From an uncultured Gemmatimonadaceae bacterium (GTDB lineage Bacteria; Gemmatimonadota; Gemmatimonadetes; Gemmatimonadales; Gemmatimonadaceae), in NCBI GenBank assembly GCA_963829055.1, contig CAWHHI010000006.1, forward strand, positions 128,001-192,000: a stretch of DNA of 64,000 nt, in the 5' to 3' direction. Of this stretch, positions 1 through 64,000 are shown in pieces. The notes under the pieces were generated by a model. The model made no database searches, was not told the origin of the DNA, and saw only the letters and a program-made list of their open reading frames with translations. A program made the position numbers and the translations under genes. The first letter of the stretch is position 1. Each line of letters begins with the position of its first letter.

Positions 1-156
1 TGGCACGAGGACGAAGAGCAGGCCGGCGGCGACGAGCACCAGCGTGGACGGCGGTCGGCTCGTGCGCGTCGTGATGGCAACCGAAGCAAGGACAAATGCG
101 ATCGTCGCGACGGCCAGCTCAGCCGCGCTCCAGCGGTGCGTCGTATCCTGCTGCAT
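1..156 (-). CDS. Membrane protein, N-terminal part (runs off the window)
   Basis: Manual translation from ATG at 156 gives MQQDTTHRWSAAELAVATIAFVLASVAITTRTSRPPSTLVLVAAGLLFVLVP, with two hydrophobic stretches and an open frame to the window edge. Confidence 0.5.
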   Translation of the reverse strand, partial: MQQDTTHRWSAAELAVATIAFVLASVAITTRTSRPPSTLVLVAAGLLFVLVP

Positions 157-178
157 TCGTGGCGGACCAAAACGAGTC

Positions 179-224
179 GGCCGGTCACGCAGCGCCTAAC
201 GTACGGTGCGCTGCGTGACCGGCC
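179..224 (-). terminator. Intrinsic terminator-like hairpin after the S9 peptidase gene
   Basis: Perfect 17-bp inverted repeat GGCCGGTCACGCAGCGC/GCGCTGCGTGACCGGCC; short T run follows on the minus strand. Confidence 0.6.
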
Positions 225-239
225 ATTCAGCCACTGCTG

Positions 240-2309
240 CTATCGATTCGAGTCCGACGTCGTCGCCTGACCGCCCTTCGTGCCCCACCGGTCGAACCAG
301 CTGCGCAGGTAGAGCTGCGTGCGCAGGAAGTTCGACGGCGTGCTCGACGTCCCGTGGAACTCGTTGTTCATGCGCACCATCACCGTCGGCATGCCGTGCA
401 TCTTGAGCGCGCGATAGTACTCCTCGATCTGCGGGATCGGCGTGCGCAGATCGAGCACGCCCGTCATCAGCATCGTCGGCGTCTTCACGTTGCCGACGTA
501 CATGATCGGCGACCGGCTTGCAGGTACTCGCTCGGATCCTCCCAGAACGGCTTCTCGAAGTTCATGTACCAGCCGGCGCCGTCCGTCTCGACCGACGAAG
601 CTGATCCAGTCGATGACCGGGCAGAGCGAAGCCGCCGCGGTGAAGCGATCGGTGTGGCCGACCGTCCATGCCGTGAGGACGCCGCCGCCCGAGCAGCCGT
701 ACACGAACAGGTTCTTCGTGTCGATGTAGCCGCGACCGATGACCGTGTCGACGCCGGCCATCAGGTCATCGAAGTCCTTGTCCGGGTACGCGTTCTTGAT
801 CTCGTTCGTGAACTTCTCGCCGTAGCCCGGTCGAGCCGCGCGGGTTGGTGTAGAGCATGACGTACCCGTTCGCGGCGTGATCCTGGCGCGAGAAGTTGAA
901 CGCGACGTTGTACATCGCCTGCGGTCCGCCGTGAATCTCGAGGATGAGCGGATACTTCTTCGCCGCGTCGAAGCCCGGCGGCTTGACGATCCAGCCCTGG
1001 ATCTTGCAGCCCGTCCTTCGACGTGTACCACATCTCTTCCGTCTGCGCGAGCTCCTTGCCCGCGAGCACGTCGTCGTTGACCGCGGTGAGCTGGTGAACG
1101 TCGAGACGGCTCCGGTCTTCGGCACCGAGAACGTGACGATGTCGTTCGGCTTGGTCGGCGTCGACCGCATCCCCACCGCGAGTCCATTCTTGCCCACGCT
1201 CGGCGATGGTCAGCAGCTGCTTGCCGCTCGTCACCGGGCGGAACTGACCGGCCGTGCGTCGTGACGTAGAAGTTCTTCGACCCTTCGCTCTCGGCGTTGA
1301 AGTACAGGCTGCCGTTGTCGTCCGCCCACATCACGCCCGAGATCGGACGGTCGATGTTGCCGGAGACGACGTGCGCGTTCGAGCCGTCCGCGTTCATGAC
1401 GTACAGCTTCGACTCTGCCCACGCCGAGTGGTTCGACCGAGTCGGCGGACATGAAGGCGATGAGCTTCCCGTCCGGCGAATACTACGGCCCGTTGCTCGT
1501 GCCGTTGCGACTCGAGATCTGCTTGATCTCGCCCGTCTCGACGTTCGCCGCATAGATGTGCGATTTGCGGAACGCGATCTCGGCGTCCTTGGTCGCGCAG
1601 CGACGAGAACGCGAGCCACTTGCCGTCGGGCGAGAAGTTCGGGGCCGAGGCGTTCCACTCGCCGGTCGTGATCTGACGCGGCGTTCCGCCGTCGGCCGGA
1701 ATGACGAAGATGTGGCGTACGCTTCGTCGGTGAAGCCAATGCGATCGGAGCGATAGTTGAGGCGGCTCACGATCTTCGGCGACTCGGTCCACTTGGCGCC
1801 CTTGGGCGGCGTCGGCATCGCGATGCGCCACGTCTCCTTGCATCGGCACGTTCATCACGAACGCGATCGACTTTCCGTCGGGCGACCACTCGAGCGCGCT
1901 CGGCGCTTCCGTGACGTGCGAGATCTGCGTCGCCGCGCCTTCGCTGTCCATCCATCGCACGTAGATCTGCGACCCGTTCGGCTCGCCCTTCGCGACGTAC
2001 GCGATGCGCTTGCCGTCGGGCGACCACTTGACGTCGGACCCCTGCACGAGCGGCGTGCGTGCGATGCCGTCGGCGTTCATGAGCCACACCGACGGACTCC
2101 CACTTGTCGTTCATCTTGTCGATCCACCGGCGCGTGAAGACGATCTGTGTCGCGTCGGGGGAGAGTTGGGGGGCCTGGACCTCCTCCCAGTCGAGGTACT
2201 GCTCGAGCGTGATGTGGCCCTGCGGGCGCTGCTGTGCGTGGATCGCGAACGGCGCGACCATCAGCACGCAGAGGGACGCCGCAGAGAACAGGCTACGGGG
2301 GGTGCGCAT
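240..2309 (-). CDS. S9 family peptidase (acylaminoacyl/dipeptidyl peptidase-like) with N-terminal beta-propeller; several frameshifts
   Basis: Signal peptide MRTPRSLFSAASLCVL..HAQ; WSPDG repeats; EIHGGP; NPRGSTG; catalytic GCSGGG, DLRTP and EFHG motifs. Confidence 0.9.
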
Positions 2310-2435
2310 CAGACCTCCGGAAGGGTGGGGCACGGGAGATGGCGGGGTTGGCTCGGCTCCAACTTGGGGCACCCCGAGCACGCTGGCCAGAGGACCTACA
2401 TTCCAACGTTCGACGCTGCTGTCATCCCGGAGAGA

Positions 2436-4174
2436 TCAAACCGGAATCGAGGTCTGCGCCAGACTAGGGGTCGCCGTGGAGGACGTGGAGCCCGCCGTGC
2501 CCGCGCCAAGGTCGGCGCCCCGGGGTTGATCGAGAGTCGCGAAGGCTGGTAGCTCGACCTGGAATACGGCGCCATGCGGCGAGCCGGGTAGAAGCGACAG
2601 CGTGCCCTCGTGCGCCTCGATGATTGACTTGCAGATGGACAGCCCCAGCCCCATGCCGCGCTGCTTCGTCGAATAGAACGGCTCGAAGACGCGGTCCCGC
2701 GCGGCCGGATCGACGCCGCGTCCGGAATCCTCGATGCGGATCGCGACGCCGTCCGGGCTCGAGCGGAACAGTGCGAATGCGCAGGTGGCGTTCGCGATCC
2801 GAGACGGTCGCGAGCGACTCGACGCCGTTCTTCACGCCATTCATCAGGACCTGCGTCAACTGGCCGCGGTGTCCACGGATGGTCGGTAGCTCCGGAGACA
2901 GGTCGAGCTCGAGTACGACATGAGATGCCTCGAACTCGAGGCGCATGATGTCGACAGCCTCGCGAACCAGGTCGTTCACCTCGAGCGTGACCTGATCATG
3001 AGGTGAATGCGCGAACACCGTTCGGACGGAGTCGATGATCTCGTTGGCTCGGCTGGCACTCTTGCTGATGTCGGTGAACGCGGCCCGGACGTCATCGAGG
3101 CCGCTGGGCGTTGCGGACACCATGATGGCGCCGGCCTGCCCATTCATCTGGATCGCCGCGAGCGGTTGTCGGAGCTCGTGCGCGAGCGATTCGACCATGA
3201 CGTCCATCGCCGTGCGATGTCCTTCTCGCTCCTGCTCGCGTGCCGCCATCGCCAGGACGAGCTGCCGGTGCAGCATCGAGGATTCGGACAGGAGGACGAG
3301 CAACACGAAGGCGGACGACACCATGCCCATCCCTCGGTTGACGTAGAAGACGAGGCTGAACCGACCCGGCGACACTGGTATGAGGAGCGCCTCGAAGAGG
3401 AACGACCAGACGGCCACGTGCAGCCACAGGTCGATCATCGACGTCGGTCGTCGTCGCAACACGACGAGGGACCCGAGGGCCATGACCAACATGAGCGGCA
3501 CGACGACGCGCCGGAATCCTTCGGTCAGGTGCACCGCATCCGCTGCGAACGAGGCGAGGCAGATGCGATCCTTCCGCGATGAGAATCCAGGTGGCGATTA
3601 CCGCCACTCCGACCGTCGTCGTGACGGTCGCGGCGATCCGCAGGAGGACCGGGTCATCGCCGGACGGCGCGCGCTGTTCCCGGTCGCGGAGGATGGTGTA
3701 CGCAATGGCGCACAGCACGAACCCCACTTGCTGCAACGGGAACAGCCATGCGGTTGACTGGAGCTGCGCGCCGAGGAGGCCATTCGTCGCGAAGACCCCG
3801 GAAAGGTCAGGGCGTGCGGAACGAGGATCAGCGTCTTGAACAGGAAGCCGCTCGCCAGCACGAGCAGCGCGCGAGCGCGCGTCAGGGAGAACTGCGCGTA
3901 CAACAGCACGGCCGTCAGAAGATCGTTGAGCCCCGTGACCGCATTGGCGACCGGCACGAAGGCGTCGAGACGCCACGAGTTGCGTGTCCCGGAATGCCAC
4001 GGTGACGAGAAACGCCCCGAACAGGACGCCCGTGACGAAGTGGGCGAGCCCGCGCTGTCTCCTCCCCGGCGGCCGCGTCGAGATGAGGAAGGACCCGCCC
4101 GTTACGGTGGCGGTCGGGGCGCTTGTCACTCGGCGCGGAGTGGGGCCTGATCGAACGAGAGCTTGCGCCTTCAT
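2436..4174 (-). CDS. Sensor histidine kinase with multi-TM (MASE4-like) input domain; frameshifted
   Basis: NDLLTAVLLYAQF and PHALTFPG membrane segments; H-box LAHELRQPL; N-box QVLMNGVKNG; G2 GMGLGLSICKSIIEAHEG. Confidence 0.85.
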
Positions 4175-4474
4175 CCGTGAGTGATGGCCTGGATCGAGAG
4201 TGGTGACACACAGGACCGGCGGAACGCTAACCGAATGCGGGCTCTCTCACGCCGCCATTGGACCTTCGTCGAACACGACCACTCGGCAGAGTATACGGCG
4301 GCAGGTGCGCACGTGCAGCGCCCTACGCACAACCGCCCGTTCGTGTTGTGGGCTCACGTGCGCGACACCGTGCGCGTGTCGAGCTGGAGTTCACGCTCTA
4401 GCACAATCGGTCGCGCTCGCCGTCACGCGCGCCGCAGCGCATATTCGAATCGCCTCAACGGTAGCGAGGACGCG

Positions 4475-6155
4475 ATGCAGTCCACGGAGTACGATGCGAT
4501 CGTCGTGGGGTCCGGGATCTCCGGCGGCTGGGCCGCCAAGGAGCTCACCGAGAAGGGGCTCCGCGTGCTCCTGCTCGAGCGCGGACGCAACGTCGAGCAC
4601 ATCAAGGATTACGTCAACGCGACGAAGGGACCCTGGGAATTCGCGCATCGCGGTGGTCGCACGATCGCCATGGAAGAGCTCTATCCCGTCCTCAAGCGCG
4701 ACTACCCGCTGAACGAGAAGAACCTGTCGTTCTGGGTCAACGAGCAGGAGTCGCCATACACCGAGGTCCGACGCTTCGACTGGTATCGCGGCTATCAGGT
4801 GGGCGGACGATCGCTCATGTGGGGACGCCAGAGCTATCGCTGGAGCGACCTCGACTTCGAGGCGAACCTGCGTGACGGCATCGCCACCGACTGGCCCATT
4901 CGCTATGCCGACCTCGCGCCCTGGTACGATCACGTCGAGAAGCACGCCGGCATCGCCGGCTCGGTCGAGGGGATGGCGCAGCTTCCGGACGGGCAGTTCC
5001 AGCCGGCGATGCCGCTCAACTGCGGTGAGGAGCTCGTCGCTGGTCGCCTAACGAAGCTGTTCGACGGCAAGCGCCGCATCATCCCGGGTCGCACCGCCAA
5101 CGCCACGCAGGCCCTCCCGGGACGCACGCCCTGTCAGTACCGCGACGCCTGCTGGCTCGGCTGCCCCTACGGCGGCTACTTCAGCACGCAGTCCTCGACG
5201 CTCCCCGCCGCCGTGAAGACGGGACGCCTAACGCTCAAGCCGTTCGCCATCGTCAGCGAGGTGCTGTACGACCGTGACCGCAAGCGCGCGACAGGCGTTC
5301 GCGTCCTCGACGCGGTCACGAACCAGACGACGGACTACAACGCGCGCGTCGTCTTCCTCTGCGCCTCGACGCTCAACTCCACGTGGCTCCTCATGCGCTC
5401 GGCCACCGACGTCTGGCCGGGCGGTCTCGGGAGCAGCTCGGGGCAGCTGGGCCACAACCTCATGGACCACCACTTCCGGTGCGGTGCGTCCGGAAAGCTC
5501 GACGGGCCTGACGGACAAGTACTACAACGGACGTCGCCCTACGGGCTTTTACATTCCACGCTACCGCAATCTCTTCGGCGACAAGCGGCCGTACCTGCGC
5601 GGCTTCGGCTATCAGGGCGGCGCTGGCCGTGACGGCTGGTCGTCCGCGGTGGCCGAGCTCGGAGTCGGTGGTGCGTTCAAGGACAAGGCGGCGGAGCCGG
5701 GTGCGTGGAGCGTTGGCGCGACGGCGTTTGGCGAGATGCTGCCCAATCACAAGAACAAGGTGACCCTGGACGACAAGAAGACCGACAAGTGGGGAATGCC
5801 GGTGCTCAAGATCGACTGCGCGACCGGCGAGAACGAGCGCCTCATGCGAAAGGACATGGTGCACGACATGGAGGAGCTGTTGGAGCAGTGCGGCGTGAAA
5901 GAGGTGAACGGCTACGACAACGAGTGCTTCCCGGGCATGGGCATTCACGAGCTGGGCACGGCGCGCATGGGGCGGAGTCCCAGGTCTTCGGTGCTCAATG
6001 GCTGGAACCAGGTATGGGATGCGCCTAACGTGTTCGTGACCGATGGCGCGTCCATGGCGTCATCCGCATGCCAGAATCCGTCGCTCACGTACATGGCGCT
6101 CACGGCGCGCGCCGCGGATCACGCGGTGAACGAGCTCAATCGTCGCAACCTCTGA
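4475..6155 (+). CDS. GMC family FAD oxidoreductase; frameshift near 5505
   Basis: DAIVVGSGISGG FAD-binding motif; GGRSLMWG; C-terminal HELGTARMG and QNPSLTYMALTARA. Confidence 0.92.
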
Positions 6156-6995
6156 TGCGGGATTCGTCCATGTTTGATCATGACGGTGTGAGCGACGATC
6201 TTACTGATCGCGACGCAGTTACCGTGATCGATCGCCGGGAGGCAGTGCGTCGCGTGAGTGCGCTGTTAGGCGGCGTCGCATTCGTGGGCGGAAGCTCGCT
6301 GCTCGCGGCGTGTCAGCGTGAGCGCGAGAAACCTCCGGCCGCATCTACGCCCGCGGCGCCCGCCGTGCAGGCGCCGATCGGCGAATTCACGACGCAGGAC
6401 ATCGCACTGCTGGATGAGATAGCGGATACGATTCTTCCGACGACGAGCACGCCTGGCGCCAAGGCGGCGAAGACAGGCGCGTTCATGGCGCTCATGGTAA
6501 CGGACACCTACAAGGCGAAGAATCGGAAGATCTTCCGCGACGGTCTCGTGACACTCGACGCCGAGTGCCGCAAGGCGAACAACGTGGACTTCATGACGGC
6601 GACACCGGCACAGCGTCTGGCCTTGCTCGAGCGGCTGGACCGCGAGCAGAAGGCACACACCGATGCGCGGACGGCAGCGAGCAAGGCGCGGACGCGTGCG
6701 GGTGCAACCAAGCCGGCGAAGTCCTCCAGGTCTGCCGACTCGACCGAGGCGGAGCGCTTTCTGCCCGACCAGCGGAAGACGGCGGCGCGTGGGCACGGAG
6801 ACCAGCGCGGCGGCAGCGGTCACCGCTGACACACCCGCGCACTACTTCCGCATGATGAAGGAGCTCGCGATGCTGGGCTACTTCACGTCGGAGATCGGGT
6901 GCAAACAGGCGCAGCGCTACGTCGAATCGCCGGGACGTTACGACCCGTGCGTGCCGTATACGCCTGGGCAGAAAGCCTGGGCGGGACACGCCTAA
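6155..6995 (+). CDS. Gluconate 2-dehydrogenase subunit 3 family protein (GMC partner, Tat/lipoprotein signal); frameshift near 6790
   Basis: DRREAVRR..LLAAC; IADTILPTTSTPGAK; FRMMKELAMLGYFTSEIG; PGRYDPC; start overlaps the GMC stop. Confidence 0.88.
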
Positions 6996-7023
6996 CGCCT
7001 TGAGCCTGCGCCACGAGCGGGTC

Positions 7024-8000
7024 ATGACGCGAGGCCTCGTCCTCGGGAAATTTCTTCCGTACCACGCTGGGCACGCTCACCTGATCCGCGCCGCGCGCGC
7101 GCAGGTCGACGAGCTCGTCGTCCTCGTGTGCTCCGTCGAGCGTGAGCCGATTCCGGGTCCGCTTCGTTTCCGATGGGTGCGCGACTCACATCCGGATTGT
7201 CGCGTCATTCACGTGGCCGAGGAAGTGCCGCAGGCGCCCGAGGATGATCCAGCGTTCTGGCCGATCTGGACGGATCTGATCGCACGACACGCTGGTGATA
7301 TCGACGTCGTGTTCACGTCGGAGGACTATGGCGACGAGCTCGCCCGACGGATCGGAGCGCGACACGTCAGCGTCGACCGCGAGCCGCCTAACGGTGCCGG
7401 CGTCCGGACGCGACGGTTCGTGCGGCGCCGTTCCGTCACTGGGAGTCTCATCCCGCCCAAGGTGCGGCCGTACTACGCTGCGTCGCGTCGCGCTGCGTCG
7501 GCACGGAGTCGACGGGGAAGACGACGCTCGCCGAGCGCCTCGCCAAGCGCTTCGAGACGGTGATGGTCGAGGAGTACGGTCGACCGTACTGCGACACACG
7601 CCCGGCGATGAGCCTCGTGCTGTCGGACTTCGAAGCGATCGCGTGGGCGCAGGTGACGTGTGGAGGACGAGGCGGCGAGCAAGCGCGAATCGCGTTCTCG
7701 ATCTGCGATACGGAGCTGCACACGACGGCGACGTGGAGCGATCTGGTCGTCGGCGCGAGGCCGGCGTGCCTCACCGAGGCGGCGCGGGCGCGTCACTACG
7801 ATCTCGTGTTGCTGCTCGACGACAACGTCCCATGGATCGAGGACGGTACGCGTGTATTGCGGGACCGCCGAGTGGAGCACACACGTCGTCTCCGCGAGGA
7901 GCTCGACTCGGCCGGACGTCACTATGTGATCCTCTCCGGCGGATTCGAAGAGCGCGAGCGCGAGGCGGAGCGGCTCGTCGCGTCGCTGCTCAGCGAATAA
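7024..8000 (+). CDS. NadR-type nucleotidyltransferase plus AAA/P-loop kinase without HTH domain; frameshifted
   Basis: GKFLPYHAGH (HxGH); VFTSEDYG; P-loop GTESTGKTT near 7500; EEYGRPY; YDLVLLLDDNVPWIEDG. Confidence 0.85.
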
Positions 8001-8053
8001 CCACGGCATCCTGGTGCGGCCTAACGATGCACGAGTATGGTTGGGTCTCTAAA

Positions 8054-8548
8054 TCCAACAGCGACGCAGAAGTACGCAGGCGGGCGCTTCGCGTCCGCAA
8101 CGCAGAAGGACGCAGAAACTGCAACCGCCACGGCAACTGCTATTCAGCTTGGGAGAGCTGCTGCTTCGGCGACCATCCGGACGAACCGCTTCGACACGGT
8201 ATCCAGAACCCGGAGTGTGAACTGATTGGGCGGAAACGACGAAAGGGCCGATCCCATTGCGACCCGACAGACCGTGGAACGGGCCCGTTGAACAGGGAAC
8301 GCCCTCGCGACGCATTGGCCGCACGAGGCCGTTCCCCCTTCCATCACGGCTCGTTGCGCTACCGACTCTCCCGGCATCGGGCCTCATCCGCCCGATCCGC
8401 TGGTTCCGGCCGTTTCCGTTCACACCCTCGGTTCTGGATGGCTGGTGAAGCAGTCCTCCGCGTCCCCCGCGGTGATAGCAGTTGCAGTTCTTCTGCGTCC
8501 TTCTGAATGCGCGCAAAGCGCGCCTGCGGATTCTGCGTCGCTGTTGGA
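8054..8548. repeat. About 500-bp non-coding palindromic element, family C copy 1
   Basis: Perfect 18-bp terminal IR TCCAACAGCGACGCAGAA; nested IRs; interior homologous (inverted) to 37941-38287. Confidence 0.8.
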
Positions 8549-8599
8549 ATAGCGCGCCTAACCGTACTTGGCGCGAGACCGGCTCCACGGTGCTGACAG

Positions 8600-8827
8600 G
8601 AGATCCCTCGCTGTCGCTTCGCTGTCGCTCGGGATGACACCGACCGTGACGAGGCGTAACGGCATGTGGAGGTTCGGGCGTGAGACAGGGCCGTCAGGGC
8701 TGTGATTCCGAGCGGGCGTCATTCCGAGGCGCGCGAGCGCCGAAGGGCGCATCGAGGAATCCGCGGTGTCTTGGTAGAGGGCTCTCTACCGGGATGCCAA
8801 GGATTCCTCGCTCCGCTCGGAATGACA
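8600..8827. repeat. GTCAT(T/C)CCGAG-type palindromic REP-like elements, family A (half copy plus full copy)
   Basis: GTCATTCCGAG..TCGAGGAATC..GGTAGAGGGCTCTCTACC..GATTCCTCG..CGCTCGGAATGACA at 8718-8827; half site ending CTCGGGATGACA near 8639. Confidence 0.8.
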
Positions 8828-8852
8828 TCACCCGCTCGGCTTGACCGCCGTT

Positions 8853-11946
<3,094 letters not shown>

Positions 11947-11989
11947 GGCGCGAAATCTCGACGACTCGCGCGCGGGCCGCTACGTCTGC

Positions 11990-14610
11990 CTACCGTTCCG
12001 GCCGGATGAGCGCCTCGAACGGAGCGTACCCGTGCAGTGAGTCCAGTGCGGTGGCGAAATGCCACGCGGGCAGGGTTTGCCCTTCACTTGCCGCCTGCTG
12101 GAGCAACTCCACTGCCAGCGGCTTGTCGCCGAGGGCTCCCATGATCGCCGCGCGCCAGTACGTATTCACGCCGAACAGCCAGCGGCGTTTCAGTCTACCT
12201 AACGAGTCCGCGATCGCGCGCGCTCCGGCTCGGTCGCCGCGTGCGACGTTCGCCAGCCCGAGATAGCCGGCCGCGTCGATCCGGGTCGTGTCGCGTGCGA
12301 CCAGGGCGAATCGGACTGCAGCGCTGTCGCTCTTGCCACTCATCAGCAGGGCGACGCCCTCGGACAATCGGAGCGCCGGTGTCGGTGTGCGAGCCGGCGA
12401 GCGCTCGTACCACGCATTCGCCAGCGAGAGCAACCGCGTCGCCGTGGCGGGGTCTCCATGGGCGCGAAACTCCTGCGCCGCGGTCGTCACCTGGGACGCG
12501 ACGGTACCGATCGAATCGTTCGTGTCGCGTAATAGCGAGTCGGCGAGCGCGAGTGCCGACGCGGGATCCTTCAAGCCGGCGTATACGCGGAGGCGTCGCC
12601 CTCTGAGCGTCGGACTCGTTCGGAAACGTGCGCTGTAGCGCAAAAGCAGCGTCCGCAGCTCGCGATCGTAGTTGCCAGCTTCGTGGTGCACCTCGGCCAG
12701 CACTCGTCTCGAGCTGGAGAGCGGCGCGCCCGCCCATGACGCCATAGGCGGCTTCGGCTGCCTCCAGCGCGGGGAGCGCGAGCGCCGGCTTCAGCAGGAA
12801 CATCCCCGCCTCGCCAACGAGGTACAGGGCAAGGGCGCTCGAGTCGTCGGGCCGCAAGCAGCTGTGCCGCTTTCAAATAACCCGGCACGTTTCCGTCCAG
12901 CTCCGCCCGTGCGTAGTCCCAAGTCAGGCGTTCAGTGGCAGTAAGGCCGCCGGGAAGACGATCGATCCGTCTCATCATCGAGTCGGCACGATCGAACTCA
13001 CCGGCGTTGATGTACTGACGCGCCAGCAACTGATAGGCCTGCGTGTACGTGCTGTCGATCGCGATGGCGCGCTCGAAGAATGGCCGTGACCCGATGACGT
13101 CGCCTTGCTCGGCGAATCGCTCGAATCCGGCGGCGAATTCGCGATACGCGGCGTACTTCGGCGCGCGATAACCCTGCGGCAGGATCTTCAGCTCACGGCG
13201 CAACCCGAGCGCGCCGAGCATCCGGTCGCCTAACGAATCGAGCGCGGCAATCGGATCGGAGGCGGAGCCAGTGACGGACGGGAGCGTCACCGCCGGTTTC
13301 CCGGTCTGCACGTCGCTCACCTGCGACTGAAACACGAGCGAGTCGCCGCGCAGCACGACGCTGCCGGATGCCAGGAGCCCGGCGTGTGTCGCATCCGAGA
13401 GCCGCTGCAGCTGGCCGGCCCTTCCACCCGTCGTGTCCCGCAGCCCCATGAGCACGATGTTCGTCGGCACGACATCGATCGAGCCGTTCTGAGCGATGCC
13501 GAGTGCCAGCCGATCCGCCGCAATGCGTCCGATGTAGTCGAAGCGAGGGTCGCCCGTCAGGTTCTCGAACGGCGCGATGAGGAGCCGGGACGAGCGAACA
13601 GGGGCAGCGGCCGCGGGCGTGGGACGCGTGCTACGCACCAACCACGCGCCGCCCGCGACGACCACTGCGAGTCCCGCGAGTGCAAGACCCCAGACGCGCG
13701 CGCGCTGCCGTGTCGCGTTAGGTGTCAGCAACGTCGCGGGAGTGGTCGTGCCCATTGGCGTCGTGAGCGCGTCGAGCGCGCGCACGATCTCCGTCGCGTC
13801 CTGCGGCCGGTCCGCCTGGCGCTTCTCGAGGCAGCGCATAATGAGCGACGTGAGCGCGAACGGCAGTGCCGGACGACGCACGGAGAGCGACTCCGGTGTC
13901 TCGATCACATGTGCCGCCAGCAGCGCCTGTGTCGTTCGCCCGACGAACGGCGGTTGTCCGCTCAGGAGCTCGTACGCGACGACGCCGAACGAGTACAGGT
14001 CGGCGCGATGATCGATGCCGGGATCGGCGCTCACCTGCTCGGGCGACATGTACGCCGGCGTGCCGATCGCGACCCCCGCGGTCGTGAGCGCGCCGTGTCC
14101 GACCGTCGTCGCGTCGATCAGCGCCTTGGCCACGCCGAAGTCGGTGACGAGCGCGATGCCGCCCGTCAGCAGGATGTTCTCCGGCTTGATGTCGCGGTGG
14201 ACGATGCCCTTCTCGTGCGCGTACCCGAGCGCGGTCGCGACCTCACGCAGCAACCGCACGGCTTCGGCGGCTGGCAGCTCGCCGCCCCGCGTCAGGCGCT
14301 GGCGCAACGTCTCGCCATCGACGAATGGCATCGTATAGTAGGGCAGCCCGCCCGCATCGCCGGTGCTGAGCAGCTGCACGATGTGCGGGTGCTGGAGTCG
14401 AGCGGCGAGTGCGATCTCGCGTTGAAAGCGGGCGACGGAGAGGTCGGCGGCGAGCTCGGGCGGCAGGACCTTGACGACGATGGAGCGTCGCAGGGCTGTA
14501 TCGCTCGCGACGAACACGCGGGACATGCCTCCGCCACCGAGCTCGCGCTCGAGTGTGAATGCTCCGCCGATCGCGGTCTGCAGTTGCGTGCGGAGATCGT
14601 CCGTAGTGCC
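11990..14610 (-). CDS. Hanks-type Ser/Thr protein kinase with TM segment and TolB-N-like/TPR-like C-terminus; exact start uncertain; frameshifted
   Basis: RELGGGGMSRVF; VVKVL; HRDIKPEN; DFGVAK; GTPAYMSPEQ; TM; IAPFENLTGD. Confidence 0.92.
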
Positions 14611-14631
14611 TCGCTTCTGGCTGCGCAGCCA

Positions 14632-14659
14632 AGTATGGCCGTGTCAGTCTATGCGTCAA
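14632..14659 (-). promoter_or_regulatory. Sigma70-like promoter upstream of the kinase gene
   Basis: Minus strand reads TTGACG-N16-CATACT. Confidence 0.4.
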
Positions 14660-14672
14660 TGGCTACCTTTTA

Positions 14673-14900
14673 TCGGGACGCAGTAGTCTCCGGAGCGGCC
14701 GTTCCCAAGAAACCTGGCTCGTGGCGAGAGGAGATCGACTCGCGCTACGCCCTATCCTGATTCTTCCGTTTCATCCGCGCCATTGTAGTTCCCACCGGCC
14801 CGGCGTGATGGTGCGTAAATGCAAAGCCGTATCCGGTCGTTTCGCAGTACAATCCGCCCAATCGTCGTTCCCACCGGCCCCGGCGCGATGACGCCTGAAG
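14673..14900. repeat. Modular palindromic element, family D copy 1 (partial)
   Basis: Half core hairpin GGACGCAGTAGTCTCCGGAGCGGCCGTTCCC; GGCTCGTGGCGAGAGG; about 80-nt units with GCAAAGCCGTATCCGG..GTTCCCACCGGCCC. Confidence 0.8.
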
Positions 14901-15033
14901 AGAAGGGCAGGAACGGGAGGAACCGGTAGGACGGTCGGGCGTGAACCGGAGTGGCGACATCCCTCCGCCAAGTGTGCATCCTTGAAGCGCATAACGGAGC
15001 ACACAAAGTCTACCCACGAGTAAGGGGTCGTCC

Positions 15034-17504
15034 GTGGAAACATGGTGGCAGGATCTCCGTCACGGCCTTCGCGTTCTGACGACGCAGCCGGCTTTCACGG
15101 CGGTCGCCGTCGCGTCACTCGCGCTCGGCATCGGCGCCAACACCGCGATCTTCAGCGTCACGAACGCGCTGCTGCTCCGTCCACTGCCGTACGAGGACGC
15201 CGATCGCATCGCCATTCTCTGGCAGCGATCGCCGGGCTTGAACGTCGCGCAGGACTGGTTCTCGATCGGCCAGTACGTGGACATCCGAACCGACAACCAC
15301 GTGTTCAGCGACGTCGCGGCGACGATCGGCGCGAGCTTCAACCTCACGGGACGCGGACTGCCGGAGCGCATCGACGGCGCGCGCGTCTCGTCCTCGCTCT
15401 TCACGCTGTTCGGTGCGAAAGCCGCGGCTGGCCGCGTCTTCTCGGCCGACGAGGACCAGCCGGGTAAGCCGCCCGTAGCGATCCTGAGCAACGGATTCTG
15501 GAAGCGACGCTTCGGCTCCGATCCAGCCGTGGTCGGGCGCACGCTCACGCTCAACGGCACTACGGTCACGATCATCGGGGTGATGGCAGCGGACTTCGTG
15601 TTCAACAAGGAGATCATGCCGGCGGTGAACGGCATCCAGAACGTGGATCTCCTGCTGCCGCTGCCGCTCAACGAGACGGCGCGCGCGAACCGCGGCGGCG
15701 AGGACTTCAACATCTTCGCCAAGCTCGAGCCCGGCGTCTCGGTCACGCAGGCGCAGGCCGACATGAACGTGCTGGCCGCCCGGATGAAGCGCGACTACCC
15801 GGCCAACTATCCGCCTAACGGCGGGCTGACGGTCAGCGTCGTCCCGCTCATCAATCAGGTCGTCGGCGACGTGCGGCTCGCGCTCTACGTGCTGCTCGGT
15901 GCGGTCGGCCTCGTGCTGCTCATCGCCTGTGGCAACGTCGCGAACCTGCTCTTGTCGCGCGCGGCCGTGCGGCAGAAGGAGATCGCGATCCGTGGCGCCG
16001 TCGGTGCGAGCCGAGAGCGCATCGTCCGTCAGCTGTTGACGGAGAGCCTGCTGCTGGCGGCGTTAGGTGGCGTGCTCGGACTCGGACTCGCCATTGTCGG
16101 CCGTCAAGGTGCTCGGCCGCTTCGGACCGGCGAACATTCCGCGACTCGGCGAGATCGGCGTCGATGGGCGTGTGCTCGCGTTCACGTTCGGGATCTCGCT
16201 CGTCACGGGCGTGGTGTTCGGCTTGATGCCAGCGCTGCGCGCATCGCGCTTCGATCTCAACGACGTGCTGCGCGAAGGCGGCCGCGGCGGTGTCGGAACG
16301 AGCGCGTTCGGACTCGGCCACAATCAGCTGCGGCAACTGCTCATCACGGGCGAGGTCGCGTTGTCGCTGGTGTTGCTCATCGGTGCCGGGCTTCTCATCC
16401 GGAGCTACGAGCGCATCACGAACGCGAATCCGGGATTCGACCCGCATAACGTCATGTCGCTTCGCGTGACGCTCCCGGGCGCGAAGTACAAGACGCCGGA
16501 GGCGATCGCCGCGTTCTACAAGCAGCTCGAGCAGCGCGTGCGCGTCACTGCCGGGCGTGCAGTATCGTCGGGCATGAACTACCTGCTGCCGCTGAGCTCT
16601 GTCGCGTTAGGCTGGGAGCCGATCAGCGTCGAAGGGTACGTCGCGAAAGCGGCCGGTGAGGATCTGATCATCGCCAGCAGCGGGTACGTGAACCCCGACT
16701 ATTTCAGAGCGATGGGCATCCCGCTGCTCAAGGGTCGGTTCTTCGACGACCGCGACGTCCGCGGCGCGCCCGACGTCACCATCGTCGACGACAAGCTCGC
16801 GGCGCGGTTCTGGCCCGGTCAGGACCCGATCGGCAAGCGTCTCCGTCGCGGCGACTCGGGACCGTGGCGCACGGTCGTGGGCGTCGTCGCGGACGCGAAG
16901 GAGTACGAGGTGGACGGCGAACCGCCGATCACCGCGTTCTACCCGGCGGACCAGCTTGGCATTCCAAGCCGGTTCCTCGTGGTCCGCACAGCGTCGGATC
17001 CGACGGGACTCGCGACGGCGGTGTCGCGTGAGGTGCGAGCGCTCGACGCCGACCTGCCGGTGTACGACGTGAACACGATGGAGCAGCGACTGCACGACTC
17101 GCTCGCGCGTCGCCGGTTCTCGATGTTCCTGCTGGGCGTGTTCGCCGCCTGCGCGTCGCTGCTCGCGGCGATCGGCATCTACGGCGTGATCACGTTCTGG
17201 GTGACGCAGCGGACGCGCGAGCTCGGCATCCGCTCGGCCCTCGGTGCACGGCAGAATGGACATCCTGCGGCTCGTGATTGGCCAGGCGGTGATCGTGGTG
17301 GGTGCCGGAATCGCCATTGGCCTCGTCGCGGCATTTGGTTTGACGCGCGTGATGGCGAGCCTGCTCTTCGGCGTGAGCGCTACGGATCCGCTGACGTTCG
17401 CGCTGCTGGGAGTTGCGTTAGGCGTCGTTGCATTGGTGGCGAGCTTCATTCCTGCTCGACGAGCGGCTACCGTCGCGCCGATCATCGCGCTCAGGCACGA
17501 TTAG
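15034..17504 (+). CDS. ADOP-type duplicated ABC permease (MacB/FtsX repeats); frameshifted
   Basis: [68 protein letters not shown]. Confidence 0.92.
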
Positions 17505-17585
17505 CGTCCGGCGACGGAAAACGGCGGAAGAGTGTCCGGCGACGGCAGGGCCAGTTCGGAGCGCCCCAGTACTCAGTACGAGGTG

Positions 17586-18026
17586 TCAGGTTTCAGGGTC
17601 ACGCCGATTACGCTGCTGTACGCGCGGACGATTTCGGATCGGGCGGCGATTTGCGGGGCTTTCGGAGTCCGGCGATGCCAGCACGGTACGACGCAATGCC
17701 CAGAGCATCTTCCGCAGCTCCACGACTTCGCGAGCGAGTGGTTCCCACCTCTCGTGGCTTATCAGGCCGCGGTCGTGGGCGAGCTGAAGCTGGTAGTCGA
17801 ACTCGGAGGCGGACTTGATGCTGATGTCGAGGTAGCGCGCGAATTCTTTCCGCGATGCGGATGCGCACCCTTCAACAATGTTGTTTGGAATGGAGTCCAG
17901 AGCGCGACGCATCTGCGCTTTGAGCTCCGCATTGCCGCGTTGCGGAATGGCGGCGATGGCAACATGCGCGTCGAGCACGAACGCGTGGGCGCGTTGCCAC
18001 ACGAGGAGGCGACGGAAATCTTGCAT
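17586..18026 (-). CDS. Four-helix-bundle protein (23S rRNA intervening-sequence protein family, Avd-like fold)
   Basis: [46 protein letters not shown] matches the family pattern. Confidence 0.9.
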
Positions 18027-18105
18027 GCGGTCACGCTACACGCCGTGACGTCGGGATCCGCCATCGATCGACTGCACACCGGCGCAATCAGTTGCACGCA
18101 GCAAA

Positions 18106-18256
18106 CACCCTGATGCCTGAAACCTGAACCTGAGTAACTCACTGCTGACCCACTGGCCATGCTGCCGCCGGGACGCCCGGTCACAGTGGGGCGGCGGCAG
18201 CATGGCCAGTAGGAAGTGGGTCAGCTACTCAGCTGCAGGTATCAGGCTTCAGGGTG
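18106..18256. repeat. About 150-nt hairpin with heptamer-like arms upstream of the four-helix-bundle gene
   Basis: Perfect 19-bp core ACTGGCCATGCTGCCGCCG (18152-18170) / CGGCGGCAGCATGGCCAGT (18192-18210); outer CACCCTGATGCCTGAAACCTG / CAGGTATCAGGCTTCAGGGTG; arm echoed at 17581-17599. Confidence 0.8.
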
Positions 18257-18302
18257 AACAACCTGCGCCCTCAGACGCATTCGGAGGCCACTGAGCCGGA
18301 CC

Positions 18303-21300
18303 TCAGCGCCTGGAGCGGGCCTTGATGCGGTCCACCGCCACGCGCGATTCGCGCACGTACGGCTGGAGCTCGGCGTCCGCCGTACGCCAGGCATCAGCGA
18401 CGAACGCGTAGTTCTCCATCGCCTCGCGGCTTCGGCCGAGCAGCTCGAAGACGCGTCCACGCTGGAGCGTCCACATCACATCGTCGAAGCCGTTACTGCA
18501 TCCGCTATTCCCCGGCCACCGACGCTCGAGACGCGTGCCGGCTTCGCGATAGCGCCCCGTCGCGACGAGAAGCTGGACCGTCGTGAGGCGACTGTCGTAC
18601 CAGCACTCGTGGAGCGAATCGGGCGTCGTCATGAACTGGCGCAGCGCCGCCGTCGTGTCATGCTTCGCGAGCGCGAGGTACGCACGCCCCGCGGCGACGC
18701 TGGCGCGCAGCATCGAGGCGCCCGACGAGGAACGCAGCGTCGTTGTCGCTGCGCCAAACCCGTCGATGTACTCCTGAATCGCGGTGGTATCCCCGTCCAT
18801 GGCCCACCAACGATACAGCTTGGTCATCCGGATCCGCGGCGCGAGGGCGCGGATGCGCGCGAACTCCGCGCGCGCGGTGTCGGCGGGCACCATACCGACC
18901 TGCGCCAGGTTGAACATCACTGACGGCCCGAGCCAGTGTGCCTGCGTGGACGTTAGGCGCTGGGCCTCGCGGAGGTGTCCGCGGAACTGCAGTCCATCCG
19001 TCGCGTGAGTGAGCGCGCAGCCGGGCTCCGCGACCACGCCGCCGAGGCGCTCGGGCCGGTTCGCGAGCGAGCGGGCAATGCGCACGAGCATCTCGGGCGC
19101 GTCCGGGACGTGCCTGAGCAACGTCGCCGCTTCGCACAAGCCGCTCGCGGGGAGCGTATCGACGAGCCGATCCATGTCGATCGAGAGCCCGCGCGACGGG
19201 TCGAGAAGCAGGTCCGCCAGGTGGATGACCTGCGAGTACGAGCCCGGTGGCTCCAACGCGAGATATGCGTGGATGTAGCGTCGCGCGCTCGCGGCGCCGT
19301 CGAGATACGCGGCGAGCGCGATCGGCGTGACGTACGCGGGCGCGAACGACGAGTCCATCTGGATCGCGTGATCGTAGAGCCCGAGAATCTCGCGATCGTC
19401 GATCTCGCCCTCGAGGAGGTCGCGATCATAACGCGAGCGCGCCTCCGCGAGCAGGAACAAGAGCTCCGGGTCGTGCCGGTAGCGCAGCAGGCCGTCACCG
19501 ATGGCCGCGATGAGCCTCTCGCCCACCGTCTGCTCGTCATTGTAGTTACGGCGCGTCCTGCAGTCCACGCCGCCAGGCGAAGTACGCTTCGGCCGAGAGC
19601 GAGTCGATTCTCGCGAGCAGCCGCTCGCGAGGACCAAGCCCGCTGGCGAAGCGGCTCGTGCGCCGCATGAGATCGTACGCGGCCGAGTCGGGAAAGTCGT
19701 TCGGGTCGCGCCACTGACGGATCGCCGCGAGCCGGTGGTACGCGAGCGCGAACGTGGTATCGAGCGCGATGGCGCGCTCGAACCGGACCTGCGCCGAATC
19801 CCACAACGTGGCGCGATAGAACTGCTCGCCTTGCAGGTAGGCCTTGAGCGCCGGCAAGGACGTCGTCGGCGACGACGTCGCGCGCGCGATGTCGATGCGA
19901 CGTGAGCGGCCGAGCTCACGCAGCACGGCGACGGTGAGCGAGTCCGACAGCCGGTCCATTCGCGCGGCGATGTCACGCCGCTCGATCTCCGCCAGCTTGT
20001 GGCCGGCGACCGCGTCGTACAGCACGGCCGTGGCGCGCACGGAATCGCCGGCGGCCAGCAGCCCGCCGTACAGCACGAGACGCGCGCCGGTGGCCTTGCC
20101 TAACGCGAGCGCCGAGCGGGCGTCGGCGCGCCCGCGCCAGCGCTGGAAGATGAACGACGCCGGCACCGTACGGAGAACGCCGGCGCCGTCGAGGTTCCGG
20201 GACATCACGTCCACCAACCCTTCCTTCCACAGCGCGAGCGACGGCGCTTCGACGTCGAACGGCGCGACCGCGAGGAGATCGGCGTCGAGCGGCGTCGCGT
20301 TCCGAACGGCCCAGACACCAACGAGCCCAGCCACGATGGCAGCGACTCCGGCCGCGATCAGCGCCTTCGGTTTGCCGAACAGTCGAAGCTTCCGCGGCCG
20401 CGTCGCCTCAGCCAGCGCGCGCGCCAGATCCTCACCGGTCTTGAAGCGATCGTCTCGCGATGCGCGCCATCGCGCGCGTGACGACGGCGGCCAGCTCGGG
20501 CGAGACATACTCGGCGAGCAGAGTGTCGCGCGCATCCGCCTCGTTCTTCGTCGCCTCGCTCTTCGCGCGGCCGAAGGGACGTTCGCCGGTGACCATCTCG
20601 AACAGCACGCAGCCGAGCGAGAAGATGTCGCTGCGGCCGTCGACGTCGGTCGCGTTCGACGCCTGCTCGGGGCTCATGTACGACGGCGTGCCGAGCAACG
20701 GCGTGCCGCCCGTCGGATCCTCGCCGGCGCTCGACATCGCGCGCGCGATGCCGAAGTCCGCGATGACCGCGTGCCCTTCCTGCAGCAGGATGTTGCCGGG
20801 CTTGATGTCGAGATGGATGACGCCCTGGCGATGCGCGTAGTCGAGCGCGAGCGCGATCTCGCTGCCCAGTCGGACTGCCTCGTCGGTCGCGAGCCGGTGC
20901 TCGCGGAGCAGCCGATCGCGCAGCGACTCGCCGGCGACGAACGGCGACACGAAGTAGAGGAACGACGGCTCGTCCGGTCGCTCGGAGACGACTTCACCCG
21001 AGTCGTGCAGCGGCAGCACGTGCGGATGCGACAACCGTGCGGCGATCTCGATCTCACGCAGGAATCGCTCGCGGCCGATGAGGCGCGCGACCTCGGCGTG
21101 CAGGACCTTCACCGCGACCTGGCGCCCGTGCTTCGGATCGTCGGCGAGATAGACCGTCGCCATCCCACCGCGACCGACTTCGCGTCCGAGGCGGTACCGT
21201 CCGCCGAGGAGCGTCGGCGGCTTGGCGAGCGACTCGTCGAGGAGCGGCGCGTACGCGACGGCGGCGGGCCTAACGAGAATTCCGTCTCCGAGGTCGCACG

Positions 21301-21461
21301 CCGTGAGCAGGGCGCGGATCTCCGTCAGGAGCGCCCTGTCGTCGCGGCATGCGTTCATCGAGGAAGGCTTCGCGCTCTTCCGGTTCGAGCTCGAGCGCGG
21401 CATCCAGCAGCGGCTCCAGCACGCTCCAGTGTTCGCGCGACAGGGAGCCGAGCGATTTCAA
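18303..21461 (-). CDS. Ser/Thr protein kinase associated with an ECF sigma factor (TM plus TPR-like C-terminus); frameshifted
   Basis: N-terminal REHWSVLEPLLDAALEL; RYRLGREVGRGGMATVY; VAVKVL; HLDIKPGN; DFGIA; GTPSYMSPEQ. Confidence 0.88.
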
Positions 21462-22113
21462 TGGTCGCGACGCGGCGTTCGGGTTCGTGAGCTCGGCCGA
21501 CGTTGCAGCGCCGAGCGCCTGGTACAGCAGTCCGCGCGCCTTGATCCAGTCGCGTCGGACGGTCCGCTCGGTGACGCGCAGCGCCTCGGCCGTCTCCTGT
21601 TCGGTCATGCCGCCGAAGAAGCGGCACTCGACGACGCGCGCGAGTCGCTCGTCGAGCAGCGCGAGCTGGTCGAGCGCTTCGTGGAGCTCGAGCAGCGACT
21701 CCGCCTGCGTGTCGGTGGCGATCAGGTTGTCGTCGAGCGTCACCTGACGCTGCGGACCGCCGCGCTTGTCCGCGGTGCGTCGTCTCGCGCGATCCACGAG
21801 GATGTGGCGCATCGCCACGGCGGCGACGCTCAGGAAGTGCGAGCGGTTGCGCCAGTCGGCGCGCTGCGCGCGCGAGAACTTGAGATAGAGCTCGTGGACG
21901 AGCGCCGTCGTGGACAGCGTGTCGCTCGGGCGAACCGCGAGCTCGCGGCGGGCAGCGCGTCGCAGCTCGTGATACACGAGCGGAAGGATCTGATCGAACG
22001 CTTCGCGCCGACCCCCGCGCAGATCGCGCGAGCAGCTCGGTAATGCTCGTCGGCTGCTCGTTCGTCTCCGGCAGGCGGTCGATCACGGGTTCAACATCGA
22101 GAATTGCAGACAT
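21458..22113 (-). CDS. ECF-type sigma factor of the kinase-associated class (TIGR02999-like)
   Basis: ITELL..VYHELRRAARREL..TLSTTALVHELYLK..AMRHILVDRARRR..VVECRFFGGMTEQETAEAL..TVRRDWIKAR. Confidence 0.92.
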
Positions 22114-22719
22114 AGACCAAATGCCGACTGGAGGCGGTGAGCTACGCCGAAACAGGATGCGGCTTCTGTTCGGGGAGCGCGTCTCGTCGTCGAGCCGTGT
22201 TTCGCGAATGATTGCACGTTGCTGTAAAGGCCGCAACGCTGCCGATGGTTGGGGGCACGGCTTCATCGCCGTGCGGATGGGTCTCCGCGACCTGCGGAGT
22301 GCCCGGCAGAAGGCATCCGGCCGAGCGGGCTGTCCGGAAGTAGGCATGCGTCGTGGGGCCCTACAGTCGGTAGTTCGTTAGCCGAGACATCGATCCCCGG
22401 TAAGGGATACGCATTCGGCCGACGAATCCGGACACACGTGCGACGTTGGTTGTCATTCCGAGCGAGCGACAGCCAGGTGCCCAGCGGCAGGTCGGGCAGA
22501 TGAGGAATCGTAACTCGATAGCACCAAAAGCTTTACACTGTTGCGCTGCGCAGGGTGCATTGATGGGCTCGGAACGACGTGTGTCCCCATGCACCGATTC
22601 CTCTCCCACGCGTGACGCCGCTGCACGGACTCGAACCGCGGCGGCTTGACTCGCCGCCGCTCCCTGAGCGCGCCATCTGCTCCGCGTCGACTCCTCGGAG
22701 CTTGCGAGCCTACGTCAGG

Positions 22720-22825
22720 TTGCGTGCTGCGTGTTTGGGCACGGTGCTGCTTGCACGTCGCTCGGGCCGCTGGCTGCGCGCTGCTACAAGCAGCCGCATG
22801 CAGCTTGCACGCGGCGTGCAGCGTG
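22720..22825 (+). repeat. GCTGC/TTGC-rich repeat arm (direct copy at about 24490-24620; inverted copy at about 25175-25297)
   Basis: Shared core GCTTGCACGTCGCTCGGGCCGCT; the reverse complement of about 25230-25283 aligns over roughly 50 nt. Confidence 0.75.
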
Positions 22826-24287
22826 CTACGGGTGGTCCAGTCGATCCAGCCATCTCACCGCCTGCTCCGCCACCGCGCCTAACGCGCCAGGTTCCGCGAA
22901 CGAATGACCGGCGCGCGGAACGCGGATCAGCAGGGCGCCCCGCGGCAGTGCGCCCATGGCCTCGCTGTTGCGACGGAGCGTCTCGCGGTCGGTCGCGCCG
23001 ACGATCAGGAGGACCGGCGCCGTCACGTGGCGCAACACATCCGCGGCAAGCTCGACGCGGCCTGCCCGGGCGATGACGGCGCAGATCTGGCCCGGCCTAC
23101 GCGCGGCTGCCGTGAGTGCTGCCGCGGCTGCCGTGCTCGAGCCGACGAGGACCGTTCGGTGCGCGCCATCGAGCCCGGTACGACTGGCCCACTCGCACAC
23201 GGACGTTAGGCGACCGCCGATACGCGCGACGTTGCATGGCACCGACGCACCGATTTCCGCTTCCTGCTCGGGCGCGGTCAGCAGGTCCACACGAAGCGTC
23301 GCGAAGCCACTGAGGCGTAAGCGTCCCGCGAGGTACCGATTCCGGTAACTGTGCCGACTCCCCGACGCGCCGCCGTTCGCGAGAATCACCAGACCACGCG
23401 CCTTCGCCGGATGATCCTCCTCCCCATTCCCGCCGGGGATGTGCTGCGCTCGTCCGAACTCCGCCATGAGCGCACCGCTGCATCCTGGAATGGCGACCGA
23501 CCGTTCGTTCGAGACGGACGCACCGTCAGCGCGGAGGAGACCGGGCGCGATGCGCTCGCCGACGTCGCGGAGGATATCGGAGACGACGCGTCGGCCGTTC
23601 ATGATCGCGACGCGGGTGGGGCGGCCGAGGATCGACATGACTTCTTCGTCGGTCACAGGCGCGTAGTCGTCGTACCAGGCGGCGATCGTATCGAACCGCT
23701 GGGGCGTGATCACGGCGACGAGATCGTCGACGTCGGCGCGCACTTCTGCCGCTCCGGTGAGCGACGCGACCGGAACGGCGGCGACGATGCGCCGCGGCTT
23801 GCCGCTTCGAATCGCGAACGCTGCCGCACGAAGCGTCGCTCCCGTGGCGAGTCCGTCGTCGACCAGGATCACGGTGCGCCCTTTCACGTCAGGGAGCGGG
23901 CTGCCGTTCCGGTACATTCTGCGCTCGTCGTTCGACTTCCACTCGCTCGCGCGCCGCCAGTCGATCGACGATGCGTGACGGGACACCGATGTACCACGCC
24001 ATCGCGTCCGCGACCACGCGATCAGTTCCTTCGGCAACCGCACCAAGCGCGACCTCTTCGATACCTGGCACTCCGACCTTGCGGGAGACCAGAACGTCGA
24101 GCGGCGCCTTGAGTGTGTCCGCGACCTCGCGCGCGATAGGGATGCCGCCACTCGGAAGACCGATGACGATCACGTTCGATTCCCACTTGAGCGTGCGCAG
24201 CGTTCGTGCGAGCGCCTGTCCCGCGTGAGCGCGATCGCAGAAGTGCGGACGAACGGCCGCGATGATGCCCTCAGCGCTCGTATTCAC
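22826..24287 (-). CDS. Phosphoribosyltransferase fused to an alpha/beta (dienelactone-hydrolase-like) domain; frameshifted
   Basis: FCDRAHAGQALA; GLPSGGIPIA; RKVGVPG; PRPP motif VILVDDGLATGAT; C-terminal GSRHSYRN, APVLLIVG, GHSFAEPGAL. Confidence 0.85.
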
Positions 24288-24430
24288 TTCGCTGCGAACC
24301 GATCGACGGGTCTACTAGCGGCTTCGAGCGCGGCCTGCGCCGCGGCGGCTCGGCGCTCGTCTTCGCCGTCGCACAGGAATGCGAGGCGCGAGGCTAGGAA
24401 GCGGATCATCTGTGACATGACGCATCTCAT
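24284..24430 (-). CDS. 48-aa small ORF overlapping the PRTase start (GTGA)
   Basis: Manual translation MRCVMSQMIRFLASRLAFLCDGEDERRAAAAQAALEAASRPVDRFAAK; stop overlaps the downstream GTG. Confidence 0.4.
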   Translation of the reverse strand: MRCVMSQMIRFLASRLAFLCDGEDERRAAAAQAALEAASRPVDRFAAK

Positions 24431-24702
24431 GTGAAAAAGGCGTGCTGGTCACTCAGAAACGCACTGCGCGCGGGGAAAGCGGACAGTAAACGCTGCGTGC
24501 AGCATGCTGCGTCCACCGCTGCTTGTTGCTTGCACGTCGCTCGGGCCGCTCGCCGCGTGCTGCACCAGCGGCTGGCATGCAGCTTGCGCACAGCTTGCGC
24601 AGCTTGCTGCGTGCGTCCTGCCGACACATGCGCGCATGAAAAGGCTTGTAGTCGCGATCGTCGGGTAACGGAGTGGCGACGGCTCACCGCTATCATCCGC
24701 GC

Positions 24703-25167
24703 ATGACCAACTACACTGATCCACCTGGCTTCGCTGCCTGGGAGCCGCAGGTATTGCAGTCGATTCGCACCGATCCGATCTGGCGCACGCCGGCATACCG
24801 GTATGCGCTGTGGCTTTCGGATTTGGTCGAGTTGGATGTCGCGCCGCTCTTCAAGAGCCCGGAGACGAGGGAGAAAGCCGATCAGCTGTTGCGGGCGGCG
24901 CAGTCGATCAGCGCGAATATCGCTGACGGGTACGGCCGGTCGAGTGGGGCGGAACGCGCGCGATTCTACGAGTACGCTGAGTCGAGCGCGCGAGAAGCGC
25001 GGGACTGGTACTTCAAGTTGCGGAAGTACCTAACGCCGGAGGTGGTGGAGCAACGCGATGAGCTACTGCTCCGGATCATCAAGATCCTCACGGCGGTGAT
25101 CCCGCGGGAGCGTGTTCGGCGTCACCGCCTCGCGCCACGCCGTCGCCCAGGTAATGACAGGCGATAG
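24703..25167 (+). CDS. Four-helix-bundle protein (23S IVS protein family), second divergent copy
   Basis: AYRYALWLSD..ADQLLRAAQSISANIADGYGRSSGAERARFYEYAESSAREARDWY. Confidence 0.88.
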   Translation: MTNYTDPPGFAAWEPQVLQSIRTDPIWRTPAYRYALWLSDLVELDVAPLFKSPETREKADQLLRAAQSISANIADGYGRSSGAERARFYEYAESSAREARDWYFKLRKYLTPEVVEQRDELLLRIIKILTAVIPRERVRRHRLAPRRRPGNDRR

Positions 25168-25316
25168 GCATCCGCGTGCACGCTGCAAGCAGCGCGCACG
25201 CAACTAGCAGCCGCTGGTCGCAGCACGCTGCGAGTGGCCTGAGCGACACGCAAGTAGCACCGTGCTCACACACGCTGCATGCAGCAAGAAGCTGCTCGTA
25301 CGCCTAACTTGTCCGG

Positions 25317-25505
25317 ATGCGGATCGTCATCCCCGGCGGCACCGGGCAAGTTGGTACGCTGTTGGCGCGCAGCTTCGTCGCCGATGGTCATGATGTCACC
25401 GTTCTGACCCGCCACCCGAAGCACGCAGCCTGGCGTGTCGTCCAGTGGGACGCGCGGACGATCGGCGCGTGGGTCGCCGAGCTGGATGGCGCTGACGTCG
25501 CGGCT
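25317..25505 (+). pseudogene. N-terminal fragment of an NAD-dependent epimerase (TIGR01777/YfcH-like)
   Basis: MRIVIPGGTGQVGTLLA..GHDVTVLTR..WD..ELDGADV; similarity stops after about 60 aa and the next gene follows immediately. Confidence 0.7.
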
Positions 25506-25585
25506 CTTCGAATTCGTCGGCCATCCAGCCTGCTCGCCTCCGCCTTGCAAGAGAGCAAAGCTCGAGTGAGGACGAGGAGGGAAGG

Positions 25586-26933
25586 ATGAACATTCGAAAG
25601 CGGATCGAGCAGACGGCATCACGCACCAGCGCGATGGAGCAGGGGATAAAGAAGCGGGCACTGCCGCTCAGTGACCCGTCCGATCTCGACCCGCTCATCG
25701 AGCGCATCGGCGACGCCCGATACGTTCTGCTCGGCGAAGCGTCGCACGGCACGTCGGAGTTCTACCCGTGGCGAACGGAGATCTCGCGCCGGTTGATCCA
25801 GGAGCACGGCTTCTCGTTCATCGCCGTCGAAGGCGACTGGCCCGACTGCTACCGCGTCAATCGCTACGTGAAATCGTACACCGACTCTGGCGACAGTGCG
25901 CGCGACGTGCTGCACGCGTTCGAGCGCTGGCCGACGTGGATGTGGGCGAATCGCGAGGTAGCCGAGCTGGCCGAGTGGCTTCGCGATCACAACCGGCGGC
26001 TGGGGGAGCGCGCGTCAGGCGGGTTCTACGGGCTCGACGTGTACTCGCTGTGGGACTCGATGCACGCGGTGGTCGAGTATCTGGAATCCGTCGATCCGGA
26101 GCTCGCGCGCGCGGCGCGCGCGGCCTATCGACTGCTTCGAGCCGTACGCCGAGGACGCGCAGGAGTACGCGCGCGCGACGGCGCTCGTGCCGACGTCGTG
26201 CGAGCACGAGGCGGTGGCGGTGCTCGGCGCGCTGCGCGACAAGGCGCCGGAGTATCGAGGCGACGGCCGCGACGCGTTCTTCAACGCCGAGCAGAACGCG
26301 CTCGTCGCGCGAAACGCGGAGCTGTACTACCGCACGATGGTGCGCGGCGGGCCGACGTCGTGGAACGTGCGCGACACGCACATGGTCGAGACGCTCGAGC
26401 GGCTGATGTCGCACCACGGGCCGAACGCGAAGGCGATCGTCTGGGAGCACAACACGCACATCGGCGACGCGCGCTTCACCGACATGGCGCGCGCGGGGAT
26501 GGTCAACGTCGGCCAGCTCGTGCGGCAGCAGCACGACGCGGACGGCGTGGTGCTCGTCGGCTTCGGCACGCATCGCGGCACGGTGATCGCGGCCGACGAG
26601 TGGGGCGCGCCGATGCGGCGGATGCGCGTTCCGCCGGCGCGCGAGGGCAGCTTCGAGGACGCGCTGCACGGGGCACGCCAGGGTGACGCGCTGCTGCTGT
26701 TCGACGGCACGGATGACGGCGGCATCGCGGGTCTCGACGAGCCGATCGGCCATCGCGCGATCGGCGTGGTGTACGACCCGCGAAACGAGCACTGGGGCAA
26801 CTACGTGCCGACGATCGTCCCGCGGCGTTACGACGCGTTTCTGTACATCGAGGAGAGCGCAGGCGTGGACCCGCTGCACATGCCGGTGCTCGTGGACGGC
26901 GAGCCGCCGGAGACGTATCCGTCGGGCGTCTGA
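25586..26933 (+). CDS. Erythromycin esterase family protein; frameshift near 26130
   Basis: VLLGEASHGTSEFY; IAVEGDWPD; WPTWMWAN; FYGLDVYS; SWNVRDTHM; VWEHNTHIGDARFT; HRAIGVVY; PETYPSGV. Confidence 0.92.
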
Positions 26934-27018
26934 GCTGGTTGCTGCTGGCTGCTGCTCGCGTTCTGACGTTCGGGATCGCTGTCTTGTCGGCGGGGGCGTC
27001 GCGTCTCCGGCGCCGTAG

Positions 27019-27418
27019 GCGCTTACACGCCTCGAGCCGACGGGTACCGGGCTCCGCGTAACGCTCACTGGCTCGGCCCCGTCGTCTCGGGGCTACGCGC
27101 CAACGACGCCTACGACGCGACACCCCCGCCTCCTGGTACGCGTCCCGACCATCAGGGTAAGCAGCGAGCAGCACCCAGCAAGTGCGCGCCCTAACGCGCG
27201 CCGGGCCGTCTCCGCGCGCAGGGTTGCGCGGACTTGCTGCGCGCTGGGCGCGGTCGGGATGCGTGCTCGGTGACGAGCGGCCGGCCACGCGAGCGAGCTA
27301 TGCCGGGGGGCGCGGGCGCTCGGCGTAGGGGGCCTCGCGCGTAGCCCCGAGACAACGGGGCCGAGCTACCCTCCGACAGAGGGGTTCCGGTACCCCTTGG
27401 CTCGAGGCGTGTAAGCGC
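27019..27418. repeat. About 400-bp MITE-like nested palindrome between convergent genes
   Basis: Perfect 20-bp TIR GCGCTTACACGCCTCGAGCC; inner 30-bp IR GCTCGGCCCCGTCGTCTCGGGGCTACGCGC with one mismatch; further nested stems. Confidence 0.8.
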
Positions 27419-27523
27419 GTGGCCACCGGAGCCGAGTGCCCGCGCCTAGCGCCGCGACGATCCTCGACCAGCCCCGCGCGCTCAGATGCAAAGCACGCAG
27501 CCCCAGCGCAGCGAGCAGCCCGC

Positions 27524-28525
27524 CTAACGCCAGCGACGACTGGCCAACACCACGCCCGCGCCGACCGCCGCCGCGCTCAGCACCGTGGCCATGCGATGCA
27601 TTGACGTCATCGTGTAGAGGCTGCGCTTGCGCACCATGCCCGGATAGTTGCCCCGCTCCCGGCCACCGCCCTGCGGCTCGTAGAGTGAATCGTCACGCTT
27701 GCGCCGCGATGGCTTCTTCATCTTCTGCTGATCGAACATCGTCGCGCGCATGTAGCGATCCGCGACGCGCGGCACCGCGTCCATCGCCGCCGTCATCTTC
27801 CCGCCACCACCCACGATCAGGTCGCGACGCGCATGCTCGGCGCAGAAGAGGATCGCTTCCGCCACCACCGACGGGTCGTATACCGGCGGCGGATGCTTCG
27901 GCTCCGCTTCCATATAGTTGCGGGCGTGCTCCGGAAATGGTGTGTCGATCGCGCCCGGCTTGATCAGCGTCACCGAGATCGGCGCTTCCTCCTTCTCGAT
28001 CTCCATCCGCAGCGCATCGGTGAACGCCTTCACCGCGTGCTTGCTCGCGGAGTAGTGGCCCTGCAGCGGAATCGCGCGATCGCTCGTGACACTGCCGACG
28101 TTGATCAGTGCGCCCCCGTGATCCTTGAGATGCGCGACCGCCGTCAGCGACCCGTGGACCATCCCCCAGTAGTTCACGTCGAACAGACGCCGTGCGTCCT
28201 CGACGGGCACTTCCTCGATGGGGCCGTAGATGGAGACGCCGGCGTTGTTGACCCAGGTGTCGAAGCCGCCGAACGCCTCGGTCGCGCGCTCCGCGATCAT
28301 GCCGACGTCATCGAGACTCGCGACATCGGCCATGACCGTGATCGCGCGGCCACCGGAGCCTTCGATCTCGACACGCGCGCTCGCCAGTCCTTCTGGGTCG
28401 CGGGCCGCGAGTACCACCCGCGCGCCCAGCTGCGCGGCCATCTTTGCCGTCGCGAGCCCGATCCCGCTCGAAGCACCAGTGATGACGACGACCTGGTCTT
28501 CGATACGCTTGAGCTTTACTCCCAT
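27524..28525 (-). CDS. SDR family oxidoreductase
   Basis: VVITGASSGIG; WVNNAG; YSASK catalytic motif; PGAIDTP. Confidence 0.93.
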   Translation of the reverse strand: MGVKLKRIEDQVVVITGASSGIGLATAKMAAQLGARVVLAARDPEGLASARVEIEGSGGRAITVMADVASLDDVGMIAERATEAFGGFDTWVNNAGVSIYGPIEEVPVEDARRLFDVNYWGMVHGSLTAVAHLKDHGGALINVGSVTSDRAIPLQGHYSASKHAVKAFTDALRMEIEKEEAPISVTLIKPGAIDTPFPEHARNYMEAEPKHPPPVYDPSVVAEAILFCAEHARRDLIVGGGGKMTAAMDAVPRVADRYMRATMFDQQKMKKPSRRKRDDSLYEPQGGGRERGNYPGMVRKRSLYTMTSMHRMATVLSAAAVGAGVVLASRRWR

Positions 28526-28577
28526 GCGCTCCCCGACGAAAAAGAAGAGAGCGTTGGAGTTCAAGAATCCTGCCGCG

Positions 28578-28904
28578 TCAGTCCTTGACCATCGGCAGCC
28601 CCGCGTCGATCCACTCCTTCTTGCCGCCCGAGTACTCGCGGATGTTCGTGTAGCCCATCGCCTCGAGCTCGCTAGCGGCCCAGCCCGATGTCGGGCAGTC
28701 GTCGTCCCAACAATAGAGCACGATCTCGGCGCTCTTGTCGGGGACGACCTCGCTCGCGACGGCCGCCACCGCCGTCGGCGGCAGGTTCTTCGCGCCGGGC
28801 AGGTGGTGCTTCCGGAAATACATGAGCGGCAACACCTCGAACAGCGTGAAGGTGTCGCCGCGATCCATTTTCTCTTTGAGCTCGTCGCGCGTGATGATGA
28901 CCAT
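28578..28904 (-). CDS. Rhodanese-like domain protein
   Basis: ITRDELKEKM..HLPGAKNLP..IVLYC..MGYTNIREYSGGKKEWIDAGLP. Confidence 0.9.
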   Translation of the reverse strand: MVIITRDELKEKMDRGDTFTLFEVLPLMYFRKHHLPGAKNLPPTAVAAVASEVVPDKSAEIVLYCWDDDCPTSGWAASELEAMGYTNIREYSGGKKEWIDAGLPMVKD

Positions 28905-28923
28905 GGTGAAATGTAGATGCGCG

Positions 28924-29385
28924 CTAAGCACTTGAGCGACCATCGTTTGCCTTCCGGGGTGTGTCCGCAATGGGTCCACCGGACTCGTTTTCGATCACCC
29001 TGAGGGTAGTCGCGGCGTCCGCTTGCTCGTAGGAGCGCTTCATCGTCGCGAGGTCCCTCCAGCCGCCGGCGCGCGGCGGCAGCTGGCACGCGACGACGTC
29101 GCCGCGGCGGATGGGGGCGAGCAGTTCGCCCTTCCTCCCGCGTAGTGGCCTGACCGTGAACAGCTCGCCAGCGAGCAGCGTCGGCGCCATCGCGCTCCTG
29201 AGATTCCAGTACGAGGGGCCGTCGCGTTTGCCGCCCGCGGTGGAATCACCGACCAGCACCACGATGTACGCGACCGCCATCAGCCCGAGGCCGACGGGGA
29301 TGAGCATGAGCGCGAGGGCGAGCGCCGCATAGGCGAGTCCCGGCGTAAGGTGTGGAGGCGGCTTCGCAGCCGGGGATGATAGCAA
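28924..29385 (-). pseudogene. Chimeric remnant: signal peptidase I-like N-terminus joined to a tyrosine-recombinase-like C-terminus
   Basis: TM plus SAMAPTLLAGE..IRRGDVV (S26-like, catalytic Lys region missing), then GGWRDLATMKRSYEQAD resembling an integrase box II tail. Confidence 0.5.
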
Positions 29386-29604
29386 ATCCGCGGCGCTGCG
29401 GACTTCGGCGCGTTAGGCGGCGGGTGGAGCGGCAGTGGCGGCGACTCAAAGGGCACGCGATGCGGGCGGTAGGCATTTGGAACGATGCACCGGACGGGCT
29501 TCGTCCTGAATCGCCACTTGCGCCGAAGTGGGGACCCGGCCTTGCCGTGGAGTGGACACAGGCCGATACTGGGCGTCCCAATCAAAGCCCGACGGGCATC
29601 TCCC

Positions 29605-29813
29605 ATGTCTGACCGTTCCGAGCACCTCAGCGCCATTGCCGCCCGGCTGGAACGCGTGCGTGGCACGCTCACAGCCGCGGAATTCGCGAGCTCGTCGAGG
29701 ACGTCGCGCGCACGGCCCGCAAGTTCGAGCAATTCGAACCGCGTCACTCCGAACGGCTGCCCGACGGCCCTGTCCTCCTGACGCCGCCGGAGACGCGCAT
29801 TCCACCAGAGTAG
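29605..29813 (+). CDS. Small hypothetical protein (one frameshift)
   Basis: MSDRSEHLSAIAARLERVRGTLTAAEF continuing as ELVEDVARTARKFEQFE.. to TAG at 29813; helical, coding-like codons. Confidence 0.45.
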
Positions 29814-30205
29814 CGGGAGCATCACCGCGCCGGCGAATCGTGACCGGCGCCGGCCCGTGTCTTCGTCCTTCGAGACTCCTACCTGACACCCGCTAACACA
29901 CTCCGCTATGGCGGGGACGCGTGCTAAGCGCTAAGACGCGTCGCGAGCCATCGACGGCTGTGGCGCCTGGCCCGCACGCGTGATCCTGTCAAGCCCGACG
30001 TTCCACCGGTATCGGCGCACTTAACGCGCCGGACGGCCGCCGGTATACGCCGGAACGGCCTCTGCCTTAAGGTCCGACGCACGAGCTCGCCTCGTGCGCC
30101 AGTGCGCCGTGCGGGACCCGGAAGCCCCTCCCAACGGGCGCCTCCCCGCGGCACCCGGGCGCCACCGCCACCGCACGCTCCCGCAGTCCTGCGAGGACGA
30201 CCCGA

Positions 30206-30430
30206 ATGGACGCCCGCGCCTACTACGAGCTCGCCGCCAGCATCGACGAGGCCACCACACTCGCGGCCCTCGCCGCCGTCCGCGAGCGGGTCGCCCGGAC
30301 CGACCTGCTCGCCTGGAGCGCGTGCGCGCTGGAGCACCTGCTGCGTGCCCGCGACCACACGCTCAGGTTCCACGCGCGCCTCGGGAGACGACTCCGACGC
30401 CGGGCTCCGCCGGCGCCGCGCGACGACTAG
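30206..30430 (+). CDS. Small hypothetical protein
   Basis: MDARAYYELAASIDEATTLAALAAVRERVARTDL; GC3-rich codons. Confidence 0.45.
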   Translation: MDARAYYELAASIDEATTLAALAAVRERVARTDLLAWSACALEHLLRARDHTLRFHARLGRRLRRRAPPAPRDD

Positions 30431-30443
30431 TGGCATCCGCGCA

Positions 30444-30600
30444 GTGATCCTGTCCGAGTACGACCCGCAGAAAGCCGTACCCGTCGCCGAGTCTCCGACC
30501 GGTGCCCGCTGGGTGCATGAGCTCAAACTCGACGGCTTCCGCATGGGCGTGTTCGTCAGCGGCCGCGGAAGGCGCGGGGCGCGCGCATCCAAGCTCGCTC
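30444..30600 (+). pseudogene. Fragment of an ATP-dependent DNA ligase (LigD ligase-domain N-terminus)
   Basis: YDPQKAVPVAESPTGARWVHELKLDGFRM contains motif I KxDGxR; no downstream ligase motifs. Confidence 0.65.
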
Positions 30601-31178
30601 GGCGCGCTACGCGAGGCGATCGATCGGCGTCGACGCGAGCTCGCGAGCGAGTAGGTCGCCGGTCAGTCGGATTGATCGCGAGGTGCTGGAGTCGTTTGTC
30701 CAGCGCACGTGAAGGGGCTCAAGATCAGCGGCGTCCCGCCTAACGCGTCCCCGGAACGCCTCCGGTGAGTCCAATGTGAGTCCCCGCGGGCGGTGAAACG
30801 CGGCGAAACGGGGTGCGAGTCGGCGGGCGGAACGCCCCGCCGAGAGGGACGCGGGAAAGTTCGCCGGTGCCGGCACCCGTGATGCATCCCATGGTGAAAT
30901 GGACCACGCGCGCTAAGCGGTTGTGCGGCCATCGCTTGCCTTTCGCGGGAAGCGAGGATGGCGGGAGTGAGTGGCGACGCCATCGCCATCTGGCATCGCG
31001 AGAATATGCCCGTAGCGCTGTTCAAAGGGTTACCATCCGGGAACTGACTTTCCCGAGGTCGTCGTTTGCCGAACACCTTCAATTCGTACTGCGCGTCGCC
31101 CGAGTCTGACCTCTACCAAAGCTGTGAGTGCCGCCAACTCGCGCGGACGACCGTTCCTCGCACCTTCAGGCGCGAACG

Positions 31179-31406
31179 ATGAGCGGTGCTCTACAGGCGG
31201 GGGACACGTGCCCCAAGTGCATCGACCGGCGCGGGCGCATCACGACGACCCGCCGGATCCGCGAGGCCGACGTCGATGCCTACGACGGCATGTATCGCGG
31301 AGCGCAGGTCGCCACTGACTATTCGTGCGATCACGGGCACTCATGGCGCGAGACGTTCCCACCTGCGCTGGCGCCTGACTCCAAGCACAACGGCCACATC
31401 CTCTAG
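31179..31406 (+). CDS. Small Zn-ribbon-like hypothetical protein
   Basis: CPKC..CDHGH metal-ligand pattern in 75 aa. Confidence 0.55.
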   Translation: MSGALQAGDTCPKCIDRRGRITTTRRIREADVDAYDGMYRGAQVATDYSCDHGHSWRETFPPALAPDSKHNGHIL

Positions 31407-31471
31407 CAGCGGCGGTCGGTGACACCACCGACGCCGGGGCGCACGCGTGCCGAGCGTGAACCAAGGAGCTC

Positions 31472-31852
31472 ATGAGCATTACGATTCCGCATTCAGCGCT
31501 GACGCTACTGATTCTCGAGATCAACCGCCTGGTCGACACGGGCGAGTACGACGCGGTCACTCTCGCCGATGTGTCGGGCCGGATCGATGAAGGTACCATT
31601 CTCCAGTTCCTCGACACGAACACGCGCCCAACGGGCACGTTCCAGGCTCACCGAAACGGCGGAACGTACGGCAACTTCGAGGACTGGTACGTCGCTTACC
31701 TGCAGGCGATGTACAGCGCGTACCGCGGGGAGGAAGGCGCGAAGTTCGGCGTTCGCAATCGAGGTCTCTGTGCACTGCTGGCGTGGACCAACGAGATCAT
31801 CCAGCAGGGCGCGGGCTGGCAGCCGAACCCGAGAGTCGTTAGGCACGCGTAG
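31472..31852 (+). CDS. Hypothetical protein, 126 aa
   Basis: Strong RBS AAGGAG; clean ORF with globular composition; no family recognised. Confidence 0.7.
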   Translation: MSITIPHSALTLLILEINRLVDTGEYDAVTLADVSGRIDEGTILQFLDTNTRPTGTFQAHRNGGTYGNFEDWYVAYLQAMYSAYRGEEGAKFGVRNRGLCALLAWTNEIIQQGAGWQPNPRVVRHA

Positions 31853-32058
31853 AAGAACTACTCTCGGCGTTCGTCGCGCCGCTCGTCGACCAGCCGCGGC
31901 GCGTTCGGGCGGGGTTCCCGGTCAGACGCCGGTCGCGCGCGTGACGGTGCACGCGGGTCCTGCCGTCTACGTCGACACGCGTATAGGTGCATAAAGGCGT
32001 TGCACGCATACTCTCCTCACCCGCCAGCCCTGGCGGCGTCCCGCTCCCGAGGTAGAGA

Positions 32059-32465
32059 ATGACACCGCTCCGCGCCGCCTTCCGATTCTGCCGACTCGCT
32101 GTCTGGTCTGCCTCCCCGCGTGCTACACGTGGACGCCGGTCGTGATCGCCCCTGCGCCTGCGCTTGGGAAGAATGCCAGCGTCCGCGTCGAGCGCGCTGG
32201 CCAGAAACGAGCCGTCTACTTTACCCGCGCGCGAGTGGTCGGCGACAGCCTCCTCGGCCGCGGGGATGACGCCGCGCGGCTTCCCGCAGCCATGGCGGTT
32301 GCCGACGTGCGGCGCGCTGAGCAACGACACTTCAGTGTCAAGCGAACGACGGGCCTGGTCATTGCCGCCGGCGTCGTCGCCGGGATCATCGCCGCGGCAC
32401 TGGCCGACAATTCCGGGTACGGCCTCAAGGTGTGTGCGCCCGCGGAACGCTCGGTCATCTGTTAG
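32059..32465 (+). CDS. Putative lipoprotein/membrane protein; frameshift near 5' end
   Basis: LPACYTWTPV lipobox-like; RARVVGDSLLG; C-terminal TM TTGLVIAAGVVAGIIAAAL. Confidence 0.55.
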
Positions 32466-32509
32466 AATCACGGCCGGCCAGCTACCAACCGCCGTTTATC
32501 TTGCAGGCG

Positions 32510-32739
32510 ATGAGGATTGTCTCTGTGTCCTTCGCTCACTGAGCTCGTGTTCGACCTCGGCCACGGCGACGCGCTCGTTGGCCGGACGAAGTTCTGCGTC
32601 CACCCCGCGGACCGCGTCGATCGAGTCGAGAAAGTTGGCGGCACCAAGAACCCCAAGATCGACCGCATCATCACGCTGGCCCCTGACCTCGTCCTGCTGA
32701 ACGAGGAAGAGAACCGCCGCGAGGACGCCGAGGCGCTCG
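32510..32739 (+). pseudogene. Truncated duplicate of the 5' end of the helical-backbone metal receptor gene at 35498
   Basis: 32518-32739 matches 35508-35729 at 219 of 222 positions. Confidence 0.9.
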
Positions 32740-32880
32740 CGATGGGCCCGGTGCTTAACTCGACAGCGCGCACGCCGGGGATCCGTCGCGAGATCGGGAT
32801 GTGCCGCGACTCGTAGTAGGCGTCGAACGCGGCCGGTCGGCCGGGGGGTGAAACAGGACGAGCGCCTTAGCCATAGCCAT
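32740..32880 (-). pseudogene. N-terminal fragment of an EthD family protein
   Basis: MAKALVLFHPPAD then (after one indel) AAFDAYYESRHIPISRRIPGVRAVELSTGP; truncated at the duplicate junction. Confidence 0.7.
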
Positions 32881-33217
32881 GGGATCTCTCCAACGTGTGG
32901 GGACACCAGTGCGGGCGAATATGGCGGCGCGCCGGTGCGGCCACGCGCCGCCATCCGGAACGCACGAACCAGGAGGAATTCGGCTCACGCCGGAGCCGCG
33001 CAGCGGCCGTGCGCTCGATAGCCCGGCCGCCCTGATTGCCTCGCCATCCAGACGAGGCGAATGGCAACGCCGGATGTTGCCGCGGCGGGCACTGCGCGTC
33101 GGATGGCCGTTAGGTCACCCGACTTACTAGGTTGCACGCGTCAGCCGGGTAGACGGGTGTCGGTACTCGTACTGATCACATCCAGACAGTCCGGAATCGC
33201 CTCCGACTCTATCCCAC

Positions 33218-34621
33218 GTGACGCGCGATCCCCAAGCAACTCGCGATGGCCCGGCCGCGCGGCTTGATAGTCGCGCCGAGAGCGCCCTGCGAACGAATCC
33301 GGAGACGTGGCTCGCGGCCATTGTGGATTCATCCGATGACGCCATTATCGGGAAGACGCTCGATAGCGTGATTCGGAGTTGGAACGGCGGCGCACGCCGC
33401 ATTTTCGGCTACGACGCGGCAGAGATCGTCGGCAAGCCCATCACCCACCTGATCCCGCCAGAGCTCCATCACGAAGAGTCCCAGATCATCGCGCGGCTGC
33501 TCGAGGGGAAGCGCGTCGACCACTACGAGACGGTGCGTGTCCGCAAAGACGGCGCGCGGATCGACGTCTCGCTGAGCGTCTCACCGATCCGCAGCGCAGA
33601 CGGACAGATCATCGGTGCGGCCAAGGTCGTTCGCGACGTCACGGAAGCGAAACGGCTCCAGCGCGCCGAGCGCGAGTTGCTGGAGCAGCTCCAGGAACTC
33701 ACCAGCGAGCTCGAACAACAGATCGAGGAGGCTCAATCGCTCCAGGAAGAGGTCGAACAAGCGAACAATGATCTCGTAGCGTCGCTGGCGGATGCCGATT
33801 CGTCGCGAGAGCACGCGGAGGTCGCACGCCGGGAGGCCAACGACGCGCGCCACTCGGCGGAGGAGGCGAACGCCGCGAAGAGTCAGTTCCTGGCGACGAT
33901 GAGCCACGAGCTTCGGACCCCGCTCAACGCGATCGTGGGGTACGTCGACCTCCTCGACATCGGCGTTCACGGACCGCTCACGCCCGCACAGCGCGACGAC
34001 GTGGCCCGAATTCGGCGCAGCGGGGAGACGCTGCACCGCCTGGTCGAAGACGTGTTGAGCTTCGCCAGACTCGAATCCGGCAGGATCGAGTACCGGTACG
34101 ACGACGTGGTTCTCGATCAGTTTCTTGCGACCCTAGAGGGTTTTATCGCGCCTCGTCTCGCCCAGAAGAACCTCGAATACCACCTCGATTCCCGCCACGC
34201 CGCGGTGACCGTATCCGTGGACCGTGACAAGGTCGAGCAGATCATGCTCAACCTCCTCTCGAACGCCGTGAAGTTCACGGACCGAGGCCGCATTGACGTT
34301 CGCTGCGCGGTCGACGACGGCACCATCAGAATCGACGTCAAGGACACCGGCCGCGGGATTCCGGCGCCGTTGCTGGACTCGATTTTCGAGCCGTTTGTCC
34401 AGGGCGATCGATCGCTCACTCGCACCGCCGAAGGCACAGGCCTTGGCCTCTCCATAAGCCGACAGCTCGCGCGGGGGACGGGCGGCGACATTGTGGTCGA
34501 GAGCGTCCTGGGCGAAGGGTCGACGTTCTCGCTGATGCTCCCACGGAGGCGCGGCGAGAACGTCGGCATGGTGGAGACGAAGTGTGACACGAACGGAGCG
34601 CCTGGCGTACGGGGACGTTAG
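33218..34621 (+). CDS. Cytoplasmic PAS-domain sensor histidine kinase
   Basis: LAAIVDSSDDAIIGK PAS; coiled coil; FLATMSHELRTPLN; NLLSNAVKFT; DTGRGI; GTGLGLSIS. Confidence 0.93.
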   Translation: MTRDPQATRDGPAARLDSRAESALRTNPETWLAAIVDSSDDAIIGKTLDSVIRSWNGGARRIFGYDAAEIVGKPITHLIPPELHHEESQIIARLLEGKRVDHYETVRVRKDGARIDVSLSVSPIRSADGQIIGAAKVVRDVTEAKRLQRAERELLEQLQELTSELEQQIEEAQSLQEEVEQANNDLVASLADADSSREHAEVARREANDARHSAEEANAAKSQFLATMSHELRTPLNAIVGYVDLLDIGVHGPLTPAQRDDVARIRRSGETLHRLVEDVLSFARLESGRIEYRYDDVVLDQFLATLEGFIAPRLAQKNLEYHLDSRHAAVTVSVDRDKVEQIMLNLLSNAVKFTDRGRIDVRCAVDDGTIRIDVKDTGRGIPAPLLDSIFEPFVQGDRSLTRTAEGTGLGLSISRQLARGTGGDIVVESVLGEGSTFSLMLPRRRGENVGMVETKCDTNGAPGVRGR

Positions 34622-34641
34622 GCGGGTTTGCGCCCGGCGCT

Positions 34642-35325
34642 TTAGCCCAGCGATAGCGTGCACAGGTGAGCGATCGCATGGGCAATGACCGCGTACTCGA
34701 ACCCGTACCTCGAGTACAGCCAGCCAAACAGCACGCCGGCGCCCCCATTCGCCAGGACGCTCGCAACCTGGACCGCCGGCGCGAGAGTCGACCCCGTCAG
34801 ATGGAACGCCGCCAGCAGGATCCCTGACGCCAGGACTCCGACCCACACTCGGCGGCGCGCGAGCCACACGACGGCGCTCATGAAGAACAGGTGCAGCACG
34901 ACCTCGAGCGTTATCGCCGCGAACGGTGTCGTTAGGATCCGGACGAGTAGCCCACCGGGCAACCGAGGGGCTCCTGTGAGACGAAGCGCTGCGACACCGG
35001 CAAGGCCAAACACGAGCCCCGCTGCTGCTGCGACCGCGAGCCCACCTGTCGAAAACCGGGCGGCCTCACGCACCTCGAACGCTCGCAGCAGCGGCATTGG
35101 CAGGTTGACGATGTCCGCGATTCGCAGGCCCATCCACGCTGCGAGCCCGGACGCGACCGTCGCGCCGACGACGAACGGCCACAGCGCGGACGTCGCGCGA
35201 CCGTCGGCGGCGCTCAGGAATGGGAGGTAGAGAACCGCGCCAAGCAGACTCGCGGCAGTGAGCGCCAGAAGTCGTCGCCGTACTGGCGGAGTGGCTGCCG
35301 CGGGGCCCGTCGTCGGCGTTGTCAT
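34642..35325 (-). CDS. CPBP/Abi-like intramembrane protease family membrane protein
   Basis: Multiple TMs; LEVVLH, AAFH and GWLYSRYGFEYAVIAHAIAH motifs (first motif degenerate). Confidence 0.7.
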   Translation of the reverse strand: MTTPTTGPAAATPPVRRRLLALTAASLLGAVLYLPFLSAADGRATSALWPFVVGATVASGLAAWMGLRIADIVNLPMPLLRAFEVREAARFSTGGLAVAAAAGLVFGLAGVAALRLTGAPRLPGGLLVRILTTPFAAITLEVVLHLFFMSAVVWLARRRVWVGVLASGILLAAFHLTGSTLAPAVQVASVLANGGAGVLFGWLYSRYGFEYAVIAHAIAHLCTLSLG

Positions 35326-35497
35326 GGGTCGCTTACTTCATAGCGCAGCGGATCGCCGCTCGCCACCGCGTGGGGATCAGACGCGCATCGGCACTGCCGA
35401 AGGGGAGGCATCACACACTGAGGCCGGTGCACGAAGCGACACCCAGCGACCAGCACGACCACGCAGCACCCAGCCGCCGTAGACTATTTTCGACGAT

Positions 35498-36281
35498 ATG
35501 CGAATCGTGTCTCTGTGTCCTTCGCTCACTGAGCTCGTGTTCGACCTCGGCCACGGCGACGCGCTCGTTGGCCGGACGAAGTTCTGCGTCCACCCCGCGG
35601 ACCGCGTCGATCGAGTCGAGAAGGTCGGCGGCACCAAGAACCCCAAGATCGACCGCATCATCGCGCTGGCCCCTGACCTCGTCCTGCTGAACGAGGAAGA
35701 GAACCGCCGCGAGGACGCCGAGGCGCTCGAGGCAGCGGGGATCCGCTGTCACGTCAGCTTCCCGCGGACCGCGCTCGAGACTGCGGGCATGGTCCGCTCG
35801 ATCGCCGCGGCCATCGACGCGCGCGACGACGGAGAACGCATCGCCCGCGACATCGAGTCGCGTCACCAGCGGGTCGTCGACGCTGCGGTCGGACGCGAGG
35901 CTGCGCGTTTCGCGTACCTCATCTGGCGCGAGCCGTGGATGGCGGTCAACGGGGACACGTTTGTCAGCGCGTTGCTGACGGACGCCGGCGGGCACAACGT
36001 CTTCGCGTCGCACACCGACCGCTATCCGACGATCACGCCCGGAGAGCTCGCCGCCGCCGACCCGAACGTCGTGCTGCTGTCCACCGAGCCGTTCCCGTTC
36101 AAGTCGTCACACGCGGACGAGCTGGCGGAGTTGTCCGGGCTGCCGCGTGAGCGGTTCCAGATCGTGGATGGCGGAGATGCTCTCCTGGCACGGCTCGCGG
36201 ACGCCGGCTGGGATCGACTACGCCGAGCAGGTCATTGTTGGCAGTCATTCCGAGCGGAGCGCACGCGAAGCGCGCGCGTAG
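35498..36281 (+). CDS. Helical-backbone metal receptor (BtuF/cobalamin-binding-like); frameshift near 36172
   Basis: MRIVSLCPSLTE; VGRTKFCVHP; VGGTKNP; NEEENRRED; LIWREPWM; LSTEPFPF; GEMLSWHGSR; the stop lies inside the family A repeat. Confidence 0.9.
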
Positions 36282-36374
36282 TCGAGGAATCGAGACGCTG
36301 GTCGGTAGAGGGCTCTCTACCGTTACGATCACGATTCCTCGACTGCGGGCCTTCGGCCCTCCGCTCGGAATGAC
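36244..36374. repeat. Family A palindromic element
   Basis: GTCATTCCGAGCGGAG..TCGAGGAATC..GGTAGAGGGCTCTCTACC..GATTCCTCGA..CTCCGCTCGGAATGAC. Confidence 0.88.
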
Positions 36375-36380
36375 AAGGGC

Positions 36381-37169
36381 TCACGTCGGCACAATGCGGC
36401 GCACCTGGACCGTCCCGCCATGCTTGAGATGCGGACACTCGCGCGCGATGCGGAACGCCTCCGCCGAGTCGGCGGCCTGGATGAGGAAGAAACCGCCAAG
36501 CTCGTCCGACGACCCATGTGGAAGTTCCGTCGCGCCAGCCGCCGAGAGCATCGTGACCGGGTCGTCCGCCAGCTTCTCCGCGTTCACGAGCGCGCCGCTC
36601 TCACGAAGCCGCATTGCCCACGCGCTGTACTCCGCGACGATCGCCGCTTCGGCAATCGAGTCCGCGGCCGATTGCTGCGCACTGGACGGCGGTCGCTGCG
36701 CCGGACCGTGGAGCAGAAGCAGGTAGCGCGTCTTCGGTGACGCCGAAGCGGCCATCGCTTTCCCAGCGTCGTTGATCGGGCCAGCGACCGGACCGTTCAC
36801 GGCGCTGTCGGCGATAGCCGGCATTCGAGCCGAGCGTTGCCCGACCAGCACGCCAATCACCAGTGACGCGGCGATGGCCAACGCTCCCATCGCGATCCGT
36901 GGAGCTCGAGAGCCGCGTCCTGGTGTGGTGCGACCCCCATCCGTACCGCGCGCACGCGCGTCGATCAGCCGTTCGACACGGGCACCCGCGCCACTCGCCG
37001 CTGGAACGCGCAGCGCACCGAGCTCCGCCCACATCTCGCGCAGCCGCTCGGTCTCGGCCCTGCACGCTGAGCAACCCGCGAGGTGCTGATCGACCGCCGC
37101 CGCTCGATCAGCGTCGAGCGTCCCGGTCAGCCGTTCGATGAACTCCTCTCGCACGCGCTCGCATTCCAT
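36381..37169 (-). CDS. Anti-sigma-like protein: zf-HC2 (ZAS) domain, TM, YCII-like C-terminal domain
   Basis: MECERV..HLAGCSAC; TM IAMGALAIAASLVIGVLVG; RYLLLLH..ELGGFFLIQAADSAEAFRIARECPHLKHGGTVQVRRI. Confidence 0.85.
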   Translation of the reverse strand: MECERVREEFIERLTGTLDADRAAAVDQHLAGCSACRAETERLREMWAELGALRVPAASGAGARVERLIDARARGTDGGRTTPGRGSRAPRIAMGALAIAASLVIGVLVGQRSARMPAIADSAVNGPVAGPINDAGKAMAASASPKTRYLLLLHGPAQRPPSSAQQSAADSIAEAAIVAEYSAWAMRLRESGALVNAEKLADDPVTMLSAAGATELPHGSSDELGGFFLIQAADSAEAFRIARECPHLKHGGTVQVRRIVPT

Positions 37170-37244
37170 CGCTGCCTCTCAGTCGTCACGGGTCGTCGCA
37201 GGTCGTCGGACGCGTGCTTGTCTGGTGACACACCGTCCGGCTAC

Positions 37245-37332
37245 TTAGATCGGGCCCGGACCAGTTCTGTTACGGCGACGGCGACGTCGGGGCGCGACGT
37301 CGTGTAACATCGCACGCCCGGGCTCGATCTAA
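37245..37332. promoter_or_regulatory. Two back-to-back ECF-type promoters GTAACA-N15-CGATCTAA
   Basis: Plus strand 37304-37332 and minus strand 37273-37245 carry identical boxes and spacing. Confidence 0.75.
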
Positions 37333-37364
37333 CGGCGAGGGATCTTGCCCGGAGGCGAGCGCGG

Positions 37365-37925
37365 GTGGCCGAACCGTCGGACGAAGAACTGATGCTCGCG
37401 CTCCAGCGCGGCGAGCTCGCGGCGTTCGACGCGCTGTTCCGTCGTCACTATGAGACGGTCCGCGCGTTATGCGCGCGCGTCTCATCTGACGCGACCACCG
37501 GAGACGACCTCGCGCAGGAGACGTTCCTCCGCGTGCTGCGGCACCGCGCGACGTTCCGCGGCGACGCGCGCTTCACGACGTGGGTCTACCGCATCGCGCG
37601 GAACGTGTGCCTCGAGCAGATGGCGCGTCACTCGCGCGACGTTCGCCTTGCGGAGCGGTGGAGTGTGGAGTCGGTGCCGGCGTCCGAGCCGGAGCAGAGT
37701 GATGATACCGAGCAACTCGCCGCCGCGATGTACGCACTCACCGCGGAGCAACGTGAGGTGCTGGTGCTCTGCCGGTATCACGACCTCCCTTTCTCGGAGA
37801 TCGGTGCGATCCTCGGCTGCACGGCCGGCGCGGCCCGTGTGCGCGCGCACCGTGCGCTCGCGGCCTTACGCGACGCGTATCTCAGCCTCAATGGCGGCGA
37901 GCGCATGCGTCGAGGCGGAGGCTGA
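37365..37925 (+). CDS. ECF RNA polymerase sigma-70 factor
   Basis: SDEELM; AFDALFRRHY; DLAQETFLRV; FTTWVYRIARN; region 4 LPFSEIGAILG..RVRAHRAL. Confidence 0.92.
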   Translation: MAEPSDEELMLALQRGELAAFDALFRRHYETVRALCARVSSDATTGDDLAQETFLRVLRHRATFRGDARFTTWVYRIARNVCLEQMARHSRDVRLAERWSVESVPASEPEQSDDTEQLAAAMYALTAEQREVLVLCRYHDLPFSEIGAILGCTAGAARVRAHRALAALRDAYLSLNGGERMRRGGG

Positions 37926-37940
37926 TAGACTCGAGAGAAA

Positions 37941-38287
37941 GCAATTCACCGGGGAGGACGCAGATCGCTTCGGCAAGCATCCAGAACAGAGAGTGTGAAC
38001 GGAAACGGCCGGAAACATCGGATCGGGCGGATCGGCCTGACGCCGGGAGGGTCGGTGCCGCAACGAGCCGTGATGGAAAGGGGAACGGCCGCGGGGACGC
38101 AGTGGTCTCACGAGGCCGTTCCCCTCCTTCAACGGCCCGTTCCACGATCCGTCCGGGTCGCGATGGATCCGGCCGTTTCAGTCGTTTCCGTCCAATCAGT
38201 TCTCACTCTGGCTTCTGGATGTCGTGTCGAAGCAGTCCGTCTGGATGGTTGCCCGAGCAGCCCTCTGCGTCCTCGGCGGTGAATTGC
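37941..38287. repeat. Family C palindromic element, copy 2 (inverted relative to copy 1)
   Basis: 24-bp TIR GCAATTCACCG(GG/CC)GAGGACGCAGA; about 280-nt interior aligns with 8160-8440. Confidence 0.82.
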
Positions 38288-38344
38288 AGTTCACCAGCGA
38301 GCAGCCGCCGACACACGTTAGGCACGCAAAAGCCGGAAGGCAGA

Positions 38345-38935
38345 TCAGAACCGAAACGCCAGCGACGGCATGAACATGCCATGCAGCGTGCCGAACGCGT
38401 TCGGCAGGTAGTGGTACTTCGCCTCGAGCGAGAGTCCCGCGTGCCCCGCCGGCGCGAGATCGATGCCGAGCCCACCCAACGCGCCTAACGTTGTCCCGAA
38501 GTTCGTCGACTCCGGTCCCCGCGCGTGGTACACGCCACCGCCGGCCAGGCCGAACAACCGCGGTGCCGCGGCGAGCGGACGGAACTCCGCCGACAGTGTG
38601 CCAGAGTACACCTGATCGGGATGGATCGCGAATCCGCGACACACGCTGCCCGCGACGCACGATGGCTCGGCCACCGCTCCCGATAACATCCCCGCGCTGA
38701 CATCGCCGCGGAACGCCAGTCGCGCCGACCAATGCCACAGGCCGCTGAGCTGCGCGTGAAGCCCGAAGTCGCCGGGCACAGCCACCACGTATCCGGTCGG
38801 GACAGTGGTACCGAGCGCGACGCCAAATCCGAGGCGACTCGGTCGCCCACCATTCGCCTGAGCGGCAACTACGGAACCCGAGGCGTACATAGCGGTTGCA
38901 GCGAGCAGTGCGAGTCTGACGGAGGCAATCGGCAT
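38345..38935 (-). CDS. Outer-membrane beta-barrel-like protein
   Basis: Signal peptide ending VVAAQ; amphipathic strands; LSLEAKYHY; C-terminal FRF. Confidence 0.7.
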   Translation of the reverse strand: MPIASVRLALLAATAMYASGSVVAAQANGGRPSRLGFGVALGTTVPTGYVVAVPGDFGLHAQLSGLWHWSARLAFRGDVSAGMLSGAVAEPSCVAGSVCRGFAIHPDQVYSGTLSAEFRPLAAAPRLFGLAGGGVYHARGPESTNFGTTLGALGGLGIDLAPAGHAGLSLEAKYHYLPNAFGTLHGMFMPSLAFRF

Positions 38936-39141
38936 TCGGTCCTCGCGGCGTTGGCGCTCATGACGATGCGACAAGCGATCCCAATGCACTACCCACGCAC
39001 ACGCTGGGCGGTCACAGATCAGGGGCGAACCGCGGGCGGCCCGCTTCTGGCAGGTGCGCCCCGAACGTGAGTCGCGCCAACGGAGCTGAGCCAAGAGCGA
39101 ACCGGCTCGAAGCCACCACGAGGGAAGGGGAGGGTGCCGCC

Positions 39142-39567
39142 GTGGAAGACTGGACCGAAGACGACTGGATGGAATGGGTCGAGCAGACCTACGAGGCGCT
39201 CGATGCGAAGGACGTCGACGCGTTCGTTGCCCAGCTCACGCCTGGTGCGACGGTGCGCGTCGGCAACGGTGATCCCGTCGCCGGCCGCGTGGCCATTCGC
39301 GATGCGTATGGCCAGTTCTTCGGCGCGATCGGCAGCGTGAGCCACGCGTTCACGTCGCAGCTCCGTGTCGACGACACGCTCGTCATCGAGGAGATCGTCA
39401 CCTTCACGCGACGCGACGGCACCGCCGTCGTGCTGCCGGCGGCGACGATCTGCGAGCTGACCGAGGGCAAGGCCGATCGCATGCAGACCTACATCGACAT
39501 GTCGACGCTCTTCCCGCGCGACGACGTCCCCTCGTTATGCAGGGCAGGCGAGGGCGTCATCGCGTAA
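39142..39567 (+). CDS. SnoaL/NTF2-like domain protein
   Basis: YEALDAKDVDAF..VRVGNGDPVAGRVAIR..VTFTRRDG..MQTYIDMS. Confidence 0.8.
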   Translation: MEDWTEDDWMEWVEQTYEALDAKDVDAFVAQLTPGATVRVGNGDPVAGRVAIRDAYGQFFGAIGSVSHAFTSQLRVDDTLVIEEIVTFTRRDGTAVVLPAATICELTEGKADRMQTYIDMSTLFPRDDVPSLCRAGEGVIA

Positions 39568-39616
39568 TCGAATAGGCGCGGATCGCGGGTGACCCGTTTC
39601 CTCGCTTACTTACGGG

Positions 39617-40735
39617 ATGCCCGCGATCGCGCTCGCCACGTACGCCGCACTCCCCAACCTCGCCGCCGACGAGCATCCGCTCATCGCGCGCCTGGCCGAG
39701 CGAGACATCCGCGCCGTTCCCGCGGTGTGGGATGACCCCGCGGTCGCCTGGCAACAGTTCGCCGGCGTCATCGTTCGCTCCTGCTGGGATTATCATCTGC
39801 GTCCCGCGGAGTTCTTTCAATGGATCGACCGCGTGACGAGCCTCGGCGTTCCGATCTGGAATTCGCCGGCTACGCTCCGCTGGAATTCGCGCAAGACGTA
39901 CCTGCATGACCTAACGATCGGCGGCGTCCGCACCGTGCCGACGCTCTGGTTGCTCGGCGACAATCCTCGCCGAGCGACGGTGTCGCTGGCGGATGTGATC
40001 GAGGACACGGGGTGGGAGCACGTAGTCGTAAAGCCGGTCGTCTCGTCCTCGGCGCATGAGACGTGGGAGGTGTGGCGCGACGACGCTCGCGAGAACGCCG
40101 CGATGCACGACGCTCGGCTCCGCACGCTCATCGCACGACATGGCGTCATGGTGCAGCCGTTCGTCCCGGAGATCGCGTCGGACGGCGAGTTGTCGCTGCT
40201 GTTCTTCGGCGGCACGTTCAGCCATGCGGTGATCAAGCGCGTGCCGACAGGGACAGGTGAGTTCCGCGTGCAGCGAGAGTACGGCGGAACGCACGAGAGC
40301 GTGACGCCGCCGCCGGCGATCCTTCGTCAGGCGGAGCACGCGCTCCGCTCGGCGCCCGGTGAGTCGCTCTACGCCCGGGTGGATGGCGTCCTCCTCGACC
40401 GAAACCTGGTGGTGACGGAGGTCGAGCTTCTCGAACCGTCGCTATTTCTCGACGTCGTTCCGGAAGCCCCCGAGCGCTTCGCCGCCGCGATCGCGGCCGT
40501 CATTCCGAGCGCGTTGTCATTCCGAGCGGAGCCGCGAAGCGGCGCAGTCGAGGAATCCTCGGCGTCCGGTAGAGAGCCCTCTACCCCACAGGCCGACGAT
40601 TCCTCGACTCCGCGCGCCTTCGGCGCCTCCGCTCGGAATGACAGCCGTTCAAACCTTCGCGCGGCCCTCGGATGTCCCATCGATGCGCTTCCATCAGAAT
40701 CTGATGGGAGACCGCTCGGTCCCATCAAAACCTGA
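39617..40735 (+). CDS. ATP-grasp (RimK/glutathione-synthetase-like) protein; C-terminus extended through a repeat
   Basis: VRSCWDYH; WNSRKTYL; VVKPVVS; VQPF..GELSLLFFGG; FRVQREYGG; YARVD; EVELLEPSLFL. Confidence 0.88.
   Translation: MPAIALATYAALPNLAADEHPLIARLAERDIRAVPAVWDDPAVAWQQFAGVIVRSCWDYHLRPAEFFQWIDRVTSLGVPIWNSPATLRWNSRKTYLHDLTIGGVRTVPTLWLLGDNPRRATVSLADVIEDTGWEHVVVKPVVSSSAHETWEVWRDDARENAAMHDARLRTLIARHGVMVQPFVPEIASDGELSLLFFGGTFSHAVIKRVPTGTGEFRVQREYGGTHESVTPPPAILRQAEHALRSAPGESLYARVDGVLLDRNLVVTEVELLEPSLFLDVVPEAPERFAAAIAAVIPSALSFRAEPRSGAVEESSASGREPSTPQADDSSTPRAFGASARNDSRSNLRAALGCPIDALPSESDGRPLGPIKT
40499..40643. repeat. Family A palindromic element inside the 3' end of the ATP-grasp ORF
   Basis: Doubled GTCATTCCGAGCG start; GGTAGAGAGCCCTCTACC centre; CGCTCGGAATGACA end. 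Confidence 0.88.
40691..40707. promoter_or_regulatory. Putative PadR operator
   Basis: Palindrome CCATCAGA-A-TCTGATGG about 40 bp upstream of padR; related TCCCATC half-sites on both sides. Confidence 0.5.
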
Positions 40736-40745
40736 GGGCACTCGC

Positions 40746-41075
40746 GTGAACACAGATCTCGATCTCCTCCGCGGCACGCTCGATGTGCTGGTGCTCAAGT
40801 CGCTCATCTTCGGGGCGCGACACGGCTACGACGTCGCCGCGTGGATCTTCGAGACCTCGCGCGAGACCCTGCGTGTGGACGAGGGCGCTCTGTACACCTC
40901 GCTCCACCGCATGGAGAACCGCGGCTGGCTCGAGTCGGAGTGGGGCATGTCCGACAACAACCGGCGCGCGAAGTTCTACCAGCTCACCGCGAAAGGACGG
41001 GCACAGCTCAAGCGCAGCACCGCGGACTGGACGCGCTACGCCGAAGCCGTGTTCCTCGTCCTTCGCGCCGCCTGA
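40746..41075 (+). CDS. PadR family transcriptional regulator
   Basis: LLRGTLDVLVLK; HGY; EGALYTSLHRME; NNRRAKFYQLT. Confidence 0.93.
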   Translation: MNTDLDLLRGTLDVLVLKSLIFGARHGYDVAAWIFETSRETLRVDEGALYTSLHRMENRGWLESEWGMSDNNRRAKFYQLTAKGRAQLKRSTADWTRYAEAVFLVLRAA

Positions 41076-41088
41076 CGAGGACACGCTC

Positions 41089-43725
41089 ATGCCTATCGAC
41101 GGAATTCGCCGCGCTTTTCGTCGCACCGGACGCGACGCATCGACCGACGTCAGCGACGAGCTCGCGTTCCACTTCGCTCGCCGCGTGGACGACTTGGTCG
41201 CGCGAGGAATGTCGCCCGACGCTGCCCGCGCCGAAGCAGTCCGCGCATTCGGCGATGTCGACCACGTGCGTCGCGAGATGGAGCGCATGACGCGCGCTCG
41301 CCAGGGTCGCGTACGACGCGGCGAATGGCTGGGCGATCTCGCGTACGACGTGCGCTACGCCGCGCGAGGAATGCGACGCACCTGGGCGTTCACACTCGTC
41401 GCGCTGCTCACGCTCGCGCTCGGCATCGGCGCGACGACGGCGACGTTCAGCATCGTGAATGCGGTCCTGCTCCAGCCACTCGCGTTCCCTAACGCGGATC
41501 GCCTGGTTCGTGTGTGGGAACGCACCGACCGCGCGGACCGGGTTCAGCTCGCGACGCCGAACCTGCTCGATCTCAAGGAGCGCTCGCGAACGCTCGCGTA
41601 TCTCGCGGGCTACATGGGCGGAAGCACCGTCGTCCTGGGCGCCGATAAGCCGGTGCGCGCGCAGGCGTACGCAGTCACACGCGACTTCTTCGACGTGCTC
41701 GGCGTACGCCCCGTGCTCGGTCGCCCGTTCGTGCCTGACGAGGCCGTGGAGAATGGCCCGCGCGCGATCATCGTCAGTTACGACTTCTGGCAACGCTTCC
41801 TTGGCGGTACGCGCGACATAGAGCGGCGAGCGCTCGACATTTATGGGACGCGCTATCAGGTCGTGGGCGTCATGCCCGCGGGCTTCGCGTACCCGGCGGG
41901 AGCAGAGATCTGGATGGCGCGCGAGTTCGGCGCCGGCGAATCGCGCACGTCGCACAACTGGCAGGCCATCGGGCGCCTAACGCCGACAGCCACGATCGAG
42001 ACCGCACGGGCCGATCTCGATGGGATCATGCGCTCGCTCGCCGCGCAGTACGGAACGGCCATGAACGGCAGCGGGATCAACATCATGGGTCTCGCCGACT
42101 CGCTCGTCGGGGGCGTACGGCGTCCGCTGACGCTCATCTTCGGCGCGGTGGCGTTCGTGCTGCTCGTGGCGTGCGTCAACCTCGCGAGCGCGAACCTGGC
42201 GCGCGGTGAGTCGAGGCGGCAGGAGATGGCCGTGCGCGCCGCGCTCGGAGCAGGGCGCTCACGGCTCGCGCGCCAGTTGCTGGCCGAGAATGTGTTGATG
42301 GCGATCATTGGTGGCGCGTTCGCGCTGGTCGTCGGTTACGCGTTCACGCGCGCGCTGATCTGGATCGCGCCCGCCAACCTGCCGCGTCTCGCGGAAGTAC
42401 GACTCGATATCCGCGTCGCGGCATTCACGATTGCCCTCGCCACGCTGACGGGCGTGCTCATTGGCGTACTGCCGGCGATGCAGGTCGCGCGGTCTGCGTT
42501 GCGAGATGCGATCTCGGCAGGCGGACGCGCGGGCATCAGCGGCGACGGAGGAGCGAGTCGCAGGATTCTCATCGGTGCCGAGGTGGCGCTCGTGGTCATG
42601 CTGCTCGTTGGCGCGGGCCTGACGCTGCGAAGCTTCCGCACGCTGCTTCAGCAGGATCCCGGGTTCGACCCGACGGGCGTGCTGGCGGTGCAGGTCGATG
42701 TGCCAGCAACCAAGTACGGTGACAGCACACGCGCCGTCGCATTCTATGATCGCTTGTTAGGCGAGGCTCGTGCGTTGCCGTCCGTCACGAGCGTCGGCGT
42801 GATCAACATCGCGCCGCTCGACGCGTGGCACATCAATGGTGGCTTCGAGATCGCGGGTCGTGAGTCCAAGGGCGGCGCGAGCTATCGCGTCATTGGAGGG
42901 GATTACTTCCGCGCGATGTCGATTCCCCTGCGCCGCGGACGCCTGTTCCAGGAGAGCGATCGATCCGGCTCGCCTCACGTCGTCATCGTGAACGAAACGG
43001 CCGCCGCGAAGCTCTGGCCGGGAACGGATCCGATCGGTCAGCGCATCCGCTACACGGGCATGGACAGTCATAGCGACGACTGGATGACCGTCATCGGTGT
43101 GGTTGGCGACGTCCATCAGCTCGGGCTTGCCGTCCCGGCCGAGCCGGAGACGTATGTGCCGTTTGCGCAGCGTCCGGAGCGACTGGTGAACCAGGCGACG
43201 ATCGTCATGCGATCGACGTCCGATCCGGCATTGCTGTCGGCGGCCATCCGCGAGCGCATCCAGGCGGTGGACAGGGAAGTGCCGACGACGATCAAGACGT
43301 TCGATAGCGTGGTGCTCGCGTCCGTTGCTGACAGGCGATTCACGATGGTGGTGCTGAGCGCGTTCGGAGTCTTCGCGCTGTTTCTGGCGGCGGTCGGCAT
43401 CTACGGCGTGCTCGCGTACTCGGTGAATCGCCGCACGCGCGAGATCGGCGTCCGCATGGCGCTCGGCGCCGCACGAGGTCGCGTTCTTCGCATGATCCTG
43501 AGAGATGCGATGCGCGCGGTCGTCCCGGGCATAGGGGTCGGGATCGCCGGCGCCCTGATGCTGACGCGATTGATGTCGGGCCTGCTCTACGGGATTGCGC
43601 CGACGGATCCTCTGACGTTCGTGGCCGTGATCGCGGTGCTCGTGGTGGTGACGCTTGCGGCGAGCCTGGTCCCTGCGCGGCGCGCGACCAGGGTCGATCC
43701 CATGGAAGCGATTCGTGCTGCGTGA
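41089..43725 (+). CDS. ADOP-type duplicated ABC permease with permease-prefix domain
   Basis: DELAFHF..GMSPDAARAEAVRAFG; LALGIGATTATFS; LVACVNLAS; RRTREIGVRMALGA; PARRATRVDPMEAIR; intact frame. Confidence 0.95.
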   Translation: MPIDGIRRAFRRTGRDASTDVSDELAFHFARRVDDLVARGMSPDAARAEAVRAFGDVDHVRREMERMTRARQGRVRRGEWLGDLAYDVRYAARGMRRTWAFTLVALLTLALGIGATTATFSIVNAVLLQPLAFPNADRLVRVWERTDRADRVQLATPNLLDLKERSRTLAYLAGYMGGSTVVLGADKPVRAQAYAVTRDFFDVLGVRPVLGRPFVPDEAVENGPRAIIVSYDFWQRFLGGTRDIERRALDIYGTRYQVVGVMPAGFAYPAGAEIWMAREFGAGESRTSHNWQAIGRLTPTATIETARADLDGIMRSLAAQYGTAMNGSGINIMGLADSLVGGVRRPLTLIFGAVAFVLLVACVNLASANLARGESRRQEMAVRAALGAGRSRLARQLLAENVLMAIIGGAFALVVGYAFTRALIWIAPANLPRLAEVRLDIRVAAFTIALATLTGVLIGVLPAMQVARSALRDAISAGGRAGISGDGGASRRILIGAEVALVVMLLVGAGLTLRSFRTLLQQDPGFDPTGVLAVQVDVPATKYGDSTRAVAFYDRLLGEARALPSVTSVGVINIAPLDAWHINGGFEIAGRESKGGASYRVIGGDYFRAMSIPLRRGRLFQESDRSGSPHVVIVNETAAAKLWPGTDPIGQRIRYTGMDSHSDDWMTVIGVVGDVHQLGLAVPAEPETYVPFAQRPERLVNQATIVMRSTSDPALLSAAIRERIQAVDREVPTTIKTFDSVVLASVADRRFTMVVLSAFGVFALFLAAVGIYGVLAYSVNRRTREIGVRMALGAARGRVLRMILRDAMRAVVPGIGVGIAGALMLTRLMSGLLYGIAPTDPLTFVAVIAVLVVVTLAASLVPARRATRVDPMEAIRAA

Positions 43726-43747
43726 TTGTCGCGGATCGTGGGTTCGG

Positions 43748-44163
43748 CATCGTCGCGCCGCGGTCGGTGAGGACTGCGATTGGGCGGATCTGTACTGCGA
43801 AACTACCGGATACACCTTTGCATTGAGGCAGCATTGCACCCGGCCGGCGGGAACTACGATTTCGCGGCTGAGACGGACGAAGCCGGATATTACGAAAGGC
43901 GAGCCATCCCTCTCGCCACGAGCCGGGATTCTTTGGGAACGGCCGCTCGGGACGCAGGCGTCTCCCGAGCGGCCGTTCCCATTCATTCATGGTCCGCCAC
44001 GACCCAGCGTCAGCGCAAAGCTGTATCCGGCTGTTTTGCCGTCGATCCGCCAAATCGCAGTTCCCACCGGCCCGGCGCGACGATGCGGGAATGCAAAGCC
44101 GTATCTGGTAGTTCGCCGTACAGATCCGTCCAATCGCAGTTCCCACTGGCCGCGGCGCGATGA
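43748..44163. repeat. Family D modular palindromic element, copy 2 (most complete)
   Basis: Perfect 19-bp core stem 43934-43952/43963-43981 with about 80-nt units in inverted orientation on both sides. Confidence 0.85.
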
Positions 44164-44217
44164 GCTGGACCAGCGTACTTGCCGCCGATCGTCTTACCGG
44201 CGAGAGTTTGCCGCGCC

Positions 44218-45427
44218 ATGAATCCGACTCCCGCCGATACGCCGCCGATCTCGACGAACGTTCCCGGCGAGACCTCGCCTGCGTCCGCCGACCTCGGCGA
44301 GCTCGCCCTCGTCATGGGTGGCGGTGGCGCGCGCGGCGCGTATCAGGTCGGGCTGCTGCGCCACCTCGCGCGACGATTCCCCACGCTGCGCCTGCCCATT
44401 CTCACCGGCGTCTCGGCCGGCGCGCTCAATGTCGCGCACCTCGCGCAACATCAAGGGACATTCCTCGAGGCAGTGACGTCGCTCGAGCGGCTCTGGCGTT
44501 CGCTCAGCCCCGAGCAGGTGTACCGCGTCGACCCGCCGGCGCTCCTCGGCAACCTGGTTCGATGGGGCGTGCGCCTCGTCTCCGGAGGCACCGTCTCCGA
44601 AACGCAGACGCGAGGCCTCGTCGACACGACGCCGCTACGCGCGTTCCTGGAGCGTGCGCTCGCACCACAGGAGGGCGTCCTCGACGGCATCGACAAGAAC
44701 CTCGCTCGTGGAACACTGCGCGCCGTCGCGCTGAGCACGACCGACTACGGCACCGGGCAGTCGTTCGTCTGGATGCAGGGGCGCAACATCGAGGAATGGG
44801 AGCGCCCGAAGCGGCGCAGCTGTCTCCACGCGCCTAACGGTGGACCACGTCATGGGCTCGGCCGCGCTGCCGTTCCTGTTTCCGGCCGTGCGCATCGAGA
44901 ACTCGTGGCATGGCGACGGCGGCATCCGCCAGACGGCACCGCTTTCTCCGGCGTTGCACCTCGGCGCGCATAAGATCCTCGCGATCTCGACGCGCTACGA
45001 TCGCACGCAGGCGGAGGCGAACCGACCGCTCGTTCGCGGGTACCCGCCGCCGGCGCAGGTGCTGAGCGTCCTGTACAACGCCATCTTCCTCGATCTGATC
45101 GATCAGGACGTGCTGCGCCTCGAGAGGATGAACTACGTGCTGCGCAAACTGCCGCCCGACGAGCGCTCGGGGATGCGCGTGGTCAACATTCTCGTCCTGC
45201 GTCCATCACGGGATCTGGGCAAGCTGTCGCGCGAGTACGAGCCGCTGCTCCCAGGCTTCTTCCGCTTCCTGACGCGCGGACTCGGCACGCGTGAGACCGC
45301 GAGCCCGGACATTCTGAGTCTGGTGATGTTTCAGGAGAACTATCTCGGACGCCTGATCGAGCTCGGCGAGGAAGACGCCGAGGCGCGCGCGGATGAAATC
45401 GGAGAATTCGTGAGCACTCACTATTGA
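44218..45427 (+). CDS. Patatin-like phospholipase; frameshift near 44825
   Basis: GGGGARGAYQ; GVSAG; DGG. Confidence 0.92.
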
Positions 45428-45480
45428 TTTGACGCGCGCCGCAAGGTGTTTGCTGTTACTGCCGAGGCCTGAGGAAGGAG

Positions 45481-45696
45481 GAGGGCGGACGGCGGAAGGC
45501 GGAGAAAAGGCGTTGTCATCCCGAGCAAAGCGCCATGTCATCCCGAGCGCAGCGAGGGATCTTCTCGAACGTCATCGGAGCCAGTCCGGCCACGATACCG
45601 TCACAGAAGGTCCCTCGTCGCTGTCGCTCCTCGGGATGACATGCGCGTTCCTCCGCCCTCCGCCCTCCGCCCTCCTCCTTCCTAAGCCCTCCGCCC
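45481..45696. repeat. Family A (TGTCATCCCGAG subtype) element flanked by GGCGGAA/CCGCCCT heptamer arms
   Basis: Core 45514-45641 is an inverted near-copy of 56405-56512. Confidence 0.85.
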
Positions 45697-47138
45697 TCAC
45701 GGCTTCGGCCTCGCCCGATACTGCTCGTACAGCTTCGTGTGGCGGTCCGTGAGCGGAACCGCCTGGCCCCGAATGAACAGGTACTTCACGTTGCTGCGCA
45801 CATCGAGCGGGTTGCCCGTCGTCACCATGACGTTCGCGACCTTGCCCGCCTCGAGGCTGCCGTACTTGTCGGCCACGCCGAAGATCTGCGCCGGGATTGA
45901 TCGTCAGCGCCTTGATCGCCTCGTCCATGTCGAGCCCATACGCCGTCGACAGCGCCGCGTTGTACGGCAGGCTGCGCACGTCCGCCGCACTCGATGTCTG
46001 GAAGGCGATCTTCACGCCCGCCTTCGCGAGCACGCCCGGCTGCGCGTACAATGCGTCGTACGGATCCTCGGGACCTGGCGCCTGCGTCGTCGGGCCGACG
46101 ATCACGGGAATGCCGCGCGCGGCAAGCGTGTCGGCGACGCGCCACGCGTCGCGCGGTCCACGCAGGATGACCTTCAGCTTGAACGAGTCCGCGAGCGCGA
46201 GCACGCCGCGAATCTGATCGATCGAGCTCACGTCGAAGATCACCGGCATCTCGCCGCGGATCGCCGGGACGCAGCGACTCCATCGCCTGGTTGACGCGCG
46301 GAGCGTTAGGCACCGTGCCACCCGCTGCAACCTTCGCCTTCACCTCGGCGTACGACCGCGCGTCAGCGAACAGAGTCACGCATCGCACGCACCTGACGAC
46401 TCGCGGTCTCCGATGCGTCGCCCTGCGCGCGCCCGCCGAAGCCGCCGCCCCGCCCGCCGCCGCCGCTGGACGACGGATACGACATCACCTGCGCCGCGCG
46501 CGGCTTGATCGCCATCTCGTCTGGCGTCCAGCCCCACAGATCCATCAGCGCGGCACTGCCCGACATGAGCGCGCCGGTCGCCGACGTGATGACGGTGGTC
46601 ACGCCGTTCACGCGCGACACCGGAATCAGCTCGGAGCTGGCGTTGACGGCCGTGAGCGCGACGTCCTGCGGGTTGAAGTCACCGATCTCGCGCGTGTCCG
46701 TCGAGCCGGGAACGGATCCGATCTCGGTGAGGCCGAGCTCCGTGCCGCTGTCGATCATGCCGGGGTAGACGAACAGTCCCGGTGGCGTCGATGATGGTGG
46801 CGTCCGGCCGGCACCTGCACGTTCGCCCCGACGGACTGGATCGCCCGTTGGCGATGACGACGGTCCCGTTAGGTATCTGCGCCCCGACCACAGGCACGAC
46901 GGTGCCGCCGCGGATCACGTACGTCGGTCCCTGTGCCGCGAGCGCGATGCGCCATGTCATCCCGAGCGAATCGTCATTCCGAGCGCGCGCATCGAGGAAC
47001 GACGTGGAGTGAGGCCTCTCGAGACGGTCGCGACCTGACCGAGCGACGCGGCGCTCCGCTCGGAATGCACGACCCGCGCGGCTCTGCTCGGAATGACAGC
47101 TCGATTCCCGATTCCCGATTCCCGATTCCCGATCTCAT
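45697..47138 (-). CDS. Amidohydrolase family protein (third in cluster); repeat in 5' end; frameshifted
   Basis: [41 protein letters not shown]. Confidence 0.85.
46955..47130. repeat. Family A-derived element plus (GATTCCC)4 at the start of the amidohydrolase gene
   Basis: TGTCATCCCGAGCG, GTCATTCCGAGCG and two CTCGGAATG ends; heptamer run 47103-47130. Confidence 0.8.
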
Positions 47139-48727
47139 TGCTCCTCCGACGTGACACGCGGGCTGACGCTGTTTCATTTGTTCGATCAGCTGCTCGAGCG
47201 TTGGCGACGTCGAACGGTCGAAGAACACCCGACCGTCGATGAGCGTCATGTCCACGCGCGCGTTAGGCGCGAACGGGTGCGCCGTGAAGATCGCCAGGTC
47301 CGCGTCCTTCCCGACCTCGATCGACCCCACGCGCTTGTCGATGCCCAGCTGCTTCGCGGCGTTGAGCGTGATCATCTCATCTTGAGCGCCTCCTGCTCCG
47401 ACGCGCCGCCGTAATGCATCGCCTTCGCCGCCTCCTGGTACAGCCGGCGCGCGCGCTCGTCCGAGTCGGAGTTGATCGTCACCACCACGCCGCGCTCCGC
47501 CATCAGCGCCGCGTTGAAGGGAATCGCGTCCCACGCTTCCATCTTGTAGGCCCACTCGTCGGCGAACGTGCTCGCGCCGCTGCCCGCCTTCGCCAGCTCG
47601 TCCGCGACCTTGTAGCCCTCGAGCACGTGCTGGAACGTCGCGACGCGGAAGCCGAAGTCCTTCGCGACGCGCAGCATCATCAGGATCTCGTCCGACGCGA
47701 TACGAGTGGCAGTGCACGAGACGCTTGCCCTCGAGCACCTCGACGAGCGCGTCGAGCTCGAGGTCGCGCGCCGGCGGAATGAGCGCCGCACGCTGGGCGG
47801 CCGTCGTCGCCGCCTTCTTCTTCGCATCGTACGCCTGCCATTCCTTCCGATACTCCTGCGCGCGGGTGAACGCGTCGCGGAGCAGGTCTTCCACACCCAT
47901 GCGCGTGCGCGGGAACCGACCCTGCTGACCCGGCGCCAGCGTGCGGTTCGTCTGCCGCACGTTCTCACCTAACGCGAACTTGATCCCCGGCGGCGCGCCC
48001 TCGAACATCAGGCTGTCCACCGGCAATCCGTAGCGCAGCTTCACGACCGCGTTCTGTCCGCCGATCGTGTTGGCGGAGCCGTGCAGGATGTTCAGCGTCG
48101 TCGTCCCACCGGCGAGCTGCCGGTACAGACTGATCCCGTCCTGCCGCAGCACGTCCTCGATGCGCACCATCGACGTGATCGACAGCGTGCCCTCGTTGAT
48201 CGCCTCGGCGGCCGAGTGGGAGTGGGCATCGATGATGCCGGGCGTGACGTACTTGCCGGTGCCGTCGATGACCTTCGCGCCCGGCAGGCACCGCGACGTC
48301 AGCCCCGACGGCCGCGATCTTCCCGTCGCGGATGACGATCGTGCCCTTCTGGATCGTGCCGCTGGACGCGGTCATGATGGTCGCGTTCGTGATCGCGACG
48401 AGCTTGCCGGCCGTCGGGTATCGGCAGCGACACGGCCGTGAGGTCGAGTTGCTGCTGCGTGCTCGGTGCTGCGGCGGCTGGTTGCTGACCGGCGGCCTGT
48501 GCGCCTAACGGCGCCGCCGCGAGCATGATTGTCATTCCGAGCGGCGCGTAGCGGCGCGAGTGCCTCGGGCGCAGGTCCTGGATCCGAGAGGGCAAGCCGC
48601 CACCGAGCCAACGATTCCTCGACTGCGCGCCTCGGCGCTCCGCTCGGAATGACGCCGCGATCAGCGACCGCACGAGCGTCCGACCACGCCGTTCCCGCTG
48701 CCCTGTTCCCTGTTCCCGGTCAGTCAT
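47135..48727 (-). CDS. Amidohydrolase family protein (second in cluster); frameshifted
   Basis: PGIIDAHSH metal motif; [49 protein letters not shown]. Confidence 0.9.
48531..48653. repeat. Family A element (123 nt) in frame within the signal-peptide region
   Basis: GTCATTCCGAGCG..GATTCCTCGA..CGCTCGGAATGAC; ORF 48727-48299 reads through it without a stop. Confidence 0.82.
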
Positions 48728-50434
48728 GGTTTCTTCTCCGCCGTGAACGTCATGTTCCCCATCTCACCCGCGCGCAGACGGCCCGTCATGCGGTTGCCAG
48801 CAGTATCGACCTCGGCCTCGAAGTTCACCGTCGTCCGCTCGCCGCCGATCTGGAACGACGCCGTCCACGACGCGTTGCGGCCGTTCACGCGACCGTCCGA
48901 GATCGCGGCGTTGCCGATCTCCGAGATCATCGAGCCGTCGATCGCATCGGCAGTCTGCGTCAACGTCATGGTCGATGTGATCGCGCCCTGCGGACCGTTG
49001 ACCGTCATCGTCCACGTCCCGGCGACCTGCGCGGTCTCGCCGCCGCCAGTCCGGCCACCGCCGCCAGCTCCGCCGCCCGCGCGCTGACCGTTGCGCGCAG
49101 CGGCGGTAGTCGGAACCACGTCGTAGTCGATGCCATCGACGAACACCGTGCGGATGCGCGCGTTGTCCGCGAGCGGCGGTCCGTCCGACACGACGAGGTC
49201 CGCGATCTTCCCCGGCTCGATGCTGCCGAGTTGATCGCCGACACCGGCGATTTCGGCGGCACGAATCGTCAGCGCTTCCACCGCGACCTCGCGCGGCAAC
49301 CCCGCGGCGATCGCCTTGCGGACGTTCGCGATGAAGTCGTTAGGCTTGAGCGCGCCCGGCGCGAGCGCGAACTTGACGCCGGCGCGGTTGAGCGTCGCCG
49401 CGTTCGCCTCGAGGATCTTCCGCACCGAGGCGTCGCGCGAGGCGCTGTCGTTGAGCTCGCGGCGTTGCGCACCACGATACGCCCATCCCGTCACTTCCAC
49501 CGCCTGTGGAAAGTCGAGCGAGACCACGACCGGCCGCGCGCCTTTCAGCGCATCGAGCGCTCGGAACGCCTCCGTGGCGCCGACGATCGTCAGCTTGAGG
49601 TCGAACTCCTTCGCGATGTCCACCGCGCGACGAATCTCGTTCTCGTTGTTCGCGGCGAAGAACGCGGGCAGTCTGACCACGCACCACGGGCACGAGTGCG
49701 TCGAGATCCGCGTTGTAGGCGGGACGCGGCACGCCGCGCTGCCCGGCCTTGTAGCGATCCATCAGCAGCCCATGACGCTGCGCGTCGTAGAGTTGCTGTC
49801 GCTCGTAGGCGATGACACCGAGGAGCGTGCCGGGATACCGGCCGGCGACGCCCTGGAATCCCATGTGCATCCCGACCGGCGCCTTCACCACGAAGTGCGC
49901 CGCGGAATCGTCGCGCAGGGGGATGAGCGCCGAGAGTCCGCGGAACGCGCCGCGCGAGGGGGCGACCAGGGCCGTCGTTATGCCGACATCGCGCGAGGCA
50001 CGAATGTCGGCGGCCGCGGGCGCGACCTCAGTGGCGATCACTCGTCCCGGCTCGAGGCCGACGTAGCGCACCTGCGCGCCGGCATTCTGCGCGGCGCCAC
50101 CGCCACCACCGCCGAATCCGGCTTGCTGCGCGGGCGGCGTCGGCAGTCCCATCGACGACGTCAGGTCGATGAAGCCGGGGTAGACGGTTCGACCGCTCAG
50201 GTCGACGACGCGCGCGTCACCGGGCGGCGTTATGTTCGCGCCAACGGCTTCGATGAGCCCGTTCCGGATGACGATCGTGCCTTTCTCGATCGTCCCTTTC
50301 GTGACGGTCTCGATCCGGGCGTTGGTGAGCGCCCAGGTACCTGACTGAGCTTGGTCCTGGGCCTGGGCGGCGCGCGGCACGACGAGCGCGACGCCCAGGA
50401 GGAAGCCGCTCGCAAGCGGCGGGGCGAGACGCAT
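48724..50434 (-). CDS. Amidohydrolase family protein (first in cluster) with C-terminal beta domain; frameshift near 49675
   Basis: Signal peptide; WALTNARI; VYPGFID; GITTAL; GSIEPGKIADLVV. Confidence 0.88.
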
Positions 50435-50522
50435 GCAGGCTCTCCTGAGATGTGAGCATGGGGCCAGACGAACGACGCCCGATGCTATCCCTGAGTCGCG
50501 TGCGAGGGCAAGCCTACCGCTG

Positions 50523-51366
50523 CTACCTGGCGGCGACTGTCGCCGCGCTCTGCTTCGAGAGGAACGTGTACAAGCCGTTCACCTCTTCATCCGTGAGATA
50601 GGCGAAGCGGCCTCGCGCAGTCCGAGCCATGAGGTCGAGCTTCCGTCCGTCCCGCGGAATGCCTTCACGCATGAGCTTCGCGAACTCCTCGGCGGAGTAG
50701 GCGGCGACGACCGAGAGCGCGGGCGTGTCGGGGCCCCCCTCGAGCTTCATCCCGTGGCACTCGGTGCAGGAGGATTTCGCGGTGTACTCCCCCAAGGGCC
50801 ACCGGCTCCGGGCCCTTCCGGGGCCGAGGCGCGTCATGCGCGATGTTCAGTGGCTCGAGCTTGTACTGACCCGTGACGAGCCCCACCCGCGCCAGGATGC
50901 GCATTGCGGTTGCCGGAAGCGAATCCGGCTGAGCTGGCAGCGTACGTAAGTAGGCGATGAGGGAACCCAGGTCCTCATCGTCGAGGTTGTAGAACATTGA
51001 CGATGGCATGACGGCGACGCCTCGGCCATTGGGGCGCACACCATGTCGCAGCAGGCGAGCCAGGTCGGAGTCGGAGTAGGCACGAATGGCTTTCGGAACG
51101 TTAGGCGCGACGAGGCGCGCGATCATCCGGTCGTCGAAGAACACCTCACCCCTCATGCCCTCGCCGTGGCAGCCCGCACAGCCGCGGGTCGCGTAGACGT
51201 GCTGGCCGCGCGCGAGCGCCGCCATGCCGACGGGAATGGTGATCGGGGTGGCCGGGATGTCGAACGTCTGCCGCAGCCGATACTCGCTGACGCCGTAGAT
51301 CACTATCAATGCGATCGCCACAATCGAGCCGAGGCCGATCGCGAGCCACTTCAGAACCCGTTTCAC
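50523..51366 (-). CDS. Membrane-anchored di-heme cytochrome c; frameshift near 50800
   Basis: N-terminal TM; two CxxCH motifs (CAGCH, CTECH). Confidence 0.9.
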
Positions 51367-51451
51367 TGTTCGCCTCCTATGACGGTGTCATTCCGGCAGC
51401 GGCAGGCCAGTACCAAGTGCGTCAGCGACTGCTCAGCAGGAGGGTCAGGCA

Positions 51452-53027
51452 TCAGGTCCGATCCGCCGGCTTAGGTCGCCTAGTCGACGCTGGCTCTGCC
51501 ACCGCGTAAGGTCTCGACTCCGTGCTGACTCGCTGACGCTCCGCTCGGGATGATGCCAGGCCCAAACCGCCTAACGAAATCCGATTAGGAATCGGCCGCC
51601 GGCCCGAGAGCTCTTTCACCAATCGATAAAGAAACTCCTGCCCGTCGTAGAAGGACTTGATCAGCACGCGCTCGTCCCGCCCATGCGCGCGGGAATCATC
51701 CATATCCCCGAACAATCCCGACACGCCATACGTCGGGATCCCACCCTGCCGCAGTTGCCGCCCGTCGGTTGCCCCCGTGCCCATGATCGGGACCACGGGC
51801 ACTCCCGGCCACATCTCGCTCGTCAGCTTCTCGATCGGGCGCAACACTTCATCGGACAGCGGGGATGGTGGACCACCGCGAGGCTCGGGCGCGGGCGACA
51901 CGTGCACCGCCGTGTCGCCCGCTATCCTGACGAGGCTCGCCTGCACGTCCTTGATGTCGTGGTCGGGCAGAACCCGGCAGTTCACGTTGGCGCGCGCGAG
52001 CTGCGGCAGCGCGTTAGGCGCGTGACCGCCCGTGAGCTGCGTCGCCACGCACGTCGTGCGGAGCATGGAGTTGTACACCGGCTGCATCGAGAGCCGTCGC
52101 ACGGCCGCCGAGTCGCGTCGGGTTCTTCGCCACCGCGCGCATGTCCGCCGCCGTCTGGCCCGTCTCGGCCTGCGCGAGGCGCTCGAAGTACGCCTTCGTC
52201 ACCGGGTTCAGCATCACCGGAAAGTCGAAGCGCTCGAGCCGCGCCAGCGCGTCGGACAGATGGTAGATCGCGTTGTCACGGACCGGTCGCGAGCTGTGCC
52301 CACCCTTGTTCCGCACCTCGAACGTGAAGTCGTAGTACACCTTCTCGGCCGCCTGCACGTTATGCACGAACGGCTTGCCATTCTTGAGGAAGCCGCCACC
52401 GCCCTCGTTGAGCGCGTACGCCGCGTCGATCAGATCGCGTTTGTTCGCGAGCAGCCACTCGACGCCGTTGTGATCGCCGCCCTCTTCGTCCGACGTGAGC
52501 GCCACGATGAGGTCGCGGTCGGGAACGTACCCCTCCTGCTTCATCCGGATCAGGTTCGCGATCCAGATCGCGGCCATCGCCTTGTCGTCGCCGGTGCCGC
52601 GTCCGTAGTAGTAGCCGTCCTTCTCCGTGAACGTGAACGGGTCGATGCTCCAGTCATCGCGACGCGCGGCGACGACGTCGAGATGCGCGAGCAGGAGGAC
52701 CGGCTTGCGTCCCGCCGCGCCGGAGCCGCGAAGGCGCGCGACGAGATTGCCATCGCGTGGACCGGCGCTCAGGACCTGAACGTCGTTACCCGAAAATCCC
52801 GCCGCCCGGAGACGCGCCGCCATCGCTTCGGCCGCCTGCGTCGTGCCGCCGGGATCGGCATCCGTGGTCGTGTTGATCTCGACGAGCTCTTTATAGATGT
52901 CGCGCGCGAGCTGCTGGTGCGCCTTGAGCGCACCCTGCGCCGTTACCAGGCGAGGCAGCGACGCGGTCGCGGCGACGAGAGCGATTGCGATGAAACGGGC
53001 AAACACGGGGCGGCAACTGATGGCCAT
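51452..53027 (-). CDS. M20/M25/M40 family metallo-hydrolase; true stop may be near 51585; frameshift near 52115
   Basis: LLAHLDVV; GRGTGDDK; SDEE; NEGG; GGHSS; GATDG; AHGRDER. Confidence 0.92.
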
Positions 53028-53191
53028 GTCCAATCTCCGGCAGAGGCGCGGGTTATTGTCTTGCTGTAACGGAGAAAGTGCAGGCGGTGCGCACGCGGCG
53101 TAAAGGACGGCCGACGTCTCGCCCCACACGTCTTGACCGCGGTGACTACGCGGACGTACACTTTGGCGACCTACCCATAGGGAACCAATGT

Positions 53192-53530
53192 ATGCCGCCT
53201 CTGCCGTCCCGCGCCGATCTCCTGCCTGGTACCCTGGCCATGCTCGTCCTCAAGACACTCTCGGTCGGGACGATGCATGGCTATGGCATTGCTCAGCACA
53301 TCGAGCGCCTGTCGGAGGACGTACTGCGCGTGCAGGAGGGGACGCTCTACCCGGCGCTCCAGGTGATGGAAGTGAAGGGCTGGGTTCGCTCGGAGTGGAA
53401 GCTGACGCCCACAAAGCGTCGCGCGCGCTACTACTCGATCACGGCTGCTGGTCGGAAGCAGCTCGCGCAGGACGCACAGGAGTTCGATCGCGTCGTCGCG
53501 GCGGTGACGCGCGTTATGCAGCCCGCGTGA
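53192..53530 (+). CDS. PadR family transcriptional regulator
   Basis: LLPGTLAMLVLK; HGYGIAQHIE; EGTLYPALQ; RRARYYSIT. Confidence 0.93.
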   Translation: MPPLPSRADLLPGTLAMLVLKTLSVGTMHGYGIAQHIERLSEDVLRVQEGTLYPALQVMEVKGWVRSEWKLTPTKRRARYYSITAAGRKQLAQDAQEFDRVVAAVTRVMQPA

Positions 53531-53658
53531 GCGCAATGCCCGTCCATGTCGCAGTGCTTGCGAACCGGCTCCACATGACAGCGCTCACCATGATGCAGGA
53601 CGCGCTCGACCCGACGTTCATGCGCGTGGTCGACTTCACGATGAGGGCACATCGATGA
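53527..53658 (+). CDS. 43-aa small ORF coupled to padR and to the permease gene
   Basis: GTGA overlap with the padR stop and ATGA overlap with the permease start; MSAMPVHVAVLANRLHMTALTMMQDALDPTFMRVVDFTMRAHR. Confidence 0.5.
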   Translation: MSAMPVHVAVLANRLHMTALTMMQDALDPTFMRVVDFTMRAHR

Positions 53659-56355
53659 TCTCCTGGCTCCGTGGCCTCTGGCTGCGCCTCAGATACTACG
53701 TTCTCCGCGCGCGGTACGATCGCGAGATGGAAGAAGAGATGCGTTTCCACGTCGAGCTTCGCGCGGCAGAGCATCAGCACGCGGGTATGACGGAGGAGGA
53801 AGCGCGAGACGCCGCGACGCGACGGTTCGGCAACCGCACATCGCTGCAGGAATCACGACGCTCGGCCGTCGGCTTCCCGACGCTCGACACGCTCGGTCAG
53901 GATGTTCGGTACGTCCTGAGAGCGATCCGCCACTCGCCAGGCTTCAGCGCGATGGTGGTCCTCACGTTAGGCCTCGCGATTGGCGCCAACGCGGCGATGT
54001 TCGGGATCATCGATCGGCTCCTGCTTCGCGGACCGGCGTTCGTGGTCGATCCGGACCGCGTCGTGCGCGTGTACGTCACGGAGAAGGACGGCAACTTCGG
54101 CGAGTCGACCGGAAGCGTCGTCGGGTTCGTCACGTACGACCATCTGCGCGCAACCGCCCATGATTTCGAGGATCTCGCGGTCTACTCGCGAACCGAGGTG
54201 ACTGTCGGGCGAGGCATGGATGCCCAGCGGATTCAGCTGGGCCGAGTGTCGTGGAATTTCTTCCCGATGCTGGGCGTTAGGCCGGTGGTGGGTCGCTTCT
54301 TTGGCGCCGACGAGGATCGTCTGCCGCAGGGCGAGAACGTCGTCGTTCTGGACGAGGGCTACTGGAAGCGGTCGTTTGCGGGTGATCGCGGCGTGATCGG
54401 CCGTCCGCTCGTCATGGGTGGTGTGACGTACACCATCGTTGGCGTGGCGCCCCGAGGGTTCACGGGCGTCGAGCTCGAGCGTCGCGACGCGTGGGTGCCG
54501 ATCAGCCTGACGTACTGGGGGCCGGGCAGCGATTGGGCGACTGGCTGGGACATCAACTGGCTTCAGATCGTCGGCCGACTCAAGCCCGGTGTCACGCTGG
54601 CGCAGGCAGGTGCCGATGCCACCGCTGCTCACCGGCGCGCGTACGACGGTCCGGCGAACCATACGATGCGCACCGCGCGGCTCTCGGTAGCGCCGCTGCG
54701 CTTCAATCGGAGCGCCGAGGAGACGACCGAAGCGCGTGTGTCTCGCTGGCTGGTCGCGGTCGCCGCGATCATGCTGCTCATTGCCTGCGCGAACGTCGCG
54801 AACCTCATGCTCGCGCGAGCGACGCGTCGGAGACGCGAAGTGGCGGTGCGTCTCGCGCTCGGCATCGGTCGCGGCCGGCTCATCCGGCTACTCGTAGCGG
54901 AGAGCGTGGCACTCGCACTCCTCGGCGGTGCGGCGGGGCTTCTGGTTGCGTTCGTGGGCGGGCGGTTCGTGCGCGGCGTGCTGCTGCCTAACGTCGAATG
55001 GACGGACTCGACGATCGACGCTCGCGTCCTCATCGTGACGGCGCTCGCGGCGGTGGCGACTGGCGTACTGGTCGGGCTCATCCCGGCGTTTCAGGGGACG
55101 CGCCTCGAGCTCACGTCCGCGCTCAAGTCGGGCGTCCGCGAAGGCGGCGCACAGCGCAGTCGCGTTCGTACCATGCTCACGGTCACACAAGCGGCGCTGT
55201 CCGTGGTCCTGCTGGTGGGCGCCGGACTGTTCGTCCGAAGTCTGTGGAACGTCTATCGTCTTCAGCTCGGCATCGAGCCCGACAAGGTGCTCACGGTGGC
55301 GTTCGACTGGCCGACCATCGCCGACCGATCGGACGAAGGCAAACAGCGTCAGCGCCAGCGGCAAGACATGTTCTACGATGAAGCCCTGGCGCGCGTGCGC
55401 ACGTTGCCGGGCGTCGAGCGCGCTGGTGTCGTGGTGGGCACGCCGTTCCAGTCATCGGCGAGCACCGATCTGCGCTTGCCCGGGCGCGATTCGATACCTC
55501 AGCTCGCGGGCGGCGGCCCGTACATTCGCGCGGTGTCGGACGGCTACTTCGCGACCGCCGGCACGCGCGTGTTGCGAGGACGCGACTTCACGGCAGCTGA
55601 TGTCTCGAGCGCGGCACGTGTGGCGATCGTGAACGAGACGATGGCTCGCACGCTGTGGCCTAACGCGGACCCGATCGGCGAGTGCCTGTTGATCGACACG
55701 CTTGCCGTGCTCGAGCGTCGTCGGCGTCGTCGAGGATGCTCGCCGCTTCTCGCTCCGCGAGAAGCCCGCGATGCAGTACTACATCCCGCTCGGCGAAGAG
55801 CACGCGATCGGATTCGGTGGACGGCGTATGTTCGTGCGGCCGCGCGGCGATGCATCCGCGCTCCGTGAGACGTTGCGCGCAGAGATGCTGCGCCTGAATC
55901 CGGGGCTCGCGTTCGTGACGGTGGAGCCGCTGCAGGATTCGCTCGACCCACAGATCCGCCCGTGGAGGTTGGGCGCAACGATGTTCGGCTTGTTCGGCGC
56001 GCTCGCGTTGCTCGTGGCGGCAATTGGCCTGTACAGCGTCATCTCGTATCTCGTGACGCAGCGTCGCCACGAGCTCGGCGTTCGCATCGCGCTCGGCGCG
56101 CAGATGGGGAACATTGTCGGGATGGTCGTGCGCTATGGTGTGGGATTGGCGGTGGTGGGCATCGTCATCGGCATGGTGCTGGCACTCAACGCGTCGCGGC
56201 TGATCGAGCCGCTGCTGTTCGAGACGTCGCCGCGGAACCCGCTCGTGTTCATGCTGGTGGCGGCGGTGCTGTTGGTGGTCGCGTTGGTGGCGAGCGTGAT
56301 CCCGGCGTGGCGTGCCTCACGAGTCGATCCCATCGAGGCGCTGAGGACGGAATAG
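53655..56355 (+). CDS. ADOP-type duplicated ABC permease; frameshift near 55705
   Basis: EMEEEMRFH..ATRRFGN; LGLAIGANAAMFG; LLIACANVANL; QRRHELGVRIALGA; RVDPIEALRTE. Confidence 0.93.
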
Positions 56356-56356
56356 T

Positions 56357-56545
56357 CGGAGGCGCGGAGGGCGGAAGGCGGAAGGCGGAAGGCGGAGAAA
56401 AGCGTGTCATCCCGAGGAGCGGCAGCGACGAGGGACCTTCTGCGATGCCATCGTAGCCAGTGCGGCCACGAGCACGTTCACAGAAGATCCCTCGCTGCCG
56501 CTCGGGATGACACTCTTTCCCGCCCTCCGCCTTCCGCCCTCCGCT
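56357..56545. repeat. Family A (TGTCATCCCGAG subtype) element with GGCGGAA / (T/C)TCCGCC heptamer arms
   Basis: (GGCGGAA)n left arm; core 56405-56512; CCGCCCTCCGCCTTCCGCCCTCCG right arm. Confidence 0.85.
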
Positions 56546-56690
56546 TTCCGACCATGGGTACACTGACCCATGTGCGCGCGACTCCTCGTAGCGAGTTTGC
56601 CTGCGCGCGGTGACGATCACCGCGACGACGCAAACCACAACGACCGCGCGCGCTCACGGTGCGCGGCTGACGGAAACAGGAGCCGCTACG

Positions 56691-57578
56691 ATGCCGTACC
56701 GACCCGCCACTACTTCGACCCTCGCCACGATTGCCGCCGCATTCGTTCTCGCCGCCTGCACCGATCCGACGCCCACCGCCGCCGGTCCTGGCGTGGTCAC
56801 GCCCTCCCTCGATCGTGCCGGTGATGCGCCCGGTACCCATCGGCAATACGGCACGCCCATCAAGCTCGGCAACGGTAAGGCGCGCAGCTATGTCGTGCTG
56901 AACAGGGGTGTGCCCGTCGAAGTCGGCGTCGCGCTCGATGAGAGCGCCCTCGATGGCCTGCGTCCACCGATGCCGCCGATGGCAGGCGACCCCAATGGTG
57001 GTGGCGAGCACGCACACGTCGACATGGACAGGTACTCGCTCGCGATGCCCGCGCAGAATCCGACGCCGTACAAGTTCATCGAGCTCGACTGGAATCCCGC
57101 GGGCCACGAGCCGGAGAACATCTACACGATTCCGCACTTCGACTTCCACTTCTACAAGATCGCGGTGGCCGAGCGCGACGCGATTGTGCCGAGTGATCCC
57201 GCGTTCATGACGAAGTCCGCCAACGTCCCGGCGGATGAGTTCATGCCCGCGTTCGCGTTCTCGCCGCCGCCGCGCGTCGCGATCCCGCAGATGGGCGTGC
57301 ACTGGGTCGATATCCGCACTCCCGAGCTGCAGCCGCCACCCAACAACAAGCGGTTCACATCGACGTTCATCAACGGCACGTACAACGGCGCGGTGATTTT
57401 CCAGGAGCCGATGATCACGCGCGAGTTCATTCTCTCGAAGCCGAACGTCACGCTGCAGATCCCGGTCGCCGCGCGCGTCACGCCGGCCGGCTATTACCCG
57501 ACCGCTTACAGCATCACGTATGACGAGCAGGCCAAGGAACATCGCATTGCGCTGACGCAGTTGGAGTGGAGAAACTGA
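56691..57578 (+). CDS. Lipoprotein, DUF5602-like
   Basis: RBS AGGAG; lipobox VLAAC; DWNPAGHEP..PHFDFHFY; MGVHW; FQEPMIT. Confidence 0.75.
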   Translation: MPYRPATTSTLATIAAAFVLAACTDPTPTAAGPGVVTPSLDRAGDAPGTHRQYGTPIKLGNGKARSYVVLNRGVPVEVGVALDESALDGLRPPMPPMAGDPNGGGEHAHVDMDRYSLAMPAQNPTPYKFIELDWNPAGHEPENIYTIPHFDFHFYKIAVAERDAIVPSDPAFMTKSANVPADEFMPAFAFSPPPRVAIPQMGVHWVDIRTPELQPPPNNKRFTSTFINGTYNGAVIFQEPMITREFILSKPNVTLQIPVAARVTPAGYYPTAYSITYDEQAKEHRIALTQLEWRN

Positions 57579-57580
57579 GC

Positions 57581-57741
57581 AATCGGGAATCGGGAATCGG
57601 GAATCGGGAATCGACGAACCCCGGGAGGCTCGACGTGAGCGTCCCGGGGTTGTCGCTTGTCGACCAGCGACCAGCACGAGCGACCAGCGACCAGCTCTCG
57701 ATTCCCGATTCCCGATTCCCGATTCCCGATTCCCGATTCCC
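57581..57741. repeat. Inverted heptamer arrays (AATCGGG)4 and (GATTCCC)6 enclosing a hairpin and CGACCAG repeats
   Basis: Read directly: 57581-57613, 57661-57695, 57700-57741. Confidence 0.92.
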
Positions 57742-57756
57742 GACTAGCTTCTCGTC

Positions 57757-59752
57757 GTGCATGAAATCCCCGTTCTTCGCGACCTCGTCATCCTCGTCGC
57801 GATCGCCATCCCGGTCGTCATCGTCGCGCAGCGGCTGCGCGTCCCGACCGTCGTCGGATTTCTGCTCACCGGCATCGCTATCGGGCCTAACGCGCTCGGG
57901 CTCGTCGCACAGCCGGACTCCGTCGCCGCGCTGGCCGAAGTAGGGGTCGTCCTGCTGCTGTTCGCGATCGGGCTCGAGCTGTCCTTGTCGCGCATCGTGC
58001 GCATGGGGCAGTGGGTAATTCGCGGCGGTGGCCTCCAGGTGCTCGCGACCATCGCCGTCATCGCCGTCGCGTCAATGACGTTCGGAACGGCGCCGCGACT
58101 CGCGGTCTTCTTCGGCGCGCTGTTCGCGCTCTCGTCCACGGCGATCGTCCTCAAGGTCTACAACGATCGCGCCGAGCTGGATACGCCACACGGCCGAGTC
58201 GTCGTCGCGATCCTGCTGTTTCAGGATCTCTGCGTCGTGCCGCTCATGCTCGGTGCGCCGGTGCTCGCGGGATCCGCGGCGAGCACGGGCGAGTCCATTC
58301 GGACGATCATCGTGAGCGTTGTTGTCGTCGGCGACGCTGGTGCTTGGCGGGCGACTCTTCGTTCCCTACGCGCTACGACGCATCGCCGAGTTGCGAAACC
58401 GCGAGATCTTCACGCTGTCGGTCGTCTTCATCGGACTCGGCGCCGCCTATCGTGACGTCCGCGTTCGGCATGTCGCTCGCACTCGGCGCGTTCCTCGCTG
58501 GGCTGATCATCTCGGAGTCGGACTACGGCCTCCAGGCGCTGTCCGACGTGCTCCCGTTCCGCGACACGTTCAGCGGCATCTTCTTCATCTCCGTCGGGAT
58601 GTTGTTGGACATCGGCTACGTCGTCGCGCATGCGTGGACTCGTTCTGTCGGTCACGTTCGCGGTGATGCTCGTGAAGGCACTGATCGTCATCTGCGGTCG
58701 TTAGGCTGCTCAAGCGATCGCTCCGCATCGGGATTCTCAGCGGATTCGGGCTCGCCCAGGTCGGCGAGTTCTCCTTCGTGCTTGCCGGGAGCGGCATCAC
58801 GCTCGGTCTCCTCGACCGCCGATCAGTATCAACTATTTCTTGGTGCGTCGGTGCTGTCGATGCTGGCCGCGCCGTTCGTCATCGCGAGCGGCGACCGTGT
58901 CGCGGAATGGGCGTCACGCGCGAGTCACGGGTCAGACGTCTCGATCCCCACGCCAGGAGATGACCGACCGTCCGCGCACTCCGCGATCACGTCATCATCG
59001 TCGGGTATGGTCTGAACGGACGGAACCTCGCGCTCGCCCTCGAGTCGGCGCACATCCCGTACGTCGTGCTCGAGCAGAACGGACAGCTCGTGCGACGCGC
59101 TCGGCTCGAGCGCACGCCGATCTTCTTCGGCGACGGCACGCGGACCGAGGTGCTCGAGAAGGTCGGTATCGAGCACGCGCGCGTGCTGGTGTTCGCGATC
59201 GCCGCGCCGGCCGAGGAGCGCCGTGGCGTCGCGGTCGCGCGGCATCTGAGCAAGAGCGTGCGCATCGTGGTGCGAACGCGCTACGTCTCGGAGATCGAGG
59301 AGCTGCGACGGCTGGGCGCCGATGAGGTGATTCCCGAGGAGCTCGAGACGTCGGTCGAGATCTTCGCGCGCGTGCTGCGGCGGTATGGCGTCGAGGTGAA
59401 TCGGATCCGTCGGCTGGTGGATGAGGTCCGCGGCGATCACTACGGGATGTTCCTGACGCGCGAACGCTCGGTGACGACGCGGATCGGCGATGCGCTCGCC
59501 CCGTTAGGCGAGCGTGTGCGCCTGCAGACGGTGGTCGTCGAGGCAGGTGCGTTGGCGGTGAAGCGAAGTCCGGCGTCGCTGGGCCTTCGGAAGACGACCG
59601 GTGCTACGGTCATCGCGGTGGTCCGCGCCGGTGCCGTGACGTACTCGCCGGAGCCGACGACCGAATTCGAGGAAGGCGATGAAGTCCTGCTGGTCGGAGA
59701 TGCCGGGGCGCTGGAGAAGGCTCGTACGCTCTTCGAAGCTGTGGCGCGCTGA
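57757..59752 (+). CDS. CPA2 cation:proton antiporter (Kef-like) with TrkA-N and TrkA-C domains; frameshifted
   Basis: AEVGVVLLLFAIGLE; LSSTAIVLK; LLFQD; LGAFLAG; LAQVGEFSF; HVIIVGYG; FFGDGTR. Confidence 0.9.
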
Positions 59753-59755
59753 GGT

Positions 59756-60101
59756 TCGTCGCGCCGCGGTCGGTGGGAACTACGATTGGCGCGGATGACA
59801 CGGAAAACGGCCGGATACAACTTTGCATTGACACTGGCTCATTGCCGGACACTGAAATAATGGGAACGGCCGCTCGGGAGCCTCCTGCGTCCCGAGCGGC
59901 CGTTCTCAAAATTCCGGCTCGTGGCGAGAGGAGCCGGAATCTACCGAGCAGTATCCTGCTTCTTTCGTTTCATCCGCCCAATCGTAGTTCTCACCGACTC
60001 CGGCGCGAGGATGCGTGGATGCAAAGCCGTATCCGGTAGTTTCGCCAGTACAGATCTGCACAATCGTAGTTCCCACCGGCCCCGCGAGATGACGCCTGAA
60101 G
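59756..60101. repeat. Family D element, copy 3
   Basis: Core hairpin 59861-59908; GGCTCGTGGCGAGAGG; about 80-nt units; ends ATGACGCCTGAAG as copy 1 does. Confidence 0.85.
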
Positions 60102-60186
60102 GATCCGCTCCGCGAGCGCAGCGACTCTGACCGAATCTTCAAGAATGGGGGTTGTGGACGATCGTCGCGCGCGGCAAATCCAGACC

Positions 60187-60978
60187 ATGACTATCGATTG
60201 GCGTCGGACTGTCATGGACGTCCGGAAGGCAATGTGGCGGCTCGGTACCCGATCGGCCCTGCGTTATGACCTGCAGCGCGCACGTCACGCGCTCGGCATC
60301 GCTCCACCGGTAGTCGAGCTGACCGCGCGACGATCGCGTTACCGCCTCAGCGCCCGTCCGAGCTCCACTGACTTCATCGTGTTCGGTCAGACGTTCATTG
60401 GTGAGCCATACGCCTGCCTCGATGACCTGACTGGCGTCGACTTCATCATCGATTGCGGGGCGAACGTCGGGTTCGCGTCGGCGTTCCTGCTTTCGCGCTT
60501 CCCTGACGCGTCACTCGTCGCCATCGAACCGGACCCGGACACGTTCCGGATCCTGGAGCGCAACCTCGCGCCTTACGGACCGCGCGTTCGAGCCGAACAG
60601 GCGGGGGTCTGGTCGCACGCGACTGACCTGCGCATCGAAGAGCGTCCGTATCGCGGCGGTGGAGCGTGGGCGCGTCAGGTCAGAGAGTGTGCGCCCGGTG
60701 AGGTCCCAACGCTGCACGCGGTCGACATCCCAACGGTGCTCGCCCAGAGCGGACACGATCGCATCTCGATTCTCAAGATCGACATCGAGGGGGCAGAACA
60801 CGCGGTGTTCTCCGCGCCTAACGTCGCCAGCTGGCTGCCGCTCGTGGACTGCCTGGTGATCGAGCTGCACGACGATACGCACTTCGGCCCGTGCACCGAG
60901 GTCTTTCAGCGCGCGATCGCCGATCAGCCGTTCGACGTGAGTCACGTCGGTGAGCTGACAGTCTGCCGACGCGTATGA
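60187..60978 (+). CDS. FkbM family SAM-dependent methyltransferase
   Basis: IIDCGANVG; AIEPDP; ILKIDIEGAE; IELHD. Confidence 0.9.
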   Translation: MTIDWRRTVMDVRKAMWRLGTRSALRYDLQRARHALGIAPPVVELTARRSRYRLSARPSSTDFIVFGQTFIGEPYACLDDLTGVDFIIDCGANVGFASAFLLSRFPDASLVAIEPDPDTFRILERNLAPYGPRVRAEQAGVWSHATDLRIEERPYRGGGAWARQVRECAPGEVPTLHAVDIPTVLAQSGHDRISILKIDIEGAEHAVFSAPNVASWLPLVDCLVIELHDDTHFGPCTEVFQRAIADQPFDVSHVGELTVCRRV

Positions 60979-60987
60979 GCGCCCCAG

Positions 60988-61070
60988 TTCAAAACCGTAT
61001 CCGGTAGTTTCGCGGTACCGATCCGCCCAGTCGTAGTTCGGCCGGCCTGGCCCGATGATGCGTCGATGCA
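60988..61070 (+). repeat. Single degenerate family D unit
   Basis: CAAAACCGTATCCGGTAGTTTCGCGGTACCGATCCGCCCAGTCGTAGTTC. Confidence 0.75.
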
Positions 61071-61125
61071 TGGCGGGTGGCGCGCCTTCCGTCCCATCGA
61101 TCTGGACAGAATCCGCCCGCGATAT

Positions 61126-61144
61126 TATATCGACGCTAGATATA
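61126..61144. promoter_or_regulatory. Putative PadR operator
   Basis: AT-rich inverted repeat TATATC-N7-GATATA about 50 bp upstream of padR. Confidence 0.55.
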
Positions 61145-61190
61145 TCGATCGCCGATCTAGTTTCCGCCATCCCCGCGGGATTATCGCCTG

Positions 61191-61559
61191 ATGAAAACGC
61201 GACCGCCCGACCCGCAGACCCTCCTGCCGCTCCCCGTCTCGGAGTTCCAGATCCTGCTCGCGCTCGCCGACGAGGAGCGTCACGGCTACGCCATCAAGCG
61301 CGAGGTCGCGGACCGCACCAACGGCGACGTGCAGCTCGGACCCGGCACACTGTACGGCGCCATCAAGCGCATGGTGAGCAGCGGCTTCATCGAGGAAAGC
61401 GATGAGCGGCCCGACCCCGACCTCGACGACGAGCGCCGCCGCTACTACCGCATCACGTCGTTAGGTCGCCAGGTGGCGGTCGCCGAAGCGCGACGCATGG
61501 AGCGACTCGTCGGCATCGCGCGCGCCAAGCGACTCCTCGGCCGACCCGAGCCGGCATGA
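61191..61559 (+). CDS. PadR family transcriptional regulator
   Basis: FQILLALADEERHGYAI; GPGTLYGAIKRM; ERRRYYRIT. Confidence 0.93.
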   Translation: MKTRPPDPQTLLPLPVSEFQILLALADEERHGYAIKREVADRTNGDVQLGPGTLYGAIKRMVSSGFIEESDERPDPDLDDERRRYYRITSLGRQVAVAEARRMERLVGIARAKRLLGRPEPA

Positions 61560-64000
61560 CCCGCCTCGACGGTCCCGGCCGGTTCGCGACCACCTTCGTT
61601 CGCGCGCTGCTCCGGCTGTATCCAACAGCGTTCCGCGAACGCTACGGCCGCGAGGTCGAACAGCTCGTGCGTACCGCGTGGGCAGATCGACCCGCTTCCG
61701 GCGCCGAACGCCCGGTCGCGTTCTGGGCGTTGGTTGCGGCTGACCTCACGATCGGCGCCACACGCGAACGCCTCGCGACAGTGCGTGAGTGGCGTCGAAG
61801 CAGGGAACGTCGCCGACTCGCGCGCACGCACGCTTCCATCAATGGGCCTTCAACTCAGGACGGCGGTATGGGCACGCTGGCGCAGGACCTCCGGTACGCG
61901 TGGCGCACGGTCCGCAAGAGTCCGGGCTTCGCGCTCGTCGTCATCACGTCGCTCGCGTTAGGGATCGGCGCGAACACGCTCATCTATAGTGTGGTGGACG
62001 GCATCGTTCTGCGACCGTTCCCGTACCCTAACGCGGACCGCCTCGTCGCCATCGGCGTGACGTACCCCGCGATGAACGGCGAGCGACGGTTCATCGAGGC
62101 CGTTTCGCCGCCCGAATACAACGACATCCGCGCTGGCGTCTCATCGATCCAGCAGGCGTTCGCGTTCGACCTCGGCAATCGCAACATCTCGGGTGGCGAT
62201 CAGCCCGAGCGCGTGTTCACCGGGTTCATCTGGGGCGATCCCATGGCGTCCATCGGCGTTCGCCCGCTGCTCGGCCGCAGCTTCCGCCCCGAGGAGACGA
62301 CGGCGCAGCGGACCGGCCGTCGCGGTGATCAGTCATCGCATCTGGCAATCCCGGTTCGGAGGCGACTCGGCGATCATCGGCAAATCCATTCGCGTGAACG
62401 GCCAGCCGACCGACATCGTCGGCGTCATGCCACCCGGGTTCCTGCTCGTCGGCACCGACCTGTGGCTGCCCATGGGTGTCGAGCCGTCTGCGATTCCGCG
62501 TCAGGCACGGCAGTGGACGGTGATCGGGCGGCTGCGCGACGGCGCGACGATGGCGCAGGCGAACGCCGAGGTGAAGGCGCTGGCCGGGCGTATCGAGCGC
62601 GAGTACGGGCGCGAGCGAAAGGAGTACGCCGGCTGGCGGATGGAAGTCGACACGTGGACGAATGCCGTCGTCGGCGGATACAAGCCGGCGGGACGAATCC
62701 TGCTCGGCGCGGTCGCGCTCGTGCTGGTGATCGCCTGCGCGAACATCGCGAGCCTGCTGCTGGCGCGGGCCACGGCGCGGCAGCGCGAGCTCGCCGTGCG
62801 TCGAGCGCTCGGGGCGGGGACGAGCGCGCATTGCGCGACAGCTGCTCACGGAGAGTCTGCTGCTCGCGATCGTCGGCGGATCCGTCGGACTCCTGCTGGC
62901 GTACGCGTTGCTCGGTCCGACGATCGTCGCTCTTCCCGCAGCAGCTGCGAGACGCCGGCGTCGCGGCGACCATCAACGGACGCGTTCTGCTCTACACGTT
63001 AGGTGCCGCGGTCGCGTCCGGCTTGTTGTTCGGCGTCGCGCCGGCACTGCAGGGCCTGCGTGGCGGTGGACGGGAGTGGCTCACCGGCGAGGGCGCGGCC
63101 GGCCGCCTGACGACCAGCGCCGGCGGGCGACGCGTGCGCAACGCATTCGTCGTGGCGGAGATCGCGCTCTCGCTCATGCTGCTCGTTGGTGCGGGCGTGC
63201 TGCTCCGCAGCTTCACGCGGCTGCAGCACGTGGATCCCGGATTCGACACGCGCAACGTGCTCACGATGCGCCTGTCGCTGCCGCGCGAGCAGTACAAGAA
63301 CGACGCCGTGGGCGTGTTCTTCGAGGACGTCTCGCGGCGACTCGCGACCGTGCCGGGCGTGCGTTCGGCCGGCGCGACCACGCAGTTCCCGCCAGGCAAC
63401 TCGTTCGCGACCAGGTCTCACCGTCGATGGTCAGTCGCAGCCGACCGACCAGGCGCCAATGGTCGACATCACGAACGTCGCCGGCGACTACTTCGAGGCG
63501 ATGGGCTACACGCTCAAGGCGGGTCGCCTGCTCACGACGACGGACGACGAGAAATCGCCGCTGGTGGCCGTCGTGACCGAGGGCGGCGGCTCGACGATTC
63601 TTCGGAGGCGGTAGCGCGCTCGGACGTCGCATCGCGCTTGGCGATGACGACGCCGCGGAGATGGGTGGAGGTCGTGGGCGTGGTGGCCGACGTGCGCAAT
63701 CACGGTCTCACCGAGGCGCCGACGCCCGAGGTGTTCGTTCCGGTGCGCCAGCAGATCGCCGGCTGGAACAACCAGCTCTTCCTGACGATCCGCACGCAAT
63801 CGGATCCGCTCGCGATGCTTCCGGCCGTTAGGCGGACCATCGCGCAGGTCGATCCGCTCCAGCCGGTGTACGCGATCCGCACACTCGATGGCGCGTTCGC
63901 GGAGGCTGTCGCACAGCGTCGAGCGGCCATGCTGCTGATCACGATCTTCGCCGGTGTGGCGCTCGTGCTCGCGGCGGTCGGGATCTACGGTCTCATGTCG
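61556..64000 (+). CDS. ADOP-type duplicated ABC permease (runs off the window; frameshifted)
   Basis: LLRLYPTAFRERYG prefix; [41 protein letters not shown] at the window edge. Confidence 0.9.
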   Translation, partial: MTRLDGPGRFATTFVRALLRLYPTAFRERYGREVEQLVRTAWADRPASGAERPVAFWALVAADLTIGATRERLATVREWRRSRERRRLARTHASINGPSTQDGGMGTLAQDLRYAWRTVRKSPGFALVVITSLALGIGANTLIYSVVDGIVLRPFPYPNADRLVAIGVTYPAMNGERRFIEAVSPPEYNDIRAGVSSIQQAFAFDLGNRNISGGDQPERVFTGFIWGDPMASIGVRPLLGRSFRPEETTAQRTGRRGDQSSHLAIPVRRRLGDHRQIHSRERPADRHRRRHATRVPARRHRPVAAHGCRAVCDSASGTAVDGDRAAARRRDDGAGERRGEGAGRAYRARVRARAKGVRRLADGSRHVDECRRRRIQAGGTNPARRGRARAGDRLREHREPAAGAGHGAAARARRASSARGGDERALRDSCSRRVCCSRSSADPSDSCWRTRCSVRRSSLFPQQLRDAGVAATINGRVLLYTLGAAVASGLLFGVAPALQGLRGGGREWLTGEGAAGRLTTSAGGRRVRNAFVVAEIALSLMLLVGAGVLLRSFTRLQHVDPGFDTRNVLTMRLSLPREQYKNDAVGVFFEDVSRRLATVPGVRSAGATTQFPPGNSFATRSHRRWSVAADRPGANGRHHERRRRLLRGDGLHAQGGSPAHDDGRREIAAGGRRDRGRRLDDSSEAVARSDVASRLAMTTPRRWVEVVGVVADVRNHGLTEAPTPEVFVPVRQQIAGWNNQLFLTIRTQSDPLAMLPAVRRTIAQVDPLQPVYAIRTLDGAFAEAVAQRRAAMLLITIFAGVALVLAAVGIYGLMS

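Follow-up and report, generated by a model that had tools for sequence, protein, structure and literature searches.

Background

Several families of short words are known to recur throughout bacterial chromosomes, and the word described here has to be placed among them. Uptake sequences, called DUS in Neisseriaceae and USS in Pasteurellaceae, the two groups known to have them, occur about once per kilobase and are evenly spaced. The cyanobacterial word HIP1 (GCGATCGC) is a palindromic 8-mer that lies in genes regardless of frame, shows a patchy distribution over many genera and has been linked to methyltransferases. Chi and KOPS/AIMS are over-represented, non-palindromic octamers co-oriented with replication. 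The passages of PMC11893778 that deal with DUS describe thousands of copies, 34% of them within coding sequences, and an import promoted via the pilus. Integrons contribute a recombination site, whose core consensus appears as RYYYAAC/GTTRRRY in a section of PMC3053210.

Results

We analysed a window of 64,000 nucleotides, meaning by this term the whole stretch of DNA under study, from an uncultured Gemmatimonadaceae bacterium of soil. Runs of 16 studies contain parts of this stretch. Between positions 195 and 63832 the window holds, on both strands and with a mean spacing of about 1.1 kb, 59 copies of CCTAACG (32 plus, 27 minus) and four more of CCTAAC, which brings the 6-mer to 63 (34 plus, 29 minus). 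The totals of 59 and 63 and the strand split of the 6-mer match exactly the hand count of the original prediction, as do the coordinates that it listed. Shuffles preserving dinucleotides gave means of 2.80 for the 7-mer (largest value 8; none of 100 shuffles reached 59) and 5.93 for the 6-mer. Over the 7,784,024 bases of the genome we counted 6391 copies of CCTAACG, 3154 on the plus and 3237 on the minus strand; the word is non-palindromic and unpolarised, as had been claimed. The 8-mer with the largest excess over base composition was GCCTAACG (16.9x), found 5004 times where Markov models of order 1 to 3 expect 102 to 258; a ranking by maximal-order Markov models was uninformative because the signal sits in the word's own sub-words. 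GCCTAACG/CGTTAGGC, loosely RCCTAACR, is a true iterated word spread through the whole genome, with more than 6000 solo copies whose flanks lack conservation. A literature search with the raw word returned primers and oligos only, among the 20 of 3234 matches listed.

The copies avoid one another at short range. Genome-wide, gaps below 200 bp numbered 408 against 978 expected and gaps of 400 to 1500 bp were 1.2 to 1.3 times more frequent than expected; the closest pair of the window (61956..62033, a minus copy at 61956 and a plus copy at 62027, 71 bp apart) is of a kind that is rare in the genome. In the Verrucomicrobiota genome G769 the test for spacing more even than random gave 11% against 18%. 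With respect to gene strand the word was sense in 1826 cases and antisense in 1942, and runs tests and correlations with GC skew over 12 contigs were flat save for contigs C5 (runs z -2.57) and C3 (p 0.04), while the plus share across the skew switch of contig C16 merely moved from 44% to 50%. We thus found no replication or transcription polarity of the word in the gene-sense counts and the 12-contig tests.

Within genes GCCTAACG was observed 2982 times against 137.6 +/- 13.2 when synonymous codons were permuted within each of 5498 called genes (10 replicates), a null that is conservative because the rare codons supplied by the word itself stay in it. The predicted enrichment thus survives a codon-aware check. 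Gene calling was crude (68.5% coverage), being hampered by frameshifts in the assembly, and the 2235 apparently intergenic copies include uncalled genes and were therefore left out as evidence. All four stop-free frames are occupied, namely CCT-AAC (1103), xxC-CTA-ACG (723), xCG-TTA-GGx (1451) and xxC-GTT-AGG (491). Examples from the window, where proteins are named from Pfam, include a plus-strand copy at 5047..5053 (xxC-CTA-ACG, Leu-Thr with the rare CTA; offset 866, codon position 3) in a GMC-oxidoreductase-like ORF (4181..5632), a plus-strand copy at 6024..6030 (CCT-AAC, Pro-Asn; offset 750, codon position 1) in ORF 5274..6155, and a minus-strand copy at 54275..54281 (xxC-GTT-AGG, Val-Arg with the rare AGG) in a MacB/FtsX permease ORF (53655..55868) that carries four copies, at 53965, 54275, 54987 and 55659. 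A second MacB/FtsX permease ORF, of 980 amino acids (40783..43725), holds two plus-strand copies (41488 and 41976; 41488..41982).

The word also supplies stop codons, 216 of 696 TAA and 178 of 1447 TAG, or 394 in all. Within the window the plus-strand copy at 27523..27529 provides through its complement (CGT-TAG-G) the TAG of a minus-strand short-chain dehydrogenase ORF (27524..29089; Pfam), the minus-strand copy at 34616..34622 the TAG (CGT-TAG-G) of a plus-strand PAS/histidine-kinase ORF (33218..34621; Pfam), and the minus-strand copy at 52012..52018 the TAA (CC-TAA-CG) of minus-strand ORF 52014..53129. In called genes 54.5% of TTA codons (1452/2663) and 19% of CTA codons lie inside the word. 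The dipeptide Pro-Asn is found at 1.39 times its expectation, with CCT-AAC as its commonest codon pair, and because of this excess some copies have probably altered the protein. Codon usage (over half of TTA), stop-codon choice and probably protein sequence are in this way distorted by the word.

Word density in the essential gene rpoB is the same as elsewhere. All four copies of this gene (4/4) fall on conserved G-L-T, A-L-G, P-L-G or S-L-G peptides, at which nine word-poor relatives have CTC, CTG or CTT; each recodes a conserved Leu-Gly or Leu-Thr without changing it. Copies arose in place through point substitutions that were mostly protein-neutral (CTC/CTG to TTA/CTA for Leu, CCG to CCT for Pro). 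Because of the excess over the codon shuffle and the silent recodings in rpoB, the word is neither a basecalling artefact nor an effect of codon usage. The original prediction had proposed a DNA-level signal written in several frames and even into stop codons, and each of these points is upheld: the word is blind to strand and frame and overrides codon preference.

Words differing from the core by one mismatch were depleted 4 to 14 times relative to the codon-aware null, as for GCTTAACG (5 against 72.6) and GCCTAATG (2 against 28), a depletion that depends in part on the nulls, which the rare codons of the word itself inflate. Comparison with a relative of the same genus (81 to 93% nucleotide identity), drawn from the rpoB/rpoC neighbourhood, showed 15 of 24 sites of the genome under study (G000) to be identical against 45.9% of background 7-mers. 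Among 20 unshared site pairs, three differed by one base, the figure for background being 61%, and 11 by two bases, mostly CCGAGCG against CCTAACG. Window positions 20001-40000 yielded eight site comparisons with congeners (74 to 81% identity), too few for use.

Enrichment was found in 16 of 401 sampled genomes of Gemmatimonadota and in one of 301 of Verrucomicrobiota. At least 13 of the Gemmatimonadaceae genomes sampled are enriched for this very 8-mer, as are three of a second family and one of Verrucomicrobiota; its occurrence in two families and two phyla is at odds with the lineage-specific signal originally predicted. Within one genus G230, G287 and G393 have about 4000 copies each, against 66 in G283. 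The cultured Gemmatirosa kalamazoonensis KBS708 (G294), with a finished genome, has about 4500 copies, located on its 5.3 Mb chromosome and on both megaplasmids. Six congeners assembled into 260 to 1170 contigs and the finished G294 genome have the word in equal abundance to the genome under study. G010 also has GCCAAACG (925 against 110 for a control), and G769 favours the 9-mer GCCTAACGA, with A at 86%; this variation is dialect-like. G769 has in addition another word, TGTCGATCT, in still larger numbers (727 in 400 kb).

The word has the sequence of the integron inverse-core/core site (RYYYAAC/GTTRRRY), down to the extra G that this lineage's own attC sites contain. It is identical in eight of eight positions to the R'' and R' boxes of the attC sites that the genome itself carries (contig C20, about 119 to 207 kb), and again in eight of eight in the attC arrays of the word-poor sister genomes G015 and G013. 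This identity with the integron core or attC R box, which is one of sequence, had escaped the original prediction. Genome-wide, plus/minus CCTAAC pairs 40 to 150 bp apart number just 78; by eye, roughly twelve of these on C20 (119 to 207 kb) and a few elsewhere resemble attC. Genome-wide the copies do not show the architecture of attC, in which paired R''-L''...L'-R' boxes form a 57 to 141 bp imperfect palindrome closing a cassette, and all orientation classes of neighbouring copies are equally frequent.

Discussion

We tentatively propose, and would give somewhat less than an even chance, that the word owes its abundance to a transmission bias acting on kilobase-sized DNA fragments, as with the uptake sequences of Neisseria and Haemophilus, through a putative reader of R-box specificity. 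Some factor would recognise the double-stranded word in either orientation on such fragments and would favour the transmission of some fragments or alleles over others, either when DNA is taken up or when it is integrated, as DUS do in natural transformation; word-bearing alleles would then displace word-less ones by molecular drive. Such a bias would account for about one site per kilobase, for equal strands, for the use of every frame and for the few one-mismatch intermediates, and the scarcity of second sites within about 200 bp would follow because one site per fragment would suffice. Like DUS and USS, the word is short, non-palindromic, present about once per kilobase and equal on both strands; it falls within genes, in several frames and at the expense of codon preference, is spaced more evenly than by chance, is absent from foreign DNA and has lineage variants (GCCAAACG in G010 and the 9-mer GCCTAACGA in G769). 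Unlike them it belongs to other phyla, keeps an identical core over two of these, coincides with the integron recombination core, lacks AT-rich flanks and forms no terminator-like inverted pairs, only 20 inverted neighbour pairs lying less than 40 bp apart. Among the candidates named in the original prediction the uptake analogy fits best, and modification is disfavoured for reasons given below.

Several observations speak against the uptake reading. The 8-mer recurs with its sequence unchanged in two families and two phyla, whereas uptake sequences in Neisseriaceae reportedly diversify into dialects. That it is identical with the R box does not follow from a pure uptake model and may instead point to a recombinase. 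Two uptake words in one genome, as TGTCGATCT would imply for G769, would be unusual. ComEC was present in five of five genomes, word-rich and word-poor; it is a necessary condition only, and uninformative because word-poor genomes have it equally. No candidate for a receptor came to light. A screen for a shared reader between 440 kb sampled from G769 and G000 gave best hits of 72 to 74%, with no outlier in gene similarity. Given that the word equals the R box in two phyla, the putative reader probably shares R-box specificity or evolved to favour cassette-bearing DNA. If the uptake reading is true, an uptake-sequence-like tag exists outside Neisseriaceae and Pasteurellaceae, in phyla that abound in soil and about whose gene exchange little is known, and, being tied to the integron core, it might make one recognition step common to the traffic of cassettes and the exchange of chromosomal DNA. 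The question is directly testable because Gemmatirosa kalamazoonensis is cultured and has a finished genome with its many copies.

In a second explanation the solo sites themselves would be read by IntI, the integrase of integrons, or by a near relative among the tyrosine recombinases; genome-wide R boxes (attI/attG-like half sites) would be kept or spread since IntI recombination or cassette traffic favours the DNA that carries them. The 8/8 match to R boxes of own and sister-genome attC sites and the fit to the consensus (as given in the section of PMC3053210 cited above) argue for it, as do the CCTAACG contained in classical attC-aadA7 oligos (oligo sequences in PMC12614218), the enrichment of the word in another phylum too, which a horizontally moving system of conserved specificity would lead one to expect, and the presence of IntI in G000, G769 and G201. 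Integrases are also described, in bioRxiv 10.1101/2022.09.11.507474 and PMC12614218, as inserting cassettes at genomic attG sites and acting on transforming single-stranded DNA. The word shares with att sites (attC/attI R box, attG) an identical sequence that holds the AAC triplet cleaved by the integrase. Unlike those sites, the more than 6000 solo copies have neither L box nor hairpin partner, are accompanied by no cassette and by no intI close by, and stand inside conserved genes as products of silent substitution rather than insertion. No known IntI reaction writes point substitutions, and an essential gene such as rpoB is as dense in sites as the rest of the genome. At genomic insertion sites GWT suffices and no 8-mer is needed (bioRxiv 10.1101/2022.09.11.507474), the pairing of attC is absent and neighbour orientations are symmetric, and the extra word GCCAAACG of G010 (GTTTGGC) violates the R-box consensus. 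Nor does the trait appear to track IntI: within the limits that incomplete MAGs set to such a comparison, TIGR02249 scored above cut-off in six of the 10 word-rich genomes tested and in 10 of the 13 word-poor ones. Among the word-rich MAGs this model found no IntI in G002, G004 and G010 and a partial one in G006. The nearest homologue of the G000 IntI (56%) belongs to the word-poor G283. We consider this explanation unlikely. No attC array with which to compare the 9-mer of G769 was seen within +/-20 kb of the intI of that genome.

A bolder proposal, and a doubtful one, is that certain Gemmatimonadota and Verrucomicrobiota of soil also use the core site of integrons as a cross-phylum exchange tag; in them an R-box-specific reader would bias the transmission of any word-bearing DNA. 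The reader could be of the integrase family and act on incoming single strands, or could be a factor in uptake or integration whose recognition is tuned to the DNA of cassettes. Were this so, cassettes and ordinary chromosomal alleles would share one sequence-tagged channel of gene exchange, to fit which the chromosome would have been rewritten at about 6000 sites, at the cost of the 394 stop codons and the Pro-Asn excess.

Alternatively the sites might bind an abundant chromosomal protein, involved in nucleoid organisation, SMC/segregation loading or the initiation of repair patches, with weak selection keeping about one per kilobase. Even spacing with short-range exclusion, indifference to strand and frame, conservation within the genus above background (15/24 against 46%) and carriage by both megaplasmids and the chromosome of G294 are all consistent with such a protein. 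We find it decidedly unlikely, however, because selection per site would be tiny over about 6000 sites and yet would have to beat codon bias (TTA, CTA, AGG), and because the patchy phylogeny (about 4000 against 66 copies in congeners) demands that the reader be gained or lost. No candidate protein was found.

Conversion driven by methylation or mismatch repair, by very-short-patch repair or along the lines proposed for HIP1, would turn near-cognates into the word. The depletion of core one-mismatch neighbours beside a 22-fold enrichment of the perfect word fits this mechanism, and so does the observation that unshared sites usually lie two or more bases apart between species, with few intermediates. 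However, all core positions are depleted and not one, as a single mismatch specificity would have it, and a site-by-site bias does not predict the deficit of neighbours below 200 bp. Vsr (PF03852) and the C5 methylase (PF00145) were not found in G000 (86% complete), so that the search for a co-occurring C5 methyltransferase came out against a modification motif. For Gemmatirosa kalamazoonensis, which is rich in the word, the SMRT methylome in the literature (kinetics deposited as GEO GSE55390) covers m6A motifs only and contains only RGATCY, ATGCAC and CCAGN7TCA, none related to the word; this disfavours the modification motif of the original prediction. The word resembles HIP1 as an 8-mer written into genes whatever the frame and distributed over many genera in a patchy and graded way, and differs from it in being neither palindromic nor among the methylated motifs of Gemmatirosa. 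Conversion by repair is accordingly very improbable.

A strand-polar guide of the Chi or KOPS kind is harder still to credit: the word is, like Chi and KOPS/AIMS, a short, over-represented and non-palindromic one, but its copies divide evenly between strands (3154 plus, 3237 minus), correlate with GC skew in no consistent way and barely respond to the C16 switch, whereas those octamers are co-oriented with replication. An artefact of a long-read-like assembly, the basecalling error that the original prediction had feared, has a probability close to nil and is refuted. Indel errors do exist in the assembly, with rpoB broken into two frames and gaps of one base in comparisons with metagenome contigs. 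Yet among the words one substitution away none that could be the true word is missing (GCCTGACG 1763, GCCGAACG 1720, GCCTCACG 717), the six congeners and the finished G294 genome are equally word-rich, differing source codons (CTC, CTG) lead to the same word with the protein kept, sites 6991 and 10334 are covered by short contigs of four independent soil/sediment runs, in which the 40 differences listed out of 510 fall in the flanks and leave the word untouched, showing its presence in other runs rather than an absence of variants, and 125 kb of the same assembly are free of the word.

These 125 kb consist of three word-free blocks at contig ends (C6:5440-55038, C11:1-44055 and C6:591808-623330). 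Prophages or islands were rejected as their origin, since housekeeping genes lie inside, for example those for aromatic amino-acid synthesis, FtsK, GreA, glutamine synthetase and folD; more likely the blocks stem from chimeric joins, from contaminant DNA or from large transfers. Blocks of different GC content thus lie within one assembly, both blocks of C6 having 70 to 73%, and the word offers a practical marker in bins for telling native from foreign or chimeric DNA.

Abundance of the word and its effect on genes

A recount of the window (C6:128001-192000) reproduced exactly, at the positions originally given, the original tally of 63 copies of CCTAAC (34 plus, 29 minus) and 59 of CCTAACG (hereafter the word), against 5.9 and 2.8, respectively, expected from dinucleotide-preserving shuffles. 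In the source genome, a member of the Gemmatimonadaceae with RpoB identities of up to 60 to 86% to named relatives (assembly of 7.78 Mb in 20 contigs, 66.7% GC), the word occurs 6391 times (3154 plus, 3237 minus) and its 8-mer form, GCCTAACG, 5004 times, an enrichment kept under Markov models of order 1 to 3 (102 to 258 expected). This form ranks first among 8-mers by excess over base composition (16.9-fold), and ACCTAACG, GCCTAACA and GCATAACG exceed expectation 4 to 13-fold. In the sequence logo the base preceding the word is G (78%) or A (13%) and the following one weakly favours C/A; the rest of the 15 bases on either side is unconserved, so that the word is a bare 8-mer and not a piece of a longer repeat.

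The excess also survives when amino acids are preserved. Permuting synonymous codons inside each of 5498 crudely called genes of this genome (68.5% coverage, limited by assembly frameshifts) gave 137.6 ± 13.2 copies of GCCTAACG against the 2982 observed, and words with one mismatch in the core fall 4 to 14-fold below this codon-aware null. As had been seen in the window, the word is written into genes in several frames, all four stop-free ones being occupied genome-wide (CCT-AAC 1103, C-CTA-ACG 723, CG-TTA-GG 1451 and C-GTT-AGG 491), and it forms stop codons (216 of 696 TAA and 178 of 1447 TAG); 54.5% of the TTA and 19% of the CTA codons in called genes lie within it. All four copies in rpoB are silent recodings at conserved Leu-Gly or Leu-Thr, at positions where nine named, word-free Gemmatimonadota relatives have CTC, CTG or CTT. 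Creation of the word probably altered some amino acids as well, because Pro-Asn is the eighth most over-represented dipeptide of the called proteins (1.39-fold) and is most often encoded by CCT-AAC (1236 of 3203), although CCT makes up only 7% of proline codons.

Turnover was compared within the genus, between sequences 81 to 93% identical. The relative had an identical copy at 15 of 24 sites of the source genome, whereas 45.9% of background 7-mers were unchanged. Single-base differences accounted for only three of 20 unshared site pairs (61% in the background), two-base differences for 11, three-base differences for four and four-base differences for two; the change that recurs, from CGCTCGG to CGTTAGG, turns CTC into TTA. 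Such rarity of intermediates implies either that sites one base short are completed fast or that the change is concerted.

Neighbouring copies repel each other at short range, gaps below 200 bp numbering 408 against 978 expected and those of 400 to 1500 bp being enriched 1.2 to 1.3-fold. Three blocks are free of the word (C6:5440-55038, C6:591808-623330 and C11:1-44055), all at contig ends and carrying housekeeping genes (trp and aro genes, FtsK, GreA, glnA, folD, ilvD); GC content is 70 to 73% in the two on C6 and 66.7% in the genome as a whole. Chimeric joining, contamination or large transfers are the probable origin of the three blocks, which do not look like prophages.

Identity with the integron core site

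A pattern search in relatives found same-strand clusters of the word about 550 bp apart in two word-poor genomes (G015 and G013), sharing the longer repeat GCCTAACGGATCGCGCTTAAGCTGCGGCGCGCT at cassette-like spacing; these clusters are an integron attC array. The source genome itself has an integron integrase gene (C20:208041-208958, minus strand; TIGR02249 265.7 bits, cut-off 265) and a cassette array (C20, about 119 to 207 kb) whose attC sites start with GCCTAACGC and finish with ACGTTAGGC. Since the attC inverse core and core consensus is given as RYYYAAC and GTTRRRY (PMC3053210), the word is identical with these two attC core elements, containing the AAC triplet described as the integrase cut point (bioRxiv 10.1101/2022.09.11.507474); CCTAACG also occurs in classical attC-aadA7 oligonucleotides (PMC12614218). 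More than 6000 copies in the source genome are solo: plus/minus pairs 40 to 150 bp apart number only 78, all neighbour orientations are equally frequent and flanks are unconserved. The identity is unlikely to be due to chance, because it concerns one particular 8-mer met independently through attC arrays in the same search, and every model so far leaves it over. No earlier description of a genome-wide integron-core word was found in the non-subscription literature searched.

The integron is a sedentary chromosomal one (C20, about 119-208 kb; loci L108 and L109) with a dispersed cassette array of about 90 kb and an inverted element, GTTAGGC...GCCTAAC, adjoining intI (C20:207951-207978). Single attC-like sites lie elsewhere, for example at C20:890463, C9:210157 and C10:178153.

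Distribution among genomes

Taking a word count at least twice that of the reversed word as enrichment, 16 of 401 sampled Gemmatimonadota genomes were word-rich: 13 of 94 Gemmatimonadaceae, three of 166 in a second family (G201, G354, G161) and none of the remaining 141. In most others the word is found 5 to 40 times and the control 100 to 400 times. Three Gemmatimonadaceae of 4.0 to 4.4 Mb (G230, G287, G393) carry 3479 to 4141 copies, and their congener G283 just 66; G314, of the same family, has 1966. The trait clusters near the source genome yet is patchy, with 10 enriched among the 14 sampled genomes nearest by RpoB similarity and four not, a count leaving out one unpublished genome. GCCTAACG is also the top 8-mer in 200 kb samples of G201 and of G010, which in addition holds 925 copies of GCCAAACG (control 110); among 101 genomes of the family only G459 is otherwise mildly raised (408 against 207). 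This looks like a dialect. In G294 (Gemmatimonadaceae, 4469 copies) the word is found on the chromosome and both megaplasmids; an 8 kb test stretch of its 1.1 Mb contig matches Gemmatirosa kalamazoonensis (PLSDB NZ_CP007129.1) at 100% identity, so that a cultivable word-rich model is available.

Among 301 sampled Verrucomicrobiota one genome of 2.9 Mb, G769, is enriched, with 2140 copies. The RpoB of G769 is 57% identical to that of the source genome, as is that of another Verrucomicrobiota genome, which rules out a mis-binned relative. Over 400 kb of G769 the word takes the longer form GCCTAACGA (271 against 2.1 expected) and is unpolarised (211 against 181), close neighbours again being scarce. 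Thus the predicted lineage-specific DNA signal stands as a signal at the DNA level, given the excess under the codon null, and falls as lineage-specific, given the second family and the second phylum.

A second word, TGTCGATCT(T), is more abundant than the first in the same 400 kb (C4:100001-499431, loci L206-L225; 727 against 6.3 expected).

Candidate mechanisms

These results show that the integron-core 8-mer is put into the chromosome and maintained there by a directional force at the DNA level. The force disregards orientation and frame, gives about one copy per kb with short-range interference, and operates in a patchy set of soil lineages of two phyla. We infer that it acts on kilobase-sized DNA fragments: one site per fragment would be enough, and a second close by would add little, a pattern that matches uptake-sequence drive. 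We therefore rank first, tentatively and at somewhat under even chances, a transmission bias like that of DNA uptake sequences (DUS/USS), with a putative reader of R-box (integron core site) specificity. ComEC was found in all five genomes examined, word-rich and word-poor.

That the integrase family itself reads the word is ranked second and is doubtful: TIGR02249 exceeds its cut-off in 6 of 10 genomes rich in the word and in 10 of 13 poor in it, and the nearest homologue of the source integrase (56%) is in word-poor G283, so that, in these partly incomplete genomes, integrase alone does not seem to explain the distribution. A chromosomal protein binding the word, with its sites under selection, we consider improbable. 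Repair or methylation drive is very unlikely, since site-by-site repair bias does not predict that one site per fragment suffices; modification, one of the roles originally suggested, is disfavoured too. Searches of the 86% complete source genome gave neither Vsr nor a C5 methylase, and the only motifs listed in the SMRT methylome of Gemmatirosa are the m6A motifs RGATCY, ATGCAC and CCAGN7TCA, the word being absent from the paper (PMC3974934). Polar signals are scarcely credible: copies in genes are 1826 sense and 1942 antisense, and, in agreement with the original observation, orientation runs and GC-skew correlation gave no polarity on 12 contigs except C5 (runs z -2.57) and C3 (p 0.04), the plus share rising from 44% to 50%, no more, across the skew switch of C16.

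There is next to no chance that the word is an artefact. Five lines of evidence exclude systematic basecalling errors of common codons: every one-substitution neighbour of the word is present in the source genome; six congeners (260 to 1170 contigs each) hold 2501 to 5112 copies; sites 6991 and 10334 are spanned by contigs of four independent runs from soil, rhizosphere or sediment, whose listed differences (40 of 510) include some in the flanks and none within the word; a total of 125 kb in this assembly lacks the word; and conserved rpoB codons are silently recoded. The assembly does carry indel errors, as rpoB (locus L001, C19:47991-52509) is broken into two reading frames near C19:51343-51350 and the MacB/FtsX permease ORFs 15034..16449 and 16067..17818 of the window overlap out of frame; these errors probably depress the completeness estimate (85.9%).

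Other features of the window

A segment of about 6.5 kb (28900-35500), including a PAS/histidine-kinase gene (33218..34621), was looked for in five congeners, and all of them lack it between the flanking genes; word density in the segment is normal and its ends do not match word copies. A second repeat family, unrelated to the word, consists of TGTCATTCCGAGCG and its variant GTCATCCCGAG, mainly paired as intergenic hairpins (8628-8816, 22452, 36244-36364, 40499-40632, 45515-45630, 46956-47087, 48531-48643 and 56406-56501). Its core has 685 copies in the genome, one family copy lies upstream of rpoB (L001:5290-5400), and all congeners give many matches. This core looks like the GTCATTCC...GGAATC hairpin (NTS/SRM) that PMC11893778 links to Ssn GIY-YIG single-strand nucleases. 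The 64 kb also contain at least four large MacB_PCD/FtsX permease genes (15034-17818, 40783-43725, 53655-55868 and 61556-64000), a strongly expanded family with many paralogous matches at about 70% identity in congeners.
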